Source of the DNA: Eledone cirrhosa
Lineage: Eukaryota
Length of the DNA: 64,000 bases
NCBI GenBank assembly: GCA_964016885.1
Contig: OZ024740.1
Span: 117,800,001 to 117,864,000 of the forward strand
Reading direction: 5' to 3'
Part shown: positions 1-64,000 of the stretch, piece by piece
Layout of the letters: each line of letters begins with the position of its first letter
How positions within the stretch are numbered: position 1 is the first letter of the stretch
Notes under the pieces: generated by a model
What the model was told of the DNA's origin: nothing
The model's database searches: none
What the model saw: the letters and a program-made list of their open reading frames with translations, nothing else
Translations under genes and position numbers: made by a program

Positions 1-169
1 TGAACAAGGCTTCAAAATACTCGAACTTCTCTATTTAGATACGTAGCCGAAATAGACCAAGACAAAACAAAACGCCGGTTGAAGTTTTCTTCTCTAACGG
101 GTCTATGTGTTTGCAAAACGCATGCGCGATGTTGATGCAGTAACTATTCTGTCTCGTGCATTTCTGACC

Positions 170-1093
170 TATTTTTTATCCCTTTTTTTTATTCGGCTGA
201 TGAAAATGGCCTCTTTAATCCTTAAATTGCCTATATTTCCTTCAGTCACCTTAATGGTGGCTTCAATGTCTTTGCAGTGGGATCTGTCGAGATGTTCTTT
301 AACAGAACAGGCTCTCATTGTTACGTGTTCCTTGATTCGTATCTGTAGCCTCTTTATAATAGTTCCGATGTATTAGGAGCTACATCGTTTTGCGCGTAAT
401 CTTATCGACTACAAATGCTCTCATTGACACTTCTGCGTTGTTGACGGGGCAATTAGGAAGTGTGAATATATCGCTGTATGTGTGTTTTGTCTTGGACGGT
501 TTCAGTTTCGCATCTGAAAAGAGGGTAATATCCATGAAATTTCATGATAAAATACATTGGGTAAAACATTAGTTTGTTTTGTTTTGTTTCATTTTTCATC
601 ATTTGCCCTTTGTATTTTCTAATGCATAGTACCGGGTTTTTAAAAGCAATATCAGAGCAATATCAGAGATCAGCGGCTTGATGTGAGTTACTCAGGCCAG
701 CTCTACTTACGCCAATATTCTTCCTTTCTCGCAGTGACTTGGGGTCGAACGGATGCACTCCATTTTCTCTTTCTCTCTAGCCTGTTCCAGCACAAAAATT
801 ACACGAACGAAGATATTTCTTTCTCCGTTACGAGCCTCCTGTTCTCCGCGGTAATCTCTTTAATTCGTCGAAACCGCAGGAAGTTGAGATCTGAAGAGCA
901 TATTTTAATGTTTGTGACCTGTTCGTTTTCATCCATTCTTTTCCCTCCTTCCTATCTTCTCTTAATTCCTTTGAGCTAACTCACATCGAGCCGCTGATCT
1001 CTGTCCTTCGAGGTAATATTTTACCCAACGCCGTTTCGATGGTATTTTGCTGTTCTAACAGCTTTCATACGACGAGTTTTCCCATTTCCCTGA

Positions 1094-1095
<2 letters not shown>
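170..1095 (-). mobile_element. Degenerate Penelope-like element remnant (GIY-YIG endonuclease C-terminus plus inverted repeat)
   Basis: Manual minus-strand translation of ~420-180 gives FVVDKITRK / RCSS*YIGTIIKRLQIRIKEHV...KEHL...LRIKEAIFI, the GIY-YIG pattern VY.I.C..C...YIG.T.R.L..R..EH...L.IKEA..I, with a stop and a frameshift. A ~30-bp inverted repeat lies at 664-693 / 973-1003. Confidence 0.7.
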
Positions 1096-1136
<41 letters not shown>

Positions 1137-1160
1137 TGTGTGTGTGTGTGTGTGTGTGTG
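1096..1160. repeat. (TA)n/(TG)n compound microsatellite
   Basis: Read directly from the sequence. Confidence 0.95.
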
Positions 1161-3884
1161 TTAACATTCATTAGAACCCAATCTGTCTTATTAAAATTCA
1201 TGCCACTGATGTATTTGAGTTCCTTTTCAGTTTTCTTATGCAAATTACCCTTAGCTGCGAAAGCTCTCAAAACATTTTTTTATGTCATAATGTTTACATT
1301 TGTTAAGAGGCTGGAAGGACAATGTCATACCAAAACGTCTATTGAGGCAGGAACACACATCCAGAGCTGTCCCTTTACTAAAAACCAGGTTGTCCTTTTG
1401 TTCCAGCATGTTGATTCATTACTACATTCTTGAAATCATTTCTCCGTATCATTCAGAAACGCTAACATTCACCGTTAGGATTTTGTTTACTCTCTCTCTA
1501 TTCGAGAAGAAAATTTTAATAAATTAAGAATTTATCTCCCGTGTTCTATGTCCAGTACGCCTATTGACTTTGTTATCCAAATTCATGCCATATATTTGTA
1601 TATAAACAACAACCATTGATTGCATAAAGGGCTCAATATATGTGTATAGACTGATATTTATTATTTTATTGGCTGTTTGAACAAGGCATGGCTTTACTGT
1701 CAACATACCTGCATGAACGAATATGTGCTATAGTATGTGCCTGTGCGTTGTATATTGATTTCTTTGCCACAAAATTTACCGATTGAAATTTTAGTCCTCA
1801 TATCCTTAGTATGGAAGCTTCTAGCTGTTGCTGTTAAGTGTGATGGTCGTAGCGGTGATACTAACTGTTGAGTTTGCATTAGTCGTAATAGTGTTGATGG
1901 TGATGTTGCATTGTTGACTTAATTTAAACAGAGTTTCTGTTTAGTTATTGCTTTCGGATAAAAGTCATAATGATAACTGTAGGATTGTAAATTGTCCCTA
2001 GGATATATTATATTACTAAGGTAGCCATAATACCATTTCGGTATTAAATTACTCTTAAACCTATATTTGAAATCGTATTAAATACGCAAATAAGTGATTT
2101 CTTTATTTTTATCTTCTCTCCCATTTCTTCCTTTTCTACTTCCCTCTTTATCTCTTCCAGTAATTCTTTCTTGTATTTTAATAAATTTCGCACATAAGTT
2201 CTGTGGAAGGAACTAACTTTGGTCTAAAACAAGAACAGCATTATATACTAGAAAAAACTTTGAAAGAACTGTTCAAGCAGAAACATTAGAAAGGAGGACA
2301 AAAACACAACATTTATTTAGATTGACAATAACAAAGAAATAAATATTCAACGAAAGTATTAGAATGAGTTATTGTTTAGCTCCCCGTCAACCTTGATTGA
2401 GCAAACCTATAATAAAATTCACTACAATCATCATCAACCCATAGTTTTTGAGTTATCTGTGTCAATATTTACCAACTTAAATTTTCTTTTTTTCCTTGAA
2501 GACGGTGGAATTACAGGCATATTTTGCTGGTAGTTTTGGCAGGCAGAACGTCATGTAGAGGCTTCTTGTTTGTTTCGAATAGAATAGAAATACGACTGTT
2601 AAATCAATGTCAACATTGTGGTTTTGAAAATTGCGATATTTAGATTGTAATGACATTCATTTTAACGTAGACAAAAGTAGATAACTTTACTTAAATATAC
2701 TAATAAACTTCAACCTTATTTGTTAATGTGAAATGTTATATTTTTCTTTTCCCGATAATGTGAATTTAATTTGTTAGTCATAATTTTAATTCAGTGAAAC
2801 CATCTTGAAATATTCTGTGCGATAGTTGTTGCTGTTTAGGGCTCCGGCGAAATCTGATCTATCACAGGTAGGTTGAAAAGAATTCCAGCCAAGACCATTT
2901 CACCTTACTTCTATATGTAAGGAATCCTGGATCACACTATTGAATATGTCATTTATTTAAGATGCTGGGTTATGATCTGAGAAGCGATCATGTAGAAGCT
3001 CCCGTAAACAGCTGAGCAACGGATTAAATGTGATATAAAAATATAGAAAAGTAAGGTGTAGATTAAGGGTAAATTTTCAGTAGGCAGTCTGTAAGTCCCT
3101 AGTTTATTTATTATAATAAAAAGAACTATATGTTAAGAGGATAAATCAATATTCAATTAATTGATAGTAAAGAAGTAAAAGAGGTAGTGAAAAGCATTTA
3201 ACTGCTAGTTGAAGCTATTGAGAGGTGGTATTAGAAATTTACATCACATATGAAGTATGATATAAACAGTAGATTATAGGGTAAGGTGCAAACAACTTAT
3301 ATTTGAAATATCAGATATAATATAATAAAATAGAATTTAAATAGAATAGAATATAATAAAGTAAAATAAAAATACAATAAGATATAATGTAGGTTATAAT
3401 GTGTGGCGTTCAATATCAATACATGTTAAACACTAAACTATAAAGGTAAAAACTGAGTAGAAGATAAGAAATTCAAATGGACTCAGAGAGAATCATGCGG
3501 TTGCTTCTATAATCTCATTTGTATGTATGGTCGTGTCCAAGCTTTGAAGTAGACTCAGTTTCGGCAAGTCGCCTTCAGTTAGGCTGGTAATTCCTCCGAT
3601 ATTGGTGTCAAGTTCACTATTACGCCACAAAGCGCTCGACTGCAACAGGAGCTGTATTCCATTTATGTGGTGTGGTTCACCAAAGGGTAGAATTGGTCGT
3701 TCCGATCATTCTTCTTATGTTTGCCATCAATAATTTTATTGATCACTAATTATGCAATCTGAACCTGACGTTGTCACCAGGGTCTTGTGTGATCGGATGA
3801 TGTAACTTGGCCATCGAAGTATGTATATTGTTTTTGGAAACATTGAAATTTTAAAAGGGTATTCCCAGTCCGGCACTCTGTTCA

Positions 3885-4055
<171 letters not shown>

Positions 4056-4554
4056 GACTGGTCGGTCAAGGTGATCAAGGTATATAGTAATAATAATAAA
4101 TGTGAAGACTAAAATCCAAAGAGGGCTCGATAAGGATAAATATATATTAAATATATAAGAACCCTAGAGCAAATATTTATTAAGATAACAGATTAAAGTT
4201 TAAGCAAAGAATCGCTGCTTTCACCCTTAACGGGATCTTCTGAAACTAAAAAAAATCAATCTGTGAACGCAGAAGTAAATATTTCGAAAAACGTCGCAAC
4301 CGAAGGAAAACAGGAAGACGATAGTTTGATTCGTGAAGGCATTCCCTGGCAATTAACGAAAAAAAGCGAACATAATACGTCGTTAACGAACACGCAATGA
4401 TCACTGTATGAATGAATACTCTAATCATATATTTGCTTAAAAGAGCTGGAGTGGAGCTAAACAATTATACCAATTATAATGTTTTGCATATTTTCTGAGT
4501 TGAAAATTCATTAGTGTACTAGTAATAGTAACATGTAGAATAAAGACAATCAAA

Positions 4555-7020
4555 CATGGTCGGATGGTTAAGTAGTTCGTTTCACTATGATGTGGTACAT
4601 GGTTTAGGGCTATGTGGTACCTGGTTTAGCACCATACGTGGTGCAGAGTGTTGGACCGACCATCGCCTTGTCAGGACCGTCCTGTCACTGCACATCACCC
4701 CGACGCATCGCAAGACTCCGAAAGTCTGTAGGCCAGCTTTCGACGTCGCACGACTCAAGCTGCCAGAGCATCGTGATGCGTTCGCGGAAGACCTGGACAG
4801 CCAGCTGACTGCCCATGGACCACTGACCGGACCCCCAACTCAACATTGGGACCAGTTCAGGTCGCTAGTGACAGAGTCAGCCAAGGCAACCATCGGGCCG
4901 AGGAAGAGTGTCCACCAGGACTGGTTTGATGAAAACGATGAGCGCATCAGATAATTCCTGGGCGAGAAGAGGAGGGCTTCATTGAGTGGCAGAATGACAG
5001 CTCCTCCACCTCGAAGCGCGACCGCTTCAAGCACTTCCAGAGGCAGACCCAAGCAGCGCTACGCAGAATACAGGACGTGTGGCGGGAAAAGAAGGCCGAA
5101 GAAGTCGAAAGATACGCTGACACAAAGAACTCCAAGATGTTCTTCAGCGCCCCACGTTGGATGAAGTCACGAAGGCAATCAAGCAGACAAGCCCAGGAAA
5201 GGCCCCTGGGAAAGACGGGATTCCTGCCGAGATCTTCAAGTCAGCCGGTCCAGCTGCCCTGGGGGCCTTCCACACCCCCCTCGTCATCATATGAGAGGAA
5301 GAAGAGGTGCCCAAAGACTTCAGGGATGCCACAGTTGTCTCGCGTTTTAAGAACAAAGGCAGCAAAACTGACTGTGGCAACTATCAGGCATTTCTCTCCT
5401 GTCCATCGTTGGGAAGGTCCTGGCTCGAGTCATGCTCAACCGCCTCATCGCCATCATCTCGGAGGACAACCTGCCTGAGGCCCAGTGTGGGTTCCGCCCA
5501 AACCGCAGCTCGATCGAGATGATCTTCTCTGTACGCCAGGTGCAGGAGAAGGACCTCTTTGCCGTCTTCATAGACTTGACGAAGGCCTTCGACACTATCA
5601 ACAGGGAGGGCCTCTGATCGACCCTGTCGAAGTTTGGATGCCCGACCAAGTTCGTGAACCTGATACGGCAATTCCATGACGACATGACCGGGCAGGTGCG
5701 CTCGGGCGGAGAGGTAGCGGAGCCGTTCGGAATCCCAACGGCGTCAAGAAAGGATGCGTGCTCGCTTCCGTCCTCTTTAACCTGTTCTTTACCTGCGTGC
5801 TCAATCATGCCGCCAGGGACCTCGAGTACGGAGTGTATCTACGATACAGACTGGAAGGCTCCCTGTTTGACCTGCGGCACCTGACGGCCAAGACAAGGAC
5901 CGTGCAGAGGATCGTCTTGGAGGCAGTTTTTGCTGACGACTGTGCCCTCATGGCCCTCAGGGAGTCTGACCTCCAAGTCATCGTCAACAACTTCGCGGAG
6001 GCCTCCTGCCTCTTCGGTCTTACATTTAGCCTTGGCAAGACTGAGGTCCTGTTCTAGCCTTCACCTGCCTCCATCGCCCACCCTCCTTCCATCTCGATTG
6101 GAGGCACCCAGCTAAAGACGGTGGACGACTTCAAGTACCTCGGCAGTGTCATCAGCAGCGATTGAAGCCTCGACAAGGAGATAATCGCCAGGATCTGCAA
6201 GGCCATTCAAGTCCTTGGCCGCCTGAGAACACGCGTCCTGAACCAGCACAACATCAGACAGTCCACCAAGCTCAAGGTGTACAGGGCCGTTGTTCTCACC
6301 AGCCTCCTCTACGGATGTGAGACATGGACCCTGTACAGAAGGCATCTGAAGCAGCTGGAATGGTTCCACATGCGCAGCCTGCAGTCAATTATCAACATCA
6401 AATGGCAGGACAAGGTCTCCAACCTCGAGGTTCTTGACATGGCTGAGACAACCAGTGTCGAAGCTATGATACTGAAAAGCCGACTTCGATGGGTGGGTCA
6501 TGTCATCCGGATGGACAATCACAGGCTTCCGAAGCAACTGATGTATGGGGAACTCTGTTCAGAGAAACGAAAGCAAGCCAGGCCTCTCAAGAGGTTCAAA
6601 GACTGCGTAAAGTCCAGCATCAACAACACTGGAATCGTCCCAAAACAACTCGAGTCCTATGCTCAGGACAGGACTGAGTGGCGAGCCCTTACCAGACGCG
6701 CCAAAAACTCTTTTGAAGAAAAGAGACGGACAGATGTCCCTGAGGCCCGTGAAAGGAGGAGAAAGGCATCAGCAGCTGCCTAAGTGACTCCGGTCTCTTT
6801 CCCTGCCGCCACTGTCCCCGGACCTGCAAGTCAAGGATCGGCTTCCACAGCAACCTTCGTGCCCACGGCAGACGAGAACTAAAATAAAGAAGATGTCATC
6901 ATCGTTTACGATCAACAACCAAGAAAGAAGGGGGTACCTGGTTTAATCCCATTGCATGTTATCTCGGACAAGTATCTTCCGCCACAGTCTTGTGAATGGA
7001 ATCACCTATATGAAACCTGT
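4555..7020 (+). mobile_element. tRNA-derived SINE split by the RTE insertion (5' part ~4555-4628, 3' part ~6933-7020)
   Basis: A-box-like TGGTCGGATGGTTAAG lies before the insertion. B-box-like GGTTTAATCCC followed by ...CTCGGACAAGTATCTTC lies after it. Confidence 0.55.
4629..6932 (+). mobile_element. 5'-truncated, frameshifted RTE-clade (BovB/RTE-1-like) LINE with 13-bp TSD
   Basis: Fragments include APE C-terminal CWTDHRLV; RT motifs KTDCGNY, LPEAQCGFRPNRS, FIDLTKAFDTINREGL and FADD; and RTE C-terminal LLYGCETWTLY...RLRWVGHVIRM...LPKQLMYGEL. AAG-type tail. TSD GGTACCTGGTTTA at 4616-4628 and 6933-6945. Confidence 0.93.
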
Positions 7021-10000
7021 TGTATATCCGACGGGGTGGACTCAACGTGAAATTGAAAGTTTCAGTCCTGTCCCACATGGCATTACGTACAATCTCCCTG
7101 AAAAATAAATGTCTCTTATTTTGTAGCTATTGTATAGTCCCATGTTAGTACCTATAGTATAGACCTATGAGACATAGGTAGTCGAACTAATAAGTTTAAT
7201 CTACAGATCTAAACAAACGTATATGCGATTCCTCCATTTGAACATGTAAAGTTGAACAGTTTCTTATGTAATGCGGCAGTCTAGTAATTTGTTCCTCGCA
7301 TCTTACTGTCCTTTCCTATATATTGATAGATTGCAGTAATTAGTACTTAAGCAATAACAAACTCTAGTTTAATTAGTTACGAAATTGCTCAATTCAATGT
7401 ACACGATGTTAGTCATTGACCAATAATTGTAAACATCGGTAGAACCGATTTTTGTGATACGGTTTCAATTCCCCGGAGGTGCAATTTTATTTAAACAATG
7501 ACATTAATGTCCTTGGAAAGGTAATTAACATTAAATAATATTATTCCCTTTAATTATAAAGTTATATCTTTCCGTCTGAGAAATAAATCGATTTGTTTTA
7601 ATTTGAACATTAGAAATGTGTGGAATGAAAGAAGATAAAATGAATTATGTCACGTTAGATGCAATTCTTCTTCAATGTTAGTTTAACTGAATCAACACGT
7701 TGAATTCCTATCTATTTCTACCTGCTGAGCTTCACGACCGTTCTCACGAATTTGGCAGCTAGCCGCTGTGTATCTGCTTGACGTTACCATAAATTATTTA
7801 AGAGAGAATAGCAGAAATTCAATTGCCTAATGCATCATGTATATTATCAGTTAGTTATCAAATGATATACCTAAGCTATTGAAACCATTTTGTCATGATT
7901 TTCTTTGACAGTACAATTGCCAATGATTCCGTGTCATGAATGGCCATTCTTGATTCAGTAATCGTAAGATACATTGAATGTTCTACACAATAAACGTGAG
8001 TGGCAGTCATTGCTTATCTCTCTGCGGTTGCATTAGGCATATATTAGAGGCGTATATCCTTTTTGGCAGTATGAATACGTAAAACTTTGTAGTGCTGCTG
8101 ATTACATACATCTGTAGCGACATCTGTACTAAGATGGCCTTTCGTCTTATGTATAGTATGTGATCCCTATTATTGCTATGGATCGAGTTCAATTACATGA
8201 AACTTTCTATAGTTCTATAGGTATATTTATTAAATGCTAATACGATAGCATTTGACAGCTTTTGTAGCTATAATGATAAGAATTTTTCTTTTTGTTTTAT
8301 TTGTGTTAAACTGAAAAACCAACCATTTCTGCCTTCTGTAATTTATAGAGATGGTATTGATGGGCTCCAATGATGACATTATCAAGCAAAGTATATTAAG
8401 AAAAAAGAAGAAGGAAAGAAACGATAATGAAGGAGTGGGTATAAAAAATAGAAAATAAGGAAGCAGATGGAAGAGAAAGAGAAAGGAACAAACACATATA
8501 TTGATATATTGGGAAGGCGATAGAATACATAAAAAGGTAAACTAGAAAAAATAGACAGAGAGAGAATACCTAAAAATAAATAAACACAAGAAAGCGAATT
8601 ATTAAAGAATGGCAGTTGTTGATGTTGTTCATGTTCTTGGAGTAAATGTGAAAGAAGAAAAGAAAGAAGACGACGCTAACGGAGGGGTAAAATGAGTGTT
8701 AGCTATGTTAGAAATAGGTGTTTCTGTTTTCTCATTCTCTACCTTGAAATATCCGTACTACCCGCTAACTTAAATGCAGCATGTATAATTTCCTTTCAAG
8801 CTGTGTAACACTCGCAAGCGTCTCCTATTAAGACTGTAATTATATTTCCCAGATATCAATAAAGCTTTCAAAGAAGCATTGATATAAATCATGTGGTTCA
8901 ATCGACAGTGTTTAGAAAAGAGCAGCATTGTGCTGAATGTCAGTAGTAATTTAATAGCTTGGCTAATAAAAAAAAAACACGAGACGTGTACTTCAGTTTT
9001 TACGAGTTAGATGTAGATTATCAAATAGTTGCTACACAAATATTTACATACTTTTATATATCATATTTGTAGTCATATTCACCGAAAATAAATTACCATC
9101 ATGTGTTATATTATATATATTTCTATATACATACACGTAGACATTGATCTGTACATAATTACACATGTCCCCCCCCCCCACTACGTACATATGTATATAT
9201 ATATATATTTATGTTCTTATAATTGGAGATGTCGGGTATACCTTTTTAATAAACATACAATTTTAGCCTTTTATATAATACAACTCATACACGGATACAC
9301 ACATACGCATATGTATGTGTCTGCGTGGATAACATTATATTCAATAAGTGGTAAGAGTGCTTTATATTATAACGATAATGGGTTACCATTAGTTTCTCGT
9401 GTAAATACATGCTTTAAAAGATGTTCAAAACACCATCGCAGACAACACGTTTCAGCAGATCCATTAGGTTTTTTTAATGTGACTGTTCGCGAGAAGTGGT
9501 AAGTGTCTTCGGGAGACGGAGAGAGTCACTACTGGGTCTGTCACACTATACTTGTTATCTAGTTTCCGTTTAAACGCAGAGGATGTGTTTAAGAGCGTGT
9601 ATAATGGGGATATTTAAAAAATCATATGAGTTGCAGATCATGAGGGAAATCTGTAGATCACTATACATCAGTTCAGTGGGGTCGCAAGTGGTCCGGAGGA
9701 TAAGTAAGCCAGAATAAAAGAAGGTAGGCTCTGAAATTATAGCAAAATGTTATCTTGGATAAAACGTGCACCTATTGGTTCAGTTAATCTAGGATTTATA
9801 TTTTTAAAGCACTCTCCATTTATTATTATATCTATATATTTTATGACTTATTCCACATAAGTATAATTTCTAAGGGCTAAAGTAGATAGGAAATGAAACT
9901 GGTGTATTATTCCTTATTGTCCATTATCTTTATAGTGTTAGTTACAATACGTAACAACTAAGAACTGAGATCGATAAAGTTGACGATACCTAAAACATTG

Positions 10001-10368
10001 TGATCTCATTTCGTTTTATTCTATATCACCATTGTGAACAATTGTGTCGTTGTTTACAGGTTCCTAACAAGCAAGTCTTAATGCAGAGCAAATGTCTCGA
10101 AAATATCAATATAAACAGTCACAAACGTAAACATATACAAGGAATGGATTCTGCGAAGTTTGAAATTTCCAAAACGCAAAATGTGTCAGGGAGGCGTCAC
10201 TACGACTACATCAAAGGTTAAGGGCCCTGTTTTTCCTTTCCATAGAGCCATACATTTATTAGTAAAATATATTTTGGAAACAAACTAATCTAAAGCAAAA
10301 GAATTCCAGAAACTATCGATGAAAATAAAAGGACATTTGAGCAAATGCTCTAAATCACTCAATATAAT

Positions 10369-10556
10369 TGTTTCTACTTTAGGCACAAGGCCAGCAATTA
10401 CCCAGTGCATTACTGGTAATTTATTTTATCGATCCCGTAAGGATGAAAGGCAAAGTCAACCTCGGCGGGATTTGAACTCAGATCGTAAAGGGACGTAACT
10501 ATGCTGGAAAGCATGGCATCCGACCCTCTACCGATACTGCCAATCCACATCGCCCT
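10369..10556 (-). mobile_element. tRNA-derived SINE with 14-bp TSD
   Basis: B-box-like GAGTTCAAATCCCGCCGAGG on the minus strand. 3' end ...GCTGGCCTTGTGCCTAAAGTAGAAACAA. TSD TCACTCAATATAAT at 10355-10368 and 10557-10570. Confidence 0.85.
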
Positions 10557-11005
10557 TCACTCAATATAATGTACATTGCTAAGGTGTTCTTAGTATTTAA
10601 CACTTTTCAGAATAAGATTCTCAGCCGATTTCTTACTGGGATTTGTTATCTTTGTTGTCATATTTACTTATTCTCTTCGTTTGTTGTAGCAGTTTAGCCC
10701 CAGACCAGATCTCAATGAGCAGACATATAACCAAAAGAATTCAAGCTGTGGCAACCTAGTGAGTTCTTGTACGCATAGAATATCGACATCTACATTATCA
10801 TAAGCCTTCTACTTCTCACGAAATGTTTCTATTTTTTCCATTTCTCACTCTGTATCTTTCTATGTCTTTTATTTTTCATTCTATCCTCTGATGAATGACT
10901 AGTGTCTGAAACATAAAAAAACACTTTCCCTACTATACCAGGCGTTAAAATAATGTATTTGTTCTTTGTATTGAATTGTCTGCTTTGTTGTCTAAGTTTA
11001 CTTTC

Positions 11006-11007
<2 letters not shown>

Positions 11008-11091
<84 letters not shown>
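11008..11091. repeat. (CA)n microsatellite
   Basis: Read directly. Confidence 0.97.
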
Positions 11092-11095
<4 letters not shown>

Positions 11096-11189
11096 AGTAT
11101 GTATGTGTATATATACATGCACGTACTCACTCACACATGCATACACACATACATGCAAACGCACACAGGCACCGCTACACATATATAAT

Positions 11190-11545
11190 ATCTTCTTCTT
11201 GAGTCATCCCTCAATCGAAAATGAAGCAAGTCCAAATTTCTTGTTCCAGACTTCCCAATTTCTCATCGCAAGAAGAAGATACTATCCAGTGAAGCCATTG
11301 TCTCTCGCCAGCAGAGTCCTGATGGTTATGTTTGGATGTCCTATTCAGCGGTGTGCATCTGGTGATCAGAGAAGCCGTTTCTCAGCAGGTCAATCATGGC
11401 GGGGAACATGACCAGCATCAGCCATGCGATGGCATCGAACTTTGAGGAAATTCGTGGCAGATCAGCGAAAAGACCTTTGCTCGTAGTCGGATTTTGCCGC
11501 GAAATGTTTAACACAGCAAGTAACATCTTGGTGTAATGACAATAC
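11190..11545 (-). mobile_element. 3' fragment of an old RTE-type LINE
   Basis: Translation YTKMLLAVLNISRQNPTTSKGLFADLPRISSK resembles the RTE C-terminal YTRMLR.VLNISW...TN..LY.DLP.IS motif; (AAG)n tail at ~11190-11199. Confidence 0.65.
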
Positions 11546-11870
11546 AAAAAGGAAGTTGAATACATATAACACATACACGCATGCACGTACACACACTGCT
11601 AGCGGAGCAGTCATGTTTACACTTGTGATCCAGCTCAAACTTCGATCACGTGACCACAATAATATCAACTATAAGCACACACGAGCGGGCGGCAGTGTTA
11701 CCAACCGAAAGATATGTTATGCAAAAATGCAGATAATCTTTGACTTACGCTTGTACAAGTTCACAAACCTGTTCGATATTTTTCTCAACCATTTTCATTC
11801 CTTTCCGCCGTGCGTTTGTATATATATATATATATAACCCATCCTAGCGTGGAAGAACGGAGTAAAACGG

Positions 11871-11907
<37 letters not shown>

Positions 11908-12169
11908 ATATATATATACATACATGTGTGTGTGAATATATATATATATATATATCTTTATGGGTTTTTTATTTGGGTATCTGTGTATTTGACGATAGAA
12001 AGCAAGACTGCGTGATGTTGTCAGGATTTACTCACCTAGCTCTTTCATCTCCTACTAAATTGGGAGCGGGAAAGCCACTAGTAAATTCATAATGTTTAGA
12101 AATGCCCACAAAACATTTTCCCGGTGGCTTCCTTATCAGCAAGCCTTGCTTTCCATCTCTTGCACGCAA

Positions 12170-12346
<177 letters not shown>

Positions 12347-13319
12347 TACACGCATACATATACATTCATGCTTATCAATTCACACACGGCATACGCATGA
12401 TCATGCATGCTATAGTAAATAAATTACCACTCACTCTTGACAACAGTTTGTCCATTCACAAAGATTGGTTTTACATGCGTAAATCCCACGTCGTCCTTTT
12501 AAGTCTTTTAACCTTAAGTATGGCTTTTCCGGTGTTTTTAAGAGCACCTTCAGTTGAGGTTCCGTCTTTCTAAAATCCACTTATTATGAACGGGTTAATA
12601 CGCTCAGAGCAATAACAATATATATCACAAAAATATATTTCAAGGAAAATTAATGCTTGCTTATATATATATAACAATTAATTCGAAACATATCTCATTT
12701 CGATTTAGCCGCCAGCACAGTTCCTAAGCGAACATGTCGTTCTTTCACCCTTGATGCCACTACTTGCTGCCAGAGCCTTAGCCATAGTAGTAGTAATTTA
12801 CCAACGCACAAAATGGCAGGCTAACTTGCATCTCTCAATATTTTAAATACATCCAATGACGAAGCATTGCAGAGATTGGTATGCATAGGTGCAGTTTTGC
12901 TGCCACTGTAATTGGCAAATTGCGAATTACATCTGTCAGTGGAGTTTGCTTATTCAGAAAACCATGGCTCCGGGGCAATAACAAGTGAAACCGCTCCATT
13001 ACAAATATACATTTTGTTAGCACTCTGAGAGTAGTTAAGTCGCTTATACGTTCTAACTATATCTTACTGAGTGAGTAATCGAGATTATAGAAAATATATT
13101 ACCTCTAGCCTCGATAACTAAACTATTTTTCACACTTCACAGAACAGCCGTGAGTAAATAGTAATTTCATTATTCTATTGTCTCAGCATTCCTTTGCAAT
13201 TCTGTTTTTTTTTATTTTCAAATGCTTGAGATCTATAACAGCAATTAATTCGAAACACATCTCATTTCGATTTTGCCGGCAGCACAGTCCCCAGGCAAAC
13301 AACAGCCTCGATAACTAGA

Positions 13320-13367
<48 letters not shown>

Positions 13368-13484
13368 GAAGTAAATGAAGTAATTCCGTCGGAAACGTAC
13401 AGGAAAAGAAGAGTTCAAGAAACCACTGGTAAATGAAATAATTATCTTATGTTGTTTATTACATAACTATATATATATATATAT

Positions 13485-14272
13485 TTCGTTTCTGAATTTG
13501 TTTAGTAAGATTCTTTATCTGAAAACGTGTGTTGAAACCGATATTGTTATGCTTTGGGAGGGTCATGTTGCCAATAAAAAACACACGCATCAGTTGCTTT
13601 CGCTCAAATTTATTATAAATTAAATTTATAAATTTAAGAATTTATAAATTTCTGGTTGGTTGGTTGGTTCCACAACCAGACGATTGTTCATATATTGTCA
13701 AAGTTCTTTCGTCACACATTCTGTGACCTCTTCAGTGACTGGACATTCTTTTCTTTGTTTTTGTGCCTCTCCTTTGTTCTGTCCTACGTCATCTTGTTTT
13801 TGTCTGTGTTGTGTGCTTAGTTTGCGCATGTGTTACATCCGGGTGTCTCTGTGTGTTTATATTTGTTTATTTATTTGTTTATTTACATGTTACTGGTTGG
13901 TTGTTTGTTCTATGTGTGTGTGTGTTTTCATTTTGTCCTTAATTGTAAGTTGTGATGTTGCTATTCCATTGATGCTTTCTATTTAATTTTGGTTGGAGTT
14001 CATTTATGTTTATTGCCTCTGTGATTTGTCTAAACATTGCGTCTTTTCTGTGTGTAGATTCTATTTTTATTTCTATGTTCTCTAATTTACCCTTATGTTT
14101 TATTTTAGCGTGTTGGTGGAGTACAGATGATTCTTTACTATCTTGAAGCTCTCGCCAGTGTTCATTTATAAATTCTTATATTTATAAATTTAATTTATAA
14201 TAAATTGGAGTGAAAGCAACTGGTGCGTGTGTTTCTTATTGGTAACATGACCCTCTCAAAGCATAACAATAT
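13485..14272 (-). mobile_element. Truncated Penelope-like element with ~110-bp inverted terminal segment, between (TA)n tracts
   Basis: Open minus frame 14163-13939 reads EHWRELQDSKESSVLHQHAKIKH...IEIKIE...RQITEAININELQPKLN (GIY-YIG C-terminus). Inverted arms at 13541-13649 / 14164-14272. Hammerhead motif at 13697-13739. Confidence 0.8.
13697..13739 (-). ncRNA. Minimal type I hammerhead ribozyme motif (Penelope-type)
   Basis: Minus strand reads GTCA-CTGAAGA-GGTCAC agaatgt GTGAC-GAAA-G AA C-TT-TGAC: stem I GTCA/TGAC, core CUGAAGA, stem II GTCAC/GTGAC, GAAA, a very short stem III and an NUH triplet. Confidence 0.65.
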
Positions 14273-14291
14273 ATATATATATGTATAAATG

Positions 14292-14679
14292 TATATATAG
14301 TGTATTTTGCAATACACTGTATGCTTAATTAAAACCATTTTGAAGACCATACGCTATTGTTTTAAAATAGTGACAATGTCACTTATTTAAATTTTCAGCA
14401 AACAGGGAGATAAACTGACAGAGCTCAGTTTTGTACTTTTTGTTACTTATCAAAGTTCACTACTCCTACTGTTTGCTGAAAATTATGTGTGTTGGATTCT
14501 TATAGAATAATATAATAATCAGGAACTGATTATACAGAGCGGTCACCGGTCCAGCAGTAACGTCCCCTGTTTGAGAAAATTTAAATAAGTGGCATTGTCA
14601 CTATTTTAAAACAATAGCGTATGGTCTTCAAAATGCTTTTAATTAAGCATACAGTGTATTGCAAAATACACTATATATA
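14292..14679. mobile_element. ~390-bp foldback/MITE-like element with ~115-bp terminal inverted repeats in TA context
   Basis: 14292-14407 is a near-perfect reverse complement of 14565-14679; both ends merge into (TA)n. Confidence 0.7.
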
Positions 14680-14724
14680 CATTCGTATATATATCGCTAT
14701 TTCAGAGCACCGATTCAAATTTTA

Positions 14725-14761
<37 letters not shown>

Positions 14762-15119
14762 CATATTGTACAACATTTAGCTCATCTCTTTTTTCTTATT
14801 TGAAAATATCTGATCTCCAACTTCACATTGAAGTTTCAGGTCGATGAAAATGATGATCCAACGCCACTACCAGCACACCTACCTTGTTAGATTGCCACAT
14901 TAATTTCATAAAACATAACACAACATCTTAGAAGATTCTGTTTGAAAGGAGCCTAAAAAAAGAATTGTGCAAGTCAATTTTAAAAGAAAATATAATTGCC
15001 AGTACATTAATACTAATTTATTTAGTTGTTAATTTAATATGATATTCAATATAATTTAACCTATAAAATGTTATTGCATAAACAAATTCAGTTTCCGTTT
15101 TCATTTTTGTTGATACTTG

Positions 15120-15720
15120 AGATGCCCTTCAGCATTGCTTTACGAAGCAAATGTTTTGTTCTTCACCTGTTTCACTTTTAGGTTTAATATTGCCGAATGT
15201 TCATTGAAGCTCATCTTATTTTTTAAATTATTATTGGTGGAGATTGATCTTAAAAACACTCTTTCAGCAGTGAAGTTGCTTCGTGGGATGCTGCAGATAG
15301 TGAATGCAGTTTATGTCCAAACTTGCAATCCAGGATTATCAACTGTCTTTTAAAGTGTTTCTACCGTAAATCAATTTCCGATTTGTCAACAGAAATTTGA
15401 GCAGAAAATATAATTTTTCCAATCAATGTTTAAAGCTAGACTTTTATTTCCCTAATTGTAGATTGATCAGCCAAAGCTAAACGGAGAGCTGCAAAAAATG
15501 AGAGAACAGGATTGAAACAAATTATTTAGTTTTTTTAAAAGCTTTTTGGGGTGTCCAATATTTCTAGGTACACAGTTTTTAAATGCTTTGTACACACGTC
15601 TTAAAACGCGTAAACTCCCTTTTTGTACTGTGTTTACCTGTTCTTGGGAAATTTGTTTTGAATAAATATACTGGTCAAATTTAGCGTATTTGTATCTAGA
15701 ATGATCTATTTTCACACGAG
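15120..15720 (-). pseudogene. Degenerate hAT-family transposase C-terminal (dimerisation) fragment
   Basis: Minus translation of ~15310-15182 gives TAFTICSIPRSNFTAERVFLRSISTNNNLKNKMSFNEHSAIL, resembling hATC L.IP.SNA..ERVFS...K...RN.MS....AIL; boundaries approximate. Confidence 0.5.
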
Positions 15721-18448
15721 AGCAACTATGATTCGATGTTTAAATTTCTTTCAAGGTTCGCCTATTGAGAATTCACACTTCATTTAAGCATAGAAAATGC
15801 AAAAATGTATAATTCAGCTTAGATACTGCAGTTATTAGCTACTTAATTGGGAAAAGGAAATTATTATTTACAAATTCATTCAACGAAGGTCTCATAAATA
15901 TTGAAAAAATTCCATTAGTTGCATCTGAGTAAATAGCATGTAATTTATTTGCACTAAGGTTGCCTCAACTTTAATATGCTTTATGGAAATGTAATTTTAA
16001 TACATTTCACTGTTTAGGAATTCTTTATCTCTTCTTTTTACATTTACTTCTCGTTAAAGATATTTTGACTGAAAGGGTAATTATTTTCAATGAGTTTTTA
16101 GTGTCGTGAATTAATTAATATATTTCCATATAGTATTTTCTCCGCAGCTTTGATTTGAGGAATCAGGTATAAGATTTACTTAACAGAGTATCAAGTTTGG
16201 ATCATTTAATTCCATTTACGCGTAGAGAGAATTATTACCGCCACAAATATGTGAATCATCCTCTGTTGCAACATTGTAATAGCAGAATACTTTTTAATAC
16301 AATAATTTTTTTCATACACTGGCTCGTATGTGTATATGTGTGTATGTGCATATGCATATATTTATATAATATACATATGCATATATTTATATAAACGCGC
16401 AAACACAGAAACACAAAAATACACACTCATAGACGTACATTCACACAAACACTCATATACATTCACACATACAAACACACACATACATTCACACAAACAT
16501 ACTTGGAATGTTGCTTAACAAGTGCCTAACATAAACTTATTGTGAGGTTGTTTTTTTTAAATAAACAAATTTGTATCGTACAACTAGTCGTGCTTTCAGG
16601 TTGTTTGTATTGAAACTGTTAATGAGGTTTCGGAAAAACTGTGACGATAACGGTTACTTTTCTCTAATTAGCTTGTGATATATTCTTTCGTAGTATATCA
16701 TGCAAAATAATAATTTGAAAAGTGTTAGAATTGAGTGCTATCGAGTAGAGTTCTAATAAACAAGAGTTGAAGGATTGAGGAGGTTTAAAAAACATCTTTT
16801 TAGAATCAGTCTATAGAAATAAAGTGAATGCAGATTAGCGCGTGGTTAAGAATTCCATTGCGTACTATAATTGACAAGTATCTTGTACCAAAATCGCGGT
16901 TATATCCAAGATTGAAATTAGTTAGGCAGAAGCTATTTGGAAGTCCATCAAATCAATTGTAACTGTAATCTGATGAATCATTTTTAATTTCAAAAGCAGA
17001 TTCTATAAGTTGATCAAATAACTAGAACAGTCCTCGTCGAAACCAGGGTAGGTCCATTCCATTCCACAGAAATATGATTGACAAATGGCTATTGAATTTG
17101 TTATTGGATTATGTCATTTTAGAATCCAGTGTTGTCGCAAGCTGCTAGGAAATGTACTTGTTAATATTGATAATGATAGTGTTAGTCTTTATATATTTAT
17201 ATGTTCATATCCTTTTTCAAAAAATAGTTTTGTCCTTCTGATCGTTGATTTAACTATTTTAAACGTTGCTCTCGTTTTACTTTTCTAATTGATGTTGTTA
17301 TGCTTTGGTAAGCTTTGCTCTTATTGTTGGTCGTCATCGTGTCTTTTTTGTTTTCTTTGACTTCTATTTCTTTTTCCTTTTCTTCTAGTCTTCATTTTAT
17401 TATCGTCATTGTCGCTGTCATCACCGTCTCTGACGTCCTTATTATCATCATCATTGCTATTATTAATACTTGCTTAGTGCGCTGGGTATTATTTTTTCTT
17501 GTCTCTTTTCTTTGCCCCTTTTTCTTCCTCCGTTCTTCTTGTGGGAAATGGAGGAAGTGATATATATTTCAAAACGTTCTATCATTGATAAAAAGGTATT
17601 ATATTACATTAAGACATGTCATTTATATTCTTTTTACTTTTTTATCTAATTCATTGCCTCGTTTTTCAACAGCTTAGACGTCATAGGATTACAGATATTC
17701 ATGGTTTATATATCAAGAGAGAATTTAAACAATTAACGCCGAGCAGAGTCGGATTCATATACTATACATCGCATGTAAACGATTTTGAAAGGCCATACCC
17801 TGAGATGTAATCTTATTGAAAGAGAATATATCACAGTCCTCGTTGCGTCTGTCTGTAAGAAAATAGAATATTATCTCAAGTTATTTTTTTCCTTTTCTTT
17901 TTAACTATAAATATATATCATAACCTACAAACGCCATAAAATAATTTCTTTTTACTCGAAAACAGCTAGAAGAATGAAATGTAAAAGTAAAATAAAATCA
18001 TAAATTAACAACGTAAGAAAGCAAGATAGAAAAATAAAAGAAAAAGAAAGAAAGAAACTAGATGAAAGATGATATATAGTAATAGATCAAAACTAAAAAA
18101 AAAAAAATAGTACAAAATAATGTAGTACAACAAATAGTACAAAATAATGTAAAGAAAATGAAAACAGAAATAAAACCGATATACAATAGGGTTTTACAGC
18201 TTGGGGTTATTGCTTTTGAAATCCAGAGTTTGGTTAGAGTTTCTTCGTTATTCTTCTCTCTGTGGAGCATTACGTTCGACCATATTTTAGATATTTCTTT
18301 CTCTTCATTGAAATATGAGAACAATCTTTAAAGTATTGGGTTTAACATCTCTATACGACGACATTGTTTGGTAATTTATTTCAGACGGTAGTGTTACAAA
18401 AGGATTTGTACGTGTATATGCATGTGTTGTGAGTTACACACACATATA

Positions 18449-18458
<10 letters not shown>

Positions 18459-18531
<73 letters not shown>
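18459..18531. repeat. (TA)n microsatellite abutting an RTE 3' end
   Basis: Read directly. Confidence 0.95.
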
Positions 18532-18533
<2 letters not shown>

Positions 18534-19812
18534 TACTTTGACGCTAAACTCTGCCAGTTGCAGACTGTGCATCAACATGAGATATTTTTCTCCATATCGC
18601 CACAGCAAAGATCAAGTCCAGTCCACAGGTTGACATTATCAAACCATCGTTTTGGCTGCCAGCCTCTGCTTCTCTTACCAGCCAACCTTCTTCCAGGCAT
18701 AATCTACTCACATCACAAATTAATCTTTTTATATGACCGTATAGTTTGAGTACTCTTGACTTGACAATTGATGTAATTGGTCGAAGTTTGGTCATGTTGA
18801 GCAGCACACTGATACAGATACGGTCGCTGAGCCACTTGCCAGTCATAAGTCTCATGATGTGGTTCTGGAATGTAGAGAACTTCTGAAGAGACCTTGTCGT
18901 CCAATTAACACAGTCAAGACCATATAATGGTAGGATGTAAGTATCGAATATCTTAGCCTTCAAATGATAGGAAATTTGTTTTGATGTTAGTACTTCCTTG
19001 TTCTTGTTGAAAGCTGCCCAACCTAGAGGGATGATATACTGCACAGCAACTATTACATTGTTGTTTGATGATAGTTTGTGACCGAGATATACAAACTCCG
19101 TGACTTCAGCAATTTGCTGGTTGTAGATTGTGAGTTGGAGATTGACATTGTTTTTATCAGTTGTCATACACTTTGTTTTGGAGATGTTGATGCGGATGTT
19201 TGGCCAGTACATTCAGAAAGTCTTGCATATCAGTTCTAGAGTAACACATGACACCCAGATCGTCTGCATAGCTAAGATTTGAAAGTATTTTACCTCCAAT
19301 TTGATATCCAGAGGAGCTGATAGTACATCCCACTGCTTAACTCCTTTCAAGATGTCTATTCACCGTGCGGTTCCCAAATCTTATTTGATATATGCTGTTG
19401 AGTTGGTGTAAGTCTTTTTCAGTATGTTGATGTATGTTTTGTTAATTGAGGTCTTGTTTAAGAGTTGCCACAAGGTGGGTAGTTTCACGTTGTCAAAAGC
19501 TTTTGTGAAGTCAATGAAGGTGATGTGGACAGCGTTGTTGAATTCTATTAATTTCTCAATGATTTGTTCAATAGCTAGGGTTTGCTCAATGGTGCCTCCA
19601 CCAAGTTAATACTCAGCTTGTGTTTCAGGAAATGAGACGTGATGGTCTGACTTCACTCGTGCTGCAATGATACTCATGAAAATCTTGTAAACGTGACTCA
19701 ATAGGCTGAGAGGATGATAGTTCCCACAGTCAAGTCTACTACCTTTTTTGTAGACTACCACTATTAATGCTTTCTTGAACATGTCTTGGCTTTTTCCTGT
19801 AGCGATAATACA
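18532..19812 (-). mobile_element. Degenerate RTE LINE, RT/3' part
   Basis: Minus strand gives FKKALIVVVYKKGSRLDCGNYHPLSLLSHVYKIF, FIDFTKAFDNV, SYADDL and INISKTKCM...EFVYLG...LYGLDC...LKLYGHIKR. Confidence 0.85.
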
Positions 19813-20535
19813 GTTAAAAAGTTATAATAGCAAGAAAGTATTCAGCAAGTCTAAGCATATTAGACAGCACAACTCTTAACACTCCTGATATATCTGATTC
19901 TCGTATGGTGCATACAAGATTTCGCATCAACCGTGTTTGGTCACAAAGAACTAAAACCCCATCGAATGTAACGAAACAGCAAGCCGATACAAACTCGAGT
20001 TGCAAAACCGCTTTTCAGTTTTGCAGTCTGATGAAGACTCCGACAAGATTTATAATACTATCTGCAGAGGCATAAAAGAGGAATCAGAATAGATTTTACA
20101 TAAGGAAAGCCTTTCCATCCCACAATGGATGTCACAACAAACAAAGAAAGTAACATCTGAAAAACATAGGATCAGAAGAGAATGTGACCACACATCAGCC
20201 CAATATAGAATAGCAAAGACTGAATAAAAAAAAATCGTTAAACCAAACAAAGTTAAGCAAATGTACAACAGCATTGATGAGCTGAATAACCTACCTCCTA
20301 ACAGGTTATATCATGCTGTTCTGAAGAAACTAAAGACTAAACAAACAATTTTTAGCTGTGGCGTTAAAGCTACAGACGATACTATCTTTACTTCCAAAGA
20401 TGATATCATTGAACGCTGGGCTAAATTCTATGAAGAACTGTACTTCAGCAACTTAGAACCAACAACCATTCATGATTCGATGCCATTCAATCTATCTTAG
20501 CTAGCGAGATATCTCCTGCCATCAAAAATTTGAAC
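19813..20535 (+). mobile_element. Inverted 5' segment of the same RTE LINE (endonuclease end plus linker)
   Basis: Plus strand gives PDISDSRMV (degenerate SDHR.V), LQNRFSVL, PQWMSQQT, IIERWAKFYEELY and SEISPAIKNL. These precede the RT in RTE elements. Confidence 0.75.
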
Positions 20536-22546
20536 CACGTGTTACCGGGTTTGATACCTCTGCACAGCATCTTGTGAAGGTGTCTGTCTGGATATGTGCT
20601 GAGTATATGTATGTATTAGAATTTATATCTATTCGGAAACAGCTAATATTTTACCCCATTGCCTAACAGACTACTCCATTACATGTGAATCGGATCGTCA
20701 GGCAAAGCCATGCTGAAAGAGCCAACATGGCAGGCAACGTACTGAATAATCAGCTGCAAACTTAGACACACACACACATGCGCACACACAGACATACGCA
20801 CATGCACACACACAGACATACGCACACGCACACACACACATTCACACACACACATATACGCACACACGCACACACACATACACACACACACTGACACACA
20901 TACGCACACACACACACTGACACATACACGCACAGTGACTTAGTTTGCTTGGTCACGCACTGAGGACAAAACAGTAGGATGCATGTTGATGAACACTAGC
21001 TGGAAAGCGAAACCATGGCCAACCTGAGAACACTTGAAACAGGCGAGGCGTAGAGCTAAGTGAGAGAAACGCATCTTAAACGAAGAAGTTAATGAGGTTT
21101 GTTAAGAAGCGTTGTGTATAAGTCTTGAAACGTTGTAATATTTCTCGATCGGAAAGTGTATGAACTATAATAATACCATGTTCATCTCTCTCTTTCTCTT
21201 ACACACATACACATTTATGCACGTGTGTGAGTGTGCGCGAGCACATACTTACATAATACCTGCATACATACATCTATTCACATGCACACACATACCCCCC
21301 CCCCACATATATATATACATACACACGAACCTTTACAATATAAATGTCCCCTATTGTTGAAAGAAGCCATTATCCTTGTGGTAGGTGAAATTTGTTATCT
21401 ATTTTTATTGCTTTGATCTAGCATTTAATAACAGCCGTCTTTAAAGTTCTGTAACTTTACATGCTTGAGGAGCGGGGGAATATACATAGCTTATAAGCCA
21501 TTGGAATGTTGTAATATAGCATGTTCAAAATTATATTGTAAAAACATAGCTTGACGTATTTTTTAGTGTTATGGCAATGACAATGTTGGAGATTAGGCGT
21601 TGAAGTTGTTGCAGCTGTTGATGATGATGATATAATTAAGGTTGGTGTTGGTAGTTGCGGAACTGGTAGTGCTAATGATGACAGGGAAGATGATAACGGT
21701 GACGACCAAAATTTATATAAATCAATATGTTGTTGTTGGCAGTGGTGGGATGCTGCTGCTGCTGCTGCTGACGATGAGGATGGTGATGATGATGAAGTAG
21801 AGGATGACGTTTCGCTTGGTAATGATGATAATTTGAAAATATTTTTCGCAGCAAACAACTCGCAACTTTTCAGTGTGCCGTGGCGCATCGTTTGGGAACT
21901 ATAGCATTAGACAGAGGTCTACTTAAAGGTAAGTAAAATGTAAAAGATTAAAATCAAAATTATCAGTAGTGCACATGTTCAAAAGAGGGATCACATAAAA
22001 GGGGAATACAAGCTAATGTTGACTCAGTCTTTGTAAATTCTTTACTGCCCTTGCGCCATTATCTTAACATTTGTTCTGTATCATTCCAGATAATCTTCGT
22101 AAAGTCAAATTCATAATGATCTAGAAATATCTGTTGTTTACATTTCTGGTTTAAAAGGGAGAATTATTGAACAGAGGGTTCTCTGGAGATACAACCAGAT
22201 GGTAATTGGACCACTACGAAGAGGGTTGCTCTTTAAATATCTGTGAGCTACGTTAACTGCTATAATATGAATGTTCCGTCGTTCTTAAATAACTTGTAGC
22301 TCTGACAAGTAAAGTTCTACAGATTGCAATATATTTGCACTTCTAGATATAGTCTGTATGACATTTATACATATTTGCTGAGCATTTATCTAATGATATC
22401 ATAGAAAGCTGTTAATAAAATTTCATTCTTATCTTTAATATCTTCCATACAACATAAAGTATAGTGCTTCCCTTATGCAGAATATTAATTAACCCAATCG
22501 CAGTTTTCCCAGATTGTTTGATTATTCATATATACGGTAAACATAC

Positions 22547-22765
22547 TTTGCGGCATAGAGTTACAGCCCTTTGCGGCATAGAGTTACAGCCCTTTGCGGC
22601 ATAGAGTTACAACCCTTTGCGGTCTGAATTCAAATCCCACCGAGGTTAGCATCCTTTCGGAGTCGATTAAAAAAAGGACCAGTAATTCACTGGGGTTGAT
22701 TTAATGAACTTTCCCCTTCCACCAAATTGTTGGCCTTGTGCTTAAATGAGAAATCATTATTATTG
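22547..22765 (+). mobile_element. tRNA-derived SINE preceded by a 23-bp unit repeated three times
   Basis: (CTTTGCGGCATAGAGTTACAGCC)x3, then GAATTCAAATCCCACCGAGG...TTGGCCTTGTGC...ATCATTATTATT; same family as 10369-10556. Confidence 0.7.
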
Positions 22766-23906
22766 AAGGCATGATTTACTAGTTTTGAATAATTGTTAGG
22801 CATTATTATGTGCATTATTCTAATTGGATTTCCCAGTTCAAGAAAACACCTTATGTAGCTGGAAACCAAATGTAGTTTAATAAGTATTATCACACATACA
22901 TAAGTATCATTAAATATCAATTGTATAAAACATTAGTTTTGAGGAATAATAGTTGAAAATACCAATTTAGTTGCACAGAAGGGTTAATAAAGTGTCTTTG
23001 GTGAGATTCGAACTCAGAGCATCGAAACAAATACCGAAGCACTTAATCGGACACTTTAACGACTTGCTAAGGGAAGCTAAGGAAATATTGCTCAGACAGT
23101 CATAAATAAGAACATATTCGATAATGTAGTCCGTGGTACACAATGCCCGAAAAATATTGTAGAAGGCTTATCAATTGTTTGTCTGGCCCTATATGGGGAA
23201 GGAATTTCTGGTTAGATAGTTCGCTATAGAACAACATGAATTCAGGTTCGATTCTACAGCACGTAATCTTGGCTATGTGTCTTTTACTCATATCTCGGAT
23301 TGACCAATACCATATGAAGGCAGTTTGGGAAAGGGAAACTGCGAGTATGTCCTTCATATGTATGTATGTATGCTTGGGGACATGGAAATACTCGGCTTGG
23401 TCCCTGAGTTTGTAATTAGAGCAGCGGGAGTGAGTGACCCCTAGTTCTTGTTTTGTCATTATTCTAGGGGAAGAAAAAGTCTAATATAAAACCTGCAATT
23501 TGATGGCAGGCAATGATATTCACCTGTTATTCTTTTTGGATAGCTTTTACCATTGTTTAGTGAATGGGATAAGAAAATTACTAGTTAAAAACATCAAGTA
23601 AATAGATTTTTAAATAAAGCAGATAAATACATTATGATAACATTAAAAATAAGATTACAAGAAATTGATCAATAATGGTATATATATCTATGAAACAGTT
23701 TCACATGCAGGTCTTATTATATCTACATTCAACTTATATTTATGTGTATTTGAAACACAATTCATTTATTCATTGAAGGAGTATGTAAATTGTTTCAGGT
23801 TGTCTTACTTTATAACAGTTCTCTTTGGCTTTTGTGTTAAAGAAGCTGCAAATAACTAGTTAAGAGAAAGATAGACAGACAGACAATCAGACAGACATAT
23901 AGATAC

Positions 23907-23948
<42 letters not shown>

Positions 23949-24411
23949 TGGTGGATGATATTGAGCCTATACAGGCCAAAACATACATACATACATTCAT
24001 GTTAACATAGGTATGTATGTGTGTATATATAAATAGAGAAGAACGAAGGACAGAGGTCAGAGAAAAAGCTTCAGAGAATTGAATATTTTCCCTGGCTGTG
24101 ATGCTATAAGTTATCCACAAAGTTTTCATTGGCTCACGGACATTAATCCGAGAAAATACGTCAGGAGAATTTTCTTCTATATCTTGGCAAAGTCTGTAAG
24201 CAGAAGATATAGCTTGATCGGAATGGAATTTGGTATTTTTCCTACATAAGAGATATCAAAGGAAGTTGCTTGTTTAGTGCCATCATCATCTCAAAATCAC
24301 ATTGAATGACATCAGCCTCAGGGAGAAATTTCATTGATTGCCTCGAAAATGTCAGCGAGGAAAATAGCTTGGAAGTTATTGGAGAAAGAGCGTGAGGAAG
24401 AAAGAAAATAT

Positions 24412-24596
<185 letters not shown>

Positions 24597-24779
24597 ATAA
24601 ACAAAAACAGTTTGAAAGTTATCGGAAAGAGTTGAAATTAGAAAAGAAAAGAGAAAGGCGATATACTGAGAAACATCCATTGAAAGAAGATTCGAAAGAA
24701 AAATGTTTAGAAGCTATTTGATGCTAAGAGAGTAGGAGTGACTAAGAATGAAAAGGATGAAAAAAGGGTTATACATAAG

Positions 24780-26090
<1,311 letters not shown>

Positions 26091-27599
26091 GAAAAATAGA
26101 GCGAGAAACGGAACTGTCCATCATCAGTAATCTTCTGACTATCATCGATATTTCTTCGCATTAAAGACCAGATACCTAAAAATCAGTGCGAGCAATAACT
26201 AAAACAAATTATTGGGACAGAGCGAATTGGGTGGAGAAGGAGGGACAGTAAACAAACAAATAGTAATGCAACGTAAAGTGAGGAAATGAGAGACAAGTCA
26301 ATGATACATGTGAACTTAAGTTCTAACAGATCAACGACGAGAAGACGGCAGACACGTTCGAGCCCTGCGAAATGTGAGCAAGAAAAGGATTTCACACAGG
26401 TCAGACGGGAAGATGTGAGAGAGGGGGAGCCCCAGAGAGTGAGTGAGTGAAAGTGTGAGGAAGAGGCCATCCGAGAGAGTGTGACCAGCAGAGAGAGTGA
26501 ATGAAAGCAAGAGGTACAAGGAGAGAGAAGGGGGAGAGAGAAAGAGGATAGCAGTAAGGTGATAGAAAAAGACACACCACACCGAGGGGAATACGTATAT
26601 ATGTATGGATGTATATACATTATACATATATATATGTGTGTGTGTGTGGGGGGGTATGTGTGTGAGTGTTTGTGGTGTAAGTATTTATATATGGACACAT
26701 AGATACATACATACAGATATACATGATAGTTGCTCCATTTTCCCAAATGATTATTGTATATTCATGAACCCTTTGTCCATCATTTTCAGCCTCTATCCGC
26801 CCATGCAAAAGACATATTCTAGGATGGCAAGAACATAACCTCCAACCCCGGAGAAAACTTCAAAATAGGACACAGCTAATATGGCTACCAGCGAATCTCA
26901 TCTGTTCCCGTCTATAGTACACCGTCGGAGGCGAAAAACCTACAGATGTGGCGATATTTCATTGGCACAGTCACTCATGACACCCCAACAGTCCCAATGA
27001 TTTATATTCTGTATATAAGTAGCGCCAAGAATTCTGATTCATAGATTTTGCCATATAAACAAAATAGAGCATCTTAATGCACACATAGAATGATTGGTAA
27101 GATCGTAAATGAGACATTTGCACACCATTAGACTTTTGTGGCAAGTTATCGTACAACATCTGGAGAATGTTATCTGGTGATAGGCCTAAGACAACCAGTT
27201 GTTACACAAACCTCATGTTTTACTATTCTTAGAAGAATGCCATTACAACCCAGTGAACACAAAGCGAGTCCTGACACCAACTAGTGGAATTTCTGAGTGC
27301 CTGTACACAGATGAGTTGTCATAACTATGATAAGTATTCTATCTATTCTGGATTTGAAATCAGAGTGGCACTTCGAGACAGACAGCTGTCCAAAGCAAAC
27401 GAGTTCTGTCTACTCGGAGCAACAGGTTTTAAGGTGACAGTAGTTATTTTTGCCCCCTCACTTGTCAAATCCAAACATCCGCCACGGGAAGGTCAGGAGC
27501 TGAGATTCGGTCGTAAGAAGCAATTTAGGGCATTGTAGTAGAGTAGATTCTCGGGCCAGCTCCCTGCCGATTATAACAAACTTAGGAGATACAAAAATG

Positions 27600-28800
27600 C
27601 ATTCATACATACATACATGGTGGCTGCAAATTCGTTTTCGAGTACGGCCACTACTTTATATCCATGTAGGAGAACCCCTACCGATGCGCTGAACGAGTGT
27701 GACCTTTTAGTCCAGCCAGCGACTTGAAAACTCTGGTACAAACACTACACTTGTGACAATTATTGACACATAGTGCTGGGCCCTTGGTACCATGTGACGA
27801 CAAGTGTATAGAGATCTCCAGATATAAAGCAATGCCTGTGCCGTGAAGCTTTTATAGTGAGCAAAGGCACTGCACAAAGCCAGTCCCACTCTCTTAACCA
27901 AGATGATATTTACCAAAAAGAAGAACAAGTCAACATCATTGGATACCATCAGGGTTGCAGGTGTTATATCAGAGTTTTCCTTCTAGAATTCTGCCTTGAC
28001 AAAGGCTAAGGGGTCATACATACATACATAAATACATACATATATGATGGTTGCCCCCTCGTTATCGAGTATGGCCATTGCACGCTTTACCATTATTAAT
28101 AATTATTAATTAATTCTATCGTGCAATTACTGTGCGTAAAGATATTTTTTAAAGTGAGGAAAGACTGTGCACTGAGACAATCCCACTCTCTGAGCGACAG
28201 TAGCTATAACACGAAAATAAGAAAAGATCAACATCATCGGTAACTACTGAGCTGCAGGTTTTACATCGGAGTTATCCCAGTTTCCTGAGTTGCCTTCTCC
28301 TAAAAGAATGCCCTGAGAAATGCTAGGGGTCATTCACTCCCAGTGGTTTAACCGCGTTATCGTGTGTCCAGCCCGACTATTTCCATGTCCCTGCGCATAT
28401 ACATACACATGCACCCATGTATACATATACATATACATATACATACATACACACACACACATATGCAAACACACAGACACACACACATACATATTGATTT
28501 CGAGTAATACCATCGCTTAATACTTAAGCATGAGCAGCACGGACGTGGATTTTTAGTCCTCCTAGAGATTTGGCTACGGCCAGCCATACCATACAACGCA
28601 AAACATATCACATATCAAACGATGCCTGTGCTTGAAGCTTCTTTAAGAGGGAAAGGCTTTGCATGGAGCTAATGCCACTCCGAACATCGAATGCATTTAC
28701 TAAAAAAGAAGAACTGATCTACATCATTGGATCCAAACGAAGCCACATGTTTTATATCAGAGTGACCCCCTAGAGAGGTGTCTTAATGATGACTAAAGGT
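27600..28800 (-). repeat. Three diverged copies of a ~300-400-bp SINE-like unit separated by (CATA)/(CA) microsatellites
   Basis: Motif TCGAGTA.(G)GCCA recurs at ~27638, ~28066 and ~28500. Motif ACATCAT(T/C)GG...TAT/CATC(A/G)GAGT recurs at ~27933, ~28231 and ~28721. Confidence 0.5.
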
Positions 28801-30084
28801 CTCTAATTCCAATAAAATACTTTAGCCAATAATGGCCATCCAATAAAATAATTTATTGGATGGCCGTTGACTCTCCTGAGTTCCTCGGCTCTTTGACGGG
28901 TTTTGTTTTCACCCTGCAGGGTGTCCAACATCCCCTCCCCCACCAAGCAAGCTTGGTGAGGTTGCTGGTTCAGTCGCAGATCATGCGCAGGTTGTACTAG
29001 GTTAGATGTTACTAGTAGCACTGAAGAGCGACCTGACATACATGCATATGGATATACGTACACACATACATGCATACATACATGCATACATATTTGCATA
29101 CGTGCATACTTACATACATAGATATGAACATACATATCGACATACATACAAAAGATTATGAAAGTATTGAAACATTGATGATAGATTCCGGAGCATACGT
29201 ACAAATACACCGAGCCACTCACACACACATACAATTCACACTTAGGCACACACACACATATATATATATACATTCAGATTTTCATAGAGAGAGAGGGAGA
29301 TAGGAAGAGAACGCTAGGATGGCTTTGCCTGGAAGTAACAGACTAAGATAAATGCATATATTCTATGAGATATAGCACACAAATACTAAATAAATTGCTT
29401 GCATTCCAGGCAAAAATACGTCTATATTTTTGAAATTACTAATAATGATTTTTGATTTGTTGGTTCGGCTGTCTCTTTTTGTTGGTTTTTCTTCTCCCCT
29501 TTATTCACAGTCAATTTTTTTTATCATATTCCTAGCGTTGTGTGCTCCATAGTTTTTTGGTAATTCAAGATAGGTTCCTCAATTATAATTTTAAGATGCA
29601 TAAAATTCAAGAATCTTACAGGAATATTTTGTTTTATTTCTTTAAATTTCATGTTTGGTTTTGTTTATAATCATTTTATCTTATATGTAAGTACGTTTAT
29701 GATAGATAATTTCTCCAGGCTATTTGATAAATACGCTTCTTTCATTTTTAATGCATATGATACCAACCCCATGGACTCTAAGTTTGATAAATATATATTT
29801 TATGAGATAAAACAATTTATTAGAGACTACATGTACATAAGATTATTATGACTATAACACAAATAGTAGGATCGGTTTTTAACATACAAATGATGTTTTA
29901 GGAACAATGGATATGATGTTATGATGTTCATGCTTGTTCTATTATAATATCGTACTTCCACACATCCATATATACAAAACGAAAGACACGAAAGGCAACG
30001 ATAGTAATATTTATAATAAATTCATTCAACCATGTCTATCTAGTCTAAAGTCTCTCTCAAGCCAGGAGATTCGTCAGGCCAGCG

Positions 30085-30300
30085 CTTATCCCGGTTTCGT
30101 GGCGTGAAGCAACTGAGAGTACAAGACTCTCCTCTGAACAGGACGCCAGTCCATCGCAGGGTTCAACACCTGGTACTCATTTTCAACTGAGTATACTGGA
30201 GCAACGTGAAATGAAGTGTTTTGCTCAAGAAAACAACAAGCAAAACCCAACCCAGGAATCGAACCCACGATATTATGACAGTGGTAAAAGTGTTGGGCTT
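30085..30300 (-). mobile_element. tRNA-derived SINE
   Basis: Minus strand carries B box GGGTTCGATTCC, then TTGAGCAAAACACTTCATTTCACGTTGCTCCAG...GCGATGGACTGGCGTCCTGTTCAG, a conserved central-domain-like SINE core. Confidence 0.75.
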
Positions 30301-31449
30301 AACGATCATAAATCAACCATGTACTTTATTATTTATATATTTTTTTTGTCGAAATCTTTTTAGCTTAAAAACCATATTCAAATAAAATGTATATTTTCGA
30401 ATGTCGTTTCAGATGACTATGTTCATTGGCCGTAAATGATTTTGAAATCTAATTCATGTTTGAGAAATACTTGCTTTCTTTTGTTTTGCATTATATAAAC
30501 ACGTATGAGGTTACGAACAGGTAAATATCTTATTCAAGAGCAGTGTGTATCGCTTGTGGTAAGATATGAATGTTGTAACTTTTTAACAAAAAAAAAATAT
30601 ATATATATATATAAATAAATAATCGATGTTTTGTCTCTCCAGCCACGTAGAAATTCTATCATATACATTCTGAATTTTATAAAGATTGTACAATGCCAGT
30701 ATCAAAGAGTTTACACTTCATCTATATTAAAAGTGACTATTTCTATAGACTGGAGGAAATGGTATTAAGAACGATGACCTTTGGTCAACATATTTTGCTT
30801 TTCCGGTGAATCGTTGGGTGCAGATATTGGAATAGCAACTGTTTTTATAAGTTACACTGCGCGTTCAACACAACATTGGGCAGTGAGTGTAAATATTGAA
30901 AAGGATAACTGATTCAACTATATAAAAAGCCTTACAGCTATCTTCAGGTCTTATATAGGATCCACTTCCATCATTATTTCAGAATAAGGAAGAATCACTT
31001 TATTGAAGAAACACTTTATAGAAATATCGATAGAGCTCTTGAAGTCGTCGATATATCGATCTTGTAGACAATGTATTTAGTTCTCCTTTATGAAGGTTGT
31101 TGAATTTCATTACCATTTTGAGTGAGTAAGAAGTATCGATGAAAAAGGTCTATGACCACAAGTTAATATATCGAAACGAGACAAAAGAGATATGCTAGTA
31201 TTAACACAAGAGAATGCTACTCTTTGATATATCTTACAAAACAAAGTATTTTCTTTATATGTGCTTTTGTGGTACTGAATACATCCTTCACGGGAACTCA
31301 CGAACATAATCGGAAGGTATATCTTTATTCCTTCGACGAAAGCTCGCATCTGTTTTATTTTAATATGTTAACTAGTTCTTTCGCATCATTATTTTATTCC
31401 AGCAAGTTTCCTCTATGTCCTCAAATGTGCTTCACTCCTAACTAATCCG

Positions 31450-32950
31450 AAATCCTTAACAGAATCAAAGCTCTATCTTCTGTGCCTATCACTACGCCTT
31501 TCGTAGAACCATATCTACAATTACTCTGATGTCCTGTGTAATTCGTCAGTGATTTTTCACTATTGACAATTTGTTGAAAGTAATGTCGTTGAACTTGACA
31601 TTAGGTCACTTAGCTAAACACTCCAACTATGGGCTCCATCCTTCTTTATTGTCTCGAGTCCTAAAATTCATGTCAGATCGTACCATTGTAGCGTTTCTAG
31701 ACGGTCTCTATCTCAGCAACACCTCATCAACGCTGGTGTTTAAAAATTGGGTTATGGCACACTCACTATTCTTCGTGTACATTAGCAATATACTGGCTGC
31801 TACCTCCAGCTTTTCACATCTATGTAACTAATAGCAGGTCCCAATTCTCCTAAACCTACCACATCTATGTGTTATCCACACCCAACCTTCATGAAACATG
31901 TGATCTTAAAACATAAATAGTGATCTTAAAACAATCTTTGATGGGGCGACATAACAGATTTGGAAATATTTTCCAACGAGGATATACTGATGTTGCTTCC
32001 CCTGAATGTATGAATAATTCTTGCTCTCTTTGTTCTACTTTCCCTTCTTTTATTGTCCTCCTCTCCCTGCTAGTTCTCCTTAGTCTCCATTTCTTCTCAT
32101 TGCTCTCCTTTTTCTCTCTAATCCCATTGCTCCTATAACTCTCGCCACTCCCTTTGCTCTCTTTGCCCTGCTTTCCTTCTTAGAGCAAGGAGTGAAGGGA
32201 GACAAGTATGTAGATCAAGGAGAACTAGCACAGAATTGAGAGTAATAAGAGTAAGGAGTGAAGGGAGTGAATGGAGAGCAAATAGAGCAAGGAGAGCAAG
32301 CTGTGAAAGGAGAGCAAGGAGAGCAAGGAGAGCAAGGAGAGCAAGGAGTGAATGGAGAGCAAGGAGAGCAAGGAGAGCAAGAAGTGAAGGGAGTGTAAGG
32401 AGAGCATTGACAGCAAGGGTAGCAAGGAGTGAAGAGAGAGCAAGGGGTGCAAGGAGAAAAAGAGGTGAATGGAGAGAAAAAAGAGCAAGGAATAAAGGGT
32501 GAGTAATGAGAGAAAGGAGTGAAGAGAGAGCAAGGAGAGCAAGGAGAGCAAGAAGTGAAGGGAGAGTAAGGAGAGCAAGGAGTGAATGTAGACCAAAGAA
32601 AATAAGGAGCGCTAGCAGGGAAAGGAGAGCAGGGAGCTGCACACCAAGAAGCAATTTCTAACCCACACTCACTAATACTAGATAATATGCAATGAAATCC
32701 CTCAACGTCAATAAAAATACTTGGTGATCTCACACACGAAATAGCAAAATCTGCATCCCAGTCCAGCCACCCTTTCTAAAATTAGAAATTATTTGAGACA
32801 GGAAAAGTCGCTAACGCTTTAGGAACCTCAAGTGAGAACCTGTAATGGAACGTCGCTGCTACTACACGCAAAAAATATTTTCAATATGAAAGCAATCTAA
32901 CTGACTGGCAACATCTCATTCACCATTACTTTATCTCACAGTTGTGTTGT
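31450..32950 (+). mobile_element. Old jockey/CR1-like LINE RT remnant interrupted by a minisatellite
   Basis: YGLHPSLLSRVLKFMSDRTIVAFLDG...LFFVYISNIL resembles RT segment YG...L.WI.SFLSDR.I.V.VDG...LF..YINDLL; downstream fragments after 32650 are weak. Confidence 0.5.
32020..32640. repeat. 9-bp-based minisatellite (GGAGAGCAA)n with an inverted pyrimidine-rich 5' part
   Basis: GGAGAGCAA/GGAGTGAA units at 32181-32640; TTGCTCTC-type units at 32020-32180. Confidence 0.85.
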
Positions 32951-33000
32951 CCCAGTAGAAGTAGAAGTAGTAGCAGCAGCAGCAGCAGCAGCAGCAGTAG

Positions 33001-33028
33001 AATAATAATAATAATAATAATAATAATG
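33001..33028. repeat. (AAT)n tract, left boundary of the array and 3' tail of Tx1 copy 1
   Basis: Read directly; preceded by (AGT)/(AGC)n at ~32954-33000. Confidence 0.95.
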
Positions 33029-33306
33029 ATTTCATTTATTAACCACAAGGGCCGACATGTAGGGGACAATACAAAGACAAGGACAGCGGGGGTTTACAAT
33101 AAGGTCGAGTAAAAGTGCACAATGGCAAGACTAATTTAACAATGAAAATATAAAAATATAAAATAAACTATGCATAAATACAACAAAATAAATTCCCCGA
33201 TAGGGGGTGGACGACCGTGGGGTGACTCGGGTACCCCACCAATCCTGAACCACCCTGCGCTTCTATGGCACCCAGGGAGAGCACCCCTCTCCTCAAGTTC
33301 TCTAGC

Positions 33307-36300
33307 CTATAGGCGCATGGTCAGAGTAGGCCCATTCACACGAGCCATTCTCGCCACATTCACCCACCTTTTAGCAAATGTACTGGGGGGCAGCACTTCT
33401 CTCTCCACCCTCACCTTCCTTTCCAGGTGAAACTTGAAGAAGTTGATGAGGGATTGGCCGAAGAGAAAAGTATCTGTCTTCAGTCCTTTTAACCTGGTCC
33501 ACCATATAACCTCTTTCGCAACTGCCACCAGGCAGAGGAAAATTTCCTGCTCTTCCTGACCTAAAGAAGGCGGTGGATCGATCTTCACTATGGACTCGGC
33601 CGATAGCCGGATTCGTTCAACACGCGACAGTAGCTGTTCGACATAACTCCACAAGTCAGTAATGCACGGACATTGGACAAGAGCGTGCAGAACGGTTTCG
33701 TCGTTCTGTGCGCATCTTGGCCAGGTCCGTCTGACAGCACTTCAGTGCCTGTAGAGTTTATCCCAAACCGGCAGTGCCCCCGGTAGCACTGCCAAGCGAG
33801 GGATTTCTGGAAATTGTCCATCGTCCCCGGCTCAAAAGTCCTCCGGTACAGACTGGTCAGTTCGACTTCGTCGCGGCCCAAAGCTTCTCCGAGTGCGTCA
33901 TCGCACTTGCCCACCACTAATCCTCTATAGAACTCGAGAGTGGAAGTTCCACTGATCGCATTGACCGCTTGGTAGAGGGCAGTGAGTGCCTGGCAACATT
34001 CCAGGTGCCAGTCACCCAGTCTCGGTCTCTTCTTGACCCAGGACTGCAGCTCAGTCAAAGAAATGAGCTGCGGAAAGGCCCGTCTGATAAACGGCGACCA
34101 CACCTGTTCACCGTTGAGGCAGAATATCTGGAGATGTCACAGCCTCAACGCATGACTGCGCATCATTAGCCACGGCATGCCCAGCCCTCCGCGTAGAGGG
34201 TACTGGCAGCAGATGGACCGCCTCACCAACGGAACTTGTCCTCTCCACAAGAATTTGAAGAGGAGCCTTTCCAACTTGACGAGGCGCGGACGGGGGCAAG
34301 GCACGACGGTCAGGCGGTAGTAGATGACGGACGTGATGTACGCTTTCGCCACCTCCGCGCGACCTTTCAGTGATAGCTTCCTCCCAGCCCATTTTTGGGT
34401 GAGACTGGCTACTCTGCTCGTTACCTCGTCCCAATTCTTTTCCACCTGGAGGTCTGGTCCGAACCAAACCCCGAGCAACTTTACCGGTCCGTCCGTCCAG
34501 CTCCCCACGAAGCTGTTGGACGGCATGGGCTTACTTCTCCAGGTTCCGAGCTGCAAGCCCACCGACTTTTCGGGGTTAAGTTTGGCTCCTGTCAACCTTT
34601 CATATTCCTTCAATAAGGTGCCGACCACCTCGCTTTCTGAGGTGTTCGAGACCATCACGGTGATGTCGTCCGCATAAGCCGGCACCGACTTTCCACGTCC
34701 CGGTTCGAGCGGGATGCCCTGCAACAGCTCCAGCTTCCGCAGTAAAGGCTCGAGAGTCAATACGTACAGAAGGGAAGAGAGAGGGCACCCTTGACGGACC
34801 GATCTGGAGAGCCGAAATGGTTCCGAGAGGTGGCCATTAACCTTGACCCCTGAGCGTGTGCCGCTGTGCATTTCAGCGATCTAGCTTCTGAAGACAGGGC
34901 CGAAGCCAGCTGCTTTGAGGACAAACTCCAGATACCAATGGTCAACCCCATCGAATGCTTTCGATTGATCTAAATTGATCAGTGCCCTACCGAAGTCAGG
35001 TTTACACCCTACCCTCTCTATGATGTATCGCATGAGGTGGAGATTGTCGTGTATGGACCTGGCTGGGATTGTGCAAGTTCTCGTGTTCTCGTCTTTCCTT
35101 ATCAGCGTCACCATTCCCCTGATCACAGAACTGGGAATACTCCCATTCTGCTGCCAGTTGCAGTAAAGTGCTTCGAGGAGTTCAGAGAACAAGTGTGGCA
35201 TATTTGCGTAAAGCTCGTAGGGAAGGCCATCCAAACCTGGTGACTTGCGCCTTATGCAGCCGACAAGGCCGTCCTGAATTTCGGCTGAAGTAATCGGCCT
35301 TTCGCAGCGCTCAGCGTCGACCGTCGAGATGCGCGGCAAGCCGTCAAGATAGGGACTGAAATCCGCTACTCTCTCTGACTCGCCACTCTCCCCGAACAAC
35401 CGAGCAAAGTGCTGGCGAAAGGCCTCACACATCCGCTTGGAATCGCTTATCTCGTGTCCGTCTCGGTCCGCCAAAGACCAAATTGTGGTTTTATTACCAC
35501 GCTGCGCCTCCGCCACGCGGGCCCATCGAACAGCTTTGGTTCCCTCGTTTCTCAGCTCACGCGCCTTAGCTCTGACAATGCAACCTTCGTGTTTCGCATT
35601 GAAGAAATGGTCTAATGCCATTCTCGCCGCTAGCACGCCAGTTGCAATGCCACTACAAATAGCTTCGTCTAACTTATCTACCAACTCCCCCTCCTTTCTA
35701 TTTTCTCTAACGCTAGTTCTTTGCTGAACTCTATCGAAGTTACTCTAATCTCTCTTTTGAGAGCCCCCCACCATCTGTTGTTGATGATCTCCCCTGTCAA
35801 CTTTTGCTTAACAAAATTGTTGACTCGGTCCCTGTAAGCCTTACGTGGCGGAAATGACATGTTCAGCTTCCAGTAACCCGGTCCTAACCTACGCGTTTTA
35901 TCTAGGTCGACCGTACAGATCACAAATTTGTGATCTGAATAGGCGACCATTTTAAAAAGTGGGCAGCCCACACTATTTCTATCTATTTTCCTAATGAAGA
36001 TCCTGTCTATATACGATCTAGATGACCCCATTCGGTTGGTCCATGTCCACATTGGCACATTGGGGAAATCTAGTCGATACCTGTCAGACAGTTGGAACTG
36101 GTTGAGTAGGTGCTTGATGCTTTTGCACACCCCGTTCCTATCGGCTACTCCCACACAATCCCAGCGTGCGTCTAAGATGCCATTCCAGTCCCCCGCTAAT
36201 AGTAAAGGGAGAGACGTACGCAGAAGGGTCTCCAGGCGCATAAAGAAGTCCGGTCGTCCGGCCCCTGTAGGGGCGTAGACGGCCAGCAGTCTAAAGGCAC

Positions 36301-36598
36301 GACCTTCGCTACTGTTCACATCCAAGACCACCAACTTACCATCCGGGTCCCGGAAGATCGACATTACCTCGAGATCCAGTCCTTTCCTAAACAGCACTGC
36401 CACCACCCCCCATTCCCGGTCTGCTAACAGATGCGAAGATCTGATAGTCGTCGAAAATGGGGGCTAGTGCGCGCGTGTCGGTCTCGCTGACGGCAATCAC
36501 ATCATTTCCAGCGACCTGAGGTCGTTGAACAGGCGACCCTGCTTCCAGGGTGACCCCAGGCAGCGAACATTTAAACTTCCTACTCTTAATATGGCCAT
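33307..36598 (-). pseudogene. Tx1 family 1 ORF2 (APE endonuclease, reverse transcriptase, C-terminal zinc finger; frameshifted, internal deletion)
   Basis: MAILRVGSLNVRCL start, VYAP, GDWN, SYIDRIF, YSDHK, GPGYWKLN, KSPGLDGLPYE, LDQSKAFD, RQGCPLSSLLY, YADD, GGLGMP. Confidence 0.92.
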
Positions 36599-36627
36599 AT
36601 TGGTAAGCTAAGAGAGAGAGGGAAGGT

Positions 36628-38609
36628 TTACTTACCTCCTGGGGTCTTGTGAAGGTCGGGTTGTTCGACCTCCATGGTTGGTGGAGTTTCTTTTGGGAAC
36701 CCCTTTAAAAGTCTTGATGTGGGTTTCACATTCGGGGTTCCCACGTCTTGAGGAAAGCTCTCTGGAATTTCTTTGAAGGAATTGAGTGACATTCGAACCA
36801 GAAGCAAATCTTCTGGCACGCAAAATGTGCTCATTTCAAAAATCCCCCCCTCTGTTTGAATGTCCTCGCTTCGTGCTAAGAGGGCCATCAGTTTATCGTT
36901 GGCCCTTCTGACAAGCACGAACATTTTTACATTTTGTTGGTGTGGTTTTATTTGTTTTCGTTTTGGTGACTGTGGTAGTGATGGTTTTGGTGGTGTTGTT
37001 TCGGGTATGTCTGTGTTTGTTGGAGGTGTGGTGTCAGCAATTTCAGGTATTTGTATGTTTGTTTGTACTAGTGTTTGTTTAGGTTGTTTGCGTTTCGGGG
37101 ATTGTGGAGGTGGTGTCGATGTTGCTGTTGGTGATGATGTTATTGGGGAAGTGTTTGCGTTAGTGGTGCCTGTATTTTTTGTTGTGTATGTTTTTGTGTT
37201 TTGTTGGGGCTTTTTTTGCGAGTTTTCTGTGTTTGTTTTGCACTTTTGGGTTTCCTTCATCTTCGCTGCTGGAAGACAAAGGGTCTGTGGCTGTGAGTGT
37301 CTCTGTGTCTGTGTGTGCGTTTATTGTTTTGTCTATGTGTATAATTGGGGGGTAGGGGGAGTGGGAGGGCTTTCCTCATTTTCCTCTTGGATTGGTTTTG
37401 GTGTTGGTGGGGATCCGGCTGTTTTTGATGTTGGTGTTCGTGTTTTTGTTGGTGTTGTTTTTGGTGGTGGTGGTGGTGCAGCTTTCCGTGCTGACACTGG
37501 CGTTGGCAACAAAGGAGGTTTGTGACCCCCTGCATTTTTGCGCTGAGGGCAGAAGGCTTGCAGATGCATTGCTTCCCGCAGACGAAGCAGCGTGGCCTTC
37601 TTCTGTCAATGATTAGTTGGATTATTGTCCCGTCCTGCAGGCGGGCAAAATCCGGGATGTTGTTCATGTCCTCCGGTTTCATTTGGAGAAGAATCTCCAA
37701 ATCCATTCCGGACCAGTCCTCTCTCTCTGTCCTTTTGATATCCAGGAGGGTAGTGTCTGTCCCCTCCTCGATTACGCATCCCAGCAGCCACCATATGTTC
37801 ATTCCTGGTGGGATGCTGGGAATGCGTACCTTTACTGTCCTTTTACCCATGTAGGACGGATGCATGTTAATGAGTTCCGTTCTGCCGGGGGCCACCGAGT
37901 GCTTAATAGCGAGGGCCTCAATTTTGAACAGTACCGATAATGCCGAACTGTTTGCCTCTTGCTTCGTACTCTATGTTACTTCCGATGTACTCCAAAGCAG
38001 CCTCGACCTCTGCTTGGCTAGCAAGTTCCACTTTTCGTGTCTGGACCGAAATGCATCGAAAGAACACCGTCCTCCTTTGCATGGCCGCTATTGCCTCGTC
38101 CGGGATGGTCAGGTTTGCCCAGGACTTCTCCCGTTTAATTAGCCTCCACGCTTGTGCCAACTGTTCTTCTTTATCGCTAATATCAATATCAATATTCAAT
38201 AAGCGCTTTGTTTTGCTGTTGCTGCAGCAAATGTGGTGCTTCTGATGCTCTTGTTGTTGGTGTTGTCATTCTTGTTGTTGTTATTGGTGTTGTTGTTGTT
38301 GTTTTGTTTGTTGATGCTGTTGCCACAACCATCCGTGTTTACATTGAAGCTGTCGGTGTTATTGTCGTTATTGCTCTGAGTTGTTGTTGTGGTGGTGGTG
38401 GTGGTGGCGGTGGTAATGATGTCGTTTGCAGATGATACTGCTGCTATCACAGAAGGTTGTGATGGTAGCTTTTTAGTTTTGCCTTCACATCCAGTAGAGT
38501 GGATGACAGGCATGACTGTAGCCGTTGTAGTCGTGGTGAAATCTACAGTGGCTGCCTTTAAACTTTTGACATGAACGTTGTTTACCGTTTCAAGGTCGAA
38601 CATTTCCAT
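36628..38609 (-). pseudogene. Tx1 family 1 ORF1 (frameshifted; T/N-rich N-terminus, zinc knuckle, P/T-rich C-terminus)
   Basis: ORF pieces 38196-38609, 37918-38199, 37257-37895, 37333-37569 and 36628-37260; RRPRCFVCGKQ / HLQAFCP is a split CX2CX4HX4C. Confidence 0.8.
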
Positions 38610-38831
38610 AATTTTTTTTGGTGGGGAAGCGATTTTTTTCGAAGTTTTTAAAAAATAAATCTGAATATTGGGGCTTAAAGCCCGAATATTGAGAGGTATC
38701 CCTCTCTTTAAATCAAGATCTATACCTTAAGTTTCGTTAACGACAAGAAAATTAAAAAAATGACACGTTAAAACAGTTTAAAGTTACGAACCTTTCCCAC
38801 GCAGATTTGTAGTCTTCACACATGTGCGGCC

Positions 38832-38870
<39 letters not shown>

Positions 38871-38884
38871 CAATTAATAACAAT
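38832..38884. repeat. (AAT)n spacer between Tx1 copies 1 and 2
   Basis: Read directly. Confidence 0.95.
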
Positions 38885-39131
38885 GCTTTCTTTATTAACC
38901 ACAAGGGTTTACATAAAGTAGACATTAAGGACAGTACAGGACAATACAGGACGGTACAAATGGGCATTTCTGCGTGTAAAAAAAACAGAGGATGTAATAA
39001 AAAAATAACAATGAAAAATTCCCCAATAGGAGGGAGACTTCCGAGGGACATTTGTGGAGAAAGCCCATTAAAAGGCCACAGTGACCCTGACCACCAGGGC
39101 AAGTGCTCTCTCCCAGTTTTCCACGTTTAAT

Positions 39132-42100
39132 TTACAGACACATAATCAGGGCCATACTTGCTTCTCTCACACATCTTTCAACAAAATGCTGGGAAGAGAG
39201 CACTTCTCTCTCTACTCTTATTTTCCTTTTCAAATGAAATTTGAAAAAGTTAATTAGGGCATCACCGAAGAGGTAAGTGCTCGTCTTCAGCCCTTTCAAA
39301 CGTGTCCACCATACTATCTCTTTCGCCATGGCCACCAGACAGATAAAAACTGACTACCCTTACCGGCTAAAGGAAGAGGACGGGGCAATCCTCACGATAG
39401 ACTCAGCTGATAGCTGGATCCGTCCGATACGTGACAGCAGGTGTTCGACATAAACCCACAAGTCAGCAATGCTCGGACACTCGACGAGTGCGTGCAGGAC
39501 TGTTTCGTCGCCCTGCGCGCATCTCGGACATGCCCGGCTGACGGCACCTCCATGCCTGTAGAGTTTATCCCGAACTGGCAAAGCTCCTAGGTAGCATTGC
39601 CAGGCCAGGGATTTCTGGAAGTTGTCCTTAGGCCTCGGCCCGAAAGTCCTTCCGAAGAGATTGGCTAGTTTATTTTCGTCAACGCCTAGAGTTTCTCCAA
39701 GTACGTCGTCGCTCTTCCCATCCACTAATCCTCTATAGAACGCCAAGGTGGAGTTTCCACCGATCACATTGCCCGATTGGTCGAGAGCTGTGAGCGCCTG
39801 AAGACATTCCAGTCTCCAAGCGCTCCCTCTCGGCCCTCGATTGACCCAGGACTGCAGCTCCGTCAAGGAGACGAGCTGGGGAAATACGTGTCTAGCAAAC
39901 GGCGACCACACCTGATCACCGTCGAGGAAGAGGTGGAGATATCGTAGCCTGAGCGCGTGTCTGCGCATCATCAGCCACGGCATGCCCAGCCCTCCACGTA
40001 GCGGGTGTTGACAGCAGATGAAACGCTCCAGCGCAGTCAGGCGGGGCTTAGGACAAGGTACGACGGTCAGGCGGTAATAGATGACGGACACGATGTACGC
40101 GTTAGCCACCTCCGCTCGACCTTTCAGGGATAGCTTCCTCTCCGCCCATTTCTGGGTGAGAGAAGCCACCAGGCTCGTTACCTCGTCTCAGTTTTTGTCC
40201 GTCTGGAGGTTCGGACCGAACCAGACCTCTAGCAATTCAATCGGTCCGTCCGTCCAGCGTCCGACGATGCTGTTGGACGGCATGGACCTGCCTCTCCAAG
40301 TGCTGAGCTGCAGGCCCACTAACATTTCCTTATTGATCATTGCTCCTGTCACCGCTTCGTATTCTCTTAGTGTAGTGCCGATCGCCTCGATGTGTTTGGC
40401 GTTCGACACCACTACGGTGACATCGGCCGCATATGCTGACACGGATCTTCCGCCTCCTAGTTCGCGCGGGACGCCCCTCAACGTCTCCAGTTTGTGCAGT
40501 AATGGCTCGAGAGTACAAGAGGGACGAGAGGTGACATCCTTGGCGGACCGAGCGCATGATGTTGAACGGTTCCGAAAGGTGACCGTTCACTCTCACCACA
40601 GAGCAGAAGTCGTTGTGCATGGCAGCGATCCAGCCTCTGAAGACGGGCCGAAAGCCAGCCGCCCTCAGGACTGCCGCTAGGTAACGATGGTCGACCCTAT
40701 CGAAAGCTTTCGACTGATCTAAATTGATCAAGGACCCACCCGTGCCAGGTTCTCTAGCTACCACCTCTACGATGTATCGCACGAGGTGGAGATTGTCGTG
40801 GATGGATCTGTCGAGAATGGCGCATGTCTGCGCCTCTCCCACCAGACCACAAGCGAGAAACTCTTTGCTAGCACCGTGGCCAAAATCTTGAACTCTGTGT
40901 TTAGCAGAGTTATGGGCCTGAAATTATCTATGTTATCCCCCTTGTTCGGATCCTTTTCTCAGCAGTGCCACCACTCCTCGGCTCACAGAGCTGGGAATTC
41001 TCCCGTTCTGTTGCCAGTTACAGTAGACGTCCGTCAACAGGCTTTAGAACAAATCTGGCATCTGTACATAAATTCATAGGGCAGACCATCCAAACCAGGC
41101 GATTTACCACTTGTGCAGCCAGTCATTGCTTCCCGTACTTCAGCGGCTGTTATCGGCTTTTCGCAACACTCCGCCTCCGTGGCTGAGAGCCGCGGCAATC
41201 CATCGAGGTAGACACTAAAGTTCATCCCTCGATCCGGCCCGCCGCTGCCCCCGAACAGCTGGGCGATGTGTCGCTGGAAAGCTTCACACATTTGCCCGGG
41301 ATCGAGTAGCATGCGCCCGTCGTGGTCCACCAAAGATCGGATCGTGGCTTTGTTGCCACGACGCGCCTCCGCCACTCGGGCCCATTGAACGGCTTTCGTC
41401 CCCTCGTGTCTGAGAGCACGCACCGTAGCTCTGACAACACAGCCTTCGTGCTTTGCATTGAAGAATTGGTCAAGGGCCAATTTCGCCGCAAGTACGTCGG
41501 TCGCGATGCCTTTGCTAAGCGCCTCGTCTAATTGTCTAACTAATTCTCCCTCTGCTCTATTTTTCTCTATTGCTAAAGACTTACTAAACCTAATCGATTC
41601 TATTCTAATTGCTCTTTTCAGAGCAAACCACCACTTGTTGTTGACGATGGCCTCCGTCAACGCCCGCTTAACTAGTTCGCTAATCCGGTCTCTGTAGGCC
41701 TTGCGCGCTGGTAAGGACGCGTTTAGCTTCCAGTAGCCGGATCCTCGTCAATTAAGCCTATCTAAGTCAAGCACACAGATCACGAATTTGTGGTCCGTGT
41801 ACCTGACTATCTTGAATTGTGGACAGCCTATGTTAGACCTATCTATTTCCCTACAAAATACTCTATCTAGATATGATCTGGATGACCCTATGCATTTTGT
41901 CCAAGTCCACATTGGCACATTCTGGAAATCCAATCAGTACCTGTCAGACAGTTTAAAACGCTTGAGCAGGTTGGCGAGACTCTTGCACCCTCCTCCCCTA
42001 TCCGCTAATCTCACACAGTCCCAGCGTGCATCTAAGATCCCGTTCCAGTCGCCCACTAACACTAAAGAGCGGGACGTTCCAAGAAAGGTCTCCAGACGCC

Positions 42101-42469
42101 GGAAGAAATCAGGCCGCCCTGCTCCTGTCGGGGCATAGACGGCCACTAGCCTGAAAGCTTGCCCATCTCCGCTGGTCACGTCCAGCACCACCAACTTACC
42201 CTCTGGATCCAGGAAGATGGCCCGTATGGCGAGATCCAAACCTCTCCGAAAAAGCACAGCAACTCCTCCCCCGATCCAGGACGGTTGGGAGATGCGTACA
42301 CATCGTAGCCGCCGAACATCGGTGCGAAGGCCCGTGCTTCGGAGATTCTGGTCTCGCTGATGGCCACTACAACTATGTTTAGTGACCTGAGGTCGTTGAG
42401 CAGGTGACCCTGCTTCCATGACGACCCCAAGCCACGCGCATTTATGCTGCCTATTCTGAGTGAGGTCAT
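39132..42469 (-). pseudogene. Tx1 family 2 ORF2 (APE-RT-CCHC; frameshifted)
   Basis: MTSLRIGSINARGL, ISET, VYAP, GDWN, SYLDRVF, YTDHK, KSPGLDGLPYEF, LDQSKAFDRV, RQGC, YAAD, CPRC..DETVLHALVECP. Confidence 0.92.
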
Positions 42470-42546
42470 GTTAAAATGGAGTGGAAAAGATGGGTAAGAC
42501 CACTTACCTTACTTCTCGTAGAGGAAGGACGGTTTCTCCACCCTTT

Positions 42547-44469
42547 TCACGGTTTGGTGGCCTCCCCCGGAAGGATGTTCTTATAAATCCTCCTGGAGAG
42601 TGCTTGTCGGAAGTCTCCGATGTCTTTGGGGAATTTTTGTTTTAGTGTCATGTACGTTTTCTGTGTGATGCGAGTGATTTGTATGTGTGGAGGTGGTGTG
42701 AACTTTTGGGTTGTTGTGTAGTCTTTTTCTGTGATGCTGGTGTTGTGTTGGATGTAATGTAATAATTGTTTGTTGTTCAAATTTAATGCTGTGTAGTGTG
42801 TATCGTTTAGGTTGTTTTGTTTTGTTTGTGTTTGTTGTGGGTTTGTTTCTGTTTCGAGACTTTTGTGGTGTAGGTGATGGTGGTGTTGGGGTTAATGATG
42901 GTGATGGTGTTGGTGTTTGGGGTGATGGGGTTGGTGATGCTGGTGTGGATGGTTGCATATCTGTCCTAACTTTTTTGTTTGATAGTTTATTTGTTTCTCT
43001 CTGCATTTTGTTTTTGGAGGGGGGAAGGAAGAGTATTTTTTCTTTTTTGGTTTCTTTTTTGGTTTCTTTTTTTCTTTTTTCCAGATACCGTTTCCCACTC
43101 CTCGCCGTCACTATCTGTCTCCAGTTGTGATAGGCCGGGGAGTGAAAATCCTCCACAGGCGTTAGTTTTGGTTGTGGCGTGGTGGATGGTGTAGGCGCTG
43201 GTGCTAGTTCTGGCGCGTTGGGTGGTGGTGGTGTTGGCTTTGCTACTGTTGCTTGGGTTGTTGCTGTTACAGTTGCTTCTGTTGTTGCTGCTACAGTTGT
43301 TGCTGCCATCTCTGCTGCTGGTGGTGTTGATGGTTGAGTCACTGGGGTGGGTAGGAGAGGTGGCCTCAACCTTTTAGCCTGAGGGCAGAAAGCCCGTAGG
43401 TGGGTTCCTTCACCACAAACGACACACCTAGGCCTTCTGCCCTCGACAATTACGCTGAGGTGACTGCCGTCAGTGAGGTCTATTACCTCTGGGATCTCCT
43501 CAATGATTTTTTCGTCCGCTTGGATCAGGAGCTCCATCCCAGATCCGGACCAGTTCTCCTACTTTTCTTTCGCTATTTCGATTATCTTGGTGTTGGCTTC
43601 GATGCCGGCGAGGACGGTAGCTATTAGCCAGGGAATTTCGATGGCCGGTGGAACGTGGGTGACCCTGATCTTTACGAGTCTCTGGCAACAATAGCTTGGG
43701 ACGAGTGTGAAGTCGTCACTTCTTAATGGGGCCATGGAGTGTTCTCTAGCCTCCTGTGGTGTTTCAAAGAACACGTCCACGGTTCCATACTTCTGCCCAC
43801 GTCTGATGTGGGATTTTTTTGCCCACACATGTCCCAAAGCTTTTTGGATTTGTGACTCGGATGCCCGTTCAACTCGGCGCGATTTTATATTAATTGTTCG
43901 ATAAGACAAGGTGCATAGGCGCCGATGCTCCATTTTATTAGGGGGGTGGGGTGGGGGGTGGGTGAGGCTGACCCTGTACCCATCTTTCTTTACCATTTTT
44001 TTGGCTTCTTCTAATTCCTCCTGAGTTACCTGAAATGCTTCGCACTGTTTTGCTACTCTGGCAAAACTCAGGGTGGTTTTCTTAATGTCATTGTTGCTGT
44101 TGTTGTTATCGTTATTTTTGTTTTTATTAATTTTAGTTTCAGTTGTGGTGGTGGTGGCGTCAGTTGTGTTCGGTGTGGAAAAGTTCATTTTGGTTGAATT
44201 CATTTCGATATCACGAGTTAATTAATTTTTTCTTTTGTTTCTGTTGTCGCGGTGGTGGTGGGGATGGGGGTTGTCGCGGTGGTGGTGGTGGTGGCGGCTT
44301 TAACACCTGCAGTCATTGGTAATGGCGGGAAATGAATGTCTGCCTGAGACAAATTTAAAATATTGCTACTGCTTATATTTTTAGTGTTGGCAAACGTAGT
44401 AATATTTCCAATGGTGGTGTCGGTGTGAGTTGTTAGTTTGTGAGAAAGGAGTGACTCTGAGTCAGCCAT
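42547..44469 (-). pseudogene. Tx1 family 2 ORF1 (frameshifted)
   Basis: Pieces 44218-44469, 43559-44203, 42581-43537 and 42547-42780; intact knuckle RRPRCVVCGEGTHLRAFCP. Confidence 0.82.
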
Positions 44470-44683
44470 GATTTTTCAAAGAAAAATTTTTGTTTGATAA
44501 TTATAAAAGTTTAAATTTTGGGCTGAAGGCCCCAATCGTTTTGGGTGTCCTTTTCATATAACAATGTATGTGCACTTATATACAGTTAACAATACAAATT
44601 TTCCATGAATGGCAATTTTAAACAACTGAAAATAACAAACCTTTGCGGAGCTCACGATGATACGATTTACTACGTAGGTCGCC

Positions 44684-44722
<39 letters not shown>
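44684..44722. repeat. (AAT)n spacer between Tx1 copies 2 and 3
   Basis: Read directly. Confidence 0.97.
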
Positions 44723-44724
<2 letters not shown>

Positions 44725-46612
44725 TTTCTTTATTAACCACAAGGGTTTACATAAAGTAGACATTAAGGACAGTGCAGGACAATGCAGGACGGTACAAATG
44801 GGCATTTCTGCGTGTAAAAAACAAAAACAGAGGATGTAACAAAAATAACAATGAAAATAACAATGAAAAATTCCCCAATAGGGGGGAGACTTCGGAGGGA
44901 CATTTGTGGAGAAAGCCCAGTAAAAAGCCACAATGACCCTGACCACCAAGGCAAGTGCCCTCTCCCAGTTTTCCACCTTTAATTTACAGATATATACTCA
45001 GAGTAGGCCCATTCACTCGGGCCATTCTTGCTTCTCTCACCCATCTTTCAACAAAATGCTGGGAAGAGAGCACTTCCCTCTCTACTCTGATTTTCCTTTT
45101 CAAATGAAATTTGAAAAAGTCAATCAAAGCATCACCGAAGAGGTAAGTGCTCGTCTTCAGCCCTTTCAAACGTGTCCACCATACTATCTCTTTCGCCATG
45201 GCCACCAGACAGATAAAAACTGCCTGCCCTTCCCGGCTAAAGGAGGAGGGCGGGGCAATCCTCACGATGGACTCAGATGATAGCTGGATCCGTCCTAAAC
45301 GCGACAGCAAGTGTTCGACATAAACCCACAAGTCAGCAATTTTTGGACACTGGACGAGTGCGTGCAGGACGGTTTCGTCGCCCTGCGCGCATCTCGGACA
45401 TGCCCGGCTGACGGCACCTCCATGCCTGTAGAGTTTATCCCGAACTGGCAAGGCTCCTCGGTAGCACTGCCAGGCCAGAGATTTCTGGAAGTTGTCCATA
45501 GGCCCCGGCCCGAAAGTTCTTCCGAAGAGATTGGCTAGTTGATTTTCGTCGACGCCTAGAGTTTCCCCAAGTACGTCGTCGCTCTTACCCTCCACTAATC
45601 CTCTATAGAACGCCGAGGTGGAGTTTCCACCGATCACATTGCCCGATTGGTCGAGGGCTGTGAGCGCTTGAAGACATTCCAGTCTCCAAGCGCTCCCTCT
45701 CGGCCCTCGATTGACCCAGGACTGCAGCTCCGTCAAGGAGACGAGTTGGGGAAAGACGTGTCTAGCAAACGGCGACCACACCTGATCACCGTCGAGGAAG
45801 AGGTGGAGATGTCGTAGCCTGAGCGCGTGTCTGCGCATCATCAGCCACGGCATGCACAGCCCTCCACGTAGTGGGTGTTGACTGCAGATGGACCACCTGA
45901 CCATCGGAGCCCGTCCCTTCCACAAAAAGCGAAAGAGCAAACGCTCCAGCGCAGTCAGGCGAGGCTTAGGACAAGGTACGACGGTCAGGCGGTAGCAGAT
46001 GACAGACGCGATGTACGCGTTAGCCACCTCCGCTCGACCTTTCAGGGATAGCTTCCTCTCCGCCCATTTCTGGGTGAGAGAAGCCACCCTGCTCGTCACC
46101 TCGTCCCAGTTTTTGTCCGTCTGGAGGTCCGGACCGAACCAGACCCCTAGCAATTTAACCGGTCCGTCCGTCCAGCGTCCGGCGACGCTGTTGGACGGCA
46201 TGGACCTGCCTCTCCAGGTGCCGAGCTGCAGGCCCACTGACTTTTTCTGGTTGATCATTGCTCCTGTCACCACTTCGTATTCTCTTAGTGTAGTGCCGAT
46301 CGCCTCGATGTGTTTGGCGTTCGACACCACTACGGTGACATCGTCCGCATATGCTGACACGGATCTTCCGCCTCCTAGTTCGCGCGGGACTCCCCTCAAC
46401 GTCTCCAGTTTGTGCAGTAATGGCTCGAGAGTCAATACGTACAAGAGGGACGAGAGGGGACATCCTTGGCGGACCGAGCGCATGATGTTGAACGGTTCCG
46501 ACAGGTGACCGTTCACTCTCACCACAGAGCAGATGTCGCTGTGCATGGCAGCGATCCAGCCTCTGAAGAGGGGCCCAAAGCCAGCCGCCCTCAGGACTGC
46601 CGCTAGGTAACG

Positions 46613-46614
<2 letters not shown>
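44723..46614 (-). mobile_element. 5'-truncated Tx1 family 2 copy with an uninterrupted RT-to-C-terminus frame
   Basis: ORF 44984-46684 (its poly-L N-terminus is microsatellite read-through) contains RQGCPLSSLLY, YADD and CPRC...H...C; near-identical to 38885-40688; (AAT)n on both sides. Confidence 0.93.
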
Positions 46615-46666
<52 letters not shown>

Positions 46667-46673
46667 TAATAAT
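46615..46673. repeat. (AAT)n tract at the orientation switch of the array
   Basis: Read directly. Confidence 0.97.
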
Positions 46674-47900
46674 GGAAGACGCACGTGGTGGATAGAAGGT
46701 CGTGAAATCGCTCCCGTAAGTTTTGAATTTTTAACATATTTAAATCATTTGTGAAATAACAATTCTTAGTACAAATGTTACGTAAAGCATCGGCTTGAGC
46801 CCCAACAAAATTCGGACCCAAAATATATTGTTATAAGGCTCAAATATTCAATTTTGTATTGTACATTGTATATTCAAAAAAGAAAATGGCTATAAATGGA
46901 AGAAGAAGACCCCCCTCCTCTGTCTACACTATATAGAACAGCCAAACAACAGCAATTTCACCAACACCAGAAACTAGATACACCACCTACCCCATCACCC
47001 CTCTGTGTACACTAAACACAACAGCCAGATAACGGCAATTTCACCACCACCACAACCAATCTCAACATAATAATGATAATAATAATTACTATTATTATTG
47101 TCCCAAGTTTTAACAAAATGTTTAATTCCAACATTAAGGGAATTTATGTCAACACATGTACGCGACTAACCCCATAGATTCACCGAACGGACATCAGTAA
47201 CGACAACGCCATCACTACAGTCACCGCCGCCGCCGCCCATCCATCATTACTACCACTATCCCATCACCGTCGCAACCACTCCTTAATTGCTACCACCGCT
47301 ATACCCCCACTACCTTCTGTTAACTTACGAAAGGGGAGGATGGCGATATCACTAGACAATATTGGTAAACAAGATTAATATTTAATTTTGGATCAGGAAT
47401 GTTGGAGTCGAAAATAGCAAAATGACTAAACGACTACAGATTATTATTTCACCACCAATACCACCACCACTACCACGATGAAAACTCTGGTCAAATCGAC
47501 TCAAATTTATACCCCAACTACAACACCATCACTACAGTAATACGACCACATCACCACCACTACTAAACGACTACAGATTATTATTTCACCACCAATACCA
47601 CCACCACTACCACGATGAAAATTCTGGTCAAATCGACTCAAATTTATACCCCAACTACAACACCATCACTACAGTAATACGACAACATCACCACCACCAC
47701 TGCCTCAGTATCGCTACCGCCGCTATTCTCTCCCACTACCTCCTGCTAGTTGCTGCTAGCACAGCACCGCCACCAGATTGTAGAATTCCTACTAAAAAAG
47801 AGGAAGGCATCAAAATGTATAAATAGACTCAAAAGAAAAAACAAAAATCAAAATCAAAGCAGCACAAGCAACAACAACAAAAAAAAAACAAAAAAAAACG
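46674..47900 (+). repeat. Unclassified unit X1 (CAC/AAC-rich) with an internal 137-bp tandem duplication
   Basis: 46727-47360 is homologous to 56708-57330; tandem copies at 47425-47561 and 47562-47698. Confidence 0.75.
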
Positions 47901-48145
47901 TAAAGAAAATATGAATGAAGAGAGAAACAAACGGACGGACAGAGAAAGGAAGGGAAAAACTAAGTCAGACATTCGAACACTACATTACAATGAAACTTAT
48001 GCTTATTCATTTTTGGGATTTTTTCTGCCTGTTTGTTTGTTTGTTTATTTGTGTTCGTCTACAGCGTGATAATGCCACACAAGAGCCACGTGGAGTGACG
48101 CAACCACCGGAGGCGGTGAATCCACCGGTGGTTATGTAACCATAC

Positions 48146-51100
48146 ATTCGCCAATCCTCGATAAGAGTGTTTAAATGTCGAACCCAAACAGTTCGAATAA
48201 CGGTGAAATGGAGACTAGAACGTCATGTGACAGACTCTCACCCAACAGGTGCTCCTGGCTCAGCAGCAGGGACCTGGCTGTCAACCAAATACTGCTGGTG
48301 TCGGAGGAAGAAGAAGAAGGAAAGGGACCAGAACCAACTGAACGAAAGAATTGAATAGAACTGTTATGCAATGTTACCTGAAAAGTAACCCCAAGGAGAG
48401 GGGCTATAGGAAACGGATGCATAACATCTGGAACGAGATTGGTCTATTTAAATTAGATGAACAAAAATTGGCCGGGCAGGCTTGGGTAATAAGAACTAAT
48501 GGGTGGATAAGCGAGCTGGAACTGGAGGAACTGAGCAGAGAGATTAGCTTGGAGATGGCGGATGGAGTATGCAAGGCAAACGAGCCAGTGGGAAATGAAG
48601 GTGAAGAGGTAGAGAGGACGGAGGAACCACCCGAAGCAGACAATGATCTGAATGCTGAGATAAATAATACCTGGAACAGAGATACGGCCACTGAGGAGAT
48701 GAATGCTGATGGGCTAGGAAAAGATTTGGTTGATATCCTAAATTTAGTGGTAGATGAATTAAACAATGAAAGTGGGAGACCTATGACCTAAGATTTGTAG
48801 ACAGGAAAAAGTTAATAGAAACAACAGCTAAGGTAAACAAAGTCATCCCATACCTTGAGGCGAGGAGCCTTCACCAGTGCAACAATATCCTCAAAGCAAC
48901 AGCAAATACGGTGAGGAAACTACTTGGTATAAAAGCGAGAGGAAACAACAGACAAGAAAGAGCAGAGTCTTGGTGGAAGAAACGACTGAGTGGTCAAATC
49001 AGGGAAATGAGAAATGACATTGGAAAGCGTGAGTCCCTACTGAATGGGACACTAAAAAACATAGACACTAAAAATAGACTGGAAATAAAGTACAAAACTA
49101 GGAGGAAAAAGCTAAATATTATCATAGAGGAACTGAAGCAACGCATTGTAGCAAAGAGTGAAAAAATCAGGCGATACGAGAACAGAGTCAGTCAGTATAA
49201 ACAGAACCGCATGTTCGACAACAACCAGAAGGTGCTGTTTGGACAGCTTGAAGGGAAAGAAAGAGGCAATGAGTTGATCCCTGAGGCGGAACAAACTAAA
49301 ACATTCTGGAGAGGAATATGGGAACAGGATGTTAGACATAATGACCAGGCAGTGTGGATTGAGACAGTACAGAAGGAGATCAGTGAACAGGCACACCAAC
49401 AAACTGATTTGAGTATCACAGTTGAAACTCTTAAGGGGCAGGCCATAAAACTAACCAACTGGAAATCACTAGGCCCAGATGGTGTGCAGGGGTATTGGAT
49501 TAAAAATATAACATCCCTCAACCCGAAACTGACAACAATGTTCAATGACTGCTTGATGTCAGGTGAGGTACCAGAGTGGTTGACAAAAGGTACCACAGTT
49601 CTGATAATGAAAGACCGAATCAAGGGTAATGATGTTACCAACTATAGACCTATCACATGTCTGTCCGTAATGTGGAAACTGTTGACGAGCATTGTGTCTG
49701 AGGAAATCTACCATCACCTTCACACAAACAACTTGTTACCGGACGGACAGAAAGGATGCCGAAAGAAGTCACGTGGTACAAAGGACCAGTTACTTATTGA
49801 TAAGATGGTAATGGGGAATTGCAAGAGGAGACACACTGACGTTGCCATGGGATGGATAGACGACAGAAAGGCATTTGACATGGTGCCTCATTCTTGGATC
49901 ACCAAAAGCCTGGAGATCTTCAAGGTGGCAGATAACATCAGACAGTTGTTGGGCAAAAGTATGAGGTCCTGGGAAACAGAGCTGACATCAACTGGAGAAT
50001 CCTTGGGAAGCGTGAAGATCAAGAGGGGTATCTTCCAGGGAGATAGCCTGTCCCCTCTGTTGTTTGTCCTTGCCCTGATGCCCCTGACCAGTGTACTGCG
50101 AAAAGTGAGAGCAGGATATAGGTTGGGAAAGGGAGGGCTTACCATCAGTCACCTCCTCTTCATGGACGATCTTAAGCTCTTCGGGAAGAGTGAGAAGGAG
50201 TTGGATGTGCTTGTTGACACTGTCCGTGTTTTCAACAGTGATATATGTATGCAATTTGGTAATAGTAAGTGTGGAGTCATTGTGATGAGGAGGGGTAGGT
50301 TGAGCAGAAGTAACGGAATCCAGATACCAACAGGTGAGATGATAAAGGAAATTGACTCTGAGGAAGGATACAAGTATTTGGGCGTTCTGGAGGCTGATGG
50401 CATAAAGAACAAAAAAATGAAGGAATTATTAAGAACTGAATACATTCTGAGAGTAAGGAGCGTATTGAAGTCACATCTGTACAGCAGAAATGCCATAAGC
50501 AGTGTCTATTATTAGGTACAGTGCGGGAATTCTGAGATGGAATGTTGCTGAACAAAAAGAAATGGATAGAAGACTAGAAAGCTATTGACTATCTACAACA
50601 TGTTCCAGAAGAGGAGGGATATCGATAGACTCTACTTAAGGAGATCTGAGGGAGGAAGAGGTCTTATCAGCATAGAGGGCTGTGTTCAGATGGAGAAAAA
50701 CAACCTACACAAATACGTGACTGATAGTAAGGAGCCAATGCTCAGAACTATACTGAAGGAGGGGACAATAGGCCAGGGGATGTCCAAGGAGGAAATAACA
50801 TCAAGGAGAAAGAGCAGCCTTCAGGAAAAATCCCTTTATAGTACCTTCTTTGAGAAAACTGAATTCAGAGATCCACAGACATGGAACTGGTTGAAAAGAG
50901 GAGACCTTAAAAAGGCTACAGAAGGAATGTTAATGGCTGCGCAGGAGCAGGCCCTCAAAACGAAGTGGTTGAAACACCATATTTACAAGGAGGGGGCTAG
51001 CCCACTGTGCAGGATCTGTGGAGAGAGAGAGGAGACTGTGGCTCACATTGTATCCGAGTGTAAACACCTAGCCCAGACTCACTATAAGGGCTGGAGACAT

Positions 51101-51656
51101 GATGTGATGGGCAGGGTGATCCACTGGCACCTGTGCAAAGTAAACAATTTACCACATTCTGAGAAATGGTATGAGCATAAGCCAGAGGCGGTGATAGAGA
51201 ACGATCAGATGAAGGTGCTGTGGGATTTTAGGATACAGACGAACAAGAAACTGGAACACAATAGACCTGACCTGGTGGTTGTGGACAAAGAAAAAAGATC
51301 GTGCCTGATTGTGGATGTGGCCTGCCCATTTGACACGAGAGTGCAAGAGAAGGAGAGGGAGAAAATTAACCGATACCAGGACTTAAAGTGAGAGGTAAAA
51401 AGGATTTGGAACTGCCATGAAGTCAAAGTGATCCCGATTGTCATAAGCGCACTGGGGACTATCTCCAAAAGTTTCCAGGGATGGTTAAAGAAAATCGTCC
51501 CCTTCACGCTTTTTGGAACGCTTCAAAAGGCATGCTTGCTGGAAACAGCAAGAACACTCCGATACGTCCCTGATATCTGAGGCTGCAGGTAGTGGCTTGA
51601 TATTCATTCCAACAAACTTTCCAGTTAACTAACATCAATGACTGAGACTCAAGGAG
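48146..51656 (+). mobile_element. Near full-length R4/Dong-clade RLE non-LTR retrotransposon, family A (frameshifted)
   Basis: Single ORF (ATG 48208 to stop ~51580, broken) with [23 protein letters not shown] and [11 protein letters not shown]; CCHC CRIC...ETVAHIVSEC; RHD; PD..D/E endonuclease RPDLVVVDK...IVDVACPFD...EKINRY; (TAA)n tail 51657-51728. Confidence 0.93.
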
Positions 51657-51666
51657 TAATAACAAC

Positions 51667-51728
<62 letters not shown>

Positions 51729-51729
<1 letters not shown>

Positions 51730-52834
51730 CAAAAAGAAATGGATAGGAAGACTAGGAAGCTATTGACTATCTACAACATGTTCCACAAGAGGAGTGATGT
51801 CGATAGACTCTACCTAAGGAGATCTGAGGGTGGAAGAGGTCTTATCAGCATAGAGGACTGTGTTCAGATGGAGAAAAACAACCTATACAAATACGTGACC
51901 TATAGTAAGGAGCCAATGCTCAGCACTGTACTGAAGGAGGGGACAGTAGGCCAGGGGATGTCCAAGGAGGAAATAACATCAAGGAGGAAGAGCAGCCTTA
52001 AGGGAAAATCCCTTCATAGTACCTTCTTCGAGAAAACTGAATTTAGAGATCCACAGACATGGAACTGGTTGAGAAGAGGAGACCTCAAAAAGGCTACAGA
52101 AGGAATGCTAATGGCTGCGCAGGAGCAGGCCCTCAAAACGAAGTGGTTGAAGCACCATATCTACAAGGAGGAGGCTAGCCCACTGTGCAGGATCTGTGGA
52201 GAGAGAGAGAGGAGACTGTGGCTCACATTGTGTCCGAGTGTAAACACCTAGCCCAGACCCACTATAAGGGCTGGAGACACGATGTGATGGGCAGGGAGAT
52301 CCACTGGCACCTGTGCAAAGTAAACAATCAATCACATTCTGAGAAATGGTATGAGCATAGGCCAGAGGCGGTGATGGAGAACAGTCACGTGAAGGTGCTG
52401 TGGGATTTTAGGATACAGACGGACAAAAAACTGGAACACAATAGACCTGACCTGGTGGTTGTGGACAAAGAAAAAAGATCGTGCCTGATTGTGGATGTGG
52501 CCTGCCCGTTCGACACGAGAGTGCAAGAGAAGGAGAGGGAGAAAATTAACCGATACCAGGACCTAAAGTGGGAGGTGAAAAGGATTTAGAACTGCCATGA
52601 AGTCAAAGTGATCCCGATTGTCATAGGCGCACTGGGGACTATCTCCAAAGGTTTCCAGGGATGGTTGAAGAAAATCGGCCCCTTCACGCTTTTTGGAACG
52701 CTTCAAAAGGCATGCTTGCTTGGAACAGCAAGAACCCTCCGATACGTCCTGAATATCTGAGGCTGCAGGTAGTGGCTTGATATTCAATCCAACGGACTTT
52801 CCAGTTAACCAACATCAATGACTGCGATTCAAGG
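51729..52834 (+). mobile_element. 5'-truncated Dong family A copy T1
   Basis: Near-identical to the 3' 1.1 kb of copy A; (TAA)n tail 52835-52903. Confidence 0.93.
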
Positions 52835-52846
52835 AATAACAATAAC

Positions 52847-52903
<57 letters not shown>

Positions 52904-52915
<12 letters not shown>

Positions 52916-54175
52916 ATGAAGGAATTGTTAAGAACTGAATACATTCGGAGAGTAAGGAGCGTATTGAAGTCACATCTGAACAGCAGAAATTCCATAAGCG
53001 CAGTAAATTCCCGAGCCGTGTCTATTATTAGGTACAGTGCGGGAATTCTGAGATGGAATGTTGCTGAACAAAAAGAAATGGATAGGAAGACTAGGAAGCT
53101 ATTGACTATCTACAACATGTTCCACAAGAGGAGTGATGTCAATAGACTCTACCTAAGGAGATCTGAGGGTGGAAGAGGTCTTATCAGCATAGAGGACTGT
53201 GTTCAGATGGAGAAAAACAACCTATACAAATACGTGACCTATAGTAAGGAGCCAATGCTCAGAACTGTACTGAAGGAGGGAACAGGAGGCCAGGGGATGT
53301 CCAAGGAGGAAATAACATCAAGGAGGAAGAGCAGCCTTAAGGGAAAATCCCATCATAGTACCTTCTTTGTGAAAACTGAATTTAGAGATCCACAGACATG
53401 GAACTGGTTGAGAAGAGGAGACCTCAAAAAGGCTACAGAAGGAATGCTAATGGCTGCGCAGGAGCAGGCCCTCAAAACGAAGTGGTTGAAGCACCATATT
53501 TACAAGGAGGAGGCTAGCCCACTGTGCAGGATCTGTGGAGAGAGAGAGAGGAGACTGTGGCTCACATTGTGTCCGAGTGTAAACACCTAGCCCAGACCCA
53601 CTATAAGGGCTGGAGACACGATGTGATGGGCAGGGTGATCCACTGGCACCTGTGCAAAGTAAACAATTTACCACACTCTGAGAAATGGTATGATCATAGG
53701 CCAGAGGCGGTGATGGAGAACAATCAGGTGAAGGTGCTGTGGGATTTTAGGATACAGACGGACAAGAAACTGGAACACAATAGACCTGACCTGGTGGTTG
53801 TGGACAAAGAAAAAAGATCGTGCCTGATTGTGGATGTGGCCTGCCCATTTGACACGAGAGTGCAAGAGAAGGAGAGAGAGAAAATTAACCGATACCAGGA
53901 CTTAAAGTGAGAGGTAAAAAGGATTTGGAACTGCCATGAAGTCAAAGTGATCCCGATTGTCATAAGCGCACTGGGGACTATCTCCAAAAGTTTCCAGGGA
54001 TGGTTAAAGAAAATCGTCCCCTTCACGCTTTTTGGAACGCTTCAAAAGGCATGCTTGCTGGGAACAGCAAGAACCCTCCGATACGTCCCTGATATCTGAG
54101 GCTGCAGGTAGTGGCTTGATATTCATTCCAACAAACTTTCCAGTTAACTAACATCAATGACTGAGACTCAAGGAG
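52904..54175 (+). mobile_element. 5'-truncated Dong family A copy T2 (probable chimera)
   Basis: Starts at the A-run before MKELLRTEY; (TAA)n tail 54176-54235. Confidence 0.93.
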
Positions 54176-54185
54176 TAATAACAAC

Positions 54186-54235
<50 letters not shown>

Positions 54236-54236
<1 letters not shown>

Positions 54237-55339
54237 CAAAAAGAAATGGATAGGAAGACTAGGAAGCTATTGACTATCTACAACATGTTCCACAAGAGGA
54301 GTGATGTCGATAGACTCTACCTAAGGAGATCTGAGGGTGGAAGAGGTCTTATCAGCATAGAGGACTGTGTTCAGATGGAGAAAAACAACCTATACAAATA
54401 CGTGACCTATAGTAAGGAGCCAATGCTCAGAACTGTACTGAAGGAGGGGACAGTAGGCCAGGGGATGTCCAAGGAGGAAATAACATCAAGGAGGAAGAGC
54501 AGCCTTAAGGGAAAATCCCTTCATAGTACCTTCTTTGAGAAAACTGAATTTAGAGATCCACAGACATGGAACTGGTTGAGAAGAGGAGACCTCAAAAAGG
54601 CTACAGAAGGAATGCTAATGGCTGCGCAGGAGCAGGCCCTCAAAACGAAGTGGTTGAAGCACCATATCTACAAGGAGGAGGCTAGCCCACTGTGCAGGAT
54701 CTGTGGAGAGAGAGAGGAACCTGTGGCTCACATCGTGTCCGAGTGTAAACACCTAGCCCAGACCCACTATAAGGGCTGGAGACACGATGTGATGGGCAGG
54801 GTGATCCACTGGCACCTGTGCAAAGTAAACAATTTACCACATTCTGAGAAATGGTATGAGCATAGGCCAGAGGCGGTGATGGAGAACAGTCAGGTGAAGG
54901 TGCTGTGGGATTTTAGGATACAGACGAACAAGAAACTGGAACACAATAGACCTGACCTGGTGGTTGTGGACAAAGAAAAAAGATCGTGCCTGATTGTGGA
55001 TGTGGCCTGCCCGTTCGACACGAGAGTGCAAGAGAAGGAGAGGGAGAAAATTAACCGATACCAGGACCTAAAGTGGGAGGTGAAAAGGATTTAGAACTGC
55101 CATGAAGTCAAAGTGATCCCGATTGTCATAGGCGCACTGGGGACTATCTCCAAAGGTTTCCAGGGATGGTTGAAGAAAATCGGCCCCTTCACGCTTTTTG
55201 GAACGCTTCAAAAGGCATGCTTGCTTGGAACAGCAAGAACCCTCCGATACGTCCTGAATATCTGAGGCTGCAGGTAGTGGCTTGATATTCAATCCAACGG
55301 ACTTTCCAGTTAACCAACATCAATGACTGAGATTCAAGG
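54236..55339 (+). mobile_element. 5'-truncated Dong family A copy T3
   Basis: Same 5' breakpoint as T1; ORF 54246-55094; (TAA)n tail 55340-55399. Confidence 0.93.
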
Positions 55340-55351
55340 AATAACAATAAC

Positions 55352-55399
<48 letters not shown>

Positions 55400-55411
<12 letters not shown>

Positions 55412-56671
55412 AAATGAAGGAATTGTTAAGAACTGAATACATTCGGAGAGTAAGGAGCGTATTGAAGTCACATCTGAACAGCAGAAATGCCATAAGCGCA
55501 GTAAATTCCCGAGCCGTGTCTATTATTAGGTACAGTGCGGGAATACTGAGATGGAATGTTGCTGAACAAAAAGAAATGGATAGGAAGACTAGGAAGCTAT
55601 TGACTATCTACAACATGTTCCACAAGAGGACTGATGTCAATAGACTCTACCTAAGGAGATCTGAGGGTGGAAGAGGTCTTATCAGCATAGAGGACTGTGT
55701 TCAGATGGAGAAAAACAACCTATACAAATACGTGACCTATAGTAAGGAGCCAATGCTCAGAACTGTACTGAAGGAGGGAACAGGAGGCCAGGGGATGTCC
55801 AAGGAGGAAATAACATCAAGGAGGAAGAGCAGCCTTAAGGGAAAATCCCTTCATAGTACCTTCTTTGAGAAAACTGAATTTAGAGATCCACAGACATGGA
55901 ACTTGTTGAGAAGAGGAGACCTCAAAAAGGCTACAGAAGGAATGCTAATGGCTGCGCAGGAGCAGGCCCTCAAAACGAAGTGGTTGAAGCACCATATTTA
56001 CAAGGAGGAGGCTAGCCCACTGTGCAGGATCTGTGGAGAGAGAGAGAGGAGACTGTGGCTCACATTGTGTCCGAGTGTAAACACCTAGCCCAGACCCACT
56101 ATAAGGGCTGGAGACACGATGTGATGGGCAGGGTGATCCACTGGCACCTGTGCAAAGTAAACAATTTACCACACTCTGAGAAATGGTATGATCATAGGCC
56201 AGAGGCGGTGATGGAGAACAATCAGGTGAAGGTGCTGTGGGATTTTAGGATACAGACGGACAAGAAACTGGAACACAATAGACCTGACCTGGTGGTTGTG
56301 GACAAAGAAAAAAGATCGTGCCTGATTGTGGATGTGGCCTGCCCATTCGACACGAGAGTGCAAGAGAAGGAGAGGGAGAAAATTAACCGATACCAGGACT
56401 TAAAGTGAGAGGTAAAAAGGATTTGGAACTGCCATGAAGTCAAAGTGATCCCGATTGTCATAGGCGCACTGGGGACTATCTCCAAAAGTTTCCAGGGATG
56501 GTTAAAGAAAATCGGCCCCGTCACGCTTTTTGGAACGCTTCAAAAGGCATGCTTGCTTGGAACAGCAAGAACCCTCCGATACGTCCTGAATATCTGAGGC
56601 TGCAGGTAGTGGCTTGATATTCATTCCAACGGACTTTCCAATTAAGCAACATCAATGACTGAGATTCAAGG
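55400..56671 (+). mobile_element. 5'-truncated Dong family A copy T4
   Basis: Same 5' breakpoint as T2; (TAA)n tail 56672-56707. Confidence 0.93.
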
Positions 56672-56707
56672 AATAACAACAATAATAATAATAATAATAA
56701 TAATAAT

Positions 56708-57640
56708 GATTTTTAACATATTTAAATCAATTGTGAAATAACAATTCTTAGTACAAATATTGCATAAACCACCGAATCAAGTCCCATAAAATTTCGGATC
56801 CATATTATATTGTTATATCGCTCAAATATTCAATTTTGTATTATATATTTTGTATTCAAAAAGAAATTGGTTATAAATGGAAGAAAACACCCTCTGTCTA
56901 CACTATATAGAACAGCCAAATAACAGCAATTTTACCAACACCATAAACTTGATACACCACCTACCCCATCACACTAAATATAACAGCAAGATAACGGCAA
57001 TTTCACCACCACCACCACCAATCCCAGCATCATGATAATAATTACTATTATTATTGTCTCAAGTTTTAACAAAATGTTTAATTTCAATTTTACGGGAATA
57101 TATATTAAACATACGCGATCATTTTACACAATATATATTAAACATACGCGACACAAACTCATAGATACTACATATCACAAAACTCAGTAACGACAACGCC
57201 ACCGCCACCACCACTCCATCCATCATTGCTACCACTATCCCATCACCGCCGCCACCACTCCTTCATTGCTACCACCACTATTCCCCTGTTAACTTGAGAG
57301 AGAAAGGGGAAGGTGGCGGTATCACTAGACAAGGGAGAGGCTAGCAAAAGATATAAATAGATTGACTTAGTGATCTGGCCACCGGCCAAACGTCAATATC
57401 AACAACTATGGCACTGTTGGCTCACCCCTTCCTCACCAACAATATAAAAAGCCCCATCACCACCACCGACATAGCCAACAACAATAACAGGCAACTTCAG
57501 CAAAAAGTATATTATATTATTGTAATGCACTGGGTGATTGCTGGCCTTGTGCCTGGAGTGGAGACAATTATTAATAATTTCATTCTTAAGCCACGCAATG
57601 CTCACATTAAGGAACCACTCATGATAATAACAATTTAAAA
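56708..57640 (+). repeat. Unclassified unit X2 (paralogue of X1) including a SINE 3' fragment at ~57525-57572
   Basis: TTTTAACATATTTAAATCA...GAAATAACAATTCTTAGTACAAAT etc. shared with X1; GCACTGGGTGATTGCTGGCCTTGTGCCT matches the SINE end at 10369. Confidence 0.75.
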
Positions 57641-57649
57641 AACAACAAC

Positions 57650-60600
57650 AAAAAGAAATCCCCGTGACCAAGAAATACCGGGATGGCGACCGGCGGGGAA
57701 TAGCCATGTCTCTAGGGGAGAACGACTCCTCTAGTCTTGGTTGACACTCGTTCTAGAAGTGGTAACACGAAATGTTTACCCCTTGGCGGATAAAGATAAA
57801 ACGCGAAAAAATAAAGTAAATGTCTAATGATAAAATCTCATACCGAATCGGCCGTCACCCGGGTAAAAAAAAAGGCCGCGTCCCTCAAAGAGGAACCAGA
57901 CTGTGGTCGAAAAATCAGCTAATGGTTCAAACCTTCCCATCACTTCGGAGCTGGAGACCTCCCATAACCGGAATACTCCTACTGTTGGCCCTCCATGCTC
58001 ACCACCAAGAAATCCAAAGAAAAAGACAGAAAAATGGTCAAGGGAAGATAATAAAGAAGTCCTTGAGGCTTTCTACACTGCCATGTACTACCCATCGAAT
58101 ACATCGAATACAGAACAGACATATATCAACTGGAAAAAGAAACATCCCGAAAACAGAGGCTATATTGACAGTAACAAACTAGCCAATATACGAAGAAATA
58201 TTGTAAGAAAAAAGTTACTAACTGATATAGAAATTGATCAGATCAAGCTATTAGCACAAAGTCAGCGAAGGGAAAATGAAACATGTGTCAGTGAAAACGA
58301 GGTAAATTGTAACACTTCGAATCCCAGGGTTGGGGCGGAATCACTGGCAACAGAACAAATTAAAGAAAGGATCGAAAAAGTGGAGGGAGTGCATGCTCAG
58401 GAAGAAACTCCAAATGAAAATAATGAGATCGTAAATGATAAAGAAATGAATGAGAATGAACTTGCCAACTTGAAGGATGAAATTATGATCGAATGGATGA
58501 AAATAAAAGAATCTGACATGGGGAAACGAGACACCCTCCCTAAGATCCAGAACTCCAAACAGAACCAAAAGATAATACACAAGACTAACATAATTCTCAA
58601 AAACATTATCATCACAAACAAACTAAACATTACTGATTTAAATCATCTATATTATGCATCGGCTAAAGTCACCACTCACCTATGTGGAGTGAAGATGAAA
58701 AAACAAAGGAATTCCCATAAGAAATCTACTTGGCAAGAGCTCATCAATCGCCAAATAAACCTTCTCCGATTTGACATAGAAATTTTAACAAACTATAAGG
58801 TATGTTAAACAAACTAAACTTAGAAAATTGAAAAAAAAGTACAGTATAAAATCAACAAGTGACATAGACATGCTGATAGAAATAATGAAGCAAAAAGTGT
58901 CGGCCAAAGCTGCTCGTATAAGGCGCTTTGAAAAACGATCTAGATTCTATAAGGACAATAATATGTTCAAAAACAACCAAAGAAACTTCTACAGAAAAAT
59001 TGGTAAGTCAACAATAACTGATAAATCAATACCACCCAAGGAGGAAGTGCAAGAATTCCGGGAAAAGATCTGGGCCGAAGAAAAAGTTCATAACATACAT
59101 GCCCCATGGATAGACAGACAAATGAAAGATACAGCTCACCTTGAGGAACAAATATGGGAAAATATAACATTTGAACAGTTGCGCTTGGCTCTAAGAAAAA
59201 CCAGCAAATGGAAATCCCCAGGAAAAGACAAAATACAAAACTTTTGGATAAATGCCTTCACAGAGCCGCATGAGCTGTTAGCCCAACTTTACAATGAAAT
59301 AGTTAAGGAGCCAGAAAAGATACCATCATGGCTAGTTAACGGCATTACATTCCTGCTTCCGAAGAATGATGAGACAAACAATCCCAAAAATTACAGACCG
59401 ATAACTTGCTTGACCACAATGTATAACATTTTAACATCAGTCCTAACTGAATACACATATGACCACCAGATAACAAATGACCTATTTCCCATTGAGCAGA
59501 AAGGGTGTAAACGAGGCTCATATGGCTGTAAGGATCAGCTTCTGGTTAACAAAATGATACTGGAAGATTGTCATAATAGACACAAAAATCTATCGATTGC
59601 TTGGATAGATTATAAAAAAGCATTTGATAGTTTGCCACACAGTTGGATTGAAAAATGTTTAGAGATTTTCAAAGTATCCCCCGTTGTCAGGAGGTTTTTG
59701 TCATTCAGTATGAAGACATGGAAAACGACACTCCTTTTGAATAGTGAAACAAAATCACTGGAAGCTGGAGAAGTTAATATTAATTGTGGAATTTTTCAGG
59801 GTGACTCTTTATCACCGCTTTTATTCTGCATCGTACTTATACCATTAAGTAAAATGCTCAATGAAACAAAACATGGATATAAAGTCTATGACAAAACCAT
59901 TAATCACCTGTTCTACATGGATGACCTGAAACTATTTGCAAAAAATGATGAACAATTGCAAGGGCTATTATCCACTGTGAAGCAGTTCAGTGATGACATT
60001 AAAATGGAGTTTGGACTAGATAAATGCGCCAAAGCAACGTTCACCAGAGGAAAGCTGCTGAAGAGTTCAGACATTAATCTTGATCGGGGGAACGGGATAA
60101 GAGAACTTGATCAAGAAAAAACTTACAAATATCTAGGTGTTTGTGAAGGAGACGGAATCAAGCACTCGACAATGAGGCAAAGGATAAGGAAGGAATGTTA
60201 CCGCAGAGTAAGAGCAATCTTAAGAACGGAATTGAATGCAAGGAATAGGATCGATGCCATAAACACGCTTGCCATAGCAGTAGTAACCTACAGTTACAAT
60301 GTCATCAACTGGTCAAGCACAGAGATCCGTAGGCTCGATACAAAAATTCGAAAATTCTTAACCATGCACAGAATGCGTCACCCTAAGGCAGATATAGATA
60401 GAATATATCTCCCTAGGAAAGAAGGAGGACGTGGGTTAATCCAGTTAGACATTGCGTTGAAAACTGCAACAATTGGATTATCTACATATCTAAGGGAATT
60501 ACATGATTGGATGATCAAACTCGTTTTGAAACACGAAAGCATCAAAAGATCATATTCCATTACAAAAGATGCACAAAGATACAGTAATGGACTACAAATT

Positions 60601-61607
60601 TCAGAAGTCCCATTTACTGCTGAAATGGAAAACACAGAAAAAGCAAAGCAGGTAAAAGTAACTGCAAAGAAAGAACTGCTACAGAAACTGGCTAAGAAAT
60701 AGCAAGAAAAGCCTCTGTATGGAAAATACCCAGAGCGAGCTAACAATCCTGATGTTGACAAAACTTTAACCCATCAGTGGTTGGCATCCTCTGGACTGAA
60801 ATCGGAGACTGATGGACTGATTATATCGGCACAAGATCAGTGTCTGCCAACAAAAAATTACCAAGCCAACATAATAAAAAATGGGTGCAGCCCATTATGC
60901 CGTGTATGCAAAAAACAACCAGAGACCATTGACCATATAATTTCAATGTGCAGTCCTATAGCTCCAACCGAATACCTAAACAGGCATGACAGAGCTGCAC
61001 AATACATACATTGGATAATGTGTAAGCATTTTGACCTGCCCCATCAAAAGAATTGGTGGGAGCATCAACCACCTCCCATACTTGAAAAAGATCACATCTC
61101 AATCTTGTGGAACTTTAGCATCCAAACAGACCGAAAAATAGATGCAAACAGACCTGATATAATATTGAAAGACTTTCAAAAGAGGGTATGCCTGCTGATT
61201 GATATGTCTGTTCCAATAGACAAGAATGTATCTATAAAAACATTTGAAAAATTGAGCAAGTATAAGGACCGGGAGATAGAAATTGGAGAAATGTGGAAAT
61301 TGAGAACTAAAACAAAACCAGTGGTTGTAGGCGCTCTGGGAATGATACCTAAGGGGTCTAATGATTACATATCGCAAATCCCAGGAAACCCGCGTATAGG
61401 AGAAATACAAAATATAGTACTAATGGGAACTGCCCATATACTAAGGAAGATTCTGTCAATATAAGTACATCACAAGTCTAAACACTAAAGATGCATGTGT
61501 GAATATGTATGTTCTTTCTTGAACATGGCGGATCTTGTTGTCTCTTGAGGTCACTGGTTGTGACTTGGTGATAACTCGTATGAACATAAAGCAAGATAAA
61601 TGCAACT

Positions 61608-61608
<1 letters not shown>
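57650..61608 (+). mobile_element. Full-length R4/Dong-clade retrotransposon, family B (few lesions)
   Basis: ORF pieces 57820/57903-58808, 58828-60702 and 60781-61464 carry [55 protein letters not shown]...ETIDHIISMC, RHD and RPDIILKD...LIDMSVP; (TAA)n tail 61609-61657. Confidence 0.93.
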
Positions 61609-61657
<49 letters not shown>

Positions 61658-61668
61658 CCTCGATTCTA

Positions 61669-64000
61669 ATTCGCCAATCCTCGATAAGAGTGTTTAAATA
61701 TCGAACATAAACAGTTCGAATAACGGTGAAATGGAGACTAGAACGTCATGTGACAGACTCTCACCCAACAGGTGCCCCCTGGCTCAGCAGCAGGAACCTG
61801 ACTGTCAACCAAATACTGCTGATGTTGGAGGAAGAAGAAGAAGGAAAGGGGCCAGAACCAATTGGACGAAAGAATTGAATAGAACTGTTATGCAATGCTA
61901 CCTGAAAAGTAACCCCAAGGAGAGGGGCTACAGGAGACGGATGCATAACATCTGGAACGAGATTGGTTTATTTAAATTAGATGAACAAAAATTGGCCGGT
62001 CAGGCTCGGGTAATAAGAACTAATGGGTGGATAAGCGAGCTGGAACTGGAGGAACTGAGCAGAGAGAATGGCTTGGAGATGGCGGGTGTAGTATGCCAGA
62101 CAAGCGAGCCAGTGGGAAATGAAGGTGAAGAGGTCCTGAGAACGGAGGAACCACCCGAAGCAGACAATGATCTGAATACTGAGATAAATAATACCTGGAA
62201 CAGAGATACGGCCACTGAGAAGATGAATGCTGACGGGCTAGGACAAGATTCGGTTGACATCCTAAATTTAGTGGTAGATGAATTGAACAATGATAGTGGG
62301 AGACCTATGAACCTAAGATTTGTAGACAGGAAAAAGTTAAAAGAAACAACAGCTAAGGTAAACAAAGTCATCCCATACCTTGAGGCGAGGAGCCTTCACC
62401 AGTGCAACAATATCCTCAAAGCAACAGCAAATACGGTGAGGAAACTACTTGGTATAAAAGCGAGAGGAAACAACAGACAAGAAAGAGCAGAGCCGTGGTG
62501 GAAGAAGCTACTGAGTGGGCAAATCGGGGAAATGAGGAATGACATAGGAAAGCTTGAGTCACTACTGAATGGGACACTAAAAAACATAGGCACTAAAAAT
62601 AGACTGGAAATAAAATACATAACTAGGAGTAAAAAGCTAAATATTATCATAGAGGAATTGAAGCAACGCATTGTAGCAAAGAGTGCAAAAATCAGGCGAT
62701 ACGAGAACAGAGTCAGTCAGTATAAACAGAACCGCATGTTCGACAACAACCAGAAGATGCTGTTTGGACAGCTTGAGGGGAAAGAAAGAGGCAACGACTT
62801 GATCCCTGGGGCGGAACAAACTAAAACATTCTGGAGAGGAATATGGGAGCAGGATGTTAGACACAATGCCCAGGCAGGGTGGATTGATACAGTACAGAGG
62901 GAGATCGGTGAGCAGGCACAACAACAAACTGATTTGAGTATCACAGTTGAAACTCTTAAGGGGCAAGCCAAAAAACTAACCAACTGGAAATCACCAGGCC
63001 CAGATGGTGTGCAGGGGTATTGGATTAAACATTTAACATCCCTCCACCCGAAGCTGACGGCCATGTTCAATGACTGCTTGGTGTCGGGTGAGGTGACAGA
63101 GTGGTTGACAAAAGGTACCACAGTTCTGATAATGAAAGACCGAATCAAGGGTAATGATGTTACCAACTATAGACCTATCACATGTCTGTCCGTAATGTGG
63201 AAACTGTTGACGAGCATTGTGTCTGAGGAAATCTACCACCACCTCCACACAAACAACTTGTTACCGGACGAACAGAAATGATGCCGAAAGAAGTCACGTG
63301 GTACAAAGGACCAGTTACTTATTGATAAGATGGTAATGGGGAATTGCAGGAGGAGACACACTGATCTTGCCATGGGATGGATAGACTACAGAAAGGCATT
63401 TGACATGGTGCCTCATTCCTGGATCACCAAAAACCTGGAGATCTTCAGGGTGGCAGATAACATCAGACAGTTGCTGGGCAGGAGTATGGGGTCCTGGGAG
63501 ACAAAGTTGACATCAACTGGAGTATCCTTGGGAAGCGTGAAGATCAAGAGAGGTATCTTCCAGGGAGATAGCCTGTCCCCTCTGTTGTTTGTCCTTGCCC
63601 TGATGCCCTTGACCATTATGCTGCGAAAAGTGAGAGCAGGATACAAGTTGGGAAGGGGAGAGCTTACCATCAATCACCTCCTCTTCATGGACGATCTTAA
63701 GCTCTTCGGGAAAAGTGAGGAGTTGGATGTGCTTGTTGACACTGTCAGTATTTTCAGCAGTGATATATGTATGCAGTTTGGTATTGGTAAATGTGGAGTC
63801 ATTGTAATGAAGAGGGCCAGGTTGAGCAGAAGTAACGGGATCCAGATACCAACAGGTGAGATGATAAAGGAAATTGACTCTGAGGAAGGATACAAGTATT
63901 TGGGCGTTCTGGAGGCTGATGGCATAAAGAACAAAAAAATGAAGGAATTGTTAAGAACTGAATACATTCGGAGAGTAAGGAGCGTATTGAAGTCACATCT
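61669..64000 (+). mobile_element. Dong family A copy A2, 5'-complete, running off the window end
   Basis: Same 5' start ATTCGCCAATCCTCGATAAGAG as 48146; ORF 61731-63281 ends at a GGA>TGA nonsense change, and RT motifs continue beyond it. Confidence 0.93.

What the first reader, a model, noticed from the sequence alone, without database searches (positions are those of the whole stretch)
33001..64000. Bidirectional retrotransposon array: APE-type Tx1 and RLE-type Dong elements share one (AAT)n microsatellite target from opposite strands
Seen: 10 non-LTR copies from 4 families packed over ~31 kb, with junctions at 33001, 38832, 44684, 46615, 51657, 52835, 54176, 55340, 56672 and 61609. Each is an (AAT)n tract in the same + strand orientation. 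All Tx1 copies are minus-strand with (ATT)n tails and occupy the left side. All Dong copies are plus-strand with (TAA)n tails and occupy the right side, so the array diverges from ~46.6-48.1 kb. Known: Dong (R4 clade) targets TAA repeats, some fish Tx1 elements (Kibi/Koshi) target other microsatellites, and TRAS/SART insert in opposite orientations into insect TTAGG repeats. Inference: two unrelated endonuclease classes converged on the same trinucleotide repeat but prime on opposite strands. Each insertion regenerates target via its tail, making a self-extending landing pad.
Basis: partly seen in the sequence, partly recalled or inferred. Interest (0 to 1): 0.88.

Follow-up and report, generated by a model that had tools for sequence, protein, structure and literature searches.

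The report
Two retrotransposon classes share AAT repeats
Twelve jumping-gene copies of two unrelated kinds are stacked in one short AAT repeat, each kind facing its own way here and across the genome, likely because their different DNA-cutting enzymes start copying from opposite strands, and two of the copies likely come from a later duplication rather than from new jumps.

Summary
Real. All ten (AAT)n junctions, ten copies and four families are in the sequence; the array runs past the window to 39 kb and 12 copies. The target rule holds genome-wide: 1642 of 1771 exact Tx1B 5' ends are followed by (AAT)3 in register, and 5'-truncated copies also sit on the repeat (Tx1 20 of 29, Dong 41 of 47, none on the opposite strand). 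Tx1 sense is the ATT strand, Dong sense the AAT strand. Corrections: the divergence point is one tract (46615-46673), and 46.7-48.1 kb is Dong1 5' UTR. Two Dong copies likely come from a 2.5-kb tandem duplication. The left/right split is not a rule: tail-to-tail junctions are common, and young copies lie inside the array. Added here: Dong1 and Dong2 (42% protein identity) share a 0.63-kb 5' head, likely by exchange. Dong on TAA, microsatellite-seeking Tx1 and opposite-facing TRAS/SART are published; an AAT-specific Tx1-like family sharing the repeat with Dong was not found in print. This scan noted the same pattern at eight or more other places in this genome. Nicking and priming are inferred, not assayed.

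The parts
33001..33027 (+). (AAT)9 tract, left end of the array; preceded by an (AGC)n/(AGT)n run of host DNA
33028..38831 (-). Tx1A: full-length Tx1-like LINE (ORF1; ORF2 APE-RT-zinc finger), with stops and frameshifts
   Evidence: both ends defined by 29 other genomic copies each
38832..38884 (+). (AAT)n tract between Tx1A 5' end and Tx1B tail
38885..44683 (-). Tx1B: full-length second Tx1-like family (73-76% aa to Tx1A in the EN and RT pieces compared), broken; most diverged copy of the array (4.6-4.8% from nearest fetched copy)
   Evidence: 5' end census
44684..44722 (+). (AAT)13 tract
44723..46614 (-). 5'-truncated Tx1B-type copy (RT C-half, zinc finger, 3' UTR); youngest Tx1 here (2.0%), at the centre of the array
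46615..46673 (+). (AAT)n tract: the single head-to-head junction where the array diverges
46674..51656 (+). Dong1 copy a: near full-length R4/Dong-like LINE; about 1.45-kb 5' UTR (with a 137-bp internal tandem repeat at 47425-47701), single RT-CCHC-RLE frame, broken
46727..47359 (+). 5' head shared with Dong2 (56709-57332): 78% with gaps, 513 of 585 aligned bases identical
51657..51728 (+). (AAT)n tract, tail of copy a
51727..52834 (+). Dong1 copy b, 5'-truncated (1.1 kb), young (0.9%)
52835..52905 (+). (AAT)n tract
52904..54175 (+). Dong1 copy c: chimera, 5' part like copy e, 3' part like copy a; switch between 53761 and 53850; likely crossover product
   Evidence: 35 of 37 informative sites e-type before, 15 of 17 a-type after
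54176..54235 (+). (AAT)n tract, duplicate of the 51657 tract
54234..55339 (+). Dong1 copy d: likely duplicate of copy b (same 5' junction, which occurs only twice in the genome, both here)
55340..55401 (+). (AAT)n tract, duplicate of the 52835 tract
55400..56671 (+). Dong1 copy e, 5'-truncated (1.3 kb)
56672..56707 (+). (AAT)n tract
56708..61608 (+). Dong2: near full-length second R4/Dong-like family (42% aa RT, 38% aa C-terminus to Dong1); lacks the first ~55 nt of the head; broken
61609..61657 (+). (AAT)16 tract, tail of Dong2
61658..64000 (+). Dong1 copy f, lacks the 5' UTR; continues to window-coordinate 65206, followed outside the window by copies g (65237-67083) and h (67117-72237) and a last tract ending at 72252

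Best explanation
Tx1-like (APE) and Dong-like (RLE) retrotransposons both sit on (AAT)n tracts in fixed, opposite orientations across this genome, likely because each endonuclease nicks a different strand of the repeat and primes reverse transcription on its own tail, and this array likely grew by repeated insertion into the tracts left between earlier copies plus one unequal crossover. Shown: the flanks, the orientation rule, the spread of copy ages and the chimeric copy. Inferred from target-primed reverse transcription: Tx1 RNA ends in (AUU)n and would be primed by a nick on the AAT strand; Dong RNA ends in (UAA)n and would be primed on the ATT strand. Each insertion splits one tract into two usable tracts, so occupied sites gain targets; any tract is re-used, not only tails, so left/right order is history, not rule. 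About ten insertions over a span of 0.8-4.8% divergence and one 2.5-kb duplication (between copies a and e) give the 12 copies.
For: Census: 1642 of 1771 exact Tx1B 5'-end 19-mers are followed by (AAT)3 in register. Samples of other loci with a tract of 12 bp or more at the 5' flank: Tx1A 28 of 29, Dong1 27 of 29, Dong2 26 of 29; Tx1B 30 of 30 with 3 or more units. 5'-truncated copies, whose flank cannot be element-encoded: Tx1 20 of 29, Dong 41 of 47, none on the opposite strand. Orientation over 340 tracts in 283 loci: Dong on the AAT strand 269 vs 17, Tx1 on the ATT strand 170 vs 2. Domain classes: APE motifs and PF03372 in Tx1; RT, CCHC and PD..D..K matching R2 proteins in Dong. Re-use: 20 of 30 Tx1B 5' tracts have a second element beyond; in 600 kb of evenly spaced samples 10 of 16 tracts, and all 5 of 12 or more units, touch these elements. 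Ages differ. Duplication. Control: an RTE-like LINE fragment at 4650-6900 has no AAT flank. Precedent that the endonuclease sets target and orientation: PMC7265360 (passages).
Against: No cleavage assay; the nick position cannot be read from a pure repeat. 19 of 458 element sides break the orientation rule; 8 are ATT runs inside the Dong1 UTR and the rest lie in mixed (AAT)n(ATT)n tracts, but three tracts (L105, L157, L194) look like true reversed junctions. 9 of 29 truncated Tx1 copies lack three ATT units. More distant Tx1-like relatives (68-80% identity) in the sample are mostly not at AAT, so specificity is limited to some families. All three Tx1 on one side has probability 0.017 under random order, a post hoc figure for one locus but not trivial. 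Flank samples are the best-scoring 30 hits (or the first 30 on C1), not random. Whether added repeat units come from tails, target duplication or slippage is unresolved.
Confidence: 0.85

Rival explanations
1. No sequence-specific nicking by Tx1: a relaxed endonuclease cuts AT-rich DNA and insertion succeeds only where the nicked end pairs with the (AUU)n tail, so specificity and orientation come from primer-tail pairing.
For: Tail and target always match in strand. Some copies sit at 2-3 units or at the edge of other repeats.
Against: Two Tx1A copies (L004/L193, L127) have a single ATT unit at the 3' junction, so long pairing was not needed, and L004 still has a long ATT tract on its 5' side. 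In TRAS/SART the endonuclease sets specificity (PMC7265360, passages).
Confidence: 0.2
2. The A-B-A-B block at 51.7-56.7 kb is an assembly artefact, two haplotypes joined in tandem through Dong homology, so the true array has ten copies.
For: A haplotype join would give the same chimeric copy. No laid record spans the stretch.
Against: The two units differ at about 21 of 2210 sites (read), against about 5 variant sites in about 2300 unique flank bases in contigs of one sample (Fisher p 0.001); contigs drop variants, so this is weak. It would not affect the target rule.
Confidence: 0.2
3. The four short Dong1 copies are four independent insertions that truncated at microhomology hotspots.
For: Identical truncation points do recur in unlinked copies (positions 4875, 4067, 4745, 3898). 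Copies b and d differ at 13 of 1112 sites, more than either differs from its nearest unlinked copy (0.8-0.9%).
Against: The b/d junction occurs exactly twice in 3.0 Gb, both here; c and e also share a 5' breakpoint; c switches from e-type to a-type at one point; five of the b/d differences fall in one 100-base bin.
Confidence: 0.05
4. The arrays are built mainly by DNA recombination between AAT tracts or tails of elements first inserted elsewhere.
For: One crossover product is present; some element ends abut other elements with no tract.
Against: Solitary copies in unique DNA have the repeat at the 5' flank too, and truncated copies with many different breakpoints end on it.
Confidence: 0.05

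Closest known systems
Dong (R4 clade): Bombyx Dong, DongAg, DongBg of Biomphalaria, ostracod Dong1/2; Dong-R4 families of Octopus vulgaris
   Same: Single RT-RLE frame and (TAA)n target. [quoted passage not shown]
   Different: Bombyx Dong has a self-cleaving HDV-like ribozyme at its 5' end (PMC3774820, passages); none was found in these heads. Here two families of 42% protein identity share one long 5' head.
Kibi (TC)n, Koshi (TTC)n and the crocodilian Tx1-1_Crp group (TTCC)n/(TTTC)n, Tx1 clade
   Same: APE-type elements inserted specifically in microsatellites (PMC4494074, passages). The families here pass that paper's criterion (target in more than 20% of flanks) by a wide margin.
   Different: Target is (ATT)n on the sense strand, shared with an RLE element. 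The window's copies form their own 24-row clade with unnamed proteins, only weakly sister (SH-aLRT 85) to the fish group that holds TX1-named proteins.
TRAS and SART (R1 clade) in insect (TTAGG)n
   Same: Two families use one repeat in opposite orientations, set by the endonuclease (PMC7265360, passages).
   Different: TRAS and SART are related APE elements at telomeres; here one APE and one RLE class share an interstitial microsatellite at many sites.
5' UTR / promoter replacement in mammalian L1 (recalled; PMC5872511 seen only in a search listing)
   Same: Families whose 5' region and coding body have different histories.
   Different: Here the same head is on two deeply diverged RLE families of one genome, and Tx1B/Tx1C share ORF2 (92% nt) under ORF1s of 35-50% aa identity.

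Membership tests
R4/Dong clade | Single frame with RT followed by CCHC finger and PD-(D/E)xK restriction-like endonuclease; no APE | tested here: met
   RVT_1 and no PF03372; RPDL..VDV..EK motif aligns with an R2 protein, best PDB hits are R2; motifs in both families
R4/Dong clade | (TAA)n target with sense on the AAT strand | tested here: met
R4/Dong clade | RT phylogeny with named R4/Dong references | not tested
   None of the 120 listed homologues carried a Dong or R4 name; no reference sequence was on hand. The name Dong rests on architecture and target.
R4/Dong clade | N-terminal diverged SANT/Myb-like domain (PMC7998251) | tested here: inconclusive
   No Pfam Myb hit at E up to 5; the paper needed profile-profile search
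R4/Dong clade | HDV-like ribozyme at the 5' end, as in Bombyx Dong and Ascaris R4 (a feature of studied members, not the clade definition) | tested here: not met
   No Rfam match, no hit with a relaxed descriptor written from recall on the first 450 nt of 5 heads, head folding no better than shuffles
Tx1 clade (L1 group) | ORF1 with zinc knuckle; ORF2 APE-RT-cysteine-rich end; no RNase H | tested here: met
   CX2CX4HX4C in Tx1B ORF1 and the APE motifs (labels recalled) in translation; PF03372, PF00078, PF13966 and no RNase H family; best PDB hit of the EN is an L1 endonuclease variant, E 0.0013
Tx1 clade (L1 group) | RT phylogeny places it in Tx1 rather than L1 | tested here: inconclusive
   Quick tree only; sister to the fish group with TX1-named proteins at SH-aLRT 85; no L1 reference in the tree
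Tx1 clade (L1 group) | Target specificity (target in more than 20% of flanks; criterion of PMC4494074) | tested here: met
   1642 of 1771; 28 of 29
TRAS/SART-type telomeric pair | Opposite orientations in one repeat | tested here: met
TRAS/SART-type telomeric pair | Telomeric repeat target and position; both partners APE-type R1 clade | tested here: not met
   Interstitial position, loci on many contigs; one partner is RLE-type

The most novel reading that the evidence does not exclude
These mixed (AAT)n arrays are not only shared landing pads of an APE and an RLE class but exchange hubs: stacking co-oriented relatives lets read-through transcripts or crossovers move 5' heads (promoters) between deeply diverged families, which is how Dong1 and Dong2 came to share one head and Tx1B/Tx1C one ORF2 under different ORF1s; the elements also make most long AAT, and some AAG, microsatellites of this genome.
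Probability: 0.3. Interest if true: 0.68.

Novelty: new variant of a known kind. Interest (0 to 1): 0.46.

Why it matters
It gives a natural pair of unrelated endonucleases that appear to read the same three-base repeat from opposite strands, with more than a thousand junctions to define the rule; how microsatellite targeting works is described as poorly understood (PMC3812793, passages), and the pair makes it testable by nicking assays and domain swaps. Tx1-like and Dong-like sequence covered 3.5% and 2.0% of a 600-kb sample, so the habit shapes a visible share of the genome and explains why long AAT repeats here are element junctions, which matters for assembly, microsatellite markers and insertion calling. 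Each ingredient has a precedent and this scan has reported the pattern repeatedly in this genome, so this window adds mainly the duplication and the shared head.

Tried and rejected
Misassembly test: Logan contigs of three runs of one sample gave only short pieces over 46000-58500 and nothing that spans it; no verdict. Empty allele at the left end: not readable, contigs are cut at the repeat. Target-site duplications: both ends fetched for 12 Tx1A and 8 Dong1 loci; 3' ends found for 10 and 7, of which two Dong ends belong to a neighbouring Dong2; no duplication beyond the repeat could be read. HDV-like ribozyme at the Dong head: not found; an HDV-like arrangement of helices at the Dong1 frame start lacks the expected G-G and catalytic C (by eye, motifs recalled) and overlaps coding sequence, so it is not claimed. 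'Headless' Dong1 subfamily (5 loci starting at the same point before the frame): rejected, since headed copies nest among them and only 3 exact junctions exist; microhomology with the repeat explains them. Dong2 copies with another head: none; 11 of 29 loci reach the shared head, the other 18 are truncated or joined to other elements, so the direction of the exchange is unknown. Polarity rule (Tx1 always left of Dong): rejected. A first coordinate-based census returned nothing because locus files lack coordinates and was redone by sequence. Subtelomeric position: rejected; centromeric position not testable.
Full report
1. Observation. Between them lie three minus-strand copies with APE, RT and zf-RVT matches and seven plus-strand copies that match an RT-RLE protein. 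The window is at 117.80-117.86 Mb of a 442.9-Mb contig in a 3.0-Gb genome, so it is interstitial. The label 'octopus-type genome' comes from earlier scan notes and fits the microsatellite-rich, AT-rich DNA; I did not test it. Neighbouring DNA shows that the array ends at window-coordinate 72252 and holds 12 copies and 13 tracts. The stretch 46674-48145 is not a spacer but the 5' UTR of Dong1: it recurs before Dong1 at 67.1-68.6 kb and runs into the Dong1 frame in 24 of 29 other loci within the 1.7 kb held. The array therefore diverges at one tract.

2. What the elements are. Tx1A and Tx1B have an ORF1 (zinc knuckle intact in Tx1B) and an ORF2 with the APE motifs, RT and a cysteine-rich end; their EN and RT pieces are 73-76% identical in protein. 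Their nearest database relatives are unnamed (38-51% identity); TX1-named proteins are at 31-35%. A quick tree puts them in a well-supported 24-row clade, weakly sister to a fish group that includes a TX1-named protein; it had no L1 reference, so 'Tx1-like' is the safe name. Dong1 and Dong2 have one frame with RT, CCHC and a PD..D..K motif that aligns with R2 proteins and are 42% (RT) and 38% (C-terminus) identical to each other. No named Dong was among the 120 homologues listed. Every copy in the array is truncated or carries stops or frameshifts.

3. Target rule. Tails do not prove a target, so I read 5' flanks. Of 1771 exact matches to a 19-base Tx1B 5' end, 1642 are followed at once by (AAT)3. 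In the best-scoring other loci (own-window loci dropped), a tract of 12 bp or more flanks the 5' end in 28 of 29 Tx1A, 27 of 29 Dong1 and 26 of 29 Dong2 copies; of the five Dong misses, four have AAT beyond an AAG run or a repeated head piece. The first 30 Tx1B ends on C1 all have 3 or more units, median 16. 5'-truncated copies, which break at many different points, have three units on the sense strand within about 30 bases in 20 of 29 Tx1 and 41 of 47 Dong cases, never on the other strand. Over 340 distinct tracts in 283 loci, Dong reads on the AAT strand at 269 sides against 17 and Tx1 on the ATT strand at 170 against 2; eight exceptions are ATT runs inside the Dong1 UTR, the others lie in mixed (AAT)n(ATT)n tracts, and three tracts look like true reversals. 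An RTE-like fragment at 4650-6900 (family assigned by eye) has no such flank, and more distant Tx1-like relatives in the sample are mostly not at AAT.

4. Mechanism. By target-primed reverse transcription (established knowledge) the nicked strand is the one complementary to the RNA, so Tx1 would prime on the AAT strand and Dong on the ATT strand. This is inference. Two Tx1A 3' junctions carry one ATT unit and then another repeat (L004/L193, L127), which suggests a nick just after AAT and little need for a long tail; two cases only. Conversely L028 and L150 have a tail but no 5' tract, so tails can create a tract. Re-use is common: 20 of 30 Tx1B 5' tracts, 18 of 29 Tx1A 5' tracts and 18 of 28 Dong1 tails (SINE-piece hits not counted) have another of these elements beyond. 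In 60 evenly spaced 10-kb samples, 10 of 16 tracts touched these elements, including all five of 12 or more units; the six others had 5-6 units. Distances to the nearest fetched copy run from 4.6-4.8% (Tx1B) through about 3-4% (Tx1A, a, g, h), 2.0% (truncated Tx1B), 1.5-1.9% (Dong2, e) to 0.8-1.0% (b, d, f) (upper bounds, sample-dependent). The array was therefore built over time and from the inside: young copies lie between old ones.

5. The divergent layout is not a rule. Head-to-head junctions numbered 48 and tail-to-tail 21 in a set where 5' ends were sampled about twice as often. Per end: a Dong neighbour at 14 of 29 Tx1A 5' ends and 8 of 29 3' ends; a Tx1 neighbour at 6 of 29 Dong1 5' ends and 4 of 28 3' ends. 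The small array 0.6-7.7 kb upstream of the window start is tail-to-tail. For three Tx1 and seven independent Dong insertions, full segregation has probability 0.017, noticed after the fact at one of very many arrays.

6. Two copies come from a duplication. The short Dong1 copies form an A-B-A-B block with a period near 2.5 kb. The 5' junction of b and d occurs exactly twice in the genome, both here. Copy c matches e at 35 of 37 informative sites up to 53761 and a at 15 of 17 from 53850. That is the pattern of an unequal crossover between a and e in an ancestral a-b-e array. Against it: identical truncation points recur in unlinked copies, and b and d differ at 13 of 1112 sites. A tandem join of two haplotypes would look the same; contigs could not test it, but the units differ more (about 21 of 2210) than the unique flank varies within one sample (about 5 of 2300), which weakly favours a real duplication.

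7. Shared heads. Dong1 and Dong2 frames give only short blastn patches, yet their first 0.63 kb match at 78% with gaps, 513 of 585 aligned bases, and family majorities agree at 200 of 227 columns over the first part (22 and 23 heads). Heads stay linked to their own bodies. Non-coding identity far above coding identity points to an exchange of the 5' region; direction unknown. A third Tx1 family upstream of the window shares ORF2 with Tx1B at 92% nt while the ORF1s are 35-50% identical in protein. Bombyx Dong has an active 5' HDV-like ribozyme (PMC3774820, passages); none was found here, so the head may be a promoter; untested.

8. What is known. TAA targeting by Dong, including in mollusks: PMC3812793 and PMC7998251 (passages). 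Microsatellite-specific Tx1 families: PMC4494074 (passages). Target-specific groups in general: PMC4640811 (passages). Opposite orientations in one repeat: PMC7265360 (passages). Octopus Dong-R4 and L1-Tx1 families are counted without targets in PMC13282606, and a Dong element is mentioned in PMC9115989 (passages). Kojima and Fujiwara 2004 and Xiong and Eickbush 1993 were seen only as cited references. Searches that found no (ATT)n-specific Tx1 or APE/RLE shared microsatellite; the library lacks most subscription papers and Repbase Reports, and I read no supplements (those of PMC4494074 list Tx1 targets and may bear on novelty). The scan has noted the same pattern at eight listed places in this genome and part of this stretch in another window; these are unchecked notes, not support.

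9. Verdict. Observation confirmed with corrections; interpretation partly supported. A real, genome-wide, well-quantified new variant of known behaviour. Interest 0.46: the AAT-specific Tx1-like families and their opposite-strand sharing with Dong appear undescribed and testable, but each ingredient has a precedent and this array is one of many.

Noticed in passing
window 46727-47359 and 56709-57332; L071-L099, L131-L159, L303-L331: Dong1 and Dong2 share a 0.63-kb non-coding 5' head despite 42% protein identity; likely a head exchange between families.
   Followed up: yes
L067 (window-coordinates -7668 to -598): A second small array: a full-length third Tx1 family (ORF2 92% to Tx1B, different 5' region) tail-to-tail with two short Dong1 3' fragments; the outer fragment's 5' flank is a long (AAG)n run, not AAT.
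   Followed up: partly
L071, L076, L080, L096, L141, L142; L204, L208; array end at window-coordinate 72252: (AAG)n runs often lie between the AAT tract and the Dong head (6 of 45 heads), whose first bases contain two GAA units, and after some tails; they may be born by slippage at these junctions, or AAG may be a second target.
   Followed up: partly
window 57520-57570: A piece of the abundant SINE-like repeat that ends in ATT units is fixed inside the Dong2 5' UTR; the same repeat often supplies the tract next to Tx1 and Dong ends (L003, L104, L259, L264).
   Followed up: partly
window 57650-57880: Structured stretch before the Dong2 frame (folding z -2.1, 4 of 200 shuffles as good); no Rfam match.
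   Followed up: partly
window 48140-48215 and 61669-61735; L031-L060: Helices in an HDV-like order around a TCCTCG motif overlap the Dong1 frame start; key residues are missing. Two old copies (L059, L060) seem to begin about 60 bases upstream of it, so an older short 5' end may have been replaced by the long head.
   Followed up: partly
window 4650-6900 (+): Degenerate RTE-like LINE fragment (family by eye), with no AAT flank; used as a control.
   Followed up: partly
window 32180-32640: Purine-rich 9/18-bp minisatellite 0.4 kb left of the array; also a compound (AGT)/(AGC) run directly before the first AAT tract.
   Followed up: no
window 47425-47701: 137-bp tandem repeat in the Dong1 5' UTR whose copy number varies among family members.
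   Followed up: no
L019 and L020; L045 and L046: Pairs of loci on C4 with near-identical flanks, suggesting segmental duplications or duplicated haplotypes in the assembly.
   Followed up: no
L105, L157, L194: Mixed (AAT)n(ATT)n tracts where an element lies in reversed orientation; rare exceptions that could show how strand choice works.
   Followed up: no

Follow-up and report, generated by a model that had tools for sequence, protein, structure and literature searches.

Structure of the three copies

The window, a 64,000-nt stretch of the Eledone cirrhosa genome, harbours three minus-strand copies (C1–C3) of two-ORF APE-RT LINEs. They belong to two families which are, as stated in the initial annotation, diverged (72% amino-acid identity). 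C1 (33028–38831, 5804 bp) is a full-length but decayed Tx1-type LINE of family 1. It comprises a 5'UTR (38831–38610), ORF1 (38609–36628) and ORF2 (36598–33307), the latter with the order APE-RT-CCHC; about 110 nt of the RT are deleted near 35090, and an AATAAA lies 7 nt short of the adjoining tract. C2 (38885–44683, 5799 bp) is a full-length copy of family 2 and the most decayed of the three, with ORF1 at 44469–42509 and ORF2 at 42469–39127. C3 (44723–46614, 1892 bp) is a 5'-truncated family-2 copy and the least decayed; the C-terminal half of its ORF2 is open over 542 codons.

Several features of the L1 group are present. These include an N-terminal APE, an RT and a C-terminal zinc motif (Pfam Exo_endo_phos, RVT_1 and zf-RVT), 5' truncation (C3), a 3' AATAAA motif in all three copies, and an upstream ORF1 of predicted nucleic-acid-binding type. 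ORF1 gave no significant match to Pfam; the structure predicted for that of C2 (pLDDT 92.5) has two RRM-like domains and one CCHC knuckle. The ORF1s of the two families had been called very different. They do show a relationship, with cores that align at 37% and one CCHC knuckle common to both.

Short non-coding motifs also link the copies, as originally noted. A conserved 17-nt 3' motif that ends in the poly(A) signal has three occurrences in the window, one in each copy (33035–33051 in C1, 38891–38907 in C2 and 44729–44745 in C3, all on the minus strand). A minus-strand 5'UTR motif common to both families occurs twice (38771–38795 in C1 and 44620–44644 in C2); in C1 it includes a splice-donor-like word (7/9), about 40 nt from the 5' end. 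For the proposed 5'UTR hairpin, the folding energy is −13.2 kcal/mol in C1 (38663–38690, minus strand) but only −6.8 kcal/mol in its C2 counterpart (44517–44535).

Phylogenetic placement

A 30-row tree, with six L1-like rows as its root, places the window copies in a 22-row clade with Tx1L (support 100/99), apart from vertebrate L1, in agreement with the Tx1/L1-clade assignment first made. This tree was built without C2 and without plant or fungal rows; Tx1L is its single named Tx1 reference, and the label 'L1' for the outgroup is our own reading. The ORF2 profile of the relatives matches L1 ORF2p structures, and scores Tx1L at 768 bits versus 577 for human L1 ORF2p. The nearest named relative of the window copies is from Argonauta (66%). 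Tx1L itself (Xenopus laevis, P0103) has the same APE-RT-CCHC order in ORF2, which is longer (1308 aa versus about 1150 in the relatives here); its position as sister is weak (SH-aLRT 86, in a quick tree with a partial C2 row) or fails to resolve.

The (AAT)n tracts and their junctions

Each of the three copies, including the 5'-truncated one, has the same repeat on both sides, as had been observed. Tracts are shared among C1–C3, and the observation amounts to four tracts at a single locus. The first, (AAT)9 at 33001–33027, is the outer 3' flank of C1 and continues leftward as a (GTA)/(GCA)n compound microsatellite. The second (38832–38884) is common to the 5' end of C1 and the 3' end of C2, with about 18 degenerate bases beside the latter, followed by 12 pure units. 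The third, a pure (AAT)13 tract (44684–44722), is common to the 5' end of C2 and the 3' end of C3. Thus, two of the three 5' tracts also serve as the 3' tract of a neighbour. The fourth, (AAT)19 at 46615–46673, is flanked by the truncated 5' end of C3 and by the 5' end of another element, X1. Since it lies between two 5' ends, this tract is not the 3' tail of either neighbour but a target; the earlier claim that the repeat is more than a 3' tail holds.

All three copies are antisense to (AAT)n, lack poly(A) and have a constant 3' register (C|ATT), while the phases of their 5' junctions vary. The 5' breakpoint of C3 at 46614 does join (ATT)n, with two extra bases and no clear microhomology. Both full-length copies had been described as beginning with TGGC. 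They do start with GG, at 38831 and 44683; the T before it closes the tract as its final base and is not assignable to the element.

AAT tracts are unevenly distributed in the window. Among perfect microsatellite tracts of at least 15 bp, none of 39 in positions 1–32960 is AAT, versus 10 of 17 in 32961–64000, and all 10 adjoin a retroelement end. This enrichment at the retroelement cluster exceeds chance. None of the 39 tracts in 1–32960 contains an element of this kind.

C1–C3 are 73–95% identical in pairwise comparison; they are not duplicates of one another, and their junctions are base-precise. Over the 542 codons shared with C3, C2 has three stops, deletions of 8, 48 and 18 nt and a ratio of synonymous to nonsynonymous changes of 10:28, whereas C3 has neither stops nor deletions and a ratio of 14:13 (Fisher p=0.042). 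This unequal decay indicates that the two copies inserted at different times.

Neighbouring elements

X1 (46674–47359, plus strand) consists of a 5'UTR-like start related to C1 and C2, followed by a low-complexity ORF1-like stretch. Its polarity is opposite to that of C1–C3, and (AAT)n adjoins its 5' end. The similarity to the 5' end of C2 was reached in none of 2000 shuffles (z=4.8; nhmmer E=0.0025); at the protein level, comparison with ORF1 yielded low-complexity matches only. A second copy, X2 (56708–57332, plus strand), is 78% identical to X1, lacks the first ~53 nt and starts directly after an (AAT)n tract. A candidate for its missing 5' end at about 48080 was rejected (alignment score 32, below the background of 38). 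Twin priming, with X1 as the inverted 5' part of C3, was also rejected, as X1 has diverged far more from the 5' end of C2 than C3 has from C2.

The remaining plus-strand neighbours have an RT, a CCHC motif, a PD..D motif and (TAA)n tails. They resemble Dong/R4-type RLE elements; the R4 label is a putative one, given by architecture and target rather than by a tree with named R4 elements. Family A (48146–56707) comprises a near-full copy (48146–51656) and four 3' fragments, each (TAA)n-tailed. The fragments are tandemly duplicated with identical breakpoints (first and third 98.8%, second and fourth 98.3% identical). Family B (57660–61608, 5' boundary approximate) ends in a (TAA)16 tail and is followed by a second family-A copy from 61658 onward. 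These elements occupy the AAT repeat of C1–C3 from the opposite strand. Derivation of the tract from a Dong tail was considered and rejected, there being no Dong 3' end to the left of 33001.

The 31 kb of the cluster are almost entirely retroelement. In the first 33 kb, a Pfam scan of 18 ORFs yielded no host genes, and one RT remnant only.

A sister lineage

A related lineage was found in a genome collection (contigs CAXXMW010000002–18, loci L001–L041, proteins P0001–P0022). It joins the window copies at 100/100 in the 30-row tree, from which C2 was left out, and shares 40–41% amino-acid identity with them; the ORF1 cores are homologous (24%, E=1e-9). Both lineages end just past AATAAA without poly(A), form head-to-tail stacks and carry a splice-donor word at the ORF1 stop. 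They differ in what lies at the junctions: (ATT)n in the window copies, but no microsatellite at any of 62 sister junctions (15 contigs). Closer relatives, at the octopod level, were sought in the same collection, which is not a eukaryotic one; 42 pattern matches gave no confirmed case. No Rfam matches were found in the window or in the 8 of 41 sister loci covered, and no tRNA in the 11 of 41 covered.

Stacking without a microsatellite indicates that re-insertion at one site is a habit of the lineage. The sister spacers are 11–20 nt long, target-like and specific to an array or subfamily, and the endonuclease (EN) loop is near-identical despite the different spacers. One spacer recurs on five contigs, at least two of them with different 3' flanks, and is missing from the 5' flank of L030. 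Such recurrence on different flanks indicates that spacers can travel with the RNA.

Origin of the stack

The explanation that we consider probable is that C1–C3 represent an octopod lineage of Tx1-type LINEs that genuinely prefers (ATT)n/(AAT)n microsatellites. Transcription would pass the AATAAA, 6–7 nt from the junction, and give an RNA with a few AUU units at its end. After a nick by the APE in the (AAT)n strand, the 3' end released there would pair with these units and prime reverse transcription. Joining of the second strand inside the same tract would then leave (ATT)n on both sides and regenerate the target for the next copy. Pairing between RNA and primer combined with a permissive endonuclease appears the likelier version of this scheme; a strictly sequence-reading endonuclease is the less likely one.

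A preference is favoured by the identity of tail unit and target unit in both families, the rarity of AAT in host-like DNA (0/39 tracts), sequential insertion, the constant 3' register and the tract at 46615–46673. Against it stand the single locus with tracts common to neighbours, the sister stacks without microsatellite, the opposite polarity of X1 and the varying 5' junction phases. The EN hairpin loop also counts against it. Compared with that of a target-specific Tx1 enzyme, as the initial annotation had proposed, this loop has 9 aa, the length found in L1, and is unlike in sequence between C1 and C2; it has 11 aa in Tx1L and TRAS1 (PMC1950540). Loop length is not diagnostic, given that the loop of the specific R1Bm enzyme is shorter than that of L1 (PMC1950540). 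Two families and their sequential insertion are supported; the claimed (ATT)n specificity is likely, but as a family-wide property it is not established by one locus, with sister stacks at unique, non-microsatellite sites.

This picture is complicated by the possibility, which we regard as real but rather unlikely, of local re-insertion at the border of a copy already in place, with re-copying of the target duplication. The founder would have landed in (AAT)n by chance, and the later spacers would be (ATT)n lengthened by slippage, with no genome-wide specificity. Tandem elements are known to arise by double insertion (PMC5932611), and the private spacers at the 62 sister junctions on 15 contigs fit such a process. 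In two of three visible 5' flanks the first copy, too, is preceded by the spacer, and in L011 the spacer brackets the entire array with two mismatches. Sister arrays mix different ORF1 subfamilies and truncated copies, and the seven flanks tested are essentially unique. In the window, however, local re-insertion requires a chance landing on a rare tract (0/39) and the arrival of two distant families at the same site. Moreover, the spacer found on five contigs indicates that spacers can travel with the RNA, and a travelling (AUU)n would itself give microsatellite targeting.

A more speculative proposal, to which we give little credence at present, is that the target is set by the 3' end of the RNA and not by the endonuclease. 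The transcript would read into its own downstream flank, which would act as a priming guide. Where that flank is private, self-stacking arrays with 11–20 nt spacers would result, as in the sister lineage; an octopod ancestor that captured (AUU)n would have become a genome-wide (AAT)n specialist with its nuclease unchanged. Such a specialist would share Dong's niche from the opposite strand.

It is very improbable that the stack arose by passive accumulation or later rearrangement, with (ATT)n as an element-encoded tail only and the arrangement due to survival in a gene-free repeat sink, unequal exchange or mis-assembly. The tandemly duplicated Dong fragments (98.8% and 98.3%) and the almost purely retroelement content of the 31 kb would suit this account. 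The 73–95% identity and base-precise junctions of C1–C3 argue against it, as do the 39 other tracts in 1–32960 that contain no such element, and a tail cannot explain the tract at 46615–46673. Least credible is a one-step concatemer formed by template jumping over three (AUU)n-tailed RNAs that were inserted together, which fits the order of the copies, two complete and the truncated one outermost on the 5' side, but not the unequal decay of C2 and C3, the presence of two families or the outer 5' tract.

Returning to a preference for (AAT)n, its confirmation would extend the independently gained specificities of the Tx1 clade by a further microsatellite target and by an example from a mollusc. 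LINEs of the APE and of the RLE type would then have converged on a single repeat, each from its own strand, and this may account for the pile-ups of retroelements in octopus genomes. Comparison with the sister lineage, which has the same stacking, private spacers and a near-identical EN, would address directly which of the two, RNA end or nuclease, selects the site. If the RNA end acts as guide, APE LINEs would have a natural way of gaining target specificity that is open to reprogramming; their targeting mechanism has been called not well understood (PMC3812793).

Comparison with known systems

Pairing of the RNA 3' end is known to help accurate priming in SART1 and R1Bm (PMC7265360). For Octopus vulgaris, 80 L1-Tx1 consensus sequences have been reported (PMC13282606); judged by host and class, this set probably includes the window families. 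The word 'target' does not occur in the main text of that paper, nor 'target site' in its supplement. No (ATT)n/(AAT)n-specific Tx1 element was found in the literature searched, a search that lay outside Repbase and Dfam, and the AAT repeat is so far known there as a target only of unrelated Dong-type elements.

Dong, a member of the R4 clade, is (TAA)n-specific (PMC3812793; PMC3774820). It has a single ORF with a restriction-like endonuclease at the C-terminus, and its (TAA)n tail lies on the sense strand. C1–C3, in contrast, have two ORFs, an N-terminal APE and the opposite (ATT)n polarity, and do not belong to Dong/R4. Within the Tx1 clade, Tx1L targets Tx1D (PMC1950540), while microsatellite families are known in Kibi, with (TC)n, and Koshi, with (TTC)n, and crocodilian families sit in (TTCC)n/(TTTC)n repeats (PMC3812793; PMC4494074). 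No sequence named Kibi or Koshi was among the hits obtained. Like these, C1–C3 are Tx1-side APE LINEs within a microsatellite; they are set apart by the target repeat, which is (ATT)n in an octopod rather than the TC, TTC and TTCC/TTTC repeats of vertebrates.

A stack of Tx1-type elements in (AAT)n

Three minus-strand Tx1-type LINE copies are arranged head-to-tail within an (AAT)n microsatellite, which reads (ATT)n on their own strand; this stack is a real, well-defined feature. Two full copies, C1 (33028–38831) and C2 (38885–44683), are followed by the 5′-truncated C3 (44723–46614), with tracts at 33001–33027, 38832–38884, 44684–44722 and 46615–46673. Re-examination of the sequence bore out what the initial annotation had stated on the copies and their (ATT)n flanks. 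The repeat does lie on both sides of all three, but two of the three 5′ tracts double as the 3′ tract of a neighbour, and the count is not independent.

A 17-nt motif containing AATAAA forms the common 3′ end; it lies 6–7 nt from the first ATT unit, in constant register, and poly(A) is absent from all three 3′ ends. Both full copies begin with GG immediately after the tract and have a 5′UTR motif in common; of the 5′UTR hairpin first ascribed to both, C1 has a strong form and C2 a weak one. In the host-like part of the window AAT tracts are scarce: among perfect microsatellite tracts of at least 15 bp, they account for 0/39 in 1–32960 versus 10/17 in 32961–64000, all ten placed at a retroelement end. 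A GTT-interrupted repeat variant occurs at 38867–38884 (C2 3′ junction) and 46658–46673 (in the outer 5′ tract, at its far end). It is possibly a remnant of a founding target duplication, a reading that is weak because Dong tails carry the identical variant.

Identity of the elements

ORF2 comprises APE, RT and zinc domains. The copies belong to two families, as originally proposed, since C1 and C3 are 73% identical in DNA (72% in amino acids) whereas C2 and C3 reach 95% in DNA. The ORF1s, described at first as very different, are diverged but homologous, because the C1 and C2 cores align at 37% identity with one CCHC knuckle. The predicted structure of the C2 ORF1 core (pLDDT 92.5) resembles tandem-RRM proteins (best Foldseek E 2.7e-5); its single domains give Z up to 8.3, a middling score.

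In a 30-row EN+RT tree, rooted on six vertebrate-L1-like rows (the L1 label is our reading) and with Tx1L as sole named Tx1 reference, the window copies group with the related protein P0147 and a protein of Argonauta hians (100/100), and this clade pairs with a sister lineage (100/100). The Tx1-side placement is upheld: a clade of 22 rows unites them with Xenopus Tx1L (100/99), separate from the six vertebrate-L1-like rows; the sister position of Tx1L is weak in another tree (SH-aLRT 86), with no clear placement in this one or a third. The best animal-named match is from Argonauta (66%); a 68% match carries a bacterial MAG label and is likely contamination.

A splice-donor consensus is found at the ORF1 stop of C1 (8/9; 36627–36637), C2 (9/9; 42500–42511) and the sister element L005 (9/9), against an expectation of ~0.1 per element, and family 2 (C2 and C3) has a strong splice acceptor within the 3′UTR (44808 and 38970). 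This suggests that ORF2 may be removable by splicing, leaving an ORF1-only RNA.

Sister-lineage arrays

No close relatives of the window copies were found in the genome-collection scan. A wider scan gave 45 loci: 41 (40–41% identity), spread over 16 eukaryote-like contigs that belong to a single MAG (CAXXMW01), and four distant ones (29–31%). This MAG has the GTDB label Arenicella and many eukaryote-like contigs (CAXXMW010000002-18), apparently host contamination. The 41 loci (L001–L041) form long head-to-tail arrays with units of 6.5–6.8 kb, extending up to about 70 kb and showing near-identical ORF2s, swapped ORF1/5′UTRs and private 11–20 nt spacers.

Neither three ATT/AAT units within 60 nt nor poly(A) occurs at any of 62 sister 3′ junctions on 15 contigs; the 16th contig, viewed separately, also has no such units. 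Each copy instead ends in AATAAA and the spacer characteristic of its array. The spacer also stands ahead of the first copy in two of three visible 5′ flanks, and the complete L011 array is bracketed by it (two mismatches), as a target duplication copied anew would be. A single spacer is shared by five contigs and can therefore travel with the element. The arrays combine ORF1 subfamilies and truncated copies, and the EN loop is nearly constant while spacers differ. Because arrays also enlarge by unequal exchange (L021, identical truncations), their junctions are not independent. As they lack a microsatellite, tandem arrangement weighs less as proof of microsatellite specificity; they also suggest a route by which such specificity might originate, and are a self-stacking LINE system of interest in their own right.

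Repeat X and the outer tract

A ~690 nt repeat with a Tx1-like 5′UTR and no 3′ part occurs twice on the plus strand, directly after (AAT)n (X1, 46674–47359; X2, 56708–57332). X1 begins with GG, and its plus strand is similar to the 5′UTR of C2 (z=4.8, 0/2000 shuffles) and C1 (z=2.8, 12/2000), with no signal in reverse orientation; nhmmer gives a 200-nt match at E=0.0025. When the whole window was scanned, X1 came out narrowly above background for C2 (58 vs 55.5) and just below one background site for C1, and no protein-level match was found for it. These similarities point, with moderate confidence, to a relationship with the C1/C2 5′UTR. Read as a relative, X1 carries the repeat in opposite polarity, as does X2 at 56708; on that same reading the tract 46615–46673, between the truncated 5′ end of C3 and X1, would be the tail of neither neighbour. 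Repeat X could be a non-autonomous or 3′-lost relative with opposite target polarity. A 137-bp tandem duplication (47425–47701) follows X1.

Order and proposed mechanism of insertion

Over the 542 codons common to C2 and C3 (514 gap-free), C2 is interrupted by 3 stops and three deletions, and its private changes number 10 synonymous to 28 non-synonymous, whereas C3 has no lesion and a ratio of 14:13 (Fisher p=0.042); C1 carries a frameshift as well as 3 stops. The unequal decay indicates that C3 was inserted after C2 and at the latter's 5′ edge. Insertion timing and the tract 46615–46673 argue for the repeat as target.

Register, polarity, missing poly(A) and sequential order of C1–C3 are directly visible; read-through, nick and RNA–primer pairing are steps that we infer. 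In the mechanism that we consider the likeliest, with moderate confidence, the RNA would continue past AATAAA into (AUU)n, APE would nick the (AAT)n strand, RNA–primer pairing would start reverse transcription, and the second strand would be joined within the tract, regenerating the target. RNA pairing has precedents in SART1 and R1Bm (passages of PMC7265360). The EN hairpin loop, 9 residues long against 11 in Tx1L, is not the same in C1 as in C2; its length is not diagnostic (passage of PMC1950540), but the difference mildly favours RNA guidance over a dedicated nuclease; a bolder, fully RNA-guided reading of targeting seems rather doubtful.

The main rival, local re-insertion following a chance hit on (AAT)n, derives from the sister arrays, which stack without a microsatellite, and double insertion has a precedent (passage of PMC5932611); it is a tentative alternative to targeting of the repeat. 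Passive pile-up or duplication is very improbable. Template jumping, in which the stack would stem from one event, is hardly credible: C2 is decayed but C3 lesion-free, and the later arrival of C3 makes a single event unlikely.

Dong-type elements and the remainder of the window

From 48146 to the window end, the plus strand holds elements whose single ORF includes RT, CCHC and a PD..D motif and which end in (TAA)n tails. Their two families (42% identity) fit Dong/R4, whose TAA target is already known (passages of PMC3812793 and PMC3774820). Taken together, the 31 kb forms a pile-up on (AAT)n, Tx1-type antisense and Dong-type sense. Four Dong-type 3′ fragments (51729–56707) make up a pair present in duplicate (98.8% and 98.3%), whose 5′ breakpoints, at A-rich microhomologies, are identical; agreement with the full copy lies in the 3′ part of fragment f2 and in the 5′ part of f4, a hint of recombination. 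GC-rich hairpin-like sequence on the 5′ side of Dong-type copies (57660–57780, 48080–48145) is possibly an HDV-like ribozyme, by analogy with that reported for Dong (passage of PMC3774820); neither interval has an Rfam match.

RTE-, Dong- and Tx1-type elements are all present in the window; among molluscs, R4-Dong is nearly restricted to cephalopods (passage of PMC10294476). With the Argonauta match, this makes an octopod host probable. Decayed RT-bearing elements, RTE-like in look, lie at 4540–6920 (+), with a weak RVT_1 match and a short (CAA)-like end, and at about 18550–19800 (−). A degenerate purine-rich satellite with a 9-bp period (32182–32636) lies just left of the cluster. Short fragments at ~10330–10560, 22620–22750 and 30050–30300 resemble octopus SINEs.

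Comparison with known systems

Tx1 is one of three main target-specific groups (passage of PMC4640811), and telomere-specific Tx1 has been reported as well (passage of PMC10088271). Octopus and mollusc surveys record L1-Tx1 and/or Dong (PMC13282606, PMC8967140, PMC11203168, PMC9115989), and the passages seen from them, with the supplement of PMC13282606, name no target for either. No (ATT)n-specific Tx1 was found in the literature searched, mostly outside subscription papers; novelty, judged against literature without Repbase or Dfam, is provisional. Probably, (ATT)n is a new target, at one locus, for a known kind of element. The window elements work like Kibi, Koshi and crocodilian microsatellite Tx1 (passages of PMC4494074) but lack the target feature of those families; the likeness is one of mode of action and does not establish membership.
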